Both the position numbers and the translations under genes were made by a program. 64,000 nt of DNA from NCBI GenBank assembly GCA_965262715.1, contig OZ253553.1:224001-288000 (forward strand), read 5' to 3'. The DNA comes from Bdellovibrionales bacterium. GTDB lineage: Bacteria > Bdellovibrionota > Bdellovibrionia > Bdellovibrionales > JAUICD01. This document shows, one piece after another, positions 1 through 64,000 of the stretch (position 1 is its first letter; the number at the start of each line of letters is the position of its first letter). Under the pieces are notes generated by a model that was not told the origin of the DNA, ran no database searches, and saw nothing but the letters and a program-made list of their open reading frames with translations.

Positions 1-447
1 TTTGAACTTGAGAAGCATAAAAAAGCCCATAACTTCCTTGTCCTTTAGATGTTCTACTGCTTGTTGCATAAGTTTCTGTCATAAAATAAAGTCCATTTAT
101 CAGATCAGTAATGAATATTTTATCTTATTTCCATTATCTTGGCATATACTTTAGTCAGCTGGCAAGTCTTATTGACTTTAGTTTTTGTACCACTTTGAGT
201 TCTGATCATCTGTTATTTTTTCACTCTAGCAATCAGTTTTTTCTAGTTTACCATCTTGTTGGTATGTTCATCTGCCGAGTTCTCAGATCATCTAGATTCT
301 AGATAAAAAAATCTTAATTTATCAATAAAATCATTTTTAAAAAAGCTAAATTTTTTAAGAATAATAGACTTAATATCTTTGCAATAAGGCTGTGTACTAT
401 TAGAGTTATATTTTGAGGTCAGTTTTTAAGTTAAATTGACTTTAAAT

Positions 448-1419
448 TTAAGAAACTTCAAAACCTATACCAAGAATAACATAGAAGGAAGAGAGGTTAG
501 CTTTCATACTTGGAATAGGTACTCCATAACCTGACCTGTATGGACCTCCTGAGTTGATATCTATATTGATTCCATTTGAAGGTGGCTGCTGCTGCTCTAA
601 TCCAAAACTACTATTACCACCTCTTGCAGACATAGATGTCTTCATATCATAAAATGAATAAAGACTATAACCAGCCTCGAGCTTCATTAAAAAACCACTT
701 GTTGATTTAAAACCAATCTCTAGAGCGGCTTGACCTGTTCCGACCCAGTTTGAGGCCTTAAATTCAGTGCCAATATTAAAAGCACCACTGGGAGGATAGT
801 TATTTGGACGGCTATCTAGTTGAACATTCACACCATCTTGTTGTTGCAATTCTTGCTGTGGTGAAAATGCTGCTGTTGATAAACCAGCTTGGAGGCCAAT
901 TATAGCATGTCTAAAAACATCTATTGACAAAACAGCTCCAATAAAAGGGCCACTGTCTTTATTGTTAAACATATGTCGATAATTTATCAGGAAAGCTACA
1001 CGATGGGCATTCAATTTAGGATTTAAACTAAAAAAGAGAACAGTTTGTTCTTCAGAGGCATGCATGTACTGGTATCTTATCCCTATACCTAATCCTTTTA
1101 TTGTTGGTATTCTATAAATAATATCCCCGCCAATAATCCATGGCATTTTTTCCCCTAGTCTCTGTGGAGCTATGTAATTATCACTATATGAGTCTTGATA
1201 ACCATGGTTGTTATAACCACTACTGTAATTAGAATTGCAATTGATGTTGTCATTACCACCATTTTGATATGGACTTCCTGTACTACTACTATCCATCCCT
1301 AGACATAATCCCTTACGAGTATTTTTACCTCCATAAACAGTGATTTCCATATTGGCATAAGCTAAGTTTGAAAACCCACACAGTAATATAAAAAAACAAA
1401 GCTGTAGAAACTTTCTCAT
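448..1419 (-). CDS. Secreted hypothetical protein, probable outer-membrane beta-barrel
   Basis: Signal peptide (…NLAYA), amphipathic Gly/aromatic strands, C-terminal YVILGIGF; N/S/Y- and Q-rich loop insertions. Confidence 0.55.
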   Translation of the reverse strand: MRKFLQLCFFILLCGFSNLAYANMEITVYGGKNTRKGLCLGMDSSSTGSPYQNGGNDNINCNSNYSSGYNNHGYQDSYSDNYIAPQRLGEKMPWIIGGDIIYRIPTIKGLGIGIRYQYMHASEEQTVLFFSLNPKLNAHRVAFLINYRHMFNNKDSGPFIGAVLSIDVFRHAIIGLQAGLSTAAFSPQQELQQQDGVNVQLDSRPNNYPPSGAFNIGTEFKASNWVGTGQAALEIGFKSTSGFLMKLEAGYSLYSFYDMKTSMSARGGNSSFGLEQQQPPSNGINIDINSGGPYRSGYGVPIPSMKANLSSFYVILGIGFEVS

Positions 1420-1534
1420 ATCTTCTATTTTAATGGGTTTTTAACAAAAATAGAATGCTTTTAACTTGTTGATTAAAAAATAGACTGGACAAAAATCCAT
1501 ATAAATAGGTTATAGTTGAAATTCTTTAGGCTTT

Positions 1535-1574
1535 AGTACTACATAATGACTTATTTTGCTGAAGCCATCTTTTT
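1535..1574. repeat. 40-bp direct repeat, copy 1 (copy 2 at 1872-1911)
   Basis: AGTACTACATAATGACTTATTTTGCTGAAGCCATCTTTTT occurs identically at both positions. Confidence 0.95.
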
Positions 1575-1719
1575 TCACTAAAATGCATCTCGCCGCTGGC
1601 GACTTTCTGGTAGTCAGCTCAGGCGGTTCACATCGTCAGCAAATAGCTGACTACCTAGAAAGCCTGCTGCATTTTAGTAAACGAGATACTCCTCATTGGT
1701 TAATATCATATTAAGGAAA
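1573..1719 (+). repeat. Palindromic element family 1, copy A
   Basis: Nested stems ACTAAAATGCA/TGCATTTTAGT and CTTTCTGGTAGTCAGCT/AGCTGACTACCTAGAAAG; 3' TTAATATCATATTAAGGAAA. Confidence 0.9.
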
Positions 1720-1790
1720 TTGTCTATGTCTATATATAAACGTTTGTACCTATTGCTTCTAATTAACTTTTTGTTTTTAAAGTCGTCTTT

Positions 1791-1835
1791 TCGGGACCTG
1801 GCAAGCCGGGAGTCCGGCAATCCGGCAGTCTGGGG
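1791..1835 (+). repeat. GC-rich 8-bp-periodic repeat (family 3)
   Basis: CCTGGCAA GCCGGGAG TCCGGCAA TCCGGCAG; related to 10780-10846, 45440-45472 and 53650-53685. Confidence 0.6.
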
Positions 1836-1862
1836 TAAAAGAGAAAAAAATTATGAAAAACT

Positions 1863-2324
1863 TCAAAATTCAGTACTACATAATGACTTATTTTGCTGAA
1901 GCCATCTTTTTAAAGCGTTCTCTGTTTTTCCTTTAGGATAAATCTTTCCTCTTGGATTATTGATTAACTCTTTGTTTGTAAAATCTTCTATTAATGGGCC
2001 ATCTTCAGAATACAACAACCTTGCTCCACTCACTTTTGCTAAAGCAATAATATGTGGATCATTTGACTTAAGTTTCTCTTTTTTTAAATTGTTTATTGCT
2101 TTATTGATGTTTTCATTTTCTTTTTTTAATAATGATCCGTCGTTTATCGCCACAGATGCCCACCTTTTTAAATCGTCTTTATTAAAAAGTTCCTTTGTAA
2201 GTTTTCCACCAATAATTAAAGGTCTTTTTGGAGTGATCCAATCGAAAAATATCTTTCCAGAGGGAGGTTGCTTTTTTAGATTAAAAACCTCATGTGCTAC
2301 ATTAGCATCACAAATAGCACACAT
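1863..2324 (-). CDS. PIN-domain-like protein
   Basis: N-terminal AICDANV, SNDPHIIALA and LYSED acidic motifs; starts 4 nt after the ATPase stop. Confidence 0.7.
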   Translation of the reverse strand: MCAICDANVAHEVFNLKKQPPSGKIFFDWITPKRPLIIGGKLTKELFNKDDLKRWASVAINDGSLLKKENENINKAINNLKKEKLKSNDPHIIALAKVSGARLLYSEDGPLIEDFTNKELINNPRGKIYPKGKTENALKRWLQQNKSLCSTEF

Positions 2325-2327
2325 TAT

Positions 2328-3695
2328 TTAAATTCCTATAGAGCGATTGGTTTCTTTTTTAAAAAACTCTCGATAACATTCAGGAGCCTTTAAAACATTG
2401 CCCTCTTGATCTATCTCTATAGAATGAATGTTTACACTTGAATCTTTACGCTCAAAAAATAAAATAGACACATCTTTAGGTTTTAATTTTGTTTTTTTAT
2501 CCCTTACATCCATACGGATCCGATCCATCAAATGATCACTATGTGTCTCTATCAGGAGTTGTTTTTCCTTCTCTGCAACCTGACAAAACAGACTTCCAAG
2601 AGCTGCTTGAGCAGATGGATGCAAATGTACCTCTGGCTGTTGTAATAAAAATAAAGAAGGGGCATTTTCATATAATAGCTCTGTGATTACAGGTAAAACT
2701 TGACTGACTCCATAACCTACATCAATAAGATTTCGCTTTGGGCCTTTCTTTTTTCCAAATTTTCTAATTTGAATTTCAAAAGGGTTGCTGCCTGTTTTTC
2801 CATGTTGTTTGATAGATATCTCATCAAACAGACCAGATTGTTTTCCAAAATCTTCAAGCTGTTCTTTAAGCTTTTCCCATTTGTTAGGATACTGTGAAAA
2901 AAGCTCTGCAAGATACATAGGAATACCTTCTCCTTCAGGGTCTCTTTTTGCTCGTCGAGAATCATATGATCTTTGGGGCTTGGAACGCACAGGAGCACTG
3001 GCGTAGGGACGTTTATAATGATGAAGAAACTTGTGAGCAGTAGACATAAGCCATTTAAGCTGTTTGAAGTCTTCATCAAAGTGTTTCTTAAATGTAGATT
3101 TCCATTCAATCATTGGAAATAACATTAATAGACCAGGACTACTAAATAAACCCCGTTTAAGTAAGCCAGTAAAAAACTCCTTTAACGCTGGATCTTTATC
3201 CTTATTTTTAGTATTTTTAGGGTTATCTAACATTTTATCATCAATTTTCCGAGTGCCATTATTTGTATGAAATTTTAAACTTCCTTGTTGAAGGTTGGAT
3301 TCCAACCAAATATCTTTTTCTTTATGAGAAATATGTTCTTTTAAAGGAAGTGGGTGAACACTGTTAGGTTTTTTCTTTCCAAAGGTTAAATCCATACTCA
3401 TAATTTCTTTGTGATCACTCAGGATAAATCCTGTTTCAAAACTATCTGGTTTTTTCTCTCCCTTTTTGCCATTTTGATGATGGATTATTTCCTCAAAAGT
3501 TCCTAAATCATAAGGTTCTTCTTTAAAGTTAGGATCTCTACCATGAACAGTGTCCATAAGTATACGGAGCATAGCCATAAAAGATGTTTTGCCAGTGCTG
3601 TTTTCTCCCATAAGAAGGGTAAGAGGTGCTAAACGCACTTTCTGTACATCTCGAAAACAACGAAAGTTTTTGAGTGTGACTTCACTTATAAACAT
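2328..3695 (-). CDS. AAA_15/AAA_21-type (ABC-like) ATPase, DUF3696-like C-terminus
   Basis: LKNFRCF start, Walker A GENSTGKT, VGYGVSQVLP signature, LLQQPEVHLHP, ETHSDH. Confidence 0.85.
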   Translation of the reverse strand: MFISEVTLKNFRCFRDVQKVRLAPLTLLMGENSTGKTSFMAMLRILMDTVHGRDPNFKEEPYDLGTFEEIIHHQNGKKGEKKPDSFETGFILSDHKEIMSMDLTFGKKKPNSVHPLPLKEHISHKEKDIWLESNLQQGSLKFHTNNGTRKIDDKMLDNPKNTKNKDKDPALKEFFTGLLKRGLFSSPGLLMLFPMIEWKSTFKKHFDEDFKQLKWLMSTAHKFLHHYKRPYASAPVRSKPQRSYDSRRAKRDPEGEGIPMYLAELFSQYPNKWEKLKEQLEDFGKQSGLFDEISIKQHGKTGSNPFEIQIRKFGKKKGPKRNLIDVGYGVSQVLPVITELLYENAPSLFLLQQPEVHLHPSAQAALGSLFCQVAEKEKQLLIETHSDHLMDRIRMDVRDKKTKLKPKDVSILFFERKDSSVNIHSIEIDQEGNVLKAPECYREFFKKETNRSIGI

Positions 3696-3751
3696 GTATG
3701 TTTTACCTTTACTTTCTTCTAAAAAGATAATGATTTATAACAAATAATATC

Positions 3752-3842
3752 TGATGTTTATGGTAAAAGGCGAGTTCTTCCGCAGATGGATTGCTCAGAT
3801 AAGCAATCCATCGAGGACTACGAGCCTTTAGCATAAACATCA
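3752..3842 (+). repeat. Palindromic element family 2, copy 1
   Basis: TGATGTTTATG…CATAAACATCA outer stem; GCGAGTTCTTCCGCAG and CGAGGACTACGAG cores; apical GATGGATTGCT/AGCAATCCATC. Confidence 0.9.
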
Positions 3843-3853
3843 AGATTTCAGTT

Positions 3854-6055
3854 TCAAAGCTTTTTCTCTGTTCGTTCTGTGGCTTTAGAAATATCTTCTT
3901 TTTTATCCTTCTTATCTTTGTCTTCATTTTTCTCTGTATCTTCCTCTACATCAGATGGTTGATCGTCTGTATCAGACGCATTGACAATAGATTTTTTTGT
4001 ATTGGCTTTATTTTTCTTTCTGGCAATCTTTGACTTAACTGAAGACTTCTCTTTTATCTGTTTATTTATTTCTTTACCTTCTTTACCTTTTTTACTTTCT
4101 TTGTCTTCATTCGTTTTACTCTTATCTCCTTTTTTGTCTTCCTTCTTCTCCTTATCCTCTTTGCTTTTTTTATGCTTTTTGTTCTCTGCTGCAAGTCCTT
4201 TTTGACGTTTGTTCCTTAAATCTTCGATATCTTTTAAGGCACGTCCTTCCATGATCATGCTCACTTCTTCACCGTCTAGGGTTTCTTTTTCTAATAAAGC
4301 TTCTGCTAAATCATGCAAAATCTTAACGTTGTCTTTTAGAATCTCTTGAGCTTTCTTGTGGCCGTCTGTAATAAACTTTGTAACTTCCTCATCAATTTTT
4401 TGAGCTGTTGCATCAGAATAGTCCTTCTCATTTTTGGTCTGCATACCTAAAAAGACAGGCCCTTCTCTTTTTTCAAAAGTCAATGGGCCTAAGCTTTCAC
4501 TCATACCCCACTCACAAACCATTCTTCTTGCGATCTCTGTCGCTCTTTCAATATCGTTGCCTGCTCCAGTTGTATAATCTTCAAAAATTAACTCCTCAGC
4601 TGCACGCCCACCAAATAAAAAGGCAATCATATTGTGTGCCTTTTGCTTTGTCATATTTAAACGCTCTTCCTCTGGAAGAGTTTGAGTGACTCCTAAAGCC
4701 ATTCCACGCGGAATAATGGTCACCTTGTGAATAGGATCTGTTCCTGGAATAATTGTTCCAACAAGTGTATGACCAGCTTCATGATACGCTGTGATCTTTC
4801 TATCCTCCTCACTAATAGTCATAGATCTTCGCTCTGAGCCCATAAGAACTTTATCTTTAGCATGTTCAAGGTCATCCATGTCCACAATGTTTTTATTTCT
4901 GCGAGCAGCAAGTAGTGCCGCCTCATTCACTAAGCTTCTTAAATCAGCCCCTGAAAAGCCAGGAGTTCCCTTAGCAATAACATTTAAATCAACTTCCTCA
5001 GAAGTTGGTACCTTGCGACTATGCACTTCTAATATTTTTTTCCTTCCCTTAATATCAGGTTTTCCAACAATAACCCGACGGTCAAATCGTCCTGGCCTTA
5101 ATAATGCCGGATCTAAAACGTCCGGACGGTTTGTAGCAGCAATAAGAATCACACCCTCTGTACTCTCAAAACCATCCATCTCAACTAAAAGCTGATTGAG
5201 AGTCTGCTCCCTCTCATCATGACCTCCACCCATGCCCGCGCCACGATGTCGACCAACAGCATCAATCTCATCTATAAAAACAATACAAGGCGCATTCTTT
5301 TTGCCCTGCTCAAAAAGATCTCGCACCCGTGAAGCGCCCACACCTACAAACATCTCTACAAAATCAGAACCTGAAATAGTAAAAAAAGGAACTTCCGCCT
5401 CTCCAGCAACAGCCCTTGCAAGTAAAGTCTTACCCGTCCCCGGTGAGCCTATCAGTAAAACCCCTTTAGGTATTTTGCCTCCTAGCTGAGTGAACTTTTT
5501 AGGCTCCTTCAAAAATGCTATGATCTCCTCTAATTCCTCTTTTGCTTCATCAACCCCTGCAACATCTTTGAAAGTAACAGTGTTTTTATTTTCTGTGAGC
5601 AATCGAGCTTTGCTCTTACCAAAACTCATAGCTTTACCACCACCAGCTTGAAGTTGCCGGAAAAAGAAAAAGAAAAAGAAAATAATTACAAGGATAGGAA
5701 GCCAACTGATCAACAAGCTTTGAATAAAAGAGTCATTGTCAGATCGGTCATAACTTGGAATAAGACCATTATCTTTTACAAATTTAAAAGACTCATCCCC
5801 CGTTGACCCGTAAATTTTAAATTCATCACCTTTATACTTTTCCTTAAATGCAGGTTTGACCATACCAGAAATTTGACCCGTCTTCTCATTAAAAAGGACA
5901 CTCTCGATCTCTTGATTTTCAATGGCTGTATAAAATTTTTCGTAACTAAAATCAGGAATCTTGTTTTGAGATTCCTGAGCATAAAATTGAAACATTAAAA
6001 CAACAGCTAGAACAAGAACTAACCAAATAGCAAGCGTCTTATATGGCAACTGCAA
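3854..6055 (-). CDS. ftsH: ATP-dependent zinc metalloprotease FtsH
   Basis: Two TM helices, [43 protein letters not shown]-rich tail. Confidence 0.98.
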
Positions 6056-6136
6056 AATTTATCCTTTCAGGTTAGAAAATAAATAAAACCCCTTAGTAAA
6101 CAATCCTTTAATAAATAAAATGAATCAGCCTTTGTA

Positions 6137-6321
6137 TCACTCAAAATAAACTGGCCTCTTGAGGCGAACCTCTCGAGGCGAACCTCTCGAGGCGAGCCTC
6201 TGGCCATTTTTGGACAGTTAGCCTGAAGGTCTCTCGCCTTCAGGAAATGCTAACTGCCTCAAAAATCCGTTTATTTTGAGTAGAGAGACTTGCTTCATTG
6301 TTTAACATGATGTTAAGGAAA
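6137..6321 (+). repeat. Palindromic element family 1, copy D (three 14-bp CCTCTCGAGGCGAR units)
   Basis: ACTCAAAATAAAC/GTTTATTTTGAGT, CAGTTAGC/GCTAACTG, CTGAAGG/CCTTCAG; 3' TTAACATGATGTTAAGGAAA. Confidence 0.9.
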
Positions 6322-6381
6322 ATCTCTTTCCAACTTCTCCCTCTTCAAATCACACCAAATCTTCTCATAGCAAGCTAAGAG

Positions 6382-6472
6382 TTGGTGTTTATGCCAAAAA
6401 AAGCGAGTTCTTCCGCAGGATAGTTGCAAAAGCAATTATCCGAGGACTACGAGTTTTTGGCATAAATACCAA
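6382..6472 (+). repeat. Palindromic element family 2, copy 2
   Basis: TTGGTGTTTATGCCAAAAA…TTTTTGGCATAAATACCAA with the same core motifs as copy 1. Confidence 0.9.
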
Positions 6473-6587
6473 ATCATTGCCCCCCAAAGATTTTTCCCCT
6501 TGTTTTTCTAAAAAACAACACAACCTTTAACTCTTCCTATTCATCTCATCCACTTATACTATAACTATATCTTAATAATAACACAAT

Positions 6588-8027
6588 CTATTGAATATCT
6601 AAAAAGATCAAACTGATTTTTCCCTTATTAAAAACCCTCAAAATATTTTGACCTCGCTTTAAATTGCTAAAAACAGACCTTGCAAGCGCAGTTGCAGGTT
6701 TTCTATTGACATCCAAGATAAGGTCTCCTTTGCGCATACCCCCTTTCCAAGCAATACCATCATAAGTCACATGACTGACAATAGGTCTTTGAAAAGGAGG
6801 ATTAATGATCCCATACTCTCTAGCTAAACCTTCACTAAAGTTTGAGAGCATAAACCCTAATTGGTGAGGAGCTTCTAATCCTTTTTTTGATTTCTGATCC
6901 GTCTTAGAAGCATGTCTTGGCTCTTGAGAATTTGTGCCTACTCTCACTCTTAGTGATTGCCTTTTACCTTGCCGAATCAATTGAATGGTCGCAGCTTTTC
7001 CTACATCATAATCTTTCACAGCGTTGATCAAATCATTAGGAGCCTTAATCTCTGTTTGATTGAATTTCTTAATGACATCGTAAGTCTGAACCCCAGCTTT
7101 ATCAGCTGGGCTATCCTTGTATATCTCCAAAACTAAGGCCCCATTTTGATCCGAAAGGTTAAGTGCCTGCATAGCTCTTCTACTAATTGTATCAATACCC
7201 ACCCCAAGATAGCCGTGCTCAATATAACCCAATTTTTCTAGTTGAGGCTTGATCTCTTTGATCACATTAATAGGAATAGCAAAGCCAATACCTTGTGCCC
7301 TTGCATCAATAGCTGTATTAACCCCAATAACCTCCCCTTGCATATTAACAAGAGGACCTCCTGAGTTGCCTGGATTAATGCTTGCATCTGTTTGCAAAAA
7401 AGCAGCAGGGCCTAAGGAATCAATATGTCTTTGTTTTGCAGAAATAATACCCTTACTCACACTGAAACTATGACCAAAAGGATTGCCAAAAGCTGCGACC
7501 CACTCTCCAACCTGAACCTTATCACTATCACCAAGCTTAGCATATTTTAGGTTTGGAGGTAACTTACCTTCGATTTTAATAAGAGCTATGTCAAATCGAG
7601 AATCATCACCAATCACTTTTGTAGGGTAATGCTTTTCCTCACCTATGAGCTGCACTTCAGGCATTTTAGCAGCCCTGATGACATGGCTGTTTGTTAAAAT
7701 TAAACCAGAGTTATCAATAATGAAGCCTGTACCTATAATGTGCCTTTCTGTGGGTTGTTTCTTTTGAGGTTGTTGTCTTTGATTGAAACCATAAAACTCC
7801 AATAAGTGTTCGAAAAAAGGATTAACATACTGAGGACGAGTTGTTGTAGAAATGTTTACAACCGTAGGATTGATCTTTTTTGCAAGCTCTATAAATTGAT
7901 TGGCAGGCAGTGGAGCACCTAACTTCATCTGATAGCTGTTGTCTTTTGCTAATGTGTATGTCGAGGTTTGAAGTGAACACAATACTACAAAAAATATAAA
8001 ATTTATAATTACAATAAAATGTTTCAG
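6588..8027 (-). CDS. degP: HtrA/DegP-family serine protease with two PDZ domains
   Basis: GTGFII, TNSHV, DIAL, TDASINPGNSGGPL; ORF extended to a CTG codon behind AGGAGG gives a complete signal peptide. Confidence 0.93.
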   Translation of the reverse strand: MKHFIVIINFIFFVVLCSLQTSTYTLAKDNSYQMKLGAPLPANQFIELAKKINPTVVNISTTTRPQYVNPFFEHLLEFYGFNQRQQPQKKQPTERHIIGTGFIIDNSGLILTNSHVIRAAKMPEVQLIGEEKHYPTKVIGDDSRFDIALIKIEGKLPPNLKYAKLGDSDKVQVGEWVAAFGNPFGHSFSVSKGIISAKQRHIDSLGPAAFLQTDASINPGNSGGPLVNMQGEVIGVNTAIDARAQGIGFAIPINVIKEIKPQLEKLGYIEHGYLGVGIDTISRRAMQALNLSDQNGALVLEIYKDSPADKAGVQTYDVIKKFNQTEIKAPNDLINAVKDYDVGKAATIQLIRQGKRQSLRVRVGTNSQEPRHASKTDQKSKKGLEAPHQLGFMLSNFSEGLAREYGIINPPFQRPIVSHVTYDGIAWKGGMRKGDLILDVNRKPATALARSVFSNLKRGQNILRVFNKGKISLIFLDIQ

Positions 8028-8047
8028 TTTACACCTCCTATATGCTT

Positions 8048-8518
8048 TTAATGAATTTCTACATATCTTATTTGTAGATCAGATATGATAGCATCAAGTA
8101 ATTTTTGTTCGTCTGAACTTAAATTCCCTTCTGTCTTTTTCTTCAGCATAATCAGCATATCAATATTGAACTTAGCCATTGGCTTATCTATTTTAGACTC
8201 CTTAATGTCTTGTGAAGGGTCTATTGCTAAGCCTAAAGCAATGAGAGCTGCAGAGCTTAAAGACAAAACAAGTGTGGACACTGTAGGTTCTAAAGTCACC
8301 CCTTGTGTATTTGCGCTAGATGTATCTGATGAGCTTGTATCTGATACCTTTTTATCTGCGATCTCATCTGATTTGTTATTTTCTTCATTTTTTTGCGTAT
8401 CAGTAGTTTGTGCGCCAGAAGAAGCCTCACCACTTTTAGCTAAGCGTTCCTTCAAATGGCTGCCTAAATTCATATTATCAAAGCTATCAGTATTTTTGCT
8501 GTCTGTTGTATTTGTCAT
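8048..8518 (-). CDS. DUF1844-domain protein
   Basis: C-terminal LSLSSAALIALG…AKFNIDMLIMLKKKTEGNLSSDEQKLL…LQIRYVE pattern; low-complexity N-terminus. Confidence 0.8.
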   Translation of the reverse strand: MTNTTDSKNTDSFDNMNLGSHLKERLAKSGEASSGAQTTDTQKNEENNKSDEIADKKVSDTSSSDTSSANTQGVTLEPTVSTLVLSLSSAALIALGLAIDPSQDIKESKIDKPMAKFNIDMLIMLKKKTEGNLSSDEQKLLDAIISDLQIRYVEIH

Positions 8519-8763
8519 GATAGTTCTATGACTCCTTCTTAAATTTAATTCATCTGGCTGTTATAAATTTCCATAAATATATACCTACCAAGTGCACTTG
8601 TCAATTATATCTCAAAGTAGAAAGAGTTTGTTGGAAATTTTACATGGTCTACTTAAAATATATAAAAAAATTACAGAAACTATAGATTAAGAGCCTATAG
8701 ACTCTTTATATGACCTTTTTTGGAACAATATTAATCAATGATTGATAAAGGATTGAGATGTCA

Positions 8764-8792
8764 AATAACCTTTTTCTGGGAAATTAATTCTA
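8764..8792. repeat. Left arm of ~30-bp imperfect inverted repeat flanking the M48 gene (right arm 9639-9668)
   Basis: AATAACCTTTTTCTGGGAAATTAATTCTA vs reverse complement AATCACCTTTTTCTGGAAAACATAATTCTA (26/30). Confidence 0.8.
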
Positions 8793-8808
8793 TAAGTAGT
8801 ACATATAG

Positions 8809-9624
8809 TTATAAAGGATATCTGTTGATGAGTTTACGAATACGGCTTTCTACACTGGGCACAAAATAATGTATGAATAAATCCTTTTTAAGAGGGTTTA
8901 CAATAAATAAATGAGCCATTGCCAAAGGGACCTCAATTGGTTGAGTTTGACAGTAAGATTCTAGTTTCCACAGAGCTTGCGTTAAATGTTCAGGATTTCC
9001 AGAAATAGATACTGCAAATTGGTCTGCTTCATAGTCACTTTTTGGACGGACAATCAATCTTAAACAAATCAACGCTATTGGTATAAAAGGATATATAAAA
9101 AAATGTACTTTTTGTGCTTTCCAACCTATTTTTTTTAAAATAAAAGTCATCGCCCTATCTGCTATATCACCCCCAAAAAGACAAAAATTTATTACAGCAC
9201 TACCCACTCCAAAAGATAATGTGTCCTTTTTAATGTGAAATATCTCATGAGCTAATACTGATTTTAATTCCTCTTGTGTTAAAATCTCAATAAGGCTCTT
9301 AGAAATTATAATAGATCTATAAAGTATTCCTATAGAAAAAACAGTTGGTGCATTCAAAGAACTCATAAAAACTTGAGGTGTAGAAATTCCAGCCTGCTTA
9401 GCTAAATGATTAACGGTCTGGGAAATCTTCCAGGGATCTAAACCTTCAATCTGATGATCAGAAAAAGCCTTGTATAACACCCGATCAATATAAAAATAAA
9501 TATATAAACTCCACAAAATCACTATAACAAAAGCTATCAATAAACCCCAACGATCATAAGAGTTATAACCAACTACAAAAACCAAACAAAATGTAAAACC
9601 TAAAAACAAAAACACCCGTAACAT
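8809..9624 (-). CDS. M48 family (HtpX-like) membrane zinc metalloprotease
   Basis: TM helices, ELKSVLAHEIFH (HExxH), YEAD, AHLFIVNPL…PSVESRI. Confidence 0.85.
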   Translation of the reverse strand: MLRVFLFLGFTFCLVFVVGYNSYDRWGLLIAFVIVILWSLYIYFYIDRVLYKAFSDHQIEGLDPWKISQTVNHLAKQAGISTPQVFMSSLNAPTVFSIGILYRSIIISKSLIEILTQEELKSVLAHEIFHIKKDTLSFGVGSAVINFCLFGGDIADRAMTFILKKIGWKAQKVHFFIYPFIPIALICLRLIVRPKSDYEADQFAVSISGNPEHLTQALWKLESYCQTQPIEVPLAMAHLFIVNPLKKDLFIHYFVPSVESRIRKLINRYPL

Positions 9625-9783
9625 TGATGCGTACCCCTTAGAATTATGTTTTCCAGAAAAAGGTGATTCTATAATAAACTCTATAATAGAAATAAATCAA
9701 AATAAACTAATGATTTAGTTTTGACGGGTTGTTATGGATAGCTTAAAGTGGATAAAATTAAGATCATTTTGAAAAAAACTATT

Positions 9784-10605
9784 TCAATTAGTTTTGGTGA
9801 CTCTTCTAGAAGAATAAAGCAGCGATAACTTTTTTATAAATTGATTCCATTTAATTTGAACCTTTACTGCAATCATATATCCAATAGATATAGTCCAAAT
9901 GCAAAGAAGTCCAACAAAAGCGAGAAGTGCTGTTTTAAGTATTGTTCCCATTATAACGGTGTTTATAAAATCAAAAAATAAAAAACCAGGGAAATCAGTA
10001 ATTCTTAGTGTTTGAGAGGTTTGTGTAATAAATGCCATTGATAACTGGATTGGGAATAAAATAACTGATGAAAGCTGCGCTACACCATCATCTTTAATAA
10101 ATATAATAAATAGAGATAGAAGTAAAAGAAATGTAAAGCCAGAGAAGACCAATATAAAGAAATTATAATGTGAAGCATCGTTTTTCCATCCTTCAAATAC
10201 GTTTTTTATATATTCTCGTCTATTCATTTTTTCCTGTTCTTTCAGGTTTTTGGCAATCTTAAAAATATAAATCTGTCCTTCTAACATTGAAATTAGCATA
10301 GCAGGTAATAATAAAGCTAGAGAAGAGATAAAGATAGCAAGATCTACTTTTATAAATGCTGGCAAGAAAAATAGAGTGCTATATGAAAATAAGGTGATAG
10401 CAGAAGTAACATTACAGATCAGAATCCATCTTTTGGTGCATTTAATGATTTCTTTGCGAATTTGATCAACTTTCTCTTCAGATTCAATAAGGAATCCTCT
10501 AATTCCGTAAGGATAAAATCGCGTTTTACCATGGGTATCTTTTTTAAAATAGGAGTTAGCTAAACTTTCAACAAGATATCCCATATTTCCCCTACATCCC
10601 TTCAT
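9784..10605 (-). CDS. Hypothetical multi-pass membrane protein
   Basis: 273-aa ORF with several hydrophobic helices; the start may be the second Met (10584). Confidence 0.65.
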   Translation of the reverse strand: MKGCRGNMGYLVESLANSYFKKDTHGKTRFYPYGIRGFLIESEEKVDQIRKEIIKCTKRWILICNVTSAITLFSYSTLFFLPAFIKVDLAIFISSLALLLPAMLISMLEGQIYIFKIAKNLKEQEKMNRREYIKNVFEGWKNDASHYNFFILVFSGFTFLLLLSLFIIFIKDDGVAQLSSVILFPIQLSMAFITQTSQTLRITDFPGFLFFDFINTVIMGTILKTALLAFVGLLCIWTISIGYMIAVKVQIKWNQFIKKLSLLYSSRRVTKTN

Positions 10606-10631
10606 CTTATGATTCTATAAAAAGATAGTAG

Positions 10632-10648
10632 ATCAATTCTTGTGCCAA
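10632..10648 (-). promoter_or_regulatory. Possible sigma-54 (-24/-12) promoter
   Basis: Minus strand TTGGCACAAGAATTGAT resembles TGGCAC-N5-TTGC with one mismatch; lies just upstream of the membrane-protein gene. Confidence 0.35.
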
Positions 10649-10779
10649 ACCTATAAGCTGTTAAACAATGTAGATGAAAATACTTCAGATAGGTTTTAGA
10701 ATAACAGAAAGGAAAGTTTTATAGAGATTTCTATATATGAAACGAATAGTATTTTGACATATTGTTTATTATATGTGCA

Positions 10780-10846
10780 TTCCGGGATATGGCAGGCTGG
10801 CAACTGCTTCCGGTTTGCCGGACTGCCCGATTGCCATATCCCGGAA
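10780..10846. repeat. GC-rich hairpin, family 3
   Basis: Perfect 15-bp IR TTCCGGGATATGGCA/TGCCATATCCCGGAA enclosing GGCA/TGCC octamer units; left arm repeated at 53650. Confidence 0.85.
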
Positions 10847-11028
10847 AATGAAACTTACTATTTTAATTCTTAATATATTTTGTATAATACAAAAACTTAT
10901 TTTTGAGACAGCTTCTGTGTATGTGGAGGATTCAAGTAAAGCATACAACTCTAATTGTTTGAAGAGGTTATGCTTTAAAACTTATTTAAACAATGACGTG
11001 ATTGTCTCTATTTTTTATAAGATTCTAT

Positions 11029-11976
11029 TTATGGTCTTACATTATCTGTTGACTCTGAATCTTGAAAGTCCTCTTCAGCATTGTCTGAAAGTTGTTGACT
11101 TGGCCACCACTCTAAAAATTGCATAAAAGTATCATATTCAGCTCCAGGAGCAAGCTCAACCATTCGAAGAAAAGGAGTCCAGCCGTTGTGATCTGCTGCA
11201 TGTATATCAGCTCCATGTTGTATTAAAAGAAAAACAATGTGCAACTTTATTTCATCAAAAGTGAATGTGGGGTTAGTAGCAAGATGAAGAGGAGTTCTGC
11301 CTAGATCATCTACTCCATTTATATCTATTCCTGCTTCCAGTAATATAGAAGCTACCTCAAATGGGAGCGACCTTCTTTGAGTAGCATTGTGTAAACTTTC
11401 ATTAGCTATTGTTATATCAGCTCCACTTTCGAGTAAATGAGAGACAACTGCAGGTGTTGAGTTAAGGGAAGCAAGATCAAGAGGAACTTGTCCGTCGTTA
11501 TTTCTGGCGTTTATATCGACTCCTGTTTGAAGTAAAGAATCAATAATAGCAATTAGCTCTCTTGACCGGATAGATTGGTTGCTAAAGATAGAGTGTAGAA
11601 GTGTATTTCCAGAGTCATCTGTCGCATGCACATTTGCTCCTGCTTGAATCAACATAGAGATGATTTCTTGACATGTCTGATATTGATCTCTTATTATATT
11701 ACGGTTTAAATTGCTACATGTTACATGAAGTGGAGTATTAAGATTTCTATCTGGTTTATCTATTGCTGATGGAAATCTGGCAATGAATTCACGAACATCT
11801 TGTATTCCTCCTCTACTTACAGCATCATGAATGTCAATTTCGCTTGTAGTACTTTCTGTTGTTTGATTATTTTGAGCATAAAGAGGATAAGAGTGTAGTA
11901 GGTAAAGTAAAGTAAAAAAAGATATAAATAATGTTGCTCTCATAATAAGGGTCTCTCTTTCATTTTTCATAATCAT
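11029..11976 (-). CDS. Secreted ankyrin-repeat protein
   Basis: Signal peptide; repeated TPLH/GADIN/GNTLLH/GRTPLHLA/GWTPF motifs. Confidence 0.93.
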   Translation of the reverse strand: MIMKNERETLIMRATLFISFFTLLYLLHSYPLYAQNNQTTESTTSEIDIHDAVSRGGIQDVREFIARFPSAIDKPDRNLNTPLHVTCSNLNRNIIRDQYQTCQEIISMLIQAGANVHATDDSGNTLLHSIFSNQSIRSRELIAIIDSLLQTGVDINARNNDGQVPLDLASLNSTPAVVSHLLESGADITIANESLHNATQRRSLPFEVASILLEAGIDINGVDDLGRTPLHLATNPTFTFDEIKLHIVFLLIQHGADIHAADHNGWTPFLRMVELAPGAEYDTFMQFLEWWPSQQLSDNAEEDFQDSESTDNVRP

Positions 11977-12170
11977 ACTTAATGATCCCTTATACTTTAT
12001 TAATAAATCTCAGTCAAGAATAAAATAAATAGGTATAGCTGTAGAAAAACACTCTTGTCAACTCTTCATAGTAAGAAAAAACTTATAAGGTAAAATATAC
12101 AAGGTGCATAAATATAAACTGTTCAATAGTAGAAGCCATAGATTTAACTTCTTATTTTATCATGTTGCTT

Positions 12171-13466
12171 CTACAGATCTTCATAGCCGCCAAAGAGTTG
12201 TGCTTGAGCATCTAACAAAAAATTGCCTTCTATAACAACATCTTCACCTTCTGTTAAACCAGATTTGATCTCGACATATCCTTCAGATTCGTGGCCTGTA
12301 TAAACAATCTTAGATTGAAAGACACTGTTACTAATTTTAACCCAAGCAACCTTCCTCTTTCCTGTATCAATGATAGCTGTGCGAGGTACAACTAGAGAAG
12401 TGTCTGGGAATTCCACATTTAAAGTGGCATCAGCGACCATACCTGGTTTAAGTTTTCCATCTACGTTTGAAATAGTTGTTCTTATTTTTAGCGTGTGTGA
12501 ATCCGCATCTAAAATAGGTGCTATAAAGTCAACCTTTCCAGATAAAACATCACCTGGCAATGCTGTAAATTGCAATCGCACCTCTTGGTCTAACTGTACT
12601 AAGCCGGCATCATGTTCATAAACATCCATTTCAATCCAAACATTTTTTAAATCAGAAAGCTCAAAGAAATGCTGTCCCTCTTTAAAATATTTACCAACAG
12701 AGGCATTTCTTTTACGCACGGTCCCTCTAGCAGAAGAATAAATTGTGATTTTTTGAGGTACTAATCCTTTTTCAAACCAAGATTCATATTGAAATTTTTT
12801 AATCCCCCATGTTCTTAAGCGTTCTTCACTTTGTTTCCAATGGCTTTTAAATTCTTCTGTAGGAGAATCTTGATAACTTTTTCTTGCAATCAGATATTCC
12901 TGGCCAGAAGTGATCAGTTGAGGGCTGTAAAAATCAATCACAGGATTCCCAACTTGTATAAAGCTTCCTGTTGATTCAACATAAACCTTTTCAACACGGC
13001 CATCTATCCTTGCAGAAACATAGCTCTCCCTGTCTTCTGATGCTAAAACAGAACCTAATAACCGTATGTTTTTCTGCAATCTCATTTTTTTGACAGAAAA
13101 GAACTCAGGTTTAAAATGAGATAGTTGAGACTTTTTAAGCTTAACCCTTCCAACAACATCCCCTACTTGAGCTTTTGAAGGTGTGTGAGTCTTAAGTGTT
13201 TCATGCACATGAGATTCTATATTTTCTTCTTGTTCTATTTCGATAAGGTTCATATTGCAGATAGGACACTTACCAGGATTTTCCTGTTTTACTGTCGGGT
13301 GCATAGGACATGTATAATATTTTTGGGCTTGCGCAACCTTTTGAGTATCTTTTGTTGATTTTGAGGTGCTATTATTATATGACTGCTGCTCTGCTTTTTC
13401 ACATCCAAAAAGAAATACAAATAGGACTGCCCAGTACAAATATCCTTTGTGTTGATCAGTTTTCAA
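12171..13466 (-). CDS. cusB: RND efflux periplasmic adaptor, CusB-like, with heavy-metal-binding domain
   Basis: Lipobox LFGC, YTCPMHP…CPICNM, LKPGM, GLTEGEDVVIEGNFLLD. Confidence 0.9.
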   Translation of the reverse strand: MKTDQHKGYLYWAVLFVFLFGCEKAEQQSYNNSTSKSTKDTQKVAQAQKYYTCPMHPTVKQENPGKCPICNMNLIEIEQEENIESHVHETLKTHTPSKAQVGDVVGRVKLKKSQLSHFKPEFFSVKKMRLQKNIRLLGSVLASEDRESYVSARIDGRVEKVYVESTGSFIQVGNPVIDFYSPQLITSGQEYLIARKSYQDSPTEEFKSHWKQSEERLRTWGIKKFQYESWFEKGLVPQKITIYSSARGTVRKRNASVGKYFKEGQHFFELSDLKNVWIEMDVYEHDAGLVQLDQEVRLQFTALPGDVLSGKVDFIAPILDADSHTLKIRTTISNVDGKLKPGMVADATLNVEFPDTSLVVPRTAIIDTGKRKVAWVKISNSVFQSKIVYTGHESEGYVEIKSGLTEGEDVVIEGNFLLDAQAQLFGGYEDL

Positions 13467-14697
13467 TATTTCCTCCGATAAGATGATCTCCTACTAAATA
13501 TTTATGAGATATTTGACTTTTTGCCAATTCAGATTTTATCAAGCTGCGCTTAATGAGTAAATCTTGAAGCTGCAATTCTGATTGCAATAAAGCTTGATAA
13601 TTGGATCTGCCAAAACTGTAAGACTTAGATGTGATAGCTTTAGCATTTTTAGCAAAAGCAATAGCTTGTTGATCAATAATCTGTAGTTGAGATTGACTTT
13701 TTTTAATATTATGTGTAAATGTTTGCTTTTGATATTCCTTTGATCTCTTATATTCAAGAAGATCTTCAACACCTTGCTCCTTTTCAAAAACTGCACTTCT
13801 AGTAGAGGCATACTTTTTTCTAGATAATGGTAAGGGTAGTGAAACTCCAGCTGATAAAAAACCTTCCTCGTGTTTTAACATCCGAGTGTAACTTAAAGAA
13901 AATGTAAGATCTGGAATATAAGCAAAGCGCGCAGCTTTCAAACGCAGCTGTTTAGCCTTCAGTTGAGCCTCTAAAGCCATCAATTTAAGATCTTTTAAGT
14001 TTTGACTGGAGTGCGTTTTTAGAAAACCCCAAGGTATAGAGGCAAAATCTAATGAGCCTTCAAGATCAATAAGGTATTTTAATTGTTCTTTTTGTTTTTT
14101 AAGTTCAAAGTTTTTGCTCTCTAGATGAGATTCAATTTCAGATTTTCTAATTTGTACATTTAAAAGAACTTGTTGAGAAATACTGCCGTTAGTATAAAGT
14201 TTTTTGGAAATAGCTATGTTTCTTACAGTCCAACCTAGGTTTTCTTTTAAAATGGCAAGCTCTTCATTGATATGTCGAGTGACAATTAAATTGATCCATA
14301 AGTCTCTTATAAGTTGTCTCTTATGATCTTGCGCAAAATATTTTTTAGCATTTGCAAGCTCTTCAAAAGATTTTCTAAGTGTTCCATAAGTAGGTGTTAA
14401 AGCTACTTTTTGAGAGATCTGAAAATCTATACTCTGCATTACAAAAGGATCCCCTGCATGATTAGAAATTTCATTTCCTGTAAAGTTCCTTCCAGAAACT
14501 TTTAAAATAGGGTCGCCCCATGACCCTGCCTCTCGTCCTCTTTGTTTTAAAGAAAAAGATTGTTTTTCAATAGATTGAATCAATGGGTGATTGTCTAAAT
14601 TCATAATGGCTTTATCAAATGTGTAAGATAAGGCAGGGTTACTAATAAGTAAAAATGATAAAAACATAAGAATATTTAGACGAATAAGATTTCTCAT
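13456..14697 (-). CDS. TolC/CusC-family outer-membrane efflux protein
   Basis: Signal peptide, WGDP, coiled-coil TolC pattern, YIPDLTFSLSY, GVSLPLPL; overlaps the cusB start. Confidence 0.8.
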   Translation of the reverse strand: MRNLIRLNILMFLSFLLISNPALSYTFDKAIMNLDNHPLIQSIEKQSFSLKQRGREAGSWGDPILKVSGRNFTGNEISNHAGDPFVMQSIDFQISQKVALTPTYGTLRKSFEELANAKKYFAQDHKRQLIRDLWINLIVTRHINEELAILKENLGWTVRNIAISKKLYTNGSISQQVLLNVQIRKSEIESHLESKNFELKKQKEQLKYLIDLEGSLDFASIPWGFLKTHSSQNLKDLKLMALEAQLKAKQLRLKAARFAYIPDLTFSLSYTRMLKHEEGFLSAGVSLPLPLSRKKYASTRSAVFEKEQGVEDLLEYKRSKEYQKQTFTHNIKKSQSQLQIIDQQAIAFAKNAKAITSKSYSFGRSNYQALLQSELQLQDLLIKRSLIKSELAKSQISHKYLVGDHLIGGNIEN

Positions 14698-14759
14698 ATA
14701 TTTATAAATACCATCTATTACTACTTTTTTAAAGCAAGATCCTGTTTGTTTAAATCTAT

Positions 14760-15002
14760 TTAGAACTCATCTCAAAATTAATTCTAATATCCACGTTTTC
14801 AAAACAATCTCTTAACTTAAGTACCATATAAAAGGACTGTTTCACTCAAAATGGACCCTTCTGGCTTTCCGTAGGGCCACTATCGTGGCTCTCGTCAAGT
14901 CTGTCCATTTTGAGTAAGAAGCCATCTTTAGTTATATTATGTTTTGTATTTTGCAATTTCGTATTATTTACTGCTATCCTGTATTTTTGAGATGGCTTCT
15001 AA
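14760..15002. mobile_element. MITE-like element (family 4) with 18-bp terminal inverted repeats, containing a family 1 variant
   Basis: TTAGAACTCATCTCAAAA … TTTTGAGATGGCTTCTAA (16/18 complementary); no ORF; related single ends at ~10900, 17270, 45543, 46617, 55917. Confidence 0.7.
14835..14943 (+). repeat. Palindromic element family 1, short variant G
   Basis: GACTGTTTCACTCAAAATGGAC…GTCCATTTTGAGTAAGAAG; inner AGGGCCAC/GTGGCTCT hairpin. Confidence 0.75.
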
Positions 15003-15123
15003 TAAGGACTTTCTGCTTTGAAGTCGATTATAGCTATGCCTGTATATCTATTTATCGTCAATAACAGCAATTGGTCTTGTTATGAGTATTCATCTCAATG
15101 TATTTGTAAAATGCCCATTTTTT

Positions 15124-15915
15124 TTAGGATAAAGGCAAAGTATCCACCCACTCCTTGTATTTCTCGTAAAGGTCCTTAGATGAAATAGAAGAGTGCACAG
15201 GTCCAATATGCAGTGTGATCTTTCCTCCAGGAGGTGGAAATATCCTACCTTTAGGCCATAAATCAAAAGTACCTTCTAAAAAAAGGAAGAGAATAGGGAT
15301 CTTTGTCTTCTCAGCAAGTAGAGTGACCCCTCTTTTAAATGGTTTGAGGGTTCCATCTTGAGATCGTGTACCTTCTGGAAATATCACAAGCCAAATCTTG
15401 TTTAATTTTTCAATAAGATTTGCACAAAGTGTTAAAGATTCTCGAATGCCATAAGATCTTTCAATAGGAACAGCTCTTAAGCAATGCTGAGCAAAAAATC
15501 TTATAAGTATATTAGAAAAAAAGTAATCTTTTGCAGCTGTAATATAGAGATGTTGCCAGTGAAAAAGTGGTATGGAAGAGGCTATACTGATGGCATCAAG
15601 ATGACTTGAATGATTGGAAATTAGCAATAACTTAGGATATTTTGAAATTAGAGAATTAAAATCACCCCCTTTAATGATAATTTTAAGGTAAAACTTAAAG
15701 AACAGTCTTTTTAAAATCAGTGACCACACTAAACGTATAAGTAAGCTAAATAGATCAAAATGTCTTGTGATCAAAGGTAAATGATGTATGTGATCAGGAA
15801 GTGGTTTCTGGTCGTTCTTGTGCCACCATTTCCTAAAAATACGTTTTTTTCTCGTTTGTTTAGCTTTTTTAACTGCACTCATCTTTAGAAATTTATCTTT
15901 TGTGGTTTTTGTCAA
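15124..15915 (-). CDS. plsC: 1-acyl-sn-glycerol-3-phosphate acyltransferase family
   Basis: NHSSHLD, FPEGTRS, KPFKRG motifs. Confidence 0.88.
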   Translation of the reverse strand: MTKTTKDKFLKMSAVKKAKQTRKKRIFRKWWHKNDQKPLPDHIHHLPLITRHFDLFSLLIRLVWSLILKRLFFKFYLKIIIKGGDFNSLISKYPKLLLISNHSSHLDAISIASSIPLFHWQHLYITAAKDYFFSNILIRFFAQHCLRAVPIERSYGIRESLTLCANLIEKLNKIWLVIFPEGTRSQDGTLKPFKRGVTLLAEKTKIPILFLFLEGTFDLWPKGRIFPPPGGKITLHIGPVHSSISSKDLYEKYKEWVDTLPLS

Positions 15916-16679
15916 TTTTTGCTTAAGCTAAGAAATAGCCCCTTCAAAACTAAGTCAGGGTCTATACTGTGAAAAATTGATTGATCATCAAAAAGTCTTG
16001 AAAGCCCACCTGTTCCAATTACAACTGGAGGGTCTTTATAAAAAACCTCTTTAGTGATCTTTTCAACAACTCCTTTAATCATACTTAAGGTTCCGTAATA
16101 AAGTCCAGATTGGATGCTCTCTACTGTAGAACGTCCTATGATGGATTGAGGGTGGACGATTTCTACTTTTGGTAGTTTTGCTGTATTTTGCTCCAATGCC
16201 TTCATAGAAATCTGTATACCAGCAGAGATAGCTCCACCTAAATATTCATGGGTTTTGGATATAGCGCAAAAAGTAGTAGCTGTACCAAAGTCAATGATAA
16301 TAACATTTTTATCAGGGTATAAGTAAGTAGCTGCAATGCTATTGGCAATTCTGTCAGACCCTACGTCAACAGGATTGTAATATTTGATTTTAATGCCACT
16401 TTTCATCCCCGGCTGTAAAATAAATGGATCTTTCTTAAAGTATTTTCTACAGCAATTTGTTAAGGAATGTAATATATCTGGTACAACAGAACAACATGAA
16501 ATATTTTGTATCTGATCAGGGTCTATAAGATTTTCCCTTAAAACCCCTCTTAAAAACAAGCCTAATTCATCAGATGAACTACTATTTGAAGTGCTTCTTC
16601 GAAATCTTAGCTTTAAATTTCCATCCTTAAATATTCCACCTAAGATTTGAGAATTTCCAACATCAAGACATAAAATCAA
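15912..16679 (-). CDS. coaX: Type III pantothenate kinase
   Basis: LDVGNS, VGSDR, IDFGTATT, YLGGAI, TGG; GGAGG SD before the TTG start. Confidence 0.96.
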   Translation of the reverse strand: MILCLDVGNSQILGGIFKDGNLKLRFRRSTSNSSSSDELGLFLRGVLRENLIDPDQIQNISCCSVVPDILHSLTNCCRKYFKKDPFILQPGMKSGIKIKYYNPVDVGSDRIANSIAATYLYPDKNVIIIDFGTATTFCAISKTHEYLGGAISAGIQISMKALEQNTAKLPKVEIVHPQSIIGRSTVESIQSGLYYGTLSMIKGVVEKITKEVFYKDPPVVIGTGGLSRLFDDQSIFHSIDPDLVLKGLFLSLSKN

Positions 16680-16766
16680 AAGATGCCTCCATTAAGTTTC
16701 ATAAATTTTATTACATACTTACGCCCAATGAAAAATATCTTACATTCTTTCTAGTGAAATTGGCAA

Positions 16767-16922
16767 GACTGTTTCCCTAAAAATGCCTCTCGCCTCTGGC
16801 GACTTTCTGTCATTGCCCCCAGACGTGCTCACGCCGTCTGGCAAATAGGGCAATGCCTAGAAAGCCTGAGGCATTTTTAGGAGGGAGACTCCCTTCGTTC
16901 TTTGACATCATGTTAAGGAAAC
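16767..16922 (+). repeat. Palindromic element family 1, copy B
   Basis: CCTAAAAATGCCTC/GAGGCATTTTTAGG, CATTGCCC/GGGCAATG, CCAGACG/CGTCTGG; termini GTTTCCCTAA…TTAAGGAAAC. Confidence 0.9.
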
Positions 16923-17009
16923 TTTTTTCTTATCTTGTCCTTCTCTCTTACAAATCATAGCCTTTTTAAAGATTTTTCTTTGTTTTTCTAAAAAACAATA
17001 TACCATCTA

Positions 17010-17135
17010 CCTCTGGCGACTTTCTGGTAATGACCCTGACGGCTCTTACCGTCAGCAATTAGGTCATTACCTAGAAAGCCTGACCATTTTTAGGATGGAG
17101 ACTCTCTTCGTTCTTTGACATAATGTTAAGGGAAA
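17010..17135 (+). repeat. Palindromic element family 1, copy C (5'-truncated)
   Basis: GGTAATGACC/GGTCATTACC, CTGACGG/CCGTCAG; 3' TTGACATAATGTTAAGGGAAA. Confidence 0.9.
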
Positions 17136-17350
17136 TTCCATTTCTTTACGATGCAAAATTTTAAAACAGATACTGTGCTACTTAATACTGAAGAAAGTGT
17201 TACCGAAGTCCCTTGTAGTACAGGCTGCCAGATACTGGAATATAGATGCTGTAAAATGCAAATATTTATTTTTGAGACCGGCTCTGGTTATAAAGGTTGC
17301 GTAAGGTCAGTTATAAGGTAAAACATGTAAGTGGTTAATAAGGGAGATAT

Positions 17351-17914
17351 ATGAGAATTATTGGAGGTACATTTAAAAGTCGAATTCTGGTTTCCTCTAA
17401 AGGTCAGCATCTGCGTCCTATATCTAACAGAGTTAAAGAAAGTCTTTTTAATATCTTAAGAAATGATATAAAAGATGCAATTGTCTTAGATTTATTCGCA
17501 GGTACGGGTAGTCTCTCTATAGAAGCGTTTTCTCAAGGTGCAAGAAAGGTCTTTGCTGTAGAAAAACACCCTCAATCTCTTCAAGCTATCTATAGTAACA
17601 TAGCCAACTTGAAGATAGCAAAACAAGAAATTCAAGTTTTTAAAAGCGATGTTTTTGATTTTTTAAAGAGATACAAAAAAAGCCTTAAATTTGATCTGAT
17701 TTTGATCGATCCTCCATTCACTCAGGAAATAGCAAATGAGACTATGAAGCAAATTGTTAAAAGCTCTGTTTTAAAAAAAGAAACACTTATTGTGATTGAG
17801 AGCAGTCAACATGAAGTCATTAAAGATGTGTATCCTCCATTTTCTTTATTTGACAGGCGTTATTTTGGTGATAAATTATTGTCTTTTTTTAAGACAACCT
17901 CATCTTCTAAATAA
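17351..17914 (+). CDS. rsmD: 16S rRNA m2G966 methyltransferase
   Basis: MRIIGG, RVKESLFNIL, LDLFAGTGSL, DPPF. Confidence 0.96.
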   Translation: MRIIGGTFKSRILVSSKGQHLRPISNRVKESLFNILRNDIKDAIVLDLFAGTGSLSIEAFSQGARKVFAVEKHPQSLQAIYSNIANLKIAKQEIQVFKSDVFDFLKRYKKSLKFDLILIDPPFTQEIANETMKQIVKSSVLKKETLIVIESSQHEVIKDVYPPFSLFDRRYFGDKLLSFFKTTSSSK

Positions 17915-18098
17915 AACTTTACAGGAAATTATTTTTTGACTTAGAGTATTGCTATCAATAAATTTATATTTTATGATTTATATATAAGGTACTTTATTTG
18001 TTATTATGTATTATGTATTATGTAGGTTTAGATTGTAAATGAGAGGAAGCTGAAGTTTTCCCTTACTGTTTAATTTAAAAGAAGCCCTATAGTTTCAT

Positions 18099-19010
18099 TT
18101 GAATGGAGAATTTGTGGAAATTATCTCAGTTGAAAACCTTAAAAAATCATTTCATCTTCCTGATATCTTTTCATCCTTTCGTAAACCAATAGAGGTTTTA
18201 AAGGGGATCACTTTTCAGGTAGAAGAAGGCAAAGTTACAGGATTTCTAGGAGCAAATGGGGTTGGAAAGACAACAACTCTAAAGTGTCTATTTAACCTTA
18301 TCAAGCCAACTTCTGGGTCTTATTCTTTTTTTGAGCAAGGGCCTCTTACAACTAGCACTAGACAAAAAATTGGTTTTCTACCAGAAAGGCCATATTTTTA
18401 TGAATTTTTAACAGGCCAGGAGTTCTTAAAGTTCTATGGGACTTTTAATTGGAGTTCTAAGTTAGGGAATTTAAACAAAGCTATTGATCGCGTTCTTAAA
18501 CAAGTCAATCTAGAATATGCTAGAAAAACTCAACTAAAGTCTTATTCTAAGGGTATGCTTCAGCGCATTGGCTTTGCACAAGCTATTATTCATAAACCAG
18601 AACTGATTATCTTAGACGAACCAATGGCAGGCTTAGATCCAGATGGTCGAGCCATTATTCGAAATCTGATTAAAGATGTAGCCCAAACAAAGACTGTGTT
18701 CTTTAGCAGCCACCTTCTTCATGATGTAGAAAATTTATGTGAAAACCTTGTTATCCTCAATAAAGGAACGGTTGCTTATCAAGGATCAATGCACAATCTT
18801 TTAAAAGACTTAGAATCTGGTTATGAAATACAGATCAAACCAGCAAAAAAAGATAATAAAATCGAAACTCTTACAGCTGACTGTCAAGAAACATTACATG
18901 ATATATTGCAGTCACAACTTAAGAATAAAGCTGATATTTTATCAGTTTCTAGCAAAAAAGTAAGTTTAGAAGATGCTTTTTTAAAGTTGTTTTTAAGGAA
19001 TGAAAAATGA
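18099..19010 (+). CDS. ABC transporter ATP-binding protein (PilH-like, pilus locus)
   Basis: GANGVGKTT, YSKGMLQR, LDEP, SSH; first gene of the pil cluster. Confidence 0.9.
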   Translation: MNGEFVEIISVENLKKSFHLPDIFSSFRKPIEVLKGITFQVEEGKVTGFLGANGVGKTTTLKCLFNLIKPTSGSYSFFEQGPLTTSTRQKIGFLPERPYFYEFLTGQEFLKFYGTFNWSSKLGNLNKAIDRVLKQVNLEYARKTQLKSYSKGMLQRIGFAQAIIHKPELIILDEPMAGLDPDGRAIIRNLIKDVAQTKTVFFSSHLLHDVENLCENLVILNKGTVAYQGSMHNLLKDLESGYEIQIKPAKKDNKIETLTADCQETLHDILQSQLKNKADILSVSSKKVSLEDAFLKLFLRNEK

Positions 19011-19774
19011 AAGTTATATTTACCATTGCTGCTAATACTTTTCGTGAATTCACAAGAGATCGTATTTTTTATGCTATTTTAGTTGTTTCTATCTTATTTT
19101 CTATTGCTAGCTTTCTTTTAGGACAACTTACCTATATCCAACAGTCACGCATTGCCTTAGACTTGGGACTAGCTTTCTTAGAATTAAGCACTATTATACT
19201 AGCCATTTTCTTAGGGTCTACAATCATCTTCAGAGAGATCGAAAAGCAAACAGTTTTCACATTATTGATTCGTCCCATCACTCGAGGACAGTTTTTAATA
19301 GGAAAGTTCTTAGGATTATTTGCTATTGTTATTTCAGCTCTCATCTTCTTATCACTTGTACTACTGGTTATTTTGTATCAGATGACGAATTTAACTTTTG
19401 ATTGGAGCTTCTTGGCAGTTATTTATGGTTTTTCTCTGGAAGCAGCTGTTTTGATTTCCATCACGATGGTATTAGGAGTGATTGTAAGACCTATATTAAC
19501 AGTGCCTCTCACAATAGGAGCTTTATTAATAGGTAAATGGACTTCTACTTTGTATTATTTTTTAGAGAGAAGCGAAGTATTTAAATTACTTAATAATTTG
19601 TTTCCATACGTCATCCCAAGCTTTGAAAGATGGGACTGGAAGTCAGAAGCTTTACAAGAAGTCATAGCTCTAAATGTAGACACCATTATTTATGCTTCTA
19701 TCTATGCCCTTAGCTGGATATTTGTTCTGCAAGCTATGACTTATTTCATTTTTAGGAAAAAAGATCTTGTTTGA
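19007..19774 (+). CDS. ABC-2 permease (PilI-like)
   Basis: IAANTFREFTRDR, REIEKQTVFTLLIRPITR…GKFLG, FRKKDL. Confidence 0.88.
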   Translation: MKVIFTIAANTFREFTRDRIFYAILVVSILFSIASFLLGQLTYIQQSRIALDLGLAFLELSTIILAIFLGSTIIFREIEKQTVFTLLIRPITRGQFLIGKFLGLFAIVISALIFLSLVLLVILYQMTNLTFDWSFLAVIYGFSLEAAVLISITMVLGVIVRPILTVPLTIGALLIGKWTSTLYYFLERSEVFKLLNNLFPYVIPSFERWDWKSEALQEVIALNVDTIIYASIYALSWIFVLQAMTYFIFRKKDLV

Positions 19775-20558
19775 AGAATCAATGAGACTCATGGCTCCTT
19801 ACTTAATGTTCATTGTAGGGGCATATATGGGAAGCTTTGCCTATACAATCATTCTAAGATGGCCTGAAGGGGAAACCTTCCTACTTTCATGGAGTAGTTG
19901 TTCTCATTGCCAAAGGTATTTATCTTGGTATGATAATATTCCACTTTTATCTTGGATATTTTTACAAGGTAGATGTCGTTCTTGTAGCTATAAGATCTCT
20001 TTTGAATATTTCTTTATGGAAGTTTTTATGGCTTGCTTCTTTTTGACTCTGTATTGGTATATTGGATTTGAATGGAGACTTATAGAATACGCCTTGTTTT
20101 TATCGGCTCTGACAGCTGCCACTGTTATTGATTTTAAACATTTTTTACTTCCTGATATCTTAACTCTCTCAGGTATTTGTTTTGGTTTAATAGGTGCTAT
20201 ACTGAATCCAGAACGTGTATTTTTAGATAGTTTTATTGGATTATTGCTTGGCGGAGGTTTTTTTTGGTTGTCATCTCAAATTTACTCTCTTTTACGTAAG
20301 AAAGAAGGATTAGGAGGGGGAGATATAAAACTTCTGGCTTGGATTGGAACAATACTTGGTTGGCAAAGCATCCCTTTTGTTATTTTCATATCAAGTCTAC
20401 TTGGCATCATTATGGGGTTCATAATAAAGTTAAAAAGCCGAGAGGGAGAGGAAGTCGTTATTCCATTTGGCCCTTCCCTAGCCATATCAAGTGTTTTTTA
20501 TCTTTTTGGCGGAAACCAATACATTTTCACATCACTATGGCCATTTTGGTTTAGATAA
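19767..20558 (+). CDS. pilD: Prepilin peptidase
   Basis: CxxC pairs, DNIPLLSW, IDFKHFLLPD, LGGGDIKL, IPFGPSL. Confidence 0.95.
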   Translation: MFEESMRLMAPYLMFIVGAYMGSFAYTIILRWPEGETFLLSWSSCSHCQRYLSWYDNIPLLSWIFLQGRCRSCSYKISFEYFFMEVFMACFFLTLYWYIGFEWRLIEYALFLSALTAATVIDFKHFLLPDILTLSGICFGLIGAILNPERVFLDSFIGLLLGGGFFWLSSQIYSLLRKKEGLGGGDIKLLAWIGTILGWQSIPFVIFISSLLGIIMGFIIKLKSREGEEVVIPFGPSLAISSVFYLFGGNQYIFTSLWPFWFR

Positions 20559-20748
20559 AGCTACATTCATTTTACACTCAAAAATCAGTATAAATGTGCT
20601 AGATATATTATAAAATTGATTAAACCCTTCTTATATGCCAGTACTCGACCTTTTTTTGACTTTTGTACTAAAAGTAATAAAATTAAGGTAGGTCCATTTT
20701 CACTTCAGATAATAGATTAATTATAGGTAAAAAGAAAAGAGGAAGAAT

Positions 20749-21828
20749 ATGAGCATTATAGACTCACTTTTTGGTCCTGATAGGCTCATAGGGTTAGACA
20801 TAGGAACAAGCTATATCAAAGCCGTAGAGCTTAAACCGTCTAAAAAAGGAGGGTTTACTCTTGTTAGTTTTAACTATGCTCCTACACCACCTGGGGCTAT
20901 TGAATATGGCAACTTAAAAGATATTAAATCATTGGCTAACGTTATTTTAAACCTAATAAAACAAATGAATACAAAATCTAAACAAATTTGTGTGAGCCTT
21001 TGCGGTGGAAGCATTATTGTTAAACAAATAGTTCTACCTGAAATAGATAATATAAAATATATAGGTGAGATTATCAGCGATGAAGCAGAACAATATATTC
21101 CTCACAATTTAAGTGATGCACACCTACAATATTATATTTTAGAAAACCAAGAAAAAACTTCTGCTATCACTAAAGCCCTTATTATATCAGCTAAAAAAGA
21201 TATTATCTTTTCATTCTTAGAATTAGAACAACTCCTAGGACTCAAGTGCAGTATTATAGATGTTGCCAGCTTTGCCTTTTCTAACTGCTTTATTATGAAT
21301 TATCCTCAGTTTCAAGAAAATACAATAGGACTGCTCAATCTAGGTTCAAATATTACTAATTTTGTTGTTCTAGAAAATGGAGAAGTTGCTTTTGCAAAAG
21401 ACTTATTTATTGGGGGAGATCTTTATAATAAGAATCTAGTAAACTTTATGCAAGTTTCAGAAGAAGAAGCTGAGAGTTTTAAAATGAGTGCTTCTAAGAG
21501 CCAACCTCTTCCCTCAGATATTGCTGAAATCATTACAAATACACACAAAAATATTTCAGAAGAGATCAAAAGGAACTTCGATTTCTATTATGCTAGATCA
21601 GACCAGGTAAAAATAGAAAAGCTCTTTATTACAGGAGGGGCTTCTCTAACACAAGATATTATTCCTTCGCTTAATAAACTGCTTAACATAGAAGTAGAAG
21701 TGATTAACCCTTTTTCTTTAATTTCATATGATTCACAACATTTCTCTTCTGAATATCTTACACAAATTGCGCCTTATGCTTCTGTAGCAATGGGGTTAGC
21801 CATGAGATATAAAGGTGACAGCAAATGA
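20749..21828 (+). CDS. pilM: Type IV pilus assembly protein PilM
   Basis: IGLDIGTSYIKAVEL, EAEQYIP, IIDV, TGGAS, VAMGLAMR. Confidence 0.95.
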   Translation: MSIIDSLFGPDRLIGLDIGTSYIKAVELKPSKKGGFTLVSFNYAPTPPGAIEYGNLKDIKSLANVILNLIKQMNTKSKQICVSLCGGSIIVKQIVLPEIDNIKYIGEIISDEAEQYIPHNLSDAHLQYYILENQEKTSAITKALIISAKKDIIFSFLELEQLLGLKCSIIDVASFAFSNCFIMNYPQFQENTIGLLNLGSNITNFVVLENGEVAFAKDLFIGGDLYNKNLVNFMQVSEEEAESFKMSASKSQPLPSDIAEIITNTHKNISEEIKRNFDFYYARSDQVKIEKLFITGGASLTQDIIPSLNKLLNIEVEVINPFSLISYDSQHFSSEYLTQIAPYASVAMGLAMRYKGDSK

Positions 21829-22736
21829 TACGTATCAATTTGCTTGATGATATCAAAGTAGCTCATAGTCATTCTGGGGTAGGAGGTATTAAACCTATCT
21901 CGATAGATGGAAAACAAGTTGTAAATTTTATAGTTAAGATCGGTTTTGTTTTATTACCATCTTTAGCTATTTTGGGATGGAATTATACTGAAAAAACAGC
22001 AAAAGAAAAAGTTCTTAATGTGCTTAAAGTGCGTGAACAAGAAGTAGTTAGTAAAATCGAACAAGAACAGCAAAAATATAATGAAATTAAGAAATTGCAA
22101 CAAGAAACTCTAAAATTAGATCGAACTATCGAGACTCTTTCTGAAGCAGCAAGAAAGCGGACAACTACATTAAAAGCTCTTAATCTTCTGCATCAGATAG
22201 TGCCTGATCAAACTTGGCTAACAGAGGTGGAGCTGCAAAAAGGTAATAAAATTATTTTTACTGGAGAAGCTAAGCCCTCAGATATAAACATTTTTAAAAC
22301 TAACTTAAATGAAAAGAAAGCTATTTATAGAGATGTCAATATTTCTCCAAATGAAGATTTAAAAAATACCAAAACCGATTATACAAAATTTAAAATATCT
22401 GCAGAGTTGGTTCTAGATCAAGATCGAGAAGAGAGTTTAAATAATATAGAAAATAATACAATACAAGTAGATGAAGCAGCAGCAGCAGCTCAAACTGAGG
22501 ATGCAATAAATCAAGATCGAGAAGAGAGTTTAAATAATATAGAAAATAATACAACACAAGTAGATGAAGCAGCAGCAGCAGCTCAAACTGAGGATGCAAT
22601 AAATCAAGATCGAGAAGAGAGTTTAAATAATATAGAAAATAATACAACACAAGTAGATGAAGCAGCAGCAGCTCAAACTGAGGATGCAATAAATCAAGAT
22701 AAAGGAACTTTAACAGATAAAAAACAGAGTTTGTAA
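21825..22736 (+). CDS. pilN: Type IV pilus protein PilN with C-terminal tandem repeats
   Basis: MIRINLL motif, TM, coiled coil, PDQTWL. Confidence 0.9.
   Translation: MIRINLLDDIKVAHSHSGVGGIKPISIDGKQVVNFIVKIGFVLLPSLAILGWNYTEKTAKEKVLNVLKVREQEVVSKIEQEQQKYNEIKKLQQETLKLDRTIETLSEAARKRTTTLKALNLLHQIVPDQTWLTEVELQKGNKIIFTGEAKPSDINIFKTNLNEKKAIYRDVNISPNEDLKNTKTDYTKFKISAELVLDQDREESLNNIENNTIQVDEAAAAAQTEDAINQDREESLNNIENNTTQVDEAAAAAQTEDAINQDREESLNNIENNTTQVDEAAAAQTEDAINQDKGTLTDKKQSL
22417..22700 (+). repeat. 93-bp in-frame tandem repeat x3 in pilN
   Basis: Units start at 22417, 22510 and 22603 and encode QDREESLNNIENNT(I/T)QVDEA(4-5)QTEDAIN. Confidence 0.97.
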
Positions 22737-22739
22737 ATT

Positions 22740-23465
22740 ATGGAAAAAATCAATCAGGTAATAGAAAAAATTAGTCAATTATCTATTTTACAAGTTATTT
22801 TAATATCTATAGTATTTCTTGGTCTTTATTATGGGTTGGTTTTACAATATGATGATTCACTATATGTTGTAGAAAATAATATTAACTTAACAAAAGAAAA
22901 TATAAATCAAAAAGAAAAAGAAATTGAAGACTTAAAAGTTTTAATAGAACGCTCTACCAATTTGCGAGATGAATATAATGCAAAAACAAGATATTTTAAT
23001 ATGTTTGCTGGTCATATGAAAGAAATAGAAAATTCTACTACATTTTTTAGTCAGATGACAAACTCTTTTATAAGTATAATAGGAATTCAAATAAATAACT
23101 ATGAGTCTAAAAAAGCAGTTATTGTAAAGAATGACTTTGATCAAAGTACAGATAACTACAAGCTTATGCCATTAGAAATAAATATCGAAGGTACATTTGC
23201 TCAATTACTTTCTTTTATGTCTTATTTAACTCAAAGCGAACAATTGATTTCTATGGAAACTTTTAAAATCAAAAAGATAGAGGCAGATCAGTCTAGAGGA
23301 CAACTCTCACTGCTTTCTTTAAAGGGAGAGATAGCTTTGTACAGCATGCTTTCTGAAGAAGATAAATTGCAATTAGAAAAAGAGATGGAAGGAAGTAGTA
23401 AAACAGGTGATACTGTTACGCCAAGTGGATCAGCACCCACACCATCAACTGGAGCAAATCAATGA
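22740..23465 (+). CDS. pilO: Type IV pilus protein PilO
   Basis: TM plus coiled coil, PLEINIEGTFAQLLSFMSYL; position in the operon. Confidence 0.85.
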   Translation: MEKINQVIEKISQLSILQVILISIVFLGLYYGLVLQYDDSLYVVENNINLTKENINQKEKEIEDLKVLIERSTNLRDEYNAKTRYFNMFAGHMKEIENSTTFFSQMTNSFISIIGIQINNYESKKAVIVKNDFDQSTDNYKLMPLEINIEGTFAQLLSFMSYLTQSEQLISMETFKIKKIEADQSRGQLSLLSLKGEIALYSMLSEEDKLQLEKEMEGSSKTGDTVTPSGSAPTPSTGANQ

Positions 23466-24067
23466 AATACATCGGTTATTTGATGATTTTTTTACCTTTT
23501 GTATTATTTGAAGTGCCCTATAATGGTAGGGTCACTTCACTTTTAAGAGCACAAACAACACCTTCTCCCACATCTGTTGATCCTGCATCTGCTGATCTTT
23601 CAAAAGCAGAAAAAGAAAAAATTATCAGATCTTTAGGTTTCGAACCTTATGAGTATGAACATGACCCTAGGAATCGCGATCCTTTTGTATCGCTAAGACA
23701 AGAACAAGAAGTAGGAGGAGAAGACGCAATCATCAAACAAACACTGTTAGGGCCTTACTTACCTTTAGAGCGTTTTGATATAGATCAATATCAACTTATG
23801 GGTATTATTTGGGATACTGAGGAACCTAGAGCTTTGATTATGGACCCAAATAATCAGTCTCATGTGGTAAGAAAAAATGATCGTATAGGTCTCTATAAGG
23901 GATATCTTGCAGAAATTCGAGAGGGAGAAATCATTATTGCAGAACCTAAACAACAAGGACTCAAAGTTCAGTTCAATATCAAGACTCTCACTATTGCAAA
24001 AAAGCAGGCAGACAATAAAAAAACAGAGAGCAAACCTGCAAACAATATAAATAACACAAATAAATAA
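23462..24067 (+). CDS. pilP: Type IV pilus protein PilP
   Basis: RDPF, PLERFDIDQYQLMGIIW, ALIMDP…RIG. Confidence 0.9.
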   Translation: MKYIGYLMIFLPFVLFEVPYNGRVTSLLRAQTTPSPTSVDPASADLSKAEKEKIIRSLGFEPYEYEHDPRNRDPFVSLRQEQEVGGEDAIIKQTLLGPYLPLERFDIDQYQLMGIIWDTEEPRALIMDPNNQSHVVRKNDRIGLYKGYLAEIREGEIIIAEPKQQGLKVQFNIKTLTIAKKQADNKKTESKPANNINNTNK

Positions 24068-24213
24068 AAATAACATCAGATTTTGTTTTTATACATTTTA
24101 AGTTAGGAATAATGTTTAAGTAAGGTTATAGTATATCTATCGTATAGGAGGTTTGCACTTAAGAAACACACCCGCATAGTATAATAAAAAGCGTAAAAGA
24201 AGGGGTAAATCGA

Positions 24214-26628
24214 ATGAATAGCAAGCTTTTATATCCATGTTTTTTCATTTTTTCTTTGATCATTGTTTCTATTATTAAAAATGCTCAAGGTATTAATTTA
24301 TCTCACAAAAGTTCACCAGATATATTAAATATAAGAGATAGTGCAAATGGTTTATTGCTAGCGCAAACAGATGATAAAGATGACATTCAATTAGAAATAG
24401 AAGAACTCAGTCAAGAAGATGAATTTGAAGACAGTTTAGAGTCAGATTTAGAAGGAAGTTTAGAAATAGATGAAGCAGATCTCATCGATGAAGAGTTAAT
24501 AGATGTAGAAAGAGAGGAAGAAAAAACAGAAGATGCGCGTATAGAAGAAGAGTTTGAAGCACAGCAAGCAGAGGCAGAAGTAGAAGAAGCATTAGAATCA
24601 GAGGGAGAACAAAAGGCAGATCAAGAAAAAGCACTTGGAGACAATTTAGAAGAAGAGTTTGAAGAGTTTGAAGAGTTTGAAGAGCTTGCAGAGGATGATG
24701 AAGATACACAACAAGACCAAGTATCTGAAGAAGGCAGTTTAGAGGAAGAGTTTGAACAGCTTGCAGAAGATGAGTCTCCAGCAGAAAGTATAGCAGAGGA
24801 TGAAGATCTTATTGAAATCGAAGATAGTGAGGATGTATTACTTGCTGAAGAAGAGCAAGAATCTACAGGGCCTCTTTTGTATATCACAGCTGTTGATTTT
24901 TTACATGATCAAAGTGGCGGTAGTATTGTTATAAAAACGACAGGAACACCAGAGTCTCCTTCTATTCGCAGGTCAGAGGATGGGACTCAAGTGATAGTTG
25001 AACTAGATAATGTAAGATTACCTGATCAGTTTAAAAGACCTTATGCGACCAAAGAATTTCCTAGTAACATTGGTTTTTTTCAAGCTTACCAAGAAAATGA
25101 TAACTCAAAAGTTCGATTTGTAGTTCAAGTCAGAGAGCCTGTAGAGCCACTTATAAGAGTAGAGGGGAATTCTATTTTAATTGAAGCTCAAGGCTCTAGC
25201 TTAGCTGAGCAGGACTCAGGTCTGTCTGAACAGCCGGGATTAATTCAAACTGAAGAACTTTCTGATACAGGTGAATCTATGGCAACAACATCTTCTGACG
25301 TTGATCAACCTTTAACAGCTTCATCTTCAGAGGACTTTCTCTTAAAAGGTACAAAATTTACTGGAAAACCAATTTCTATAGAAGTGGATAATGCAGATAT
25401 TCGTGATGTTTTAGATTTTATCACAAATGAAAGTGGATTAAATATCATATTCTCAGAAAGCGTAAAAGGAAATGTAACTCTAAAATTAAGAGAAATTCCA
25501 TGGGATCAAGCTTTTCTTCTTATATTGCAGATGAAAAAGTTGGGATATGTTAAGAATGGTGATATCTTGATAGTCGATACAATTAGCGCTATTCAATCTG
25601 AAATAAAAGAACGACAAGCTCTACTTGACTCTAAGAAAAACTTAGAACCACTGCGCATTCAAATTCTTCCAATCAATTATGCTAAAGCTCAGGAAATGAT
25701 CAGTAAAGTACAAGTATTTAAAAGCCAGAGAGGTCAAATTCAAGCTGATCCCAGAACAAATTCTCTTATCATTACAGATATTACTGAAAACATTCAAAGA
25801 ATGAAAGAGCTTATTAGAAACTTAGATGTTCAAATCCCGCAAGTGCTTATTGAAGGTAAAATTATTGAAGCCAATGAAACTTTCAGTAGACAATTTGGGC
25901 TTGCAGTAGAGGGAAGTAATTTAAATGCAACTATAAAAGGCTTTTCTATGAAAAATAGTTCAGGAGGGTCTCAACAGCTAAACTTGGATTTAAAACAAGT
26001 CGTAGGATTAAATGCGGGCACTTTAGGGGCTATTTTTGATATGTTGGAAAATCAACAGGTATTGAGAGTGCTGTCTTCGCCACGAATTGTCACATTAAAT
26101 AATATGGGAGCTTCTATTCAACAATCAACACAAATACCTATTCCCAAGGCAGAGTCAACAGGTGGTGGTGTAACTGCAAGTACAGAGTATAAAGACATCA
26201 CATTTTCACTGAATGTAACACCACAAGTTACATCTGGAGAAAGTATTATCTTGCAAATTAGTATTCAAAGACAATCTCAGGGTGCGGCTACAGGTGAGGG
26301 TGGAGCTCCTATTGTATCGGGCCGTTCAGCAAATACAAATATAATGGTTAACGATGGAGATACAGCTGTGATTGGTGGGATATATGAAACTTCCACTTCT
26401 AATACCAGTGGAGGTGTTCCCATTTTAAGAAGTCTCCCTCTGATAGGGTCCTTATTTAAAACAAATCTTCGTGAAACTTCTAAAACAGAGCTTCTTATAT
26501 TTTTAACTCCTAGAGTCTTAAATCGAAATGAAACCTTTGCTTTAAGCCGCAGTGAAGATGAGGGTATAAATGAAGAAGACCTTAATGAAGTAGAGTTGGA
26601 CCTTGAAGAGGAATTTGATACTTTTTAA
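24214..26628 (+). CDS. pilQ: Type IV pilus secretin PilQ with long acidic N-terminal region
   Basis: AMIN-like domain, LREIPWDQAF, DPRTNSLII, QVLIEGKI, SSPRIVT, GVPILRSLPLIG, ELLIFLTPRV. Confidence 0.96.
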   Translation: MNSKLLYPCFFIFSLIIVSIIKNAQGINLSHKSSPDILNIRDSANGLLLAQTDDKDDIQLEIEELSQEDEFEDSLESDLEGSLEIDEADLIDEELIDVEREEEKTEDARIEEEFEAQQAEAEVEEALESEGEQKADQEKALGDNLEEEFEEFEEFEELAEDDEDTQQDQVSEEGSLEEEFEQLAEDESPAESIAEDEDLIEIEDSEDVLLAEEEQESTGPLLYITAVDFLHDQSGGSIVIKTTGTPESPSIRRSEDGTQVIVELDNVRLPDQFKRPYATKEFPSNIGFFQAYQENDNSKVRFVVQVREPVEPLIRVEGNSILIEAQGSSLAEQDSGLSEQPGLIQTEELSDTGESMATTSSDVDQPLTASSSEDFLLKGTKFTGKPISIEVDNADIRDVLDFITNESGLNIIFSESVKGNVTLKLREIPWDQAFLLILQMKKLGYVKNGDILIVDTISAIQSEIKERQALLDSKKNLEPLRIQILPINYAKAQEMISKVQVFKSQRGQIQADPRTNSLIITDITENIQRMKELIRNLDVQIPQVLIEGKIIEANETFSRQFGLAVEGSNLNATIKGFSMKNSSGGSQQLNLDLKQVVGLNAGTLGAIFDMLENQQVLRVLSSPRIVTLNNMGASIQQSTQIPIPKAESTGGGVTASTEYKDITFSLNVTPQVTSGESIILQISIQRQSQGAATGEGGAPIVSGRSANTNIMVNDGDTAVIGGIYETSTSNTSGGVPILRSLPLIGSLFKTNLRETSKTELLIFLTPRVLNRNETFALSRSEDEGINEEDLNEVELDLEEEFDTF

Positions 26629-26670
26629 CTTCAACATTATGTCCATAATGAGAGCTTAAAGATTCATCTT

Positions 26671-27786
26671 ATGAAAATAGCACCTGAAATTTTAAATATT
26701 GTGCCTTACAAGCCAGGTAAACCTATTGAAGAAACACAAAGGGAATATGGATTAAAAAAAGTTTATAAATTAGCAAGTAATGAAAACTTATTAGGTCCTT
26801 CTGCTACAGTTAAAGAAGCTATTTTAAAAGGTGTAGAGCAAGTACATCGCTATCCTGATGGCAGCTGTTATCTTCTAAAGAAGGCTATTTGTAAACACTA
26901 TATTATATCAGAAGATCAAGTTATTTTTGGAAATGGCTCTGATGAATTGATTGTTCTTTTAATGCGAGCCTTTTGTTTTTCCAAAGATGCGGTTTTGTTA
27001 TCAAAAGGCTCCTTTTTGCTTTACAGCATATTTGCACAAGGTTGTCGGCTAGAAATAACAGAGGTCCCTCTTAAGAAAGATTATTCCATTGACTTAGAAA
27101 ACATGATGAAATGTTGGCAGCCAAAACATAAGTTGATTTTCCTGCCAAATCCTAATAACCCTACAGGTAGTTATGTCTCTGAAGATAAACTTAAAGAGTT
27201 TATTCATTTTTTTCATAGTAAGCCAGACACATTAGTTGTAATAGATGAAGCTTATAATGCTTTTGTAACAAAAAGTGATTATCCTAAAAGTATAAAATGG
27301 CTTAAAGAGTTTTCAAGATTAGTTATTCTAAGAACTCTTTCAAAGGACCATGGGCTAGCAGGTCTGCGTATCGGCTTTGCAATTTCCCATAAACAAATTA
27401 TTGATATCTTAAATCGCATTCGTACACCCTTCAATGTGAATGCTCTAGCGCAAGTCGCTGCTAGAGCTGTCTTAGAAGATAGAGAGTACATAGAAAAGGC
27501 GCGTAGGCTTAATTTAGAAGGATTAAATTATTTTCAAAAGGAGCTTAAAAAACTACATTTACCTTATTATCCCAGTGAAGGTAACTTTATCTTTTTTGAT
27601 TCGTTGAGAGATTCTTCTATCCTTTTTGAGGCACTTTTAAAAAAAGGTCTTATCATCCGTCCTCTCAAACCGTATGGTTTTCAAACACATCTAAGAATGA
27701 GTGTAGGGTGTATGGGTGACAATATAGCAGCTATAAATATTTTAAAATCGGTACTCCCTACAGTGCCTATTGAGAAACCATCTTAA
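26671..27786 (+). CDS. hisC: Histidinol-phosphate aminotransferase family
   Basis: YKPGKP, KLASNEN, GNGSDE, NPNNPTG, DEAY, RTLSK.HGLAGLRIG. Confidence 0.93.
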   Translation: MKIAPEILNIVPYKPGKPIEETQREYGLKKVYKLASNENLLGPSATVKEAILKGVEQVHRYPDGSCYLLKKAICKHYIISEDQVIFGNGSDELIVLLMRAFCFSKDAVLLSKGSFLLYSIFAQGCRLEITEVPLKKDYSIDLENMMKCWQPKHKLIFLPNPNNPTGSYVSEDKLKEFIHFFHSKPDTLVVIDEAYNAFVTKSDYPKSIKWLKEFSRLVILRTLSKDHGLAGLRIGFAISHKQIIDILNRIRTPFNVNALAQVAARAVLEDREYIEKARRLNLEGLNYFQKELKKLHLPYYPSEGNFIFFDSLRDSSILFEALLKKGLIIRPLKPYGFQTHLRMSVGCMGDNIAAINILKSVLPTVPIEKPS

Positions 27787-28444
27787 GAATCAGGTGGACT
27801 GTAGCATCGATATCCATTTGGGTTGTATCAATTACAAGAGCATCTTTTGCCATTTTGAGAGGGGCTATATTTCTTTGCATATCCCTTGAGTCTCTTTTTA
27901 TATGATGACTTAAAACATCTTTATCTTCCAAGTCTTCTTCTAAAGCACGTCTTTTCCCACGAATGATTTGAGAAGCTGTAAGATAGATTTTCAGTTGAGC
28001 ATCTGGAAAAACGACAGTTCCACAATCTCTACCTTCTGCAATAAGGCCTTTATGCGCCTTCTTTAAACAATCCCTTTGTGGTTGCAATAAAACTTCTCTA
28101 ACTTTGGGGAGGGCACTAATTTGGGAAGCTAGATCTGAGAGATTTGCAGAAAAAGCTTTGTCACTGACATCTTCACCATTTAGATAAACAGCTGTTTTTT
28201 CAGATTGCATGATCACATCCCAATTTTTTTGTTGGTTCATCATGATCAAGTCCACTATTCTAGATTCATCAAGTGGATCAAGCTGTTTTTTTTTAACAAT
28301 AAGGGCAATAGCTCTGTAAAAAGCTCCTGTTGAAACCCAATTCCAGTCTAAAGTACTTGCTAATTTCCGACTGACTGACGTTTTACCAGAGGCAGATGGA
28401 CCATCAATTGTGATTACTTTGGTTATATTTTTTTGCATAAGCAT
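27767..28444 (-). CDS. cmk: Cytidylate kinase
   Basis: IDGPSASGKT, TGAFYR, EGRDCGTVVFPDA, RDSRD. Confidence 0.96.
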   Translation of the reverse strand: MLMQKNITKVITIDGPSASGKTSVSRKLASTLDWNWVSTGAFYRAIALIVKKKQLDPLDESRIVDLIMMNQQKNWDVIMQSEKTAVYLNGEDVSDKAFSANLSDLASQISALPKVREVLLQPQRDCLKKAHKGLIAEGRDCGTVVFPDAQLKIYLTASQIIRGKRRALEEDLEDKDVLSHHIKRDSRDMQRNIAPLKMAKDALVIDTTQMDIDATVHLILKMVSQ

Positions 28445-28468
28445 AAGATAAGAAAAATAGAAAATGTA

Positions 28469-29227
28469 TTATTTTTTATTAGAATTTGATTTTGGAACTA
28501 TGTTAAAGGTTACTTTTGTAATCTTAATATCTTTAAGAGGCTTATCGTTCATAGGATTTCGCTTAGCATTGCCAATTTTTTTAACAACATCCATCCCTTT
28601 TAAAACCTTTCCAAAAACAGAATGTTTTTCGTCTAACCAAGGAGTTGGTATCAATGTGATAAAAAACTGACTCCCATTTGTATTTGGGCCAGAATTAGCC
28701 ATAGATAAAATGCCGGGTGCATCATGCTTCAATGAGGGGTGAAATTCATCATTAAAATGATATCCTGGACCTCCCATTCCTGTCCCATAAGGACAACCTG
28801 TTTGAATCATAAAATCAGGAATCACACGATGAAAAATCAATCCGTCATAAAAAGGAACAACCTCAGTTTTTTGTTTGCTTTCTGAAACTCTTACACCTTT
28901 ATCCCCCTTAGCCAATTGGATAAAGTTTTGGACTGTTTTAGGTGCTCTCTTGTGGTATAAGACGGCTTGGATGTTTCCTAATGACGTTTTAATATCAGAA
29001 GTTACACTTTCTATTAAATTTAAATCTATATTTGTTTCTTTCACTTTAACTTGCCTTTGAGTCGTATTACTTTTTTTATCACTAGTAGTATTACTATCAA
29101 CAGCTTTAGCTTGTTGCTGAGCTTTATTTTTTACATCTTGCGCTAAACTAACTTGTAGAAAGGAAAATAGCAACAAAATACAGAAAGAAAAAAAGAAATT
29201 TTGGAATTTTTTTATTTGAAATATCAT
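28469..29227 (-). CDS. Cyclophilin-type peptidyl-prolyl isomerase, exported
   Basis: Signal peptide; FHRVIPDFMIQTG, SMANSGPNTNGSQFFIT, WLDEKHSVFG. Confidence 0.95.
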   Translation of the reverse strand: MIFQIKKFQNFFFSFCILLLFSFLQVSLAQDVKNKAQQQAKAVDSNTTSDKKSNTTQRQVKVKETNIDLNLIESVTSDIKTSLGNIQAVLYHKRAPKTVQNFIQLAKGDKGVRVSESKQKTEVVPFYDGLIFHRVIPDFMIQTGCPYGTGMGGPGYHFNDEFHPSLKHDAPGILSMANSGPNTNGSQFFITLIPTPWLDEKHSVFGKVLKGMDVVKKIGNAKRNPMNDKPLKDIKITKVTFNIVPKSNSNKK

Positions 29228-29523
29228 AAAATGACTCTTTAATTTATGTCTAAGTAAGCACTCTTGTCATCTACTATAATACAAATGTCATTATAAAGAG
29301 ATGAGAATCTTTATTGTATTTACAATTTTTGTACCAAAGTTTGACTTTGTTTTATGTTACTTCTTTAAAACAAGACTATAATATAAGAGTCTATCAATAA
29401 GTCTTTTCACTCAAAAGATGTTTTAATCCTATTTCTAATGTTAATTTAGGAATGAGATTGCTTCTACTTCTATGCCAGAGTAAAATGAAATTTAGACGAA
29501 GATGTAACCAAAAAGTTTTTAAG

Positions 29524-30273
29524 ATGATAGTGAAAAGAAAAAAAATCAAATTAGGTGTCAACTTAGATCATGTTGCAACCTTAGGACAAGTTAGAGGTGG
29601 AACGACTTCCTATCCTAACTTATTAGAACAAATGAAGGCAGCTATTAGTGGTGGAGCTGGGCAAATCACAGTACATCTACGTGAGGACCGCAGGCATATT
29701 CAAGACGCAGATGTGATCTCTCTTTTAAAGGCTTGCAAGCTTGCCCATATTTCTCTGAATTTAGAAATGGCGGCTACTTCAAAGATGGTCCAGTTTGCTT
29801 TAAGTCAAACACCTCATTGCGTTTGTTTTGTTCCAGAAAAGCGCAAAGAATTAACTACAGAAGGAGGACTTAATGTACATGCTTCTTTACATAAATTATC
29901 CCGTTATATTTCACAACTAAAGGCAAAGAAAATTTTTACTTCTCTATTTATAGAACCTAGTATAAAACAAGTACGGGCAGCAGCTTTTTGCAAGGCAGAT
30001 GCTATAGAGCTACATACTGGTCGGTTTGTTAATTTAAAGGGACAAAAGCAAGATAAGGAGTGGGAAAGACTAGTTGTTGCTGCTAAAAAGGCTCATAGTT
30101 TAAATTTAAGAGTCCATGCAGGTCATGGTTTAGATAATGTAACTGCTCAAAAAGTTTGCCAGTTACCTTATTTAGAAGAAGTCAATATTGGTCATTTTTT
30201 AGTTTGTGAGGCATTAAATGTAGGCATGAAAAAATCTGTTAACACAATTAAAAAGGTTATAGCAATATGTTAA
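29524..30273 (+). CDS. pdxJ: Pyridoxine 5'-phosphate synthase
   Basis: LGVNLDHVATL, HLREDRRHI, LNLEMA, ELHTG, HAGHGL, NIGH; start moved to the Met just before the conserved N-terminus. Confidence 0.96.
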   Translation: MIVKRKKIKLGVNLDHVATLGQVRGGTTSYPNLLEQMKAAISGGAGQITVHLREDRRHIQDADVISLLKACKLAHISLNLEMAATSKMVQFALSQTPHCVCFVPEKRKELTTEGGLNVHASLHKLSRYISQLKAKKIFTSLFIEPSIKQVRAAAFCKADAIELHTGRFVNLKGQKQDKEWERLVVAAKKAHSLNLRVHAGHGLDNVTAQKVCQLPYLEEVNIGHFLVCEALNVGMKKSVNTIKKVIAIC

Positions 30274-31811
30274 GAACAAAAGATCATAGAGTGCGACTGG
30301 CAAGTCGTAAACAAATACGTCAAATTGAACACCAAATGCAAAATCAACATCCAGATGTTCATCTTATGGACTGTGCAGCTCAAAAAACCACTCAGTTTAT
30401 TGAAAAACATATTATGCCCTACCTTCCAATAGATGCTATTTTGATTTTAGTAGGGCCTGGAAATAATGGAAAAGATGGTATTTGTATAGCAAGCCATCTA
30501 GCTGAAAAAGGATACTCCCATATAAAAATTTGTGTTTTAGGAGAAGGTCAAAATGCTTTTTTAAAAAGAAAGCTTTTGAAGATTCCATCTTATCAGGTTG
30601 AGGTTTTTCTTTTTGAGGATACTGAAGGCTTCTGGCAAAACTTTAACGATGTCAGTTTGATCATTGATGGTCTTTTTGGTGTGGGCTTAAGCAGTAATAT
30701 CACAGATAATTATGCTAAGGTGATAAATTGGGTGAATCAATCATTACTTCCTGTTTTAAGTTTAGATATTCCTTCTGGATTAAATTGCAATACAGGTCGT
30801 GTGATGGGTACTTCTATAGAGGCTCAATGGACAACAACTTATGGGCTTTCCAAACCTGGTTTTTATATTTGGGATGGTCCGCGCACAATAGGAGAACTTC
30901 ACTGTTTAGACATAGGTTTCCTGGATGGAATTACCGGTTCTGTAGCTTCTAATGTGATGCTTTTTGATAAAGTATCTGCTGGCAAGCTTCTGCCAGAAAG
31001 AAGCAATACAAGCCACAAGGCTCAAAATGGACGTACTTGTATTATTGCAGGTAAAAAAGGAATGTGGGGCGCAGGTATTTTAGCAAGTACGGGTTCTCTG
31101 CGAGTTGGTTCTGGTTATGCTACACTGGCTAGCACACAAGATCCTTCGGCAGCTGTTAGTGAAAAACCTGATATTCTAACTGCTCAATTCTTATCGGTAA
31201 AAGAACTTCTCAAACATCCATGTTCTATAGCTGTAGGACCTGGTCTAGGTGCTGATTCTAAGACAGAAGAAATTATTAGAGAACTTTTAAGTTTAAATGT
31301 TAAAAATGTTGTCTTAGATGCAGATGCTTTAAATGCGCTTGCCAAAATGGAAGATAAAAAATTAGATGAAACATGGATTTTAACACCTCACTCAGGAGAG
31401 ATGGCCAGACTTTTAAAATCTTCTGCAGATGAAGTAGACAACGACCGTATTCAAGCTGTTAAAGAGTGTTCTTCTCTTTATGGGTGTCATGTTTTGTTAA
31501 AAGGATATAAGACTCTCTTAGGTTATTATCATAAAAAAGATTTTAGACTAGAAGTGATCAATTCTGGCAATGCTTCACTGGCCACAGCAGGTACAGGGGA
31601 TGTGCTTTGTGGTATGATTGCTGGTTTTATCGCGCAAGGTTTAAATACTCATAATAGTGGAGCATTGGGCAGCTTTCTTCATGGAACAACAGCCGATGTT
31701 TGGGTTAAAAAAGGTAAGGCAAAAAATTCGATGACAGCATCTGATGTGCTTGATCTTATTCCAGAAGCATTTAAACAATTGTTAGATGAAAAACAAACTT
31801 TTGATCAATAA
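30267..31811 (+). CDS. nnr: Bifunctional NAD(P)HX epimerase/dehydratase
   Basis: GPGNNGKDG, DGLFGVG, DIPSG, GPGLG, DADAL, TPHSGEM, ATAGTGDVL. Confidence 0.93.
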   Translation: MLRTKDHRVRLASRKQIRQIEHQMQNQHPDVHLMDCAAQKTTQFIEKHIMPYLPIDAILILVGPGNNGKDGICIASHLAEKGYSHIKICVLGEGQNAFLKRKLLKIPSYQVEVFLFEDTEGFWQNFNDVSLIIDGLFGVGLSSNITDNYAKVINWVNQSLLPVLSLDIPSGLNCNTGRVMGTSIEAQWTTTYGLSKPGFYIWDGPRTIGELHCLDIGFLDGITGSVASNVMLFDKVSAGKLLPERSNTSHKAQNGRTCIIAGKKGMWGAGILASTGSLRVGSGYATLASTQDPSAAVSEKPDILTAQFLSVKELLKHPCSIAVGPGLGADSKTEEIIRELLSLNVKNVVLDADALNALAKMEDKKLDETWILTPHSGEMARLLKSSADEVDNDRIQAVKECSSLYGCHVLLKGYKTLLGYYHKKDFRLEVINSGNASLATAGTGDVLCGMIAGFIAQGLNTHNSGALGSFLHGTTADVWVKKGKAKNSMTASDVLDLIPEAFKQLLDEKQTFDQ

Positions 31812-32292
31812 ACAAATCATATCCATACAAACCCTAGAGTGTCTGCAAAAGTTTGCTATCAAATTGGCAGATCAGCTTTCTATTCCTACAGCTATTTTGT
31901 TATTTGGTGAAATGGGTTGTGGCAAAACGCAGTTCACTCAATTTATTATCTCTGCTTTAAGCTTACTTCACAAATCAAAGTTGAATGAAAATATAAATGT
32001 GACTTCTCCCACATTTACTTTGCACAACTCTTATCATATTGATAATTTTACTGTTGAGCATTTTGATTTGTTTCGATTAAAGAATGAGATAGACATAGAA
32101 AGTATTGGGTTATGGGAAATTGCCCAGCAGAAATCTGCGATATTGATTATAGAGTGGGCAGAACGTTTAAAAGGAGTTTCTCTTATTCCTTCTCATTTAA
32201 AGAAGGAATGGAACATTATAAATATTCATTTCTTTTACAAAGAAGATAAAGATGGTCAAATTTGTCGATATCTTCAGGTTCACTATGAATGA
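31786..32292 (+). CDS. tsaE: tRNA t6A biosynthesis ATPase
   Basis: GEMGCGKT, VTSPTF, HFDLFRL, IEWAE. Confidence 0.95.
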   Translation: MKNKLLINKQIISIQTLECLQKFAIKLADQLSIPTAILLFGEMGCGKTQFTQFIISALSLLHKSKLNENINVTSPTFTLHNSYHIDNFTVEHFDLFRLKNEIDIESIGLWEIAQQKSAILIIEWAERLKGVSLIPSHLKKEWNIINIHFFYKEDKDGQICRYLQVHYE

Positions 32293-32332
32293 AATCTAGA
32301 AGTGGCTTCAAGGAAAAAATCTTTGAAGCAAT

Positions 32333-32429
32333 AATTTGATATTTATGCCAAAAGTTCGTAGTTCTCGGATAATTGCTTTTGCAATTATCCTGCGGAAGAA
32401 CTCGCTTTTTTTGGCATAAACATCAAATT
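32333..32429 (-). repeat. Palindromic element family 2, copy 3 (homologous flanks extend ~32308-32480)
   Basis: Reverse complement matches copy 2, including the upstream linker and downstream AAAGATTTTT tail. Confidence 0.9.
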
Positions 32430-32655
32430 TTAACTTACTGTAAAGATTTAGTGTGACTTGTAAGGAGAGGAGGTGGCAATCAGAAACCTGCTGTACATTT
32501 TTAATTTCAAGACTTATCGTAAAAGGTAAATAGTCTCTTATTTATTGGTTATTTATGTACAAGGCTGTTATGAGCTGAAAATTTAGATGTCAAGATGAAA
32601 GGAGGACGGGTTTATTCTATGAAAAAGTCCTAAAAAGGTGTTTATATCAATTTAT

Positions 32656-32692
32656 CCTTGCAATTTTTCCATAATATGGATAATTTACAAGG
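32656..32692. promoter_or_regulatory. 37-bp inverted repeat directly upstream of an AAA-DUF4143 gene
   Basis: CCTTGCA-N23-TACAAGG; same geometry at 52940-52976. Confidence 0.7.
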
Positions 32693-32695
32693 ATA

Positions 32696-33865
32696 ATGAT
32701 ACCAAGAATTGTAGAATCAGAAATTGAGAGAGGCTTAGATCGTCAAGCGGCAGTGGCTTTAATTGGTCCACGTCAAGTGGGTAAGACCACTTTAGCTTTT
32801 GAAATAGCTCGCAAACACAATGGGTTTTACTTAGATTTAGAGAGTATAGATGACCGTCACCGGTTAACCCAGCCTGTTTTATTTTTTGATAGTATGGAGG
32901 ATAGACTAGTTGTCTTGGACGAAATTCATAGAATGCCAGAATTGTTTCAAGTACTTCGAGGTGTTATTGATAAGAGGAGGCGTAAAAAGAAGGAACTAGG
33001 TCGATTTTTAATTTTAGGTTCTGCGTCTATTGATCTTTTAAATCGTTCTGGAGAAACATTAGCTGGTCGTATAGCTTATGTGGACTTATCTACACTATCA
33101 ATACTTGAAATAGAAAATACCCAAGTTGAGCGTGAAAGATTATGGTTAAGAGGTGGTTTTCCTGACAGTTATTTAGCAAAGAATGACAAGGACAGCTTTG
33201 CTCTCAGGAAGGATTTTATTAGAACTTACCTAGAAAGAGATGTAGCTTTATTTGGACCTCGTATTCCTTCTACAACTTTAGAGAGATTATGGATGATGTT
33301 AGCTCATCATCAAGGTCAGATTTTAAACGCTTCAAGATTAGCCAAAGCTTTAGAAGTTAGTACACAGTCGGTCAATCGCTATATAGATTTATTATCTGAT
33401 CTTTTGTTAATAAGACGTCTACCTTCTTATCGGGCAAATGTGAAGAAAAGGTTGGTTAAATCACCAAAAGTTTATATAAGAGATAGTGGATTGGTACATG
33501 CTCTTCTTGGACTTCAAACCTTTGAACAACTCTCTGGACATCCTATTATTGGTTTTAGTTGGGAAGGTTTTGTTTTAGAGATATTGTTGTCTGTGTTACC
33601 ATATCCTGCCTCAGCTTTTTTTTATAGAACAGCAGCTGGAGCAGAGATAGATATGGTTATTGATCGTGGAAGTGGTAATTTATGGGCCATTGAAATTAAA
33701 AGAAGTCTTTCTGGTCATGTTGAAAGAGGATTTTATCAGGCTTGTGCAGACCTGGATCCAGAAAGGGCTTTTGTTGTTTATGCTGGTGAGGATTCCTATC
33801 CTGTTTCTGATAATGTTCAAGCTATCAGTATATATGAAATGGCAAAACTAATACAGAAGCTTTGA
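32696..33865 (+). CDS. AAA_14 ATPase with DUF4143 and PD-(D/E)xK-like C-terminus
   Basis: GPRQVGKTT, LDEIH, LGSAS, ETLAGR, RGGFP, KRLVKSPKVY.RDSG, EID…IEIK. Confidence 0.92.
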   Translation: MIPRIVESEIERGLDRQAAVALIGPRQVGKTTLAFEIARKHNGFYLDLESIDDRHRLTQPVLFFDSMEDRLVVLDEIHRMPELFQVLRGVIDKRRRKKKELGRFLILGSASIDLLNRSGETLAGRIAYVDLSTLSILEIENTQVERERLWLRGGFPDSYLAKNDKDSFALRKDFIRTYLERDVALFGPRIPSTTLERLWMMLAHHQGQILNASRLAKALEVSTQSVNRYIDLLSDLLLIRRLPSYRANVKKRLVKSPKVYIRDSGLVHALLGLQTFEQLSGHPIIGFSWEGFVLEILLSVLPYPASAFFYRTAAGAEIDMVIDRGSGNLWAIEIKRSLSGHVERGFYQACADLDPERAFVVYAGEDSYPVSDNVQAISIYEMAKLIQKL

Positions 33866-33893
33866 TTTGATGTTTTAAGCCAATCCTTGAACA

Positions 33894-33968
33894 AGCTGAC
33901 TACCCAAAAGTGGTCAGAGGCTCGCCTCGAGAGGCTCGCCTCGAGAGGCCAGTTTATTTTTAGTGAAC
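33894..33968 (-). repeat. Palindromic element family 1, copy F (half element, two 14-bp units)
   Basis: Reverse complement GTTCACTAAAAATAAACTGG(CCTCTCGAGGCGAG)2CCTCTGACCACTTTTGGGTAGTCAGCT. Confidence 0.85.
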
Positions 33969-35071
33969 TAGGCAGCTTTATTGAATTTACTACGAGGAAA
34001 CGGAATACGATTTGATTCGATTTCTTCCATATAAGTTGGCAAAATCCCTGTAGGTTCTATTTGTCCTTTTAACTGGCCATCAGCTGCTTTTGTCAGTTTT
34101 TTAATTTCATAGATAGTTCTAAGGTTGTAGAAGCCTTTATGATCATAGTTGATCACTTCAGCTATACTTTGAATGCGACGTCTGCCATCAGAAAAACGAG
34201 ATATTTGCACAATAAGATCAATAGCTGATCCGATTTGTTGATTTAATGCTTTTTCACTAATTTTAGCATCACCTCCCATGGCCAGAGCTTCTAGTCGTAC
34301 CAGCGAGTCTTCAGGGGAGTTAGAATGAATAGTTCCAAAACATCCTTTATGTCCTGTATTCATTGCGCTGATAAGCTCTAGAGCTTCTGCGCCTCTGACT
34401 TCTCCTACGATGATACGATCGGGTCTTAGTCTCAGGCTACTTTTAAGGAGGTTTCTGATAGTCACTTCTCCGTTACCTTGTTCGTCTGCCATTTTTGTTT
34501 CAAAAAAGACCACATGTTCATATTCGATAGAGAGTTCAGAAGCATCTTCAATCACAATAATTCTTTGTCCTTTAGGGATACGTCCTGCCAGAAGTCCAAG
34601 AAGAGTGGTTTTACCTGATCCTGTACCTCCACTGATGAGGCAGTTCTTACCTAAAAAGACAGAAAGATCGAGAAACTGAGCTGCATCTGGTGTAATGGTT
34701 TGAAAACGAATATAGTCTTTTAAGGTCATTTGCACTTTGGAAGTCTTTCGAATGGCGATTGTTGTGCCGTTTCTTGCACAGGGAGGGATAACTGCATGGA
34801 TACGATAGTTTCTAGGAGGGGGCAATCTAGCATCTAATGTAGGATTTTCATGGTCAATCACCCGACCCACACTTTGCGCTATGTTATTGATAGCAGCTAT
34901 GAGATTATCTTCATTTATAAACTGATTAGGGACCTTATGAATTTTTCCTTTACTTTCTACAAATATCTCTTTTGGGCCATTGATCATCACCTCAGATATA
35001 CTTTCATCTGCTAAGAGATCGGCAATAGGTTCTAAAAAATTATCTATGGAACTGCTAAAAACATCACTCAT
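33968..35071 (-). CDS. cpaF: CpaF/TadA-family pilus assembly ATPase
   Basis: EVMING, DARLP, IRK, SGGTGSGKTT, IEDASEL, LRLRPDRIIVGEVRG, AMNTGH. Confidence 0.92.
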   Translation of the reverse strand: MSDVFSSSIDNFLEPIADLLADESISEVMINGPKEIFVESKGKIHKVPNQFINEDNLIAAINNIAQSVGRVIDHENPTLDARLPPPRNYRIHAVIPPCARNGTTIAIRKTSKVQMTLKDYIRFQTITPDAAQFLDLSVFLGKNCLISGGTGSGKTTLLGLLAGRIPKGQRIIVIEDASELSIEYEHVVFFETKMADEQGNGEVTIRNLLKSSLRLRPDRIIVGEVRGAEALELISAMNTGHKGCFGTIHSNSPEDSLVRLEALAMGGDAKISEKALNQQIGSAIDLIVQISRFSDGRRRIQSIAEVINYDHKGFYNLRTIYEIKKLTKAADGQLKGQIEPTGILPTYMEEIESNRIPFPRSKFNKAA

Positions 35072-35220
35072 ATTAGCCTTTTTTGTTTTTTCAATTGAAT
35101 TGACGTGTTATATAGTCTATATCGACATTTATAGCTGGTAATTTAAATAATGAAGAACACTTGTTAAAAAATTTTAATAAGTTCTTCTTTTTTTCAGATT
35201 TTGTTTGGAGATAAAAAGAT

Positions 35221-35766
35221 ATGCAGTTACCTAAAAGTGAATCTTTGTTATTGTATGAGACATCTTCTATACCTCAAGGATACTTGTCTGTAAGTGGGTT
35301 ACTTGAAAAGTTTGATATTCATATACTAGAGGCAAGCCCTATTGCTCCTGGAAAACTTATAGTTTTGGCAAATCCACTTTTAGAGGATTTAGAAAAGGCC
35401 TTTAGCTTTATACAAACATCATTTGAAGGTGAACTCATTGAAATTGTTTCTATCGAAAAAGTGCAAAAAGAGGTTCTCTTTGCCTTTTATGCCCTCAATC
35501 AAACGGCTCTACAAGAAATGTTATTAGTGATAGAAGTATCTTCTTCTGTATCTGCTATAGATATAACAAATACTCTTAATAAAGAGGGTTTACTTGCTCC
35601 TATTGAAATTAGGTCTTCTCGGGGTTTAGGAAATAAGTCTCTTGTTTACGCTACTTTTCAGAAAAAGTGTCAGGAGCAAATACAGCAAATTTTAAGGCAG
35701 AAAAGGCAAGTATTAGATTTCACATTTTTTTCTACTAGTCATTCCTACTGGGATGGCCTATTTTAA
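35221..35766 (+). CDS. Divergent tandem BMC-domain (PduT-like) protein
   Basis: ETSSIPQG, PIAPGKLIVL, IEVSS..SAI, RGLGNKS align with PduT ELTSIAKG, TICPGKFLLM, VETWS..ACI, FGIGGKC; similar length. Confidence 0.65.
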   Translation: MQLPKSESLLLYETSSIPQGYLSVSGLLEKFDIHILEASPIAPGKLIVLANPLLEDLEKAFSFIQTSFEGELIEIVSIEKVQKEVLFAFYALNQTALQEMLLVIEVSSSVSAIDITNTLNKEGLLAPIEIRSSRGLGNKSLVYATFQKKCQEQIQQILRQKRQVLDFTFFSTSHSYWDGLF

Positions 35767-35897
35767 TTGAGGTAAATATATTGTTATGTGCAGGGTGAGA
35801 TAATAAATAAGTTGCACTTGCTATTTGAACTTATGAGATTAAAAGAAATGCAAATCAAAAAGAAACATTTATTCAATAAGTCTCTTTTAAGGAGATA

Positions 35898-36030
35898 CTA
35901 GGCACAAACTTTATGAATAAGTTTAGAAATATTTTCAAGCGTTGGATTACCTTCTTCTGAAAGCATTCTAAAAAAAGTTCTTTTGGAAACTCCTATTTCC
36001 TTTGCTAATTCCTTTTTCTTAAGAGTACTT
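35898..36030 (-). pseudogene. Remnant of an XRE-type HTH addiction-module antidote gene
   Basis: Reads STLKKKELAKEIGVSKRTFFRMLSEEGNPTLENISKLIHKVCA* with an in-frame stop and no start upstream. Confidence 0.7.
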
Positions 36031-36104
36031 CAAGCTTTGATGGAGCTCTAGCCATCGAGCTTACTGTGTAAACAATGGTTATTTACAATAAAGAGAAAGT
36101 AGTT

Positions 36105-36932
36105 CTATTTTAATTCTAGAGATTGTTTTTGCAAATCATCTGGATACACTACGTCTTTGAGATAAAGTCCTAAGGCAGGTGCTGTGCTATAGGCTTTTCT
36201 TCTATCTTTAGCTTCTATGATTTGGCGCAGATGGTTAATGTCCATTTTTTTAAATTCCATCCATAGGAATGTTCCTAGGATATTTCGCACCATTTGCTTA
36301 AGAAAACCATCTGCTTCAATCTGAAATTCTACAAAACATCTTTTGTCATACTTCATATAAGTACGCCAATTTCCAAAAGACCAATTTGCAGAAAAGATAG
36401 CACAATGGGTATCTTGAATATCTGATCCTGAATTTTGAAAACTTTTAAAATCTTTTTGTCCTAAAAGTAAACTAGCAAGCTGATTAAGGTAGTCTAAGTC
36501 TAGAGGGCGAGAGACCCAGTAAGCATAATTGGTTATAAAAGGGTTTGAATGTGGAGCATTAAAAATACGATAGACATATACTTTTTTAAGGGCACTTTTT
36601 CTTGCATGAAAATTGTCTGGAACGATATAAGCTTTTTTGATGAGAATATCACTGGGAAGTTGAGAACTTAAAGCTTTGACTACGTGAAGTGTTTTTGAAG
36701 TAATTCTGTCGATAAGAGGAGTGTCAATAAGATCAAAATGGGCGATTTGATTTTCTGCATGTACTCCTGTATCTGTACGCCCTGATCCATGTAGGACAAT
36801 CTCTTTTTGAAAAATAACCTTAAGCACTTTTTGTATTTGCTCTTGAATGGTCATTTGGGTATGAGGTTGAATTTGCCAACCTTGATAACCCTGACCGCTA
36901 TAACAAACATCTATTCGAAGTCTCATAATCAT
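36105..36932 (-). CDS. truA: tRNA pseudouridine(38-40) synthase
   Basis: GWQIQP, GSGRTDTGVHA, FHAR, GFLKQMVR, TAPALGLYL. Confidence 0.96.
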   Translation of the reverse strand: MIMRLRIDVCYSGQGYQGWQIQPHTQMTIQEQIQKVLKVIFQKEIVLHGSGRTDTGVHAENQIAHFDLIDTPLIDRITSKTLHVVKALSSQLPSDILIKKAYIVPDNFHARKSALKKVYVYRIFNAPHSNPFITNYAYWVSRPLDLDYLNQLASLLLGQKDFKSFQNSGSDIQDTHCAIFSANWSFGNWRTYMKYDKRCFVEFQIEADGFLKQMVRNILGTFLWMEFKKMDINHLRQIIEAKDRRKAYSTAPALGLYLKDVVYPDDLQKQSLELK

Positions 36933-37017
36933 CTCACAACTTAAGAGACTTCAATAGCATGATATTTTCATCTGTTACAAGCACTAATTATAAAAAAGAG
37001 CTGTGCAAGGTATCTTA

Positions 37018-37181
37018 TTCAAATGAAAACTGACTATACTCTTTATAATTAAAGCAGGTTCCTGTTATACAGCTTACACCTTCACAATCATTTTTACATT
37101 CTTATTTAAAGATATCACTGTTTTTATACCCTACTGAAAACCGAAAGGATTTATCCCATGAAGACAATCTTCACTACTTTT
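37018..37181. repeat. 164-bp target-site duplication, left copy
   Basis: Identical to 39178-39341 and abuts the IS terminal repeat. Confidence 0.97.
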
Positions 37182-37315
37182 CCTGACTTCAGCGTTTTTG
37201 TTTAAAGAGGAAGTTTTTTTCAAGTTTTTTCATTAAATTTCGTTATTGAGAGCGGGTTTATTTTGATTTGAGGCTGAAACAGCTATTTATTTTTATTTTG
37301 TGTGGCCCTAAGCCC

Positions 37316-37344
37316 TTGACAGATTTTGAGAGTTACTTCATAGT
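37316..37344 (+). promoter_or_regulatory. Sigma-70 promoter of the transposase, probably a leaderless mRNA
   Basis: TTGACA-N17-CATAGT; ATG starts 7 nt after the -10 box, no SD. Confidence 0.6.
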
Positions 37345-37350
37345 TATTTT

Positions 37351-39081
37351 ATGTATATCAAAGAGACTAAAAAAGCCAATGGTAAGATATCCATACGGAT
37401 CATGAAGTCTATCCGTAGAGGTGAGAAAGTGACTCATCATACAGTAAGTAGTCTTGGTTGCTGTTTTGAGAATCAATTGGATTTTTATAAAAAGAATGCA
37501 AAGACCTTATTAGATCGTTTAGAAAAAGAAGAAGCAGAAAAAATGTCAATACTTCTTCCAGGAATGAAAGAATATTGTGACAGCATAGAACCGGTTTCTA
37601 AACAACCAAGGTCAAGAAAAAAGAGTGTTAAAGTTAAAAAGAAAGCATCTTCTCATTTTAAAATCATACTTTCATCAGAAGCAAAAGAGCGATGTCGAGT
37701 GATTAGTGGCATACAGAGTGTTTTTGGAACAATATATAATCAATTAGATTTTAATAATCTTATAAAAGGTAAGAGTCAAAAAACGAAGCAATATAATGAG
37801 TTATTAAAGCTGTGTGTTTTATCTCGGATAGCTCAACCAGAGTCTAAGCGAAAGACAGTAGATACATTAGGATTAGATTATAACAAAGAGATTTCTTTAG
37901 ATCAGGTTTATCGGATGATGGATAAACTTCATACTCGTATACCTGAATTAAAAAAGCAAATTTCAGATCATACATTAAGTCTTTTCAATCAAGAGGTGGA
38001 TGTTTTATTTTTTGATGTAACGACATTATACTTTGAAAGTTTGACAAAAGATGATCTGAAGGACTTTGGATTTAGTAAAGATTGTAAGTTCAAAGAAGTT
38101 CAAGTGGTTTTAGCTTTAATAACAAATTCAGAAGGTCATCCATTAATTTATCAGTTATTTCCTGGAAATACGAGTGAAGGCAGCACTCTTATTCATGTGA
38201 TTCAAGATTTAAAGAAACACTTTAGTGTTAAGAGAGTTATCTTAGTAGCGGATCGAGCTATGTTTACAGATAAGAATTTAAGTTTTATGGAGAAAGAGAA
38301 TATCCAATATATAGTTTCAGCCAAGCTCAAGCAATTTTCAAGAGATAAGAAAGCAGAGATTTTATCAGCTTCTAAGAAAGGTGAAGATGTCAGTATATTC
38401 AATGAATCACAAAGAATGAAAGAGTTAGATCATAATGGTCGCAGATTATTAGTGAGTTATTCTATCATGAGAGCTAAGAAGGATAAAGCAGATAGAGATA
38501 GACTCATTGATCGATTAATGAAGAAAGCAATAGATGATAAGATTTCCACTAAGTCTCTTATTTCTAATTATGGAACTAAGAAGTACATAAAGATAGAAGA
38601 TAGCAAAGCGACTATCAATAGGAATAAGATTAAAGAGGATTCTCACTGGGATGGTCTCTACGGAGTTATAACTAATATTAAAGATCAAAGTATGCAGAGT
38701 TTATTTACTCGCTATAGAGGCCTCTGGAAGATAGAAGAGGCATTTAGAGTGAATAAACATACATTGAGAATGAGACCGATATATCATTGGAAGAAAAGAA
38801 GGATAGAGTCTCATATAGCGATATGTTTTTTAGCCTATGCTTTATCGTATCATATCAAGCACAGACTTAAGACAAAAAATATTAATTTAAGTATTCAAAA
38901 GATTAAAGAGATCTTAAAGAGGGATCAGTATTCAATTATAGAAGACCCAAAGACTCATCAATTATATCAATTAGCATCTTCATCAACAAAAACTTTAGAA
39001 GCTATATACAAGATTTTTGAGCTTAAAAGAAAGACAGGACTTACAAAAATAACAGAAAACCCGCAAACCCTTAATACATAA
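37351..39081 (+). CDS. IS1634-family DDE transposase
   Basis: FFDVTTLYFES, GFSKD, FPGN, VADRAM, YRGLWKIEEAFR..K…RPIYHW..RIESHIAICFLAY. Confidence 0.95.
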   Translation: MYIKETKKANGKISIRIMKSIRRGEKVTHHTVSSLGCCFENQLDFYKKNAKTLLDRLEKEEAEKMSILLPGMKEYCDSIEPVSKQPRSRKKSVKVKKKASSHFKIILSSEAKERCRVISGIQSVFGTIYNQLDFNNLIKGKSQKTKQYNELLKLCVLSRIAQPESKRKTVDTLGLDYNKEISLDQVYRMMDKLHTRIPELKKQISDHTLSLFNQEVDVLFFDVTTLYFESLTKDDLKDFGFSKDCKFKEVQVVLALITNSEGHPLIYQLFPGNTSEGSTLIHVIQDLKKHFSVKRVILVADRAMFTDKNLSFMEKENIQYIVSAKLKQFSRDKKAEILSASKKGEDVSIFNESQRMKELDHNGRRLLVSYSIMRAKKDKADRDRLIDRLMKKAIDDKISTKSLISNYGTKKYIKIEDSKATINRNKIKEDSHWDGLYGVITNIKDQSMQSLFTRYRGLWKIEEAFRVNKHTLRMRPIYHWKKRRIESHIAICFLAYALSYHIKHRLKTKNINLSIQKIKEILKRDQYSIIEDPKTHQLYQLASSSTKTLEAIYKIFELKRKTGLTKITENPQTLNT

Positions 39082-39177
39082 GCCTTTTAAGTAACCTCGA
39101 TGTCAAATGTGTGGCCCCAAGAAAATCGTAAGTGCTTGATTATAAAGAACTTTGCCTTTCAAAATGCTGAAGTCAGG

Positions 39178-39341
39178 TTCAAATGAAAACTGACTATACT
39201 CTTTATAATTAAAGCAGGTTCCTGTTATACAGCTTACACCTTCACAATCATTTTTACATTCTTATTTAAAGATATCACTGTTTTTATACCCTACTGAAAA
39301 CCGAAAGGATTTATCCCATGAAGACAATCTTCACTACTTTT
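39178..39341. repeat. 164-bp target-site duplication, right copy
   Basis: Identical to 37018-37181. Confidence 0.97.
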
Positions 39342-39746
39342 GAGGCGATCGATATGTTTTAGAGGAGTATAGAGTAGGTATAATTATAGAAGGGCATGGT
39401 GATAAAGAGAAGAGGGATACAATAGTCTTAGCTGATATAAGTGTAGAAAAGTTATTTAGAATTAATGGTTTTTCAAATGACACCTTGTTGAGACATGTTC
39501 ACAGATATTTGATGAAATATAGCTATTTCCAGTACAATTTCCATCTGTTTACAGTATTTTCTATTGTATGTTGATGAAGCGTCGTAGCTTTACCACCAGA
39601 AGGGTATTTTCATTCAACATTCAGTAAAAGTCCAAATACAACTTGTGTACAATCAGTCAATTGTTGTATACTTTTTTAACTCTATAAATCTAACAAATCA
39701 ATTATTTCAATAACTTATAACTCTCAAAAATCTCTTATCCATGAAC

Positions 39747-39990
39747 TCAGTCACTACCACCACCATCTTCACCACTAGGAAATTCGCCCGAACAAACCTC
39801 GGAATTTATTGCTTGGCCATCTGCACCCATTACCCCGTGACATATCCACGAACACTCCATCCGACCGGCATTCGGTTCTGAACATTCAGGCGGTGAATGA
39901 GACCCCATAGATTGTTATACCGGTGTCAACAGTGGACATTCATTACGACGCATTACAAATGACTATTCATGGTAGTATAGTAGTGGATGT
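39747..39990 (-). pseudogene. Orphan, decayed Cys-rich module related to the upstream giant protein
   Basis: 39908-39747 reads MGSHSPPECSEPNAGRMECSWICHGVMGADGQAINSEVCSGEFPSGEDGGGSD*; broken VICNAS/RNECP frames upstream; GC elevated as in the big gene. Confidence 0.6.
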
Positions 39991-40006
39991 GATGATGGTA
40001 CTATAT

Positions 40007-43000
40007 CTATATTGGTTTCCAGCAACCAGTAGTTTGTAGCTGACATGTTGTACCAGTGTTATCCTCGTTACAATGAGATTCAGAGTCATAAATACACTCA
40101 TCTGGTGACCAACATCCAGCCAGTTTAACACAAGTCCGGCCAGGATTAGCCCGCAGACAAGCTGCTAGCATTTCAAACCTGTTTAGACCGGCACATTGTG
40201 CTGCCCCACACAAATAACTTGGGTTACAACCACCCATTTCGCCAAGACAGTCCTGATCTGAACAGCACTCAACGCTTTCTGTAGAAAAACAAGATACACT
40301 TTGTGAATCACTTTCGCATGTCCACTCATACTCTCGAGTAGGTTCCCAGCCATGGACAAAACACCTATTATTAACCAAGGAAGGAGTCCCTACCTTACAA
40401 CGATCTCTTCCGTAAGGTTGACTACCACACTCTGGAGCAGGAGGAGGGCAATGACTGTTGTCAGGATAAGTATCACCATCACAACATTTTGTAGTAGAAT
40501 CACAACACCCTGCTGGTGGTGGTTGAGGGCACGAGCCACAATTACATTTATTATGGAGGGGACAATCTACAGTCTTTTTTGCATCTGTACTTTGACATTT
40601 CCATTGAGCCTCTATCTGTGTACTAGTAGGTTGAAAAAGATTACCTTCTGTACATGTGCCTTGTTGCGTTGTGCCATGAACATAACCTCCACACACTGCC
40701 TTTGATGGCGGTGGAGGACAGTGAGTAGGGTTGTCTGCATGGGTCTGACCAGGACAGCATCTTACAGCTGGGTTACATCCGCAAGTGGGACTATCTTTTC
40801 CAGTACATCCATTACTAGTTGTGCCTTTACATATCCATGTTCCAGGATTTGGAGGAGGGTCTGGGTCTGGATTTCCAGCAGCACATCCGGTATCATTGCA
40901 CACTCCATCTATAGGAGGAAGGGCAGGAGGGGAAGGAGGGCAACCTTGTGGTGTGATGCCGCAAGTTCCACTCTTTCCACCACCACCTATACCCAAACAT
41001 TCCCACTGGGTAGTATTAATGTCTTGTTTAGTTCCCACAGCGCATCCAGTATCGCTGCACTTTCCATCTCTTGGACAAGTTCCAGTGTTACTTCCTGTAC
41101 CTATGCCTTTACATGTCCAGGATCCAGTAGAACTAAGAGATAAGTTAGGATTAGCAGGCTTTTGAGTTCCTGCAGAGCATCCAGATCCAGTCGGACTGCA
41201 CTTTCCATTAATATTAAGTGGGCAAGGAGTCTGAGGAGCATCATCTCCTCCATTTTCACCTTTACATATCCATGTTCCATCATTATGTTTTATTTCCGTT
41301 CCCTCACTGCATCCTGTAGGGTTGCATATTGCATTTACTTTTGTCACATCTGGTTCACAAGTTGCAGAATCTCCTCCATTTTTACCTTTACATGTCCGTG
41401 TTTTAGTAAGATCTGGAGGATCTGGGTCTGGATCTCCTTTATCACATCCAGTCGGACTGCACTCTCCATTCACTGGACACTTATCGTTGCTTCCTCCTAA
41501 ATCTGAGTGCTTATCACTATCACAACATTTCACAGCTGAGTCACATGTGCCGCAAACTCCGCTATCATCTCCTTTATTTTCACCTTTACATATCCATGTT
41601 ACATCAGGAGGTGTTGCATTTTCTTTATCTCCGTATTTGCAACCATCATTAGGAGTATCGCACTCTCCATTCACTGGACAGTTATCGTTGCTTCCTCCTA
41701 AGTCTGAGTGCTTATCAGTGTCACAACATTCTTTACTTGGGTCACATGCAGACGGTGGTCTTCCACAACATTCTCCTCCATTTTCAGTAACTTCCTGAGG
41801 TTCTTTGTTATCTATAAGAGGAATCTTAATCCAGTCATCAGAACCCCAAAGCTGCTGCGTATTGAGGCTTGCACAAGTACTTGCAGTATGTGTCCAATTC
41901 GATGTATCTGATGCACCATCACCTGTGTATCCTTGTGCTTCTGCTAAACTTTGACAAGTCGGTCTGCAAACTCCATCATCATTGATCTCTTGAACATGAC
42001 ATGTCCCTGAACTTGCACAGTTAGTAGCACAGAATTGCCCTGTGCAATCTCCTCCTTCTGATACTAGACAACAAGCCTTTCCATTTGCCTTGACACAATC
42101 AGATGGACAATTCGAGTTACTGGGGAAAGTATCACCTGTGGATGGACAACATTCCACAGTTGAATCACAAGGAGGTGGTGTCACTCCTAATTCTAGTGCA
42201 CATGAAGCTGGCCTAGCATCACACCGCTCCGAAGATAAATTCCCTCCACCAACACCTAGATCAGGACAACCTCCACTGGGGACACCACATGCTCCACTAA
42301 AACTCACAGTATGAGTTCTTGGTGTAGGAGTATATTGATATACATCACAGGCATGGCACCTATGAGGATTACAGTTATAAGGATTACACTGAACTGATAC
42401 AGTCTGACAATTTAGCCCATTCAGGTCACATTGTTGCTGTGAACAAGTATTGTAACAAGTATCGTAACAAGTATGTGAACATGGTGTTCTGCAACTTTGA
42501 GCACAACTGACTGTACAAGAACCACTATCACACCCTATTGTATAAGTTCCAGAGGTATCACAAGTGAGATCAGTTGAACCAGTAGGTTGACATGTTCCAC
42601 TTTTTGAGTAACTACATGAATTTCCTTGCCTTCTCCCTACACAAGCAGATGTTGGCCCTGTCTCACTACAAGGAGATGTCGAATTACAAGGAAGGTCATA
42701 ATGGCAATCATACAAGCCTAGTGGTGGACAACCGGATGCTGAATCCTGTTGAGTCCTACCTCCCCCCTTGGGATTAGAGCAAGAGTTTGGGTATGAGTTT
42801 GTTTCACACTCATCTGTTCCAACAGTCCCACATTCATTCCTAAACCCATCACAGCAGATCAATTGAGGTTCACATTGCACATTTGTACATTTGCATGATG
42901 GGCCTGTACACGTAGGCTTGTGAGGAACATAAACACTCCACTCTGTGTCTTTACAAACTCCGGATCCAGTTCCACCACAAACATGGTGATATTTAGTGGA

Positions 43001-45013
43001 AAATTGGATGGGATTGCAGCCATCATCATGATAAGGCTTGCTCCCCTCTAACTTACAATCCAACTGACCACCATCACCATCTTTTCTAGCTCTACTGCCC
43101 ATAAAATTATCATTACAATCTACGGAATAGTGCTTTGGAAGTTCCCCTGCAGTATCTTTTGCAGGAAGCACTGTTTTTATAAGATAAGCATCCTTATCTG
43201 TACTTTTGAGCCACTCAGGGTCATTTGGAAAGTCATGAGTCTCAAATTTACTGGGTAAATCTGTATCCCATACTAAGTCTTTTGTATTTGTACCTCCGCA
43301 TGTGTCCTTGGGAGTGAAGGTGATCGTTTGTCTGCCTTGCTGAACTCCACTCAGCTCTCCCCCGCAATCTGAAGTTAAAGTTGGACTTGTTGCAGCTGTA
43401 CCGTTTCCATCTTCTCTTTCCCCTTCAAGCTCACACTTTTCTAGATTATGAGTGAATTGATCTTCTATACTTGCTGAAAACTCAACTGTGTCTTGATTGC
43501 ACTGAACCCATTTGTTTGTTGAATCTCCAGGTTTTATCCAATTTGTGAAAAGACCATCGTAATCACGGCCTCCTCCACCATCATCAGGAGTACCTACTGC
43601 ATCATTAGTAATACTCCTACTTGATATAGTAGGTCTAATAGCATCAATGTAAAATCTGGACACCATCTTCTTTCTTAAATTGCGACCTGCCATAGAAAAT
43701 TCGCCAACATTCAATTCATATCTTCTATCTGTTTTCATATCACTAAATTCCATCTCAAGAACTTGAGGGTTTGTAAGTTGCGATGCGTATTTCCAATCCT
43801 GGTCTGGACCCGTAGGTTGAATATGATGACATCTCTGCCAACGACCTAACTGAGGATTACAACCATTGTAACTTGCATCTCCATAAGATCTGCAATAAGA
43901 GTTCATCTGACATAAAATGACTGTGCCTATCTGCTGGCTTTCTTGTATACCATTAAAATTGACTGTGACTGTTATATCATCATAACCAGCACCATCAGTG
44001 TCACAAGAGGTCAACAATAAGGTTGAATTAGTTAAAAGGTCTTGGCCAGCTCCAGTAGTCAAGCCTACCATAGCTGCATGAATAGCTTTTGACAGCGTTG
44101 CCGTTATTGGCTTTATCTGATGAGCAAACCTATGAGAAGCATTACATCTATACCCTTGATCGTTACGATTGTATTTCAACATGATTGTAATCTCAAAACC
44201 AATTTCTGGATCACCTAATACATTTAAGGCTGGGGATAATTGCGCTCCTTGAGGATTATGAAAACGAGGACGTGTTAAAATCTTACTGGGGGGAGATGCT
44301 ATTGGCTTTTCTGTTTGTAAGTTTATTGGAGATATTTTTATATAAAATTTTAGGTTCTCTAAATCAAATTGATCTCCATACTTCTCTAATATAGAAAACA
44401 TGTTACCACTATTCATGCCATTAACTGTGTACATTTTACCATCACCACTGTTCTCTGTAAAAAATCCATTATCTGAATTGTAAAGATATTGAAGAGCATT
44501 CACAGAATTCACAATGAGTGTTGACGTAGATATGTCAAAAGGATAAGTAGCTCCAATAAGAGGCTTACCTGTATTTGATTGGGGGTCTCCTGTAGGAGGA
44601 GTGATGCCAAGGCTTTTATATAATTCATTGTACATCTCTGGAGGAAAAGAAAGCTCACTACCACTGCCAACATCCTTAACAACTCCACCATCATCTTTAA
44701 TAAACAATGGTTCATACATAAATATAAAATGATCAGTGCCTGTATGGTGAATTTTATATCCATAAAGACGCGCTCCTAAAGACACAACACTTTCTAAGGC
44801 TTGTTTTGCAATAGTGTCACACTGTGTAACTTGAGAGGAAGAGCTCATAGTGACTTTTGTTTGAGTAAAAAAATAACTGGTCCCTACTGCTACAGTCGCT
44901 AAAAACACGGCTATTAAAATAATCTCCACTAACATCATCCCCTGCTGGCCACGATGAGTGAAACGCTTTGTCCCTAAACTAAGATAAGAAGAAAAGTTAC
45001 ATGTTTTAAACAT
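40007..45013 (-). CDS. Giant type IV prepilin-like protein with Cys-rich repeat C-terminal half (putative adhesin)
   Basis: QQG/MMLVEIILIAVFLATVAVG class III signal (G-1, E+5); repeated VNGxC…GC..G…W.CKG.NGG modules; likely start MFKTC at 45013 (ORF track 45058). Confidence 0.8.
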   Translation of the reverse strand: MFKTCNFSSYLSLGTKRFTHRGQQGMMLVEIILIAVFLATVAVGTSYFFTQTKVTMSSSSQVTQCDTIAKQALESVVSLGARLYGYKIHHTGTDHFIFMYEPLFIKDDGGVVKDVGSGSELSFPPEMYNELYKSLGITPPTGDPQSNTGKPLIGATYPFDISTSTLIVNSVNALQYLYNSDNGFFTENSGDGKMYTVNGMNSGNMFSILEKYGDQFDLENLKFYIKISPINLQTEKPIASPPSKILTRPRFHNPQGAQLSPALNVLGDPEIGFEITIMLKYNRNDQGYRCNASHRFAHQIKPITATLSKAIHAAMVGLTTGAGQDLLTNSTLLLTSCDTDGAGYDDITVTVNFNGIQESQQIGTVILCQMNSYCRSYGDASYNGCNPQLGRWQRCHHIQPTGPDQDWKYASQLTNPQVLEMEFSDMKTDRRYELNVGEFSMAGRNLRKKMVSRFYIDAIRPTISSRSITNDAVGTPDDGGGGRDYDGLFTNWIKPGDSTNKWVQCNQDTVEFSASIEDQFTHNLEKCELEGEREDGNGTAATSPTLTSDCGGELSGVQQGRQTITFTPKDTCGGTNTKDLVWDTDLPSKFETHDFPNDPEWLKSTDKDAYLIKTVLPAKDTAGELPKHYSVDCNDNFMGSRARKDGDGGQLDCKLEGSKPYHDDGCNPIQFSTKYHHVCGGTGSGVCKDTEWSVYVPHKPTCTGPSCKCTNVQCEPQLICCDGFRNECGTVGTDECETNSYPNSCSNPKGGGRTQQDSASGCPPLGLYDCHYDLPCNSTSPCSETGPTSACVGRRQGNSCSYSKSGTCQPTGSTDLTCDTSGTYTIGCDSGSCTVSCAQSCRTPCSHTCYDTCYNTCSQQQCDLNGLNCQTVSVQCNPYNCNPHRCHACDVYQYTPTPRTHTVSFSGACGVPSGGCPDLGVGGGNLSSERCDARPASCALELGVTPPPCDSTVECCPSTGDTFPSNSNCPSDCVKANGKACCLVSEGGDCTGQFCATNCASSGTCHVQEINDDGVCRPTCQSLAEAQGYTGDGASDTSNWTHTASTCASLNTQQLWGSDDWIKIPLIDNKEPQEVTENGGECCGRPPSACDPSKECCDTDKHSDLGGSNDNCPVNGECDTPNDGCKYGDKENATPPDVTWICKGENKGDDSGVCGTCDSAVKCCDSDKHSDLGGSNDKCPVNGECSPTGCDKGDPDPDPPDLTKTRTCKGKNGGDSATCEPDVTKVNAICNPTGCSEGTEIKHNDGTWICKGENGGDDAPQTPCPLNINGKCSPTGSGCSAGTQKPANPNLSLSSTGSWTCKGIGTGSNTGTCPRDGKCSDTGCAVGTKQDINTTQWECLGIGGGGKSGTCGITPQGCPPSPPALPPIDGVCNDTGCAAGNPDPDPPPNPGTWICKGTTSNGCTGKDSPTCGCNPAVRCCPGQTHADNPTHCPPPPSKAVCGGYVHGTTQQGTCTEGNLFQPTSTQIEAQWKCQSTDAKKTVDCPLHNKCNCGSCPQPPPAGCCDSTTKCCDGDTYPDNSHCPPPAPECGSQPYGRDRCKVGTPSLVNNRCFVHGWEPTREYEWTCESDSQSVSCFSTESVECCSDQDCLGEMGGCNPSYLCGAAQCAGLNRFEMLAACLRANPGRTCVKLAGCWSPDECIYDSESHCNEDNTGTTCQLQTTGCWKPI

Positions 45014-45653
45014 TTGTAGAACCCAAAGATAATTTAAGTTTAACAAAAAAAATAACATTAAAAAAAATAAGGTATTATTTGGAGTTATGAATAAAAGTTC
45101 TGTACAAACACCTTAGTGTATATGATTTATCTCACATCTTATTGTAACTTAAGCTGTGATAAAAAGAAACTATTAAAATTATCAATTACTGTATCAATAA
45201 GATATATATAGGTTAAAAAAATATTTCAAATTAAAGAAAGGTGTTTCAAATAAAGAAAATGTTATTCAAAATGTTTCAAATTGATTGAATAATTATGACT
45301 CATAAATAGAACATCTGGTATTCCAGCAGACAAGATAATCAGGTAACGGTATTAGGTAACAGTCATAAAATTAAGCTATTAACTGGCAAGTACTTTTTAC
45401 ATCATTATAGAAGGTTAACATTACTGATAACAGGTGTAGTTTGCCTGCTTCCCTGTTTGCCCGACTGCCGAATTAAAATAAAAACTTAATAAAATGTAAT
45501 TTGTAAATTCGATATGCTATCTTGCAAAAAGTAATAACTCATAGAAGGGCTCTTAAAAAATAAGTTTTGTATTTTAAAATAAGTATAACTCGACTTCATA
45601 CAAAATCAACATTCTGACAAAAGAAGCAAGTTGGTAACAGCCATAGAATTGCT

Positions 45654-46361
45654 TTAGTTCATTTCAGTTAAAATATTCTCAAGAGTTTTTCTAGGATCCT
45701 TTGAATAAATTATAGGACGACCTATGACCAGAGCGGATGCTCCATTGAGTAGAGCCTCTTGAGGGCTCATAACTCTTTTTTGATCTTCTAAAATTTGAGC
45801 TTTATGTAATCTTACACCAGGGGTAATGATATTTAAGTCATTATGCGCTCTTCTTATCTCTTTAGCTTCATGTGGAGAACAGACAACTCCATTCAGTCCA
45901 GATTCTACAGTTAAATTAACTAGCATTTTAACATGATCTAAAATGGAAATATTCTTCAGGTTGGAAGGTAGTGTATCAGAAGAAAAACTTGTTAAGATTG
46001 TTACACTTAGGATATGAAAAGCGCGCTTATTCTGCAGTTTACTTTCTAATGAGGCCAACTGTTCTAAAGCAACACGGCCTGCTAAGGCATGGACAGTTAC
46101 TAAACTAGCTCCTTGGTCAAAACAAGCTTGAGTCGCATTGACCATGGTACTTGGTATATCGTAAAACTTTTGGTCAATAAAAAGAGGAGCCATGTCCGCA
46201 AGTTTTTTAATAAAGGATTTATCAGATCTTAATAATAACCTAGGGCCTACTTTGTAGGCACCAACAATATCTTTTAAAGATTCTGCTAAAAACATAGCTT
46301 CTTTAGGATGATTTACATCTAATGCTACAATAATAGGGGTTTTTATATTAAGCTTTGACAT
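45654..46361 (-). CDS. pyrF: Orotidine-5'-phosphate decarboxylase
   Basis: IVALD, KVG, FIDQKFYDIPST, VTILTS, TPGVR, DQKR, VIGRPI. Confidence 0.95.
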   Translation of the reverse strand: MSKLNIKTPIIVALDVNHPKEAMFLAESLKDIVGAYKVGPRLLLRSDKSFIKKLADMAPLFIDQKFYDIPSTMVNATQACFDQGASLVTVHALAGRVALEQLASLESKLQNKRAFHILSVTILTSFSSDTLPSNLKNISILDHVKMLVNLTVESGLNGVVCSPHEAKEIRRAHNDLNIITPGVRLHKAQILEDQKRVMSPQEALLNGASALVIGRPIIYSKDPRKTLENILTEMN

Positions 46362-46996
46362 ATTTGCCTATTTTTTCCTGTTTATCAAAAATAATACCAA
46401 TATTAAATATTTTACAACTTATTTTTAATAAAATGCCAAAAAATACGGTCAATAAATTGAGGATATAACTTTATTTTTTTATTTTCATACATAATACATA
46501 ATTTTAAAGTTATTTATTTTAGAGTTTCATAAAAAAATAATGAATATGTAAAATTTAGCTTGCATATTTGTCTCATATCGTGTAAGGTTTTCTTAACTCG
46601 TTAAAAAGTGACTTTATTTGAGACAGTTTCAATTAAAGTCATTTAATAATAATGGCATCCTTTGATCAATACAAGATAGCAATTCATGTAGAGTGGTGTT
46701 CAATACCCACTGCTGCTTTCAGTAGCCTTTAGTAGTTTGTTTATCTTGTCATAAATACACTTAAAATGTGTTCTTAGACTTTTTTTATAGCTTGAGACTT
46801 TAGAAATACTTTAGTTTTAACAATTAAAGATTTTCTATATGTTGTTATGACAACAATGAGAACTGAAAAGGTTACTTTGAAATAAATTTATTTTACTAAA
46901 AATATCAAAGAAAGATAAGCTACACATTTTACTTACAAATTGAGTTCTAAGTCTGTTTTTTATTGTTTTAATACTTTGTAGAAAGGTGGTATAAAG

Positions 46997-48076
46997 ATGT
47001 CAAATAATTGTTTTGTTTTACCAAATCAAAATATCTCATTATCTATTTTTGAAATGCAAAAAAATAAATTATCATCAAAGATTTTATATAGGTCTAAAAT
47101 CATGCATTCCTTATTAAAGATGACTGAGCGTGTGGCCTCTTCAAGCGCAAATGTTCTAACTCTTGGAGATAGTGGTACTGGAAAAGAGCTTATCGCAAGA
47201 TATATTCATGAGCGGTCTCAAAGAGCCAATAATTCTTTCGTGGCCATTAACTGCAGTGCCCTAAGAGAATCTCTTTTAGAAAGTGAACTTTTTGGCCATG
47301 AAAAAGGTGCTTTTACAGGTGCTTATTCTCAAAAAGTTGGTTTAGCAGAAGTAGCTAGCGGAGGCACTCTCTTTTTGGATGAAATTGCTGAATTATCTCT
47401 TAATATTCAAGCTAAACTTTTAAGATTTATTCAAGAAAGCGAAATTTATCGTGTTGGTGGCAAAAAACCAATTAAGGTAGATATTCGATTAGTGACTGCA
47501 ACAAACAAGAATTTAGAAACAGAAGTGATTAAAGGAAATTTTAGAGAAGATCTTTTTTATCGTATCAACACAATCATGATAAATATCCCTTCTCTTAGAA
47601 GAAGAAGAGAAGATATCTCTCTTTTAGTGAATCATTTCTTATCACAATCTAATAATAAGAGCAATGGTGAGAATTCAAAAAGTTTGGAGTGCAAAAAAGT
47701 CATGAGTGCAGAAACAATGAAGCTCATGGTAAAATATGATTGGCCGGGCAATGTGCGAGAGCTTCAAAACGCATGTCAGAGATTGAGAATTCTTGCAGAA
47801 GGTCCTGTCATTAAGCCAACTGATCTTCCAGAGAACATTCTTTATTCAGATCAAAAGGTCATTACAGATGCTTATGATCCTACTGTTAATTTGCATGATC
47901 TTGAAAGACGTTATATTTTAGAGGCTCTCAAGTATTTTGAAGGCAATAAAACAAAAACAGCTCGTGCTCTTGGTATGACCATCAAAACTCTTTATAATAG
48001 ACTTCACGAATACAATCAATTTAAGAAAAAGCAATACAAGGATCAAGCTGAGAAGGTCAAAACAGTCACAATTTAA
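46997..48076 (+). CDS. Sigma-54-dependent Fis-family activator without an N-terminal sensory domain
   Basis: GDSGTGKE, ESELFGHEKGAFTGA, FLDEI, FREDLFYRI, WPGNVREL, C-terminal HTH. Confidence 0.95.
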   Translation: MSNNCFVLPNQNISLSIFEMQKNKLSSKILYRSKIMHSLLKMTERVASSSANVLTLGDSGTGKELIARYIHERSQRANNSFVAINCSALRESLLESELFGHEKGAFTGAYSQKVGLAEVASGGTLFLDEIAELSLNIQAKLLRFIQESEIYRVGGKKPIKVDIRLVTATNKNLETEVIKGNFREDLFYRINTIMINIPSLRRRREDISLLVNHFLSQSNNKSNGENSKSLECKKVMSAETMKLMVKYDWPGNVRELQNACQRLRILAEGPVIKPTDLPENILYSDQKVITDAYDPTVNLHDLERRYILEALKYFEGNKTKTARALGMTIKTLYNRLHEYNQFKKKQYKDQAEKVKTVTI

Positions 48077-48085
48077 AGTGTCTAG

Positions 48086-48115
48086 AGCAGGAGAGTTAAT
48101 TCTCCTGCTTTTTTT
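48086..48115 (+). terminator. Rho-independent terminator
   Basis: AGCAGGAGA-GTTAAT-TCTCCTGCT followed by a T run, 10 nt after the stop. Confidence 0.85.
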
Positions 48116-48434
48116 GTCTAAAAAATAAGACTGTCCCATCTATAAATCCTACTTAAGGGATCATAAAAAACTCTCATATTTATTTTATTAATAAAGGTTT
48201 TTTATACTATTACTTATTGCTATTTTAGTGAGAGTCATAAAGGTAGTTACAGAGGGTTTTAGGTAGAAAAGGTATTTTAAGGCACAATGCATCTTTCACT
48301 TGCATTTATAAAGTAAATATCTTAAATTATTATTATATATGGTATTATTATATATGGGTAGAAAATAGGTACCTGTTATTATATTAGAGATTATTTAAAA
48401 AATAATAAAAAACAAAAATAACATGAGGTAGGAG

Positions 48435-48677
48435 ATGGCACGTATAACTGTTGAAGATTGTTTAGACAACGTCACTAATCGTTTTGATTTGGTGATTTTA
48501 GTTACTAGAAGAGCAAAGTCCTTATTTAGAGGTGCAGAACCCACAGTACAAACTAAAGGTGAAAACAAGCAAGTGGTCACTGCATTAAGAGAGGTAGCTG
48601 CAGGTTACGTGAAGTTTAAATATGATGAGTCGTTAGGCACGCCTATTGAGCAAATTGAACGCGACCTTAATCGCTGA
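48435..48677 (+). CDS. rpoZ: RNA polymerase omega subunit
   Basis: MARITVEDCL..V.NRFDLV, NKQVVTALREVAAG. Confidence 0.97.
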   Translation: MARITVEDCLDNVTNRFDLVILVTRRAKSLFRGAEPTVQTKGENKQVVTALREVAAGYVKFKYDESLGTPIEQIERDLNR

Positions 48678-48802
48678 GGGGATGAACGTAAATAAAAACA
48701 GATATTTATGGTAAGTGGCACATATAAACGCCTATAAATTGTGTGAAATTTTTATAAAGAGTCTTAGTCATTTAACAATAAAAAACTGTTCAAAGGAGAC
48801 AG

Positions 48803-51058
48803 ATGTCTGATTGCCAACAACAAAAGGCTATAGGGCTTCAAAATCTTATATCCTCAACAACTGAACAAACAGATATTGTCACCATAGAAAGCTTATTAGA
48901 AAAACTACAGGGCAAGTACTCCGAGCAGCATTTACAGTTTATTAAGAAAGTCTATAGCTTTTCTAAAAAAGCTCATGAAGGGCAATATAGAAAGAATGGG
49001 GTTCTTTATATTTCTCACCCTTTAGCAGTGGCCAATATCTTAGCAGACTTAAATTTAGATTTCGCGACTCTTGCAACGGGTCTCTTACATGACACTGTTG
49101 AGGATACACCTGTCACACTCGATGATATATCAAAGAACTTTGGAAAAGATATCGCAAACTTAGTAGATGGTGTGACAAAAATTTCGCAGATAACTTTTCA
49201 AAACACACACACCAAACAGGGCGAAAACATTCGCAAAATGTTTATTGCTATGGCAAAAGATTTGCGTGTAATAGTTGTTAAGCTAGCTGATCGATTGCAC
49301 AATATGAGAACCTTGAACTATATGTCTTATGAAAAACAACTAAATATAGCTCAAGAAACTCTTGATATCTATGCCCCGCTAGCAAACCGCTTAGGTATTA
49401 ATGCTTGGCAGATAGAACTAGAAGATTTAAGTTTTAAGTATCTTAAACCTAACAACTTTCAAGATCTCTCTGAAAAGTTTTCAAACACAAAGAAAGAGAA
49501 AAAACAATTCATAAAAAACATGCATTCCATTTTATCTAAGGAGATAAAAAAGCAGAGTAAGTTAATTCTTACTGTACAGGGTCGACATAAGCATCTTTAT
49601 TCTATCTATCAAAAAATGAGCAAGAAAAATATCGATTACGATGCTATTTATGATGTTTTTGGTTTTCGAGTTATCACCGATACAAAGACTCAATGTTATG
49701 AGATATTAGGAATTATACATAATATGTACTGTCCTATTCCTGGCAGGTTTAAAGATTACATTGCTATACCTAAACCCAACCATTATCAGAGCCTACACAC
49801 CACAGTTATGACCACAGAAGGTGATAGAGTCGAAATTCAAATTCGTACACGAGACATGCACTTGATTGCAGAAAAAGGAATTGCAGCTCATTGGGGTTAT
49901 AAATCAGGAGAGACAATAACATCTGATACAACAAAGAAGTTTGAGTGGATCAAAAATGTTATGGATTGGAATAGAGAAACTTACGACCCTAATGAATTTC
50001 TAGAAAATATCAAGTCTGATCTTTTAGAATCAGAAATTTATATTTTTACTCCAAAAGGTGATATAAAAGCCTTAAAGGAAGGGGCAACAGCACTTGACTT
50101 TGCTTACTCAATTCATACAGAAGTAGGGCATCGTACAGTGAGTGCTAAAATTGATGGTCAAATAGTACCACTCAAATATAAGCTTCAAAATGGAGATACT
50201 GTACAAATTATGACATCTTCAAATCAAAAGCCTTCTAAAAACTGGTTGGAGTACTGTATAACATCAAGTGCAAAGTCCAAAATACGCAACTTTATTCATA
50301 CGGAAGAAAGAAAACAATCAATAGAGCTTGGACGACAATTATTAGAAAAAGAGTTTAAAAAATATGGATTTAAATTAGAAAAATATATAAATACACAGCA
50401 TGCCAAAAAATACCTAGAGAGCATAGGAGCTCATACGAAAGAATTTCTTTATGCTCAAGTAGCTTATGGAAAGAAAATGCCTAATAATGTTTTAACAAGG
50501 CTTAATGTGGAGTTTCAAAAATATCAAGAGGATGAGAAGAAAAAGCTAAAACAATCAGAGCTTCAAAAATCATCAAAAAAGATAAATAAAGAAAAAAACC
50601 ATTCACTTATTCAAGTTGATGGGATGACAGACCTTCTTTTACATTATGCGAAGTGTTGTCAGCCGATTCATGGAGACGCTATTGTTGGATTTATTTCAAG
50701 AGGTAGAGGGCTTGTAATTCATCAAATGTCTTGTCCTAAAATTTTCGAACTTGATCCTGAAAGAAGAATTAACGTAGGATGGGTAAACACACCTCATACA
50801 AAACTTATGACTCAGCTGCGTGTTGTCTGCCATGACTTTCCTGGACTTTTAAAATTAATCAGTGAAACTTTTACTTTGAAAGGCATCAATATTGAAAGTG
50901 CAGAGGTGCAAACTGATAAGAACAAAAAGGCTATTTGTACATTTGTTGTTGGGGTCACTGACAGATCTCAACTCATTGAGGCCTTAAAAAGCCTTGAAAA
51001 AGTCAATGGTGTGATTCATGCCGAACGCTCTGTTTTTAGAGAACGTAGAAGCTCATAA
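48803..51058 (+). CDS. spoT: Bifunctional (p)ppGpp synthetase/hydrolase RelA/SpoT
   Basis: HD hydrolase (LLHDTVEDT), KLADRLHNMRTL, YQSLHT, EIQIRT, TGS, CC, ACT domains. Confidence 0.96.
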   Translation: MSDCQQQKAIGLQNLISSTTEQTDIVTIESLLEKLQGKYSEQHLQFIKKVYSFSKKAHEGQYRKNGVLYISHPLAVANILADLNLDFATLATGLLHDTVEDTPVTLDDISKNFGKDIANLVDGVTKISQITFQNTHTKQGENIRKMFIAMAKDLRVIVVKLADRLHNMRTLNYMSYEKQLNIAQETLDIYAPLANRLGINAWQIELEDLSFKYLKPNNFQDLSEKFSNTKKEKKQFIKNMHSILSKEIKKQSKLILTVQGRHKHLYSIYQKMSKKNIDYDAIYDVFGFRVITDTKTQCYEILGIIHNMYCPIPGRFKDYIAIPKPNHYQSLHTTVMTTEGDRVEIQIRTRDMHLIAEKGIAAHWGYKSGETITSDTTKKFEWIKNVMDWNRETYDPNEFLENIKSDLLESEIYIFTPKGDIKALKEGATALDFAYSIHTEVGHRTVSAKIDGQIVPLKYKLQNGDTVQIMTSSNQKPSKNWLEYCITSSAKSKIRNFIHTEERKQSIELGRQLLEKEFKKYGFKLEKYINTQHAKKYLESIGAHTKEFLYAQVAYGKKMPNNVLTRLNVEFQKYQEDEKKKLKQSELQKSSKKINKEKNHSLIQVDGMTDLLLHYAKCCQPIHGDAIVGFISRGRGLVIHQMSCPKIFELDPERRINVGWVNTPHTKLMTQLRVVCHDFPGLLKLISETFTLKGINIESAEVQTDKNKKAICTFVVGVTDRSQLIEALKSLEKVNGVIHAERSVFRERRSS

Positions 51059-51125
51059 TATCTTTATCTCAATGATCTCTATTCAATAAGCAAAAAAATT
51101 GAATATCTCTACAAGAGATATTAAT

Positions 51126-51593
51126 ATGAATACAAGGATTGCTCCTCGGACAGCTAACTTTATTAAAGATCAACTTAGAAAAGCTGCTGCATTCTATAGA
51201 GATGAAGCCGAACACAGTAGAGAGATTGGTGACTTAGGAATGTCGAATTGGTATGCTAATAGAGGCTTACAAATAGCAGAATTAGAAAGACAACTTGGTT
51301 CACGGATAACATTTGGAGATGTAGATGAGATTGGAACCTATATTCAAACAATTGCAGAAGATCATGAATACGATGTTATTGATGAAGAACAACGAGGGAC
51401 GTTAAGACGAGAGATATATGGAGGTGAAAAGCTTATTGGAAAGCATCATGCTTCAAACAAATTGGGGCTAGGATCAGGGTATTCTAGATGTAGAGACTGG
51501 ATTGAGGGAGATGTTGACAGAATTATTGCCAGATACCGTGAAATTGGAACTGTTAGACCTTTTAATAGAAAAGGTACAAGTAAACTTCGATGA
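51126..51593 (+). CDS. Hypothetical protein
   Basis: Open frame of ~155 aa with protein-like composition; no recognised motif; ATG at 51126 preferred to TTG at 51099. Confidence 0.6.
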   Translation: MNTRIAPRTANFIKDQLRKAAAFYRDEAEHSREIGDLGMSNWYANRGLQIAELERQLGSRITFGDVDEIGTYIQTIAEDHEYDVIDEEQRGTLRREIYGGEKLIGKHHASNKLGLGSGYSRCRDWIEGDVDRIIARYREIGTVRPFNRKGTSKLR

Positions 51594-51735
51594 TATCTAC
51601 TCCCTCATAATAAGGCGCAACCTTTCTCGTCTCTGTATCAACTCATCCCTACGCTGTTCATTATATCTTATGATATCTCTAAGATTTTTTATAAGGGTTT
51701 ATGAGTGCTATCCTTTAAAAGGTCTTCTTGTATTT

Positions 51736-52914
51736 TTATAAGTGCTTTTTGATCTCTTCCATCATTTGAAGTGTTCCCATGACTGTTATTTTATCTTTAT
51801 ATGGAAACCTATCATTACCTCCATAAATTACAAATTTCTTATCAGCTTTTATATCTTCACATGCACTATGATATCCTCTAGGTATTTTAAAGTCTTCTGC
51901 GCTTTTTTTGATCTCAATAGCCCATGTTTCTTGTTTTATTTTTAAGACTAAATCGATTTCTGCACCAGCTACAGTTCTGTAAAAAGAATAATCTATGTTA
52001 TTAGGAAGAATAGAGAGTATATTATTTATAACAAACCCTTCCCAGCTAGTTCCAATAATTGGATGTGAAAGCAGATGATCATATGTTTCAATATTTAATA
52101 AGCTATGTAAAATACCAGTGTCATTAATATAAATACGATACGATTTGATAAGTCGCTTTTTTACATTCACATATAAAGGACAAAGTTTTTTTATTAAGAA
52201 AAGCTCAGATAATATATCTATATAGCGTTGAACTGTTTTACTATCTATATGTAAATTTTTTGCTAATTGTGAAGCGTTTAATAGGCTTCCATTATAATGC
52301 GCTAACATTTCTAAAAGTCTTTTAAATTGATCTACTGGAATACGAAAACCAAATTGAGGAATGTCACGTTCTAAATAGGTTGTCATGAAATCTTTTCTCC
52401 ACTGAAGGCTTATACTTTCGTTAGGACTTAAGTAACTTTTAGGAAATCCACCTTTTAACCATAAATTGATAATGTCAGTGTGTGAACTTGGTTGAGTTTC
52501 TAATAAATTAAATCCATGCATGTTTATATAGCTGATTCTACCGGCTAAGCTCTCTGATGATTGACGTATGAGTTTTTTAGATGCTGAACCTAAAATAAGA
52601 TACCTACCTGATAGCATGCTTTGATCAATAAGTACCCTCAATACTGAAAATAACTCTGGCTTTTTTTGAACCTCGTCGATAATAACCAGTTTATCTGTAT
52701 GTTGAGATAAAAAAGAATATGGATCGCTCAGTTTTAACAAATCCTTAGGTGATTCTAAATCAAGATAAATGCTTTTATGTTTCTTTGCTATAAATTCCTT
52801 AGCTAAAGTGCTTTTACCAACTTGCCTTGGGCCTAAAATAGCAACGGCAGGATTGTTTTGCAGTCTGCCTTCAACTTCATCATAAATAAAGCGATGTAAT
52901 ATCTTAACTTGCAT
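51736..52914 (-). CDS. AAA_14 ATPase with DUF4143 (paralog of 32696-33865)
   Basis: GPRQVGKST, IDEVQ, LGSAS, ESLAGR, KGGFP, KRLIKS, EID…IEIK. Confidence 0.92.
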   Translation of the reverse strand: MQVKILHRFIYDEVEGRLQNNPAVAILGPRQVGKSTLAKEFIAKKHKSIYLDLESPKDLLKLSDPYSFLSQHTDKLVIIDEVQKKPELFSVLRVLIDQSMLSGRYLILGSASKKLIRQSSESLAGRISYINMHGFNLLETQPSSHTDIINLWLKGGFPKSYLSPNESISLQWRKDFMTTYLERDIPQFGFRIPVDQFKRLLEMLAHYNGSLLNASQLAKNLHIDSKTVQRYIDILSELFLIKKLCPLYVNVKKRLIKSYRIYINDTGILHSLLNIETYDHLLSHPIIGTSWEGFVINNILSILPNNIDYSFYRTVAGAEIDLVLKIKQETWAIEIKKSAEDFKIPRGYHSACEDIKADKKFVIYGGNDRFPYKDKITVMGTLQMMEEIKKHL

Positions 52915-52939
52915 GGTTTGACTTCCTTATCAATATCTA

Positions 52940-52976
52940 CCTTGTATTTTCGTATATTATCTCCAAGTTTACAAGG
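52940..52976. promoter_or_regulatory. 37-bp inverted repeat upstream of the second AAA-DUF4143 gene
   Basis: CCTTGTA-N23-TACAAGG; an extra half-site CCTTGTATTTTCG at ~52993. Confidence 0.7.
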
Positions 52977-53178
52977 TTAAACTGAAGAATTACCTTGTAT
53001 TTTCGGAAAAATAAGTGAAAATCTATAGAAGTGTTTATACATTTTACGCATCTCTCTGCGAGACAGGTTGTTTGTCTTTACTTTAGACTCAAGTCAGGTA
53101 GATTTTTATTAACAGTTAAAATAAGCTTTTAAGAATCATAAAAAATGATTTAAAATCTTTGTATCAAAGGAGAATAGA

Positions 53179-53601
53179 TTGGTTTATTTTCAGCAGGTAC
53201 AGTCAATTCAGTATATTTTGTTTTGTTTACTAATTGCTTTTTTAATGGCGAGCTGTACTGTCAATCTTCCTACTGAGAAGCCTGTTACTGATAAACAAGC
53301 TATTCAAAAAGTTGTGGAAGAAAATATTAAAGAGTTAAGAGTTTGTTATGAAAGACTTGCTCAAAGAGATCCAAATGTCTCTGGGCAGGTGGAGTTTAAA
53401 TGGACTATTCAGGTCGATGGTCTTGTAGAAAATGTTAGAGTCGTAAAATCACAAATTAAAGATGAAGACACATTAGAATGTATGATAGCGTCCTTAGCAA
53501 CATGGAAATTTCCAAAGCCCTCAAGAGGTGTAGTATTAGATATAGATTACCCATTTGTATTTGTAATATCTAAGAAGAAATCATCGCCAAGTATCAAATA
53601 G
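53179..53601 (+). CDS. Lipoprotein with AgmX/PglI (TonB-C-like) domain
   Basis: Lipobox MASC; LRVCYE…P.VSGQV…W.I..DG.V…ECM…WKFPKP…YPFVF. Confidence 0.8.
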   Translation: MVYFQQVQSIQYILFCLLIAFLMASCTVNLPTEKPVTDKQAIQKVVEENIKELRVCYERLAQRDPNVSGQVEFKWTIQVDGLVENVRVVKSQIKDEDTLECMIASLATWKFPKPSRGVVLDIDYPFVFVISKKKSSPSIK

Positions 53602-53657
53602 TATGGCAAATATAACAGTTTGGTTCATAACTACTTAAGCTCTCTTTTCTCCGGGAT

Positions 53658-53864
53658 ATGGCAGCCTACGCAATCCGGCATACCGTACATGGAATCAACC
53701 TTGCAATTAATTTTTATCGTAACTCTAGGAAATTAAGTTTAAGAGAACCTCTTAAAAACCAGTTCCATAGAGCTTCTCTAAGCATTGTACGTAGGTTGGC
53801 TGAAAAAAGTGCTAAACCAACTGCTAAAGAACGTAGAAAATTCTATAGGATTAGTCTTGGATAA
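53658..53864 (+). pseudogene. Truncated four-helix-bundle (IVS/bAvd-like) protein
   Basis: LAINFY…LKNQFHRASLSIV..LAE.SAK.T.KERRKFYRISLG then a premature stop; preceded by the family 3 GC repeat. Confidence 0.7.
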
Positions 53865-53877
53865 GATATAACTTAAA

Positions 53878-54041
53878 TAGTTTCCCTAACATGATGTAAG
53901 AAATGAAGAATATCTTCTTACTCAAAATAAATGGATTTTCTAGGCAATGACCTATTTGCTGAGGGCATTAGCCGTCAGGGTCATTGTCAGAAAGCAACCA
54001 GAGGCTTGCCTCGAGAGGTTGGTTTATTTTGAGTGAAACTA
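53878..54041 (-). repeat. Palindromic element family 1, copy E
   Basis: Reverse complement has ACTCAAAATAAA/TTTATTTTGAGT, CAATGACC/GGTCATTG, one 14-bp unit; termini TAGTTTCCCT…AGTGAAACTA. Confidence 0.9.
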
Positions 54042-54061
54042 ATTCAAGCTATACACAATGA

Positions 54062-55159
54062 TCAGGAAGATTCAAGTGCAAGTTCAATGAGTTTATCTAG
54101 AAGGGCAGAGTAGCTAAGGCCAGTGGCTTGCCAAAGCTTAGGGTACATACTGATAGAAGTAAATCCAGGGATAGTATTCACTTCATTTACCAAAACTTCT
54201 CCAGATGACTTGAGAAAAAAGTCTACCCTTGCCATTCCTCTACATTCTAGCAGTAAAAATACTTTTTTTGCCATCTCTTGAATGTTTCGGATTTGAGTGT
54301 CTGAAAGATTCAGGTTTGATATTTTAAGCAAGGCGCCTTGAGGATCTAAATATTTTGCTTTGTAAGAGTAAAATTCATGGTGAGGCACAATCTCCCCAGG
54401 AAGTGAAGCTTTCGGTTCCTCATTTCCTAAAATTGCAACTTCAATTTCACGTCCTTCAATGCACTCTTCAACAATGGCTTTCTTATCATATTTTAAAGCT
54501 TCTTCTATAGCTTGTTTTAAAAATGCATCATCTTTTATTTTTTGAATTCCTATAGATGAACCCATATTTGCAGGTTTGACAAAAACAGGAAATCCAAGTG
54601 ATTTTACTTGTTCTAATATTTGTTCTTTTTGATAATAATGAGCAGCTTTTTTTAAAGCAGATACTTCAACGAATCTAGCTGTAGGAATATGAGCATTTAA
54701 AAGTAACTTTTTTGTGAATATCTTATCCATACAAATGGCAGAAGATAAGACATCTGGGCCTACAAAGGGTAAATTAGAGCATTTGAGCAGTCCTTGAAAG
54801 CTGCCATCTTCTCCATAAGGACCATGAAGAACAGGAAATGCGACATTTATTTGTAGGGGATCTTTATCATTTGATATTACGCTTTTATTTTCATTAAGAT
54901 AGCTAAGATATGCTATTTCATTTTTTGAAAATAATATGACAGGCTTGCCAATTTGATCAAAGCTTAAACCTTGTTTAGCTTTTAAAAATGAAGAAGTATC
55001 TGCGATATGATACCAACTGCCATTTTTATCAATCCCTATAAGAAAAACATTATATTTATTAACATCTAAGTTTTGGACAACACTTTGCGCGGATTGAATC
55101 GAAATAGGATGCTCCTCTGATTTTCCTCCAAAAAAAACAACTACATTTAATTTTTTCAT
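54062..55159 (-). CDS. ddl: D-alanine--D-alanine ligase
   Basis: GGKSEEH, LHGPYGEDG, MDK, VKPANMGSSIG, YSYKAKY, ARVDFF, NEVNTIPG. Confidence 0.97.
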   Translation of the reverse strand: MKKLNVVVFFGGKSEEHPISIQSAQSVVQNLDVNKYNVFLIGIDKNGSWYHIADTSSFLKAKQGLSFDQIGKPVILFSKNEIAYLSYLNENKSVISNDKDPLQINVAFPVLHGPYGEDGSFQGLLKCSNLPFVGPDVLSSAICMDKIFTKKLLLNAHIPTARFVEVSALKKAAHYYQKEQILEQVKSLGFPVFVKPANMGSSIGIQKIKDDAFLKQAIEEALKYDKKAIVEECIEGREIEVAILGNEEPKASLPGEIVPHHEFYSYKAKYLDPQGALLKISNLNLSDTQIRNIQEMAKKVFLLLECRGMARVDFFLKSSGEVLVNEVNTIPGFTSISMYPKLWQATGLSYSALLDKLIELALESS

Positions 55160-55890
55160 TTGTTATCTTTCAAATTAAAATAAACATTTTGTACATCTTC
55201 TAGATCATTCAAATTTTTGATTAATTGCAAAACTTTTTTTGCTTTATTCTCATCTAAGGCTATTTGGTTGCTAGCTTTTTTTAAAATACAATGATCTGTT
55301 GGCTCATATCCTGCAGTTTGCAGTTGATCTAATAGAGGTTGTTTAGAAGGTGTCAAAATATAGAGGTTTTCTGTTGTTTCCTTAATATCTTCTGCTCCGG
55401 CTTCAATAGCTGCTTCCTCAAGATGGTCAATGTCTATATTTTTCTGTTTTAAAAAAGCCTTATCAAAGGTGAATTGATTTTGAGTCGCAAAGATCCAGCT
55501 CACAGAGCCTTTTTCTCCAATACTTCCACCTGCCTTTTGAAAAATCAATCGCACTTGAGCAATTGTACGCGTCTTGTTATCAGTAAGGCATTCTATTAAG
55601 ATAGCTATTCCACCTGGTCCATAACCCTCATAAGTGACTTCCTCATAAGTTTTGCCTAAAATTTCACCTGTACCTCTTTTGATGGCGTCAGTGATTTTAT
55701 CTTTAGGCATAGAAATATCTCTAGCAGACTTGATAGCTCTTCTTAAACGAGGATTGGTATCAGGGTCTCCTCCTGCTAATTTTGCTGCCACAATGATTTC
55801 TCTGGCATGCTTAGAGAATAAAACGCCTCTTTTAGCGTCCTCTTTTTCCTTACCTCTTTTGATGGTAGACCACTTACTATGTCCTGACAT
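55156..55890 (-). CDS. yebC: YebC/PmpR-family protein
   Basis: MSGHSKWSTIK, NPRLR, YEGYGPGG, TDNKTRT, DVQNVY; true start is the Met at 55890. Confidence 0.96.
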   Translation of the reverse strand: MSGHSKWSTIKRGKEKEDAKRGVLFSKHAREIIVAAKLAGGDPDTNPRLRRAIKSARDISMPKDKITDAIKRGTGEILGKTYEEVTYEGYGPGGIAILIECLTDNKTRTIAQVRLIFQKAGGSIGEKGSVSWIFATQNQFTFDKAFLKQKNIDIDHLEEAAIEAGAEDIKETTENLYILTPSKQPLLDQLQTAGYEPTDHCILKKASNQIALDENKAKKVLQLIKNLNDLEDVQNVYFNLKDNK

Positions 55891-56039
55891 TTTTCCTCTT
55901 TCTATAAAAGCAGAGCTTTTGAGATGGCTTCTATTATAAAACCTTGTCAATTGTATTTTTATTTACTTTAATTCTTTTAGGTATCTATTTTAAGAGAAAT
56001 ATTCTTTTTTGTAAAAAAATAAATCACATATAGGCTAAT

Positions 56040-56876
56040 TTGATGGAAAAACAAGATCATTACCGTATGATAGAGCGCTATCAGGCACTTTATGAAAAGA
56101 ACCGCCGCAGCAAGATTTTTGCATCTTTGGCTGAGTCTTACATAAAAGTAGGCATGTTAGAACCAGCGTTAGAAATATCCCATAGAGGGGTTAAAATGCA
56201 CCCTCATTTTCCAAATGGACACATGGCATTAGCAAAAGTTTATCTTGCATTACAAAATATGGATAATGCCATTTTCGAGCTTAAAAAAGTTATAGAACTT
56301 TCACCAGAAAACATCCTTGCTCACAAATTGCTTGCTAAAACATTTCTGAAAAAAGGGCAAAATAAATTGGCGCTAAGGTCATTTAAAATGGTCCTTTTTT
56401 TAAGTCCTGAAAATAGTGAAGTTATACAGCAAGTTCGAACTCTTGAAAAGTCTATCTCAGATGAGAATAATGACTCATTTGAAATGAAATTTCTTGAGAA
56501 GCTCGTAGATACTTCAAAAGATTCTGCCACCTCTTCTCCGCCTCAAGCACAGCAAAAGCAACCTCTTTCCCATAAAAAAGAGTGTCCTGTTTTTTTAGAA
56601 AGAACTCTTTCTTTAGCTGACGCTTATATTAAACGCAATGACATTCAATGGGCTTTAAAAACTTTAGAGGAAGCTGAAAACAGCTTAGGTCCCCATCCAG
56701 AATTAACAAAACGTATAAGATTTTTATCAGCTCGTTCCTATTCTAATCTACCTGATTTTATAGAAGATTCTCCTCATAGTGTACCTACAGATGTTTTAAA
56801 AAAGGTTGCTTTTTTAAAAGAGTTATTAGCACGTATTGATAGAAATTCTGCCACAACCCACAAAATAGACTTATAA
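56040..56876 (+). CDS. Tetratricopeptide-repeat protein
   Basis: SKIFASLAESY, HP.F..GHMALAKVY, SPENILAHKLLA TPR pattern. Confidence 0.85.
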   Translation: MMEKQDHYRMIERYQALYEKNRRSKIFASLAESYIKVGMLEPALEISHRGVKMHPHFPNGHMALAKVYLALQNMDNAIFELKKVIELSPENILAHKLLAKTFLKKGQNKLALRSFKMVLFLSPENSEVIQQVRTLEKSISDENNDSFEMKFLEKLVDTSKDSATSSPPQAQQKQPLSHKKECPVFLERTLSLADAYIKRNDIQWALKTLEEAENSLGPHPELTKRIRFLSARSYSNLPDFIEDSPHSVPTDVLKKVAFLKELLARIDRNSATTHKIDL

Positions 56877-56917
56877 TAAATGATAACAGTCTTTAGAGGC
56901 TTATTTGACCATCTAAA

Positions 56918-57826
56918 TCAAATGTTGATTTTTTTAATCAGCTCAATAGCTTCATAGGAGGCTCGTTCTAACGCCTCTTTGGTAGCTGCTCCCAAATGAG
57001 GAGAAAGAGTTACATTTGGAAAGCTATTAATTTGAGCTTTTACAACATCTGAAATATTAAAAACATCTAAAGCCACCATCCCAACACATTTTTCTTTTAA
57101 AGCTTTCAATAAGACATCAATGGATAAAACGTGCTCTCGAGCCACATTAATAAATAAGCCATCTATCCCTAAGTCTTTAAGCAGATCAAATGTGATGATA
57201 TGATGTGTTTCTTTTGTTTTTGGAACATGAATGCTCACAATATCAGAGCACTTAAAAAGCTCACCAAGGGAAACTCTTTCTGCTTGATGATTTTTGAAAA
57301 CTTTATCTTCGATGTAAGGATCATAAGCTAAGATATTTGCTCCAAAACCTTTAGCGAGTTTTGCCACATAACTTCCCACTCGTCCTAAACCCATAATACC
57401 CCATGTTTTTTGATAAATTTCTGTACCTATTAGAAGTCCACGATCAAGAGGCATTTTTTTCCCGGAAGATAAATCGATTTTTTTAAGATGCCGTAAGCTC
57501 TGAAGAGCAAGGGCTATTGTAAATTCTCCTGTAGAGACTCTATTGGCATAAGGTGTATGAGTCCATTTGACACCCTGTTTCTCACAAGCCTGTGCATCAA
57601 TATGATCAAAACCTGAGGTTAATGTGATCACAAAACATAAGTCTTTTGCCTGTTCTAAGAGTTGATTGTTAATCTGAGTTTTTGAACGTATAATAGCAAT
57701 TTCTGCATAAGCTATTTCTTGTTGTGTAGGGTTTGCATAGGTTTTGGTTCTTCTAACTTCATGTCCTAACTGTTTGAGCTGGAGTTCTGCTTCTGGTAAG
57801 AATCTTTCTGTAATCAAAATCCTCAT
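56918..57826 (-). CDS. D-2-hydroxyacid dehydrogenase, short SerA-like (no ACT domain)
   Basis: SGFDHID, GLGRVG, AYDPY, HVPKT, NVAR, LDVF, SPHLGAAT. Confidence 0.85.
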   Translation of the reverse strand: MRILITERFLPEAELQLKQLGHEVRRTKTYANPTQQEIAYAEIAIIRSKTQINNQLLEQAKDLCFVITLTSGFDHIDAQACEKQGVKWTHTPYANRVSTGEFTIALALQSLRHLKKIDLSSGKKMPLDRGLLIGTEIYQKTWGIMGLGRVGSYVAKLAKGFGANILAYDPYIEDKVFKNHQAERVSLGELFKCSDIVSIHVPKTKETHHIITFDLLKDLGIDGLFINVAREHVLSIDVLLKALKEKCVGMVALDVFNISDVVKAQINSFPNVTLSPHLGAATKEALERASYEAIELIKKINI

Positions 57827-57849
57827 ATTTTTTCACCAACAAATTATTG

Positions 57850-59019
57850 TTATTGATTTAGATTTTCTGAGGCACTTAAGAGAGCTTTTTGAGGATCAGA
57901 AGGCAAGCCAAAATGTTGGAGTGCTTTTCCTAAAGCGTTAATAACAGCTAAAATATCCTCATCTTGTATATCTCCCATATGTCCTATTCTAAGTAGTTTA
58001 TCATTAAGATGATCTTGTCCTCCAGCAATAGTTATATTGTACTTATCTTGAAGATAAGACTTAATGGCATTAGCTCCAACTGTTTGGCCTGATGAGTTTG
58101 TCTGTTCTTTGAGAGTGAAAGCCGTAAGTGCTGGGCTTGGAACTTGAGGGAATATTTCAGATCCTAAATGTGGCAATGCTGTACTTAGAGTTTTTGCTAT
58201 TTTCTGACAATATTTTTTTTGGTGTTGTTTATTGAGTTTGTTTTGAAGTACCCAGTGCAAAGCTCGTATATGTGCGATGGCTGATGTAAAATGTGTTTGT
58301 CCTTTTTGGTTGGCTTTAAGCTCTGCTTGCAAACTCCAATAAAACTTAGGAAAACTACTTTTTTGATTTGCCTTCCATGCTTTTTCTGAAAGAGATATAA
58401 ACCCAATACCTGGGGGTAGCATAAAGGCTTTTTGCGCACCTCCAATCACCACATCAAGACCCCAGCTATCCATGGGTATATCCATTACAGCAAGTGCTGA
58501 GATAGCATCCACAATGAGGAGTGTATCTGTATTTGCTGTTACCTTAGCAAGCTTGTATATGGGATGTAGTGCTCCAGTACTTGTTTCTGAAGCTTGCACT
58601 AAAAGAGCTTTGGTGTTTTTAGAAAGCTGGCTTTTAACAACTTCAGGATCAATAGATTTTCCCCATGGGACTTTAATTTCTTGAACTTGAAGGTCTAATG
58701 CTTTTGCCATTTTTGTCCAACGCTCTCCAAATTTTCCAGCATTGACGATCAGAACATGATCCTTTGGAGAAAGTGTATTGACAAGAGCAGATTCCATCAG
58801 TCCTGTTCCCACTGCTGTTTGAATAAAAACAGGTTGTTTTGTCTCAAAAATAAGAGGCAGATCATTAAGTACTTCTTTTAGAATATTTGTAAACTCCTTT
58901 GTACGATGATGTAAAAGAGGTTGACCAAGGATCTTTAAGACCTCCAGTGGTAAAGACACGGGGCCTGGAGTTAAAAGCCTGTATTTGTCATAAGAAACGT
59001 TTGAGATATTTAAGGTCAT
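57850..59019 (-). CDS. Class V aminotransferase (serine-pyruvate/alanine-glyoxylate type)
   Basis: LLTPGP, HHRT, GKFGERW, ETSTG, VDAIS, GAQKAFMLPPG, GGQ, RIGHMG. Confidence 0.92.
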   Translation of the reverse strand: MTLNISNVSYDKYRLLTPGPVSLPLEVLKILGQPLLHHRTKEFTNILKEVLNDLPLIFETKQPVFIQTAVGTGLMESALVNTLSPKDHVLIVNAGKFGERWTKMAKALDLQVQEIKVPWGKSIDPEVVKSQLSKNTKALLVQASETSTGALHPIYKLAKVTANTDTLLIVDAISALAVMDIPMDSWGLDVVIGGAQKAFMLPPGIGFISLSEKAWKANQKSSFPKFYWSLQAELKANQKGQTHFTSAIAHIRALHWVLQNKLNKQHQKKYCQKIAKTLSTALPHLGSEIFPQVPSPALTAFTLKEQTNSSGQTVGANAIKSYLQDKYNITIAGGQDHLNDKLLRIGHMGDIQDEDILAVINALGKALQHFGLPSDPQKALLSASENLNQ

Positions 59020-59140
59020 TTTTAAGACTCTGGTTTATTTCAGTTTTTGTGTACATAATAAAAAGCTAAAAAAGAGTCTGCTGTCAAGCTAAAAGTGGGT
59101 CCAATTGTTTTTTATCACTATATTGGTTTGGCTTTGTGTG

Positions 59141-59366
59141 CATAAACATCGGTTGTGACTTCCTATATATACTAAGATTTGTAGTAGGCTTATTCACTAG
59201 CAGCAGGCAACCCCCGTGCCTTGCATTGCTATCATCTTTATGATTTTATTATAGAATAAAGTATTTTATACAAACCCTTTTCCCTAAGGCACTGGCCTGA
59301 GCTAGTTCATAAGCCTACTACAAATCTCATCTTAAACCTTATGCTCCTAGTCGTTTGATATTTATG
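59141..59366. repeat. Long interrupted hairpin
   Basis: Perfect 19-bp IR 59175-59193/59309-59327, inner ACTAGC/GCTAGT, CAGGC/GCCTG, GTGCCTT/AAGGCAC; outer CATAAACATC/GATATTTATG. Confidence 0.85.
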
Positions 59367-59462
59367 TAACAAGATCTATTATATTTGTAGAATATGCTTT
59401 ACAATTCATATAAGATAACCGAATGATAACTTAGCATAAAGTAAAACTAAGATGGTGTTAAA

Positions 59463-60593
59463 ATGATAAAAAATATCACTATTGAAAACTACAAATTGTT
59501 TAAGTCGTTTCATCTTAAGGATATCCCAAGGATCCTTTTGATTGGAGGTGAAAACAACTGCGGAAAAACCAGCCTTTTAGAAGCTATCTTTTTTATTCTA
59601 GACTCTTTAGATCCTCTTGTATTTATTAAACATTTAGACAGGAGAGGCTTTCTGGAAAATATTATTTCTAATGATCCAGAATTTTTGTTAGGACCTTCTT
59701 TTCACAACTTTAATTTGAATCAACCTATTACTTTTCAATACACTCTTTGTCCATCAGGTACATCTTCTCGATTAGAGGAAGAAATAGAAAGAAAAATCTC
59801 TTACAAGTTTTTACCCTCTAAATTAGGTGAGCATAAATATAATAATGGTAAACAAGTAGCTCATGAAAGCCACAGTATTCAGAGAAACCAACCCGTTCCT
59901 CTTGGTTTAATGGAAGCTTCTTACCAATTTGAACAGGGTGATAGTAAGTTCCTTTTTAATTTTCACAGTGGAGGAATATCCTTCACTGATATTGAAAAAG
60001 AAAAAGAACACCTAGTGTTAGAATATAATTTGAGAATACCTGCTAACTTTTTATTTAATAGTCCTGTTACACCTTCTACCTCAGTATCTGAGGCCTATGG
60101 TGAACTTGAAAGAAATAAGAATACCAAAGGAGTTTTAGAAGCATTACAAATTTTAGAACCAAAACTTAAATCACTGAGCATTATTTCTATAGGTGGTCAG
60201 CCAAGAATCTATGGTGATATAGGTATTGATCAACAAATACCTTTATCTCTTATGGGTCAAGGTGTGGCACATTTTTTGTCTATTCTCTTGAGTATTGCTC
60301 GCATGAAGGATGGAGTTGTTTTAATAGATGAAATAGAAAATGGATTTCATCATTCTGTTTTACCTCGTATCTGGGAAGTAATAGCAAAGCATGCTGAGGC
60401 TAATAATGTGCAGATTATGGCCACCACACATAGCAGAGAACTTATTATGGGAGCTATTGAAGGTATACCTGAGCATCTTAGAGAAGATTTTAAATATATG
60501 AGAATAGATAGAGATAAAGATCAATTTGATCCTAAAGTTTATGATGTTGAGATGCTAAAATCAGCCTCAAAAATGAATTTAGCTATACGTTGA
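59463..60593 (+). CDS. AAA_15/AAA_21-type ATPase
   Basis: IENYKLF, GENNCGKTSLLEA, MGQG, LIDEIENGFH, ATTHS. Confidence 0.9.
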   Translation: MIKNITIENYKLFKSFHLKDIPRILLIGGENNCGKTSLLEAIFFILDSLDPLVFIKHLDRRGFLENIISNDPEFLLGPSFHNFNLNQPITFQYTLCPSGTSSRLEEEIERKISYKFLPSKLGEHKYNNGKQVAHESHSIQRNQPVPLGLMEASYQFEQGDSKFLFNFHSGGISFTDIEKEKEHLVLEYNLRIPANFLFNSPVTPSTSVSEAYGELERNKNTKGVLEALQILEPKLKSLSIISIGGQPRIYGDIGIDQQIPLSLMGQGVAHFLSILLSIARMKDGVVLIDEIENGFHHSVLPRIWEVIAKHAEANNVQIMATTHSRELIMGAIEGIPEHLREDFKYMRIDRDKDQFDPKVYDVEMLKSASKMNLAIR

Positions 60594-61237
60594 GGCCCTC
60601 TCCTAAAATGACTCAAATCAATGAAGACCTATTCGCTATAGAAAAGAACAAAACTCTTCTTGTAGAAGGTAAAGATGAAGTTGCATTTTTTAAAGCTCTT
60701 TTTAAGAAAAAAAATATGGGAGACATTCAAATTATAGACATTGCTGGCAGAGATAAGCTCAAGAACAATTTTGTAACACTTAAAAACACTCCTAATTTTA
60801 AAATAATCACTTCTCTGGCAATCATCCAAGATGCTGATGATAAGCCTCCTCAAATAAGATTTGACAGTATTTGCTCCACATTAAAAACATGTGGATTAAA
60901 AAATCTACCTGATAAAATAGGATCATTTACAAAGTTCACTCCTAAAGTAGGCATATTTATTATTCCAGATGGCAAAAGCAAAGGAATGTTAGAGTCTCTT
61001 TGTTTATCCACTGTAGAGCTAAAAGAAAAAGAAACTATAGAATGTGTTGATGAGTTTATGCAGTGCATAGAGTTAAAAAAAGAGAAGCCTAAAAACCCTC
61101 ATAAAGCTCGTCATCGAGCATTTCTAGCAGCAATGCTAGATGATACTCCCTCTCTAGGAATAGCCGCCCAAAAAGGTTATTGGGATTTTGGTTCAGATAA
61201 ACTAAAGCCTTTATTAGATTTTTTAAAGCAGATATAG
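60590..61237 (+). CDS. DUF3226-like (TOPRIM-like) protein
   Basis: LLVEGKDE, IIQDAD, IFIIPDG..KGMLESLCL, KA; overlaps the ATPase stop. Confidence 0.75.
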   Translation: MRPSPKMTQINEDLFAIEKNKTLLVEGKDEVAFFKALFKKKNMGDIQIIDIAGRDKLKNNFVTLKNTPNFKIITSLAIIQDADDKPPQIRFDSICSTLKTCGLKNLPDKIGSFTKFTPKVGIFIIPDGKSKGMLESLCLSTVELKEKETIECVDEFMQCIELKKEKPKNPHKARHRAFLAAMLDDTPSLGIAAQKGYWDFGSDKLKPLLDFLKQI

Positions 61238-61477
61238 GCATAACAGGTTTTTTGTACAACATCAGCTTTGAGGATTTCGTATATAAGAGCCTACAGCTTC
61301 TTTCCTGCTGGGTGTGGCAAGCCATCTAATATATCTACCAGCCTTAATTTCTTTTAAATGGTAGAAGCGTTGAAATAATGACAAATAAAGACTTAGATTG
61401 TCTTAAAATGACAAAAAGTGTTTATTTTAGAGATATTAAGTTAAGATTGAGCTAGATTATCTTTTTAAGAAAAACCG

Positions 61478-61505
61478 TTGACTAAGTTTATACATTGTAT
61501 ATACT
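61478..61505 (+). promoter_or_regulatory. mazEF promoter with overlapping palindromic operator
   Basis: TTGACT-N16-TATACT; TATACA-T-TGTATA palindrome at 61489-61501. Confidence 0.7.
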
Positions 61506-61526
61506 CTATTAAAAGAGGTATAGACT

Positions 61527-61763
61527 ATGGCTTTAAAACTGCAAAAGTGGGGAAACTCAATAGGCGTTAGGATTTCTAAATCTGTTATTGAGAAGGTCAA
61601 TTTGAAAGTTGGCTCTAAAGTTGAAATAGAACATAAAAATGGAAAAATTATAATCACCCCATTAAAGAAAAAACTCGTGCTTAATGATTTGCTTTCTCAA
61701 ATTACTAAAAACAACCTTCACTCAGAAGACAATTTTATTTCAGAAGGTCGAGAGATTTGGTAA
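61527..61763 (+). CDS. mazE: AbrB/MazE antitoxin
   Basis: KWGNSIGVRI, LNDLLSQIT..NLH.E, GREIW. Confidence 0.93.
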   Translation: MALKLQKWGNSIGVRISKSVIEKVNLKVGSKVEIEHKNGKIIITPLKKKLVLNDLLSQITKNNLHSEDNFISEGREIW

Positions 61764-62092
61764 TGCGATATATTCCAAATAGAGGTGATTTAGTCTGGTT
61801 AAATTTTTCCCCACAAGTTGGACATGAGCAGAGAGGTCAAAGACCAGCCCTTGTTGTCTCACTAAAAGCATATAATCAAAAAACAGGCTTAGCTTTATGT
61901 TGTCCTATATCTTCTCATAAAAAAAATTATCCGTTTGAAGTTCAAATTTCCAGTAAAAAAATGGATGGTGTGATATTGGCTGATCACTTAAAAAACCTAG
62001 ATTGGAAAGCAAGAAAGATAAAGTTTATAGAAAAAGCAAATCCTAAAATTGTTAAAGAATGTATCGAGAAAATATTAGTTTTATTTGAGTAA
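61757..62092 (+). CDS. mazF: MazF/PemK endoribonuclease toxin
   Basis: YIPNRGDLVW..FSPQVGHEQ.G.RPALVVS…YN…CPI, YPFEV, LDWKAR. Confidence 0.95.
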   Translation: MVMRYIPNRGDLVWLNFSPQVGHEQRGQRPALVVSLKAYNQKTGLALCCPISSHKKNYPFEVQISSKKMDGVILADHLKNLDWKARKIKFIEKANPKIVKECIEKILVLFE

Positions 62093-62179
62093 TTTGATGC
62101 GGTCATTCGAATACATATTTATAGAAAATCACCGTTGATAAAGCTTGTTTAACTGAAGATAAACTTTTTTCCTTTAAAT

Positions 62180-62386
62180 ATAGATGAAATTATTTTTATT
62201 ATTGAGGAAGCCTCTGAAGGAGGGCTTACTGCCAAATCGATAGATGAATCTATCTTTATAGAAGGGAACAACCTTGATGACTTAAAAAAAATATCCACAA
62301 TTCTATAACCTGTCGTTTTCAAGATAAAACAACTCTTTCAAAGATAATTGAACCTCACTGTAAGAGAAGAAGTTATAGCAATATGA
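62180..62386 (+). pseudogene. Frameshifted HicB-like antitoxin remnant
   Basis: Across frameshifts reads DEIIFIIEEASEGGLTAKSIDESIFIEGNNLDDLKK/NIHNSITCRFQDK…KII../VREEVIAI*; no valid start codon. Confidence 0.65.
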
Positions 62387-62401
62387 ACCTTAAAAAAATA
62401 C

Positions 62402-63544
62402 CTACTGAAAATCTTTTTCAAACTCTGCATACCCCATCTGAGATAACTTATCCTTAGGGATAAACTTTAATGCAGACGAGTTAATACAATATCTTAAACC
62501 TGTAGGTGCTGGCCCATCTTTAAAGACATGACCTAAATGTGAATCACCATTTTTAGAGCGGGCTTCTGTCCTTACACTTAAGAGCTTTCGATCTGCTTTT
62601 TCTACAATATTCTTTTCAACTAAAGGCTTTGTAAAAGAAGGCCAACCTGTTTTAGAATCATATTTATCCTTTGAGCTAAAAAGCGGTTCCCCAGAAACAA
62701 CATCTACATAAATACCTTCCTCCTTGTTATCCCAATAAGCATTGTTAAAAGCTGACTCTGTCCCGTCCTTTTGTGTGACCTCGTATTGCTGTTTTGTTAG
62801 CGTTCTACGTAAATCTTCTTCAGGTGGCTTCATATAATGACTTTTCTCGTTAGAAGCTTGCTCTTCTTGCAGGGCTTTAATTTTTTGTTTGACATTAGCT
62901 TTTTTCAAAAACTGATCTCGACCAGATTGATATCTAAAAAATTTGTACTTTAAAGGATTCTTTTTATAAAAATCTTGATGGTAATCTTCAGCATAATAAA
63001 ATGGAGTTGCTTTAGTGATTTCTACAACAATGGGCTTTTGAAAAACTCCACCTTGCTGCAACTTCTCCTTCGAGGCTTCTGCAATCTTTCGTTGCTCATC
63101 GTCTAAATAAAAAATTCCAGGACGATACTGCTGCCCCCTATCCACAAACTGACCACCATCGTCAGTAGGATCAATGTTTTGCCAAAAAACATCTAAAAGT
63201 TGCTGATAGCTGACCTGTTGTGGGTCAAAAACCACTTCAATAGCCTCTGTATGCTCCGTTGTACCACTTGAAACTTCTTTATAAGAAGGATTGGCCTGCT
63301 TGCCGCCCACAAACCCAGAAGAAACCTTTTTGACCCCCTTAAGTGACTCAAAAGGATGCTCCATACACCAAAAACAGCCTCCAGCAAATATAGCTTTTTT
63401 TTCTGTTATTGTGGTTGTCTTTTCCATATCAGTCATTTCCTGTGGAGGGTAAGTCTTTGTAGGAGTCATAATAAACTCTTTGATAATAAAACTCAACAAA
63501 ATGGTCATAAAGATAACACAAGAAGCTATAAGTATTGCCTTCAT
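62402..63544 (-). CDS. msrAB: Bifunctional methionine sulfoxide reductase MsrA/MsrB, N-terminal membrane anchor
   Basis: [35 protein letters not shown]. Confidence 0.96.
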
Positions 63545-63842
63545 TTGATACTCCTGTACTTAATTATACCATTTTAAGTGCTTTGAGTTCTATCAAAATG
63601 TATTTTTAACTTTGCTTTTGCTTGAGCTTCTTAAAAAAACAATAAGCTTGAATTTTTTGCTCCAAAAAGCTTGCTCACATTCAAGCGCAAAAATAAAATT
63701 TTACCCTTGCTAACCAGAGATGGATTCATATATACCTTAGAATAAATTGTTGATCTTTTTTATTATAGTACCACCTCATGTTAAAAGTAATATGAGACTT
63801 TGTTATGAAAATATCAAGAGAACAAGAATAGGGAAAGATATT

Positions 63843-64000
63843 ATGGGTCAGTGGACTTGGAGTCAATTTAATAAAGAGCTTCAAAAAAAACATGTTCTAC
63901 CTGTTTATTTTTTTTACGGAGATGAACCTTATCTTTTAGATGAAGCTTTAACAAGCCTTTCAAATGCCATTGTAGATAAAAATCTTAAAGACTTTAATTT
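63843..64000 (+). CDS. holA: DNA polymerase III delta subunit, 5' part (runs off the window)
   Basis: MGQWTWSQFNKELQKKHVLPVYFFYGDEPYLLDEA…DFN. Confidence 0.8.
   Translation, partial: MGQWTWSQFNKELQKKHVLPVYFFYGDEPYLLDEALTSLSNAIVDKNLKDFN

Follow-up and report, generated by a model that had tools for sequence, protein, structure and literature searches.

A folded repeat of about 150 bases is dispersed in about 480 copies through a Bdellovibrionales genome (G000, the assembly that is the source of the 64-kb window analysed here), and we propose, at a little less than even confidence, that it spreads like a SINE, by primer capture and template-switching copying of a folded single strand. The repeat is a non-coding, non-autonomous, dispersed element with a three-way-junction fold. 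Genome-wide, 484 non-overlapping matches form 237 clusters and occupy about 2.4% of the sequence; placement is nearly universally intergenic, with three of the 237 clusters inside an ORF. Median nearest-neighbour identity between copies is 89.5%. Among the genomes searched, carriers are restricted to the element's own genus, the second being G001, a single-contig genome (90% complete) in which identical dispersed copies are present. G004 was considered as a third carrier and rejected: its copies are confined to three small contigs, mostly 83-95% identical to G000 and in synteny with it, which are probably misbinned DNA of a sister species. An apparent perfect co-occurrence of the element with the four-helix-bundle gene described below has therefore been withdrawn. 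A pattern that fits 68 places in G000 had no match in viral and metagenome collections. The comparison with Rfam advised by the original prediction, with the gathering score as cut-off, returned no match to the family: there was none in the window, and three loci gave only sub-threshold generic hairpin matches. In the literature searched, which comprised non-subscription papers without their supplements, the family is undescribed, as is any structured repeat linked to a four-helix-bundle gene.

All seven stretches first picked out by eye in the window are present and can be aligned. A covariance model trained on 65 copies recovered six of them (E 4e-24 to 3e-6) and a DNA profile HMM the truncated seventh; five are full or nearly full, while copy 3 is an outer stem only and copy 6 is truncated. 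Copy 1 (1575..1719, plus strand) is a full three-way-junction element and forms the left end of a polymorphic insertion of 297 bp, which lies between the two copies of a perfect 40-bp target duplication (1535..1574 and 1872..1911, plus strand). The site is filled in public run X4 and empty in runs X1, X2 and X5, where position 1534 is joined to 1872 with 40 shared letters. The first bases of copy 1 come from the T run of the target, with 10-nt microhomology to MITE-borne sister copies; the copy derives from a subfamily carried within MITE-like elements, and potential full-length donors in the assembly reach no more than about 91% identity to it. Its read-through tail (1720..1871, plus strand), covered in run X4 only, contains a MITE-derived piece (1720 to about 1764), short repeats of the GGCAATCC type (about 1790-1833) and the beginning of a four-helix-bundle gene, from its leader through codon six (ATG at 1853). 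Copy 2 (6133..6321, plus strand) is full, carries three extra mini-hairpins of the CCTCTCGAGG type ahead of the P2 helix, and is followed by a pyrimidine-rich spacer and then a second repeat family. Copy 3 (14837..14916, plus strand) retains the outer stem (P1) with a foreign interior, and around it lies a separate MITE-like carrier (14761..15001, plus strand) with the ends TAGAAC..TCAAAA and TTTTGAGA..TTCTA, of whose end motifs the genome holds 106. Copy 4 (16769..16921, plus strand) is full and has a head-to-tail neighbour, copy 5 (16980..17135, plus strand), with a decayed P1 5' arm. On the minus strand, copy 6 (33892..33970) consists of a left end that breaks off within P3, where it meets a portion of the second repeat family. 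Copy 7 (53881..54039, minus strand) is full and lies antisense in a four-helix-bundle (TIGR02436) gene near codon 66, which it splits into a broken gene of codons ~10-64 (53697..53862, plus strand) and a decayed 3' piece (about 54041-54070). Four-helix-bundle gene remnants adjoin both copy 1 and copy 7 in the window; neither these nor the junction signatures described below were part of the original prediction.

The fold differs in one respect from that first drawn: what had been taken for a GCCTCTGG bulge is a covarying 5-bp hairpin with a TCT loop, so that the whole structure is a three-way junction. Nor are the proposed terminal inverted repeats a family-wide property, the base after GGAAA being C in 17% of 140 copies and the start CTGTT occurring in 66 of 209; the element ends are complementary no further than TTTC/GAAA. 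The claim that pairing is conserved despite sequence divergence holds. Across 65 copies, 96.8% of cells are paired and two-sided changes occur at 31 of the 41 pairs, and none of 500 shuffles reaches either value. On a tree of 140 copies, same-branch changes in paired columns number 199, against a null mean of 22 and a maximum of 66. The two arms of a helix are coupled (0.76-0.91), different helices weakly so (0.30-0.57). Covariation, the tree-aware test and the coupled arms together support selection on a single-stranded fold. Three copies, two in the window and the third at another site in the genome, gave folding z values of -5.9 to -8.4 on either strand, and the tail palindrome is invariant. 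No excess variation at A or T columns, as in the adenine mutagenesis of diversity-generating retroelements (DGRs), was found. The evidence as to which strand folds is divided. The G-U versus A-C bias, proposed as the way to settle it, favours the minus strand in the core, where A.C events outnumber G.T on the plus strand (89 vs 44, p=1e-4), and the plus strand in the tail hairpin (G.T 246 vs A.C 39). Wobble-type cells amount to about 4% of the core, which is low for an RNA, and pairing is nearly strictly Watson-Crick.

The element is polar and its two ends behave differently. Neighbouring copies lie head to tail in 225 of 247 pairs, and aborted starts precede 14% of 268 full copies, compared with 1.5% of random sites. 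Most distinct aborted starts (26 of 36) are 25-27 nt long and terminate in the P2 loop; they often stem from variants other than the adjoining full copy, and 18 of the 26 differ from the next copy at four or more positions, which means that local slippage did not produce them. In G001, 50 fetched loci contain 39 chains of aborted starts; a chain holds as many as five partials, whose lengths are commonest at 18-19 and 26-29 nt. The continuation of the aborted copy is present in only 4 of 47 P2-loop restarts. The missing remainder was found behind 6 of 25 copies with a partial start and 12 of 161 without one (p=0.02), so that some are nested insertions into the P2 loop rather than restarts. The element begins with variable bases, which derive from the target in the empty/filled pairs inspected. 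A pyrimidine (C or T) immediately precedes the start at 94% of 193 junctions. In 5 of 38 tRNA genes the CCA end is no more than 2 nt from a left end of the element (0.15 expected), and two more of the 38 have a left end at their 5' end (0.15 expected for that class); G001 supplied one case as well. A same-strand stop lies within 30 nt of the left end in 29 of 86 cases and of the right end in 13 of 98 (p=0.0014). Duplications adjoin the left end at 13 of 155 sites vs none of 309 controls; at these sites lengths range from 13 to more than 40 bp, tails from 0 to 151 nt, and the right-end motif is not shared. About 92% of sites are without a duplication, and several of those with one are paralogous or in tandem arrays. 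Left flanks are mostly unrelated (145 of 313 are singletons). Two further patterns were discarded: a general targeting of hairpin feet (5 of 193 junctions vs 18 of 3000 controls, four of the five being tRNAs) and a lagging-strand bias (122:73, local skew), which vanished once transcription was controlled (46:37 and 115:101). Comparison with relatives, as had been suggested for empty sites, revealed turnover: species that are about 90% identical differ through gain, loss and replacement of sites, orthologous sites in a sister species hold other helix variants, and copy 1 is polymorphic within one population.

The search for a mobilising enzyme yielded no candidate. The suggestion of an HUH or RAYT enzyme is not supported: neither carrier matched NF047646 (RAYT), and RAYT-like genes occur in the non-carrier G002. 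With PF01797, G000 has one IS200 TnpA and G001 no match, nor was any other Y1 transposase match obtained in G001; contrary to the idea that copies might flank such a gene, the lone TnpA lies about 1.8 kb from the nearest partial copy. A RAYT-like motif in G000 was set aside, its protein resembling Maf by eye. IS110 recombinase (PF01548) had no match in G000 or G001, and a search for Y2 transposases was negative with a control that was silent as well. Integron attC sites have conserved GTT crossover boxes at both ends; the element has variable first bases and no matching right-end box. Integrons further combine an integrase with cassette arrays in which single genes lie between sites; the attC/integrase reading draws no support from the 29 ORFs with copies on both sides, which are mostly housekeeping or unrelated, and G000 has two tyrosine recombinases. 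The reverse transcriptases (RTs) of G000 are of group II intron and retron type, not of DGR type; the group II intron RT genes have no copy within 2 kb, and no RT family matched in the single contig of G001. No AEP primase was found in either carrier. Rpn/YhgA and Cas1 occur in both carriers and also in the non-carrier G003, and are thereby neither implicated nor ruled out. IS1634-type elements in G000 make long duplications, and none of the ends of 10 multicopy IS groups in that genome resembles those of the element.

The gene repeatedly found beside the element belongs to TIGR02436 (60 bits vs a cut-off of 24). Its modelled four-helix bundle (pLDDT 95.9) has 2GSC as best PDB match and resembles Xcc0516 and BT_0352, with TM up to 0.88, more closely than Avd, which gave TM 0.65 at E 0.87. 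Matches to it lie within 300 bp of a copy in 21 of 37 cases, vs 302 of 2020 other genes, and the gene copies have a dN/dS of about 0.1. At 12 of 14 loci in G001 the minus strand of every adjacent copy is in the gene's sense; in G000 both orientations relative to the nearest copy occur, split 14 to 7. One insertion of the gene, carrying element fragments, is absent from a sister species, and copies disrupt four-helix-bundle genes. G004 proper, G021, G025 and G026 have many four-helix-bundle genes and no element.

As we picture primer capture, a few base pairs would hold a free 3' end to the short 3' overhang that stays unpaired when the minus strand folds; this strand, probably an RNA, would then be copied onto the captured primer by some polymerase. 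Stalling at helix boundaries and re-priming on the 3' end of another copy would give chains of aborted starts. Copying would overrun the conserved right end, taking in whatever preceded it on the template, be it tRNA pieces, short repeats or the four-helix-bundle gene, and would return to the target, sometimes upstream, which would create duplications of 13-40 bp. The multicopy Avd-like protein would be the likely chaperone, its own gene likely being mobile by the same route, and later conversion between copies may swap whole helices while selection keeps their arms matched. In its fullest form, which we consider doubtful, this would be a bacterial SINE, in which free 3' ends, mature tRNA CCA ends among them, capture the 3' overhang of a structured RNA. 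A polymerase of the host, or one not recognised as such, would copy this RNA into the chromosome with the widespread Avd-like protein as chaperone and without any canonical RT or transposase. Primer capture is favoured by the head-to-tail polarity, the aborted starts and their chains, the target-derived first bases, the left ends at tRNA CCA ends and near same-strand stops, the duplications with their variable tails, the polymorphism of copy 1 and the A.C excess in the core; from the four-helix-bundle gene come its proximity to copies, its low dN/dS, its orientation in G001 and its insertion with element fragments. Against it stand the lack of a polymerase candidate, the plus-strand preference of the tail hairpin and the scarcity of wobble pairs; likewise, duplications are rare, some partial starts are nested, few P2-loop restarts carry the aborted copy's continuation and copy 1 is without a close full-length donor in the assembly. 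The four-helix-bundle gene, moreover, lies on either strand in G000 and occurs without the element in other genomes, and tRNA ends are hairpin feet too in single-stranded DNA.

The nearly strict Watson-Crick pairing, the pyrimidine before the start, the remainders left by some nested insertions and the missing duplications at most sites would also suit a REPIN-like single-stranded DNA moved by a nick-and-join enzyme, HUH-type or other, that would cut at pyrimidine-T steps and ligate the element's left end to the target strands so opened, P2 loops of other copies included. We regard this as unlikely: G001 has no RAYT, Y1 or IS110 match, RAYT-like genes occur in a non-carrier, the first bases are variable and target-derived, the replichore bias disappears with transcription controlled, and long variable duplications are unaccounted for. 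On this reading the enzyme would be lost, divergent or on an unassembled replicon. Somewhat less probable still is spread as a passenger, with old copies travelling in MITEs or IS, tandem amplification and gene conversion, and duplications made by resident IS1634-type transposases or ordinary repair. The copies inside MITE-like elements (and the origin of copy 1 in that subfamily), the long duplications of IS1634-type elements, the differing helix variants at orthologous sites, the coupling within rather than between helices and the modest identity of nearest neighbours fit it; none of the inspected ends of resident multicopy IS, however, resembles those of the element, its left flanks are mostly without relation to one another, and neither the precision at tRNA ends nor the chains of starts from different variants is explained.

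A retroposon served in trans by an ordinary RT of group II intron or retron type, present in G000 and lost or extrachromosomal in G001, would account for junctions resembling target-primed copying with template jumps, and G000 does possess both RT types; we hold it to be quite improbable, given a G001 with identical dispersed copies and no RT match and the distance of copies from the group II intron RT genes. Least credible, in our view, is a cis-regulatory element of the host, retained as terminator, RNA stabiliser or protein-binding site, whose spread is a by-product of repair: intergenic placement, left ends close to gene ends and the invariant tail palindrome agree with such a role, while site turnover between closely similar species and within one population, and the disruption of four-helix-bundle genes, speak against it.

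In eukaryotic SINEs and other products of non-LTR target-primed copying, one end is fixed, read-through at the opposite end varies in extent, duplications differ in length and template jumps occur. The element resembles them in this junction pattern, with duplications at a minority of sites (about 8%); unlike SINEs, it has no partner LINE or RT that tracks with it, and its RNA stage is our inference. Bacterial MITEs and Rickettsia palindromic elements are lineage-restricted, non-autonomous folded repeats of about 150 bp, as is the element, which differs in having neither terminal inverted repeats, fixed duplication nor matching IS ends and in not being inserted in frame in genes. REPINs are mobilised by RAYT Y1 transposases (PMC3116915) and are likewise non-coding, intergenic, high-copy and folded; they too form clusters and tandem arrays and insert into copies already present. 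Unlike REPINs, the element is a single asymmetric polar three-way junction with no inverted REP doublet, no RAYT was found in its carriers, and it displays aborted starts, tRNA-end junctions and variable long duplications. According to PMC6182149 and PMC10053308, the TIGR02436 family is reported to resemble Avd, which binds a non-coding RNA segment setting the site of processive copying; unlike a diversity-generating retroelement, the element has no adjoining RT, no TR/VR pair was seen and variation is not adenine-specific. The gene is of the same family as the 23S rRNA intervening-sequence protein of PMC4990558; here it is multicopy, conserved and flanked by 7-8-nt repeats, lies outside rRNA and is tied to a 150-nt structured repeat.

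Where the mover of a dispersed bacterial repeat is known, as for REPINs and MITEs, it is a transposase. The present family is active now, offers hundreds of natural junctions and matches none of the movers tested. It provides TIGR02436, a protein family found very widely and without an assigned function, with a concrete candidate substrate; that family is similar to Avd, a retroelement chaperone. The bacterial-SINE reading, if true, would also explain the movement of repeat-flanked four-helix-bundle genes in many phyla. If the element's spread is RNA-templated and no canonical RT takes part, RNA would be entering bacterial DNA by a new route; otherwise the family is still an undescribed and mechanistically unusual repeat.

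The element is a dispersed three-way-junction repeat of about 150 nt, and the seven stretches of the window listed in the original prediction are present and mutually alignable. A profile built from them gave 453 matches in the 2.94-Mb single-contig genome containing the window (G000), and a rebuilt profile gave 484 non-overlapping copies in 237 clusters, only three of which lie within an ORF. On the plus strand (the orientation of that prediction), the element opens with five variable nucleotides, followed by the outer helix P1 (13 bp) and the hairpin P2, which has 5 bp and a TCT loop. Helix P3, of 16 bp and with a single extrahelical T, comes next, then a bulge of 6 nt and the apical helix P4; a junction strand of 3 nt leads to the 40-nt tail, whose last bases are ATGTTAAGGAAA. 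Hairpin P2 had been taken for a conserved bulge, and the terminal inverted repeats reported with it are not shared across the family, whose start varies. The proposed Rfam search returned no match to the element at gathering score, merely generic hairpin noise below it, and no description was found in the literature searched.

The predicted covariation holds in an alignment of 65 copies from G000, a second carrier of the same genus (G001) and sister-species contigs, where 96.8% of cells are paired and 31 of 41 pairs show two-sided changes, and in a tree-based test, with 199 same-branch changes of paired columns against 22 under the null. Ranked over 140 non-identical copies of 140-160 nt (out of 225 distinct full copies), the top 18 covarying column pairs all fall in P1-P4. 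Normalised MI is 0.76-0.91 between arms of one helix, including the P1 arms 85 nt apart, and only 0.30-0.57 between different helices; at orthologous sites in a sister species, the same flanks can enclose other helix variants. Helices are thus swapped as modules with their matched arms kept.

Inferring the folded strand from G-U and A-C bias gave a divided answer, the core favouring the minus strand and the tail hairpin the plus strand. Wobble pairs are scarce overall; in the core, read on the plus strand, A.C exceeds G.T by 160 to 58 cells and 89 to 44 events (28 to 13 in a G001-dominated set), an excess that could arise from tolerated wobble pairs or from deamination of the minus strand while exposed, and 125 of 140 copies fold better on the minus strand. 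The tail hairpin is opposite to the core, with 246 G.T and 39 A.C on the plus strand. Where the genes on both sides of a copy point the same way, it is more often the copy's minus strand that matches their sense (69:47, or 74:38 under another gene filter).

BLAST with one copy, scoring only two candidates in each genome, matched three of 301 genomes from the order, and a covariance model matched the same three among 141. The third, the MAG G004, was rejected as a carrier since its copies are confined to three small, apparently misbinned contigs (C1, C4 and C11; loci L117-L120), syntenic with G000 and mostly 83-95% identical, which probably derive from a species that is sister to G000; the element is therefore restricted to one genus among the genomes searched. 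Viral and metagenome collections, scanned with exact patterns, gave no match.

Adjacent copies in G000 are arranged head-to-tail in 225 of 247 pairs, and an extra start motif lies ahead of 14% of the 268 full copies, compared with 1.5% of random sites. Among 36 distinct partial starts, 26 measure 25-27 nt and stop in the P2 loop, 18 of these having at least four differences from the next copy. Fifty G001 loci, picked for carrying copies or the partner gene considered below, hold 39 chains with 57 partials (29 of 26-29 nt, 11 of 18-19 nt), the longest chain having five partials in one case. Nested insertion accounts for some but not most partial starts, because the missing remainder lies behind 6 of 25 copies with a partial, against 12 of 161 others. 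Of 38 G000 tRNA genes, five have the element's left end, where it starts, no more than 2 nt from their CCA end, and two further ones have it at their 5' end, the expectation for each class being 0.15; G001 has one tRNA-CCA junction by a strict pattern that recovers just two of the five G000 cases. A same-strand stop occurs within 30 nt at 29 of 86 left ends and 13 of 98 right (tail-side) ends. Direct duplications adjoin the left end at 13 of 155 sites; spliced controls gave 0 of 309 and a mirror test 5 of 155. The 13 cases represent about ten independent events, with tails of 0-151 nt, some in tandem arrays. A separate duplicate, at G000:C1:948000-948420, repeats a tRNA-Pro-flanked copy (L063) 11 kb away and runs from the complement of a tRNA-like CCA end as far as the tenth nucleotide of the next tRNA fragment.

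In public runs X1 and X2, both of one sample, and in X5, from another study, contigs connect 1534 directly with 1872 and the unique tail 1771-1862 has zero depth; a contig from X4, which bears the same sample label as X1, spans 1668-1901, with the copy 1 insertion filled. Assemblers are able to pass through a 40-bp repeat, but the absent tail depth argues for a genuine empty allele, and the identity of both 40-bp copies would make recent gain likelier than loss. The insert has no full-length donor matching above about 91% within the assembly and splits into exact pieces of several sister copies; at its left junction, 10 nt are common to it and to MITE-borne sister copies, so that microhomology repair could also account for this event if it is taken singly. 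Two identical copies lie 547 kb from each other in G001, and more gains and losses are seen in comparison with a sister species.

The window also holds other repeats and genes. A MITE-like family with TAGAAC..TCAAAA ends (window 14761-15001; 106 end motifs across G000) bears copies of the main element. A second structured family, TTGATGTTTTA...TCTTCCGCAGAG...TAAAACATCAA, occurs at window 3734-3844, about 6373-6470 and 32325-32469. Of its 50 BLAST matches, 42 are no more than 200 bp from the main element, and in the IS30-like elements inspected a copy of this second family stands after the transposase gene. A 1683-aa ORF (window 40007-45058, minus strand) has a close paralogue about 30 kb off and no Pfam match, and element copies lie near two of the four AAA_14/DUF4143 and AAA_15/AAA_21 ATPase genes of the window (32696-33865, 51736-52914, 2328-3695, 59463-60593).

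Self-clustering of ORFs revealed multicopy small proteins adjoining element copies; these are TIGR02436 four-helix bundles, a family reported to be Avd-like (PMC10053308), and a structure model best matches Xcc0516 and BT_0352, and Avd weakly. The family has 19 matches in G000 and 14 in G001; dN/dS, where computable, is 0.05-0.24 among ten intact G000 genes, most of which are bordered by 7-8-nt repeats. An element copy lies within 300 bp of 21 of 37 such matches versus 302 of 2020 other genes. The minus strand of every adjacent copy is in the gene's sense at 12 of 14 G001 loci, as is that of the nearest copy in 14 of 21 G000 cases, and in both genomes the element splits the gene near codon 66 (copy 7 in the window). 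The gene is insufficient for the element, since G004 proper and three other genomes (G021, G025, G026) have 7-19 gene matches each and no detected element. In G004, another type of insert, about 66 nt long, splits copies of the gene near codon 51 (L033:895-1251, L034:714-1070). Other Bdellovibrionota carry diverged head-to-head pairs of these genes bordered by 7-8-nt repeats (L038, L040, L041, L090, L093, L094, L101), most surrounding a palindromic spacer.

Target-derived first bases, re-initiation, read-through and variable duplications lead us to favour, tentatively, spread by primer extension with template jumping, perhaps on an RNA template. The first bases of a new copy would come from the target; one end would undergo repeated re-initiation on different templates, the other would be read through, and the duplications would vary. 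That the template is RNA is suggested by the exact placement at mature tRNA ends, by the shared orientation with the partner gene and by the known binding of a non-coding RNA segment by Avd (PMC6182149); we infer these steps and this template rather than observe them. Enzymes were sought in G000 and G001, both 90-93% complete by markers, with no extrachromosomal replicons seen. A lost or unrecognised nick-and-join enzyme is an unlikely mover. Of the HUH and RAYT enzymes originally suggested, RAYT matched in neither carrier and Y1 only in G000, as a single IS200 TnpA; IS110 and AEP primase matched in neither. Resident IS1634-type elements make long duplications but have ends unrelated to the element's. 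The window also has a DDE transposase with CCTGA..TCAGG ends (37351-39081, plus strand), which we take to be IS1634-like; related groups in G000 leave long duplications of variable length. Rpn and Cas1, found in both carriers, are present in a non-carrier as well, which speaks neither for nor against them as movers. Rpn/YhgA-like (PF04754) matches number 16-19 apiece in G000, G001 and the non-carrier G003.

Spread as a passenger combined with conversion is somewhat less probable than a nick-and-join enzyme, and an ordinary RT serving the element in trans slightly less so again: G000 encodes one group II intron RT along with another, partial one, as well as a retron-type RT, and none was found in G001. 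The group II intron RT gene and its internally deleted second copy lie at L012 and L014; the retron-type gene, a 590-aa fusion of an St85-type effector domain and RT (L013:1282-3054, minus strand), is near a tRNA-Asp gene bearing an element copy. A host cis-element, against which the gains and losses speak, is the least probable reading. Judged by the features tested, the element is neither a REPIN nor a MITE, is no IS110 derivative or DGR, and is probably not an attC site; it differs from a SINE in that no RT was found in G001, but in its working a SINE is closest to it.
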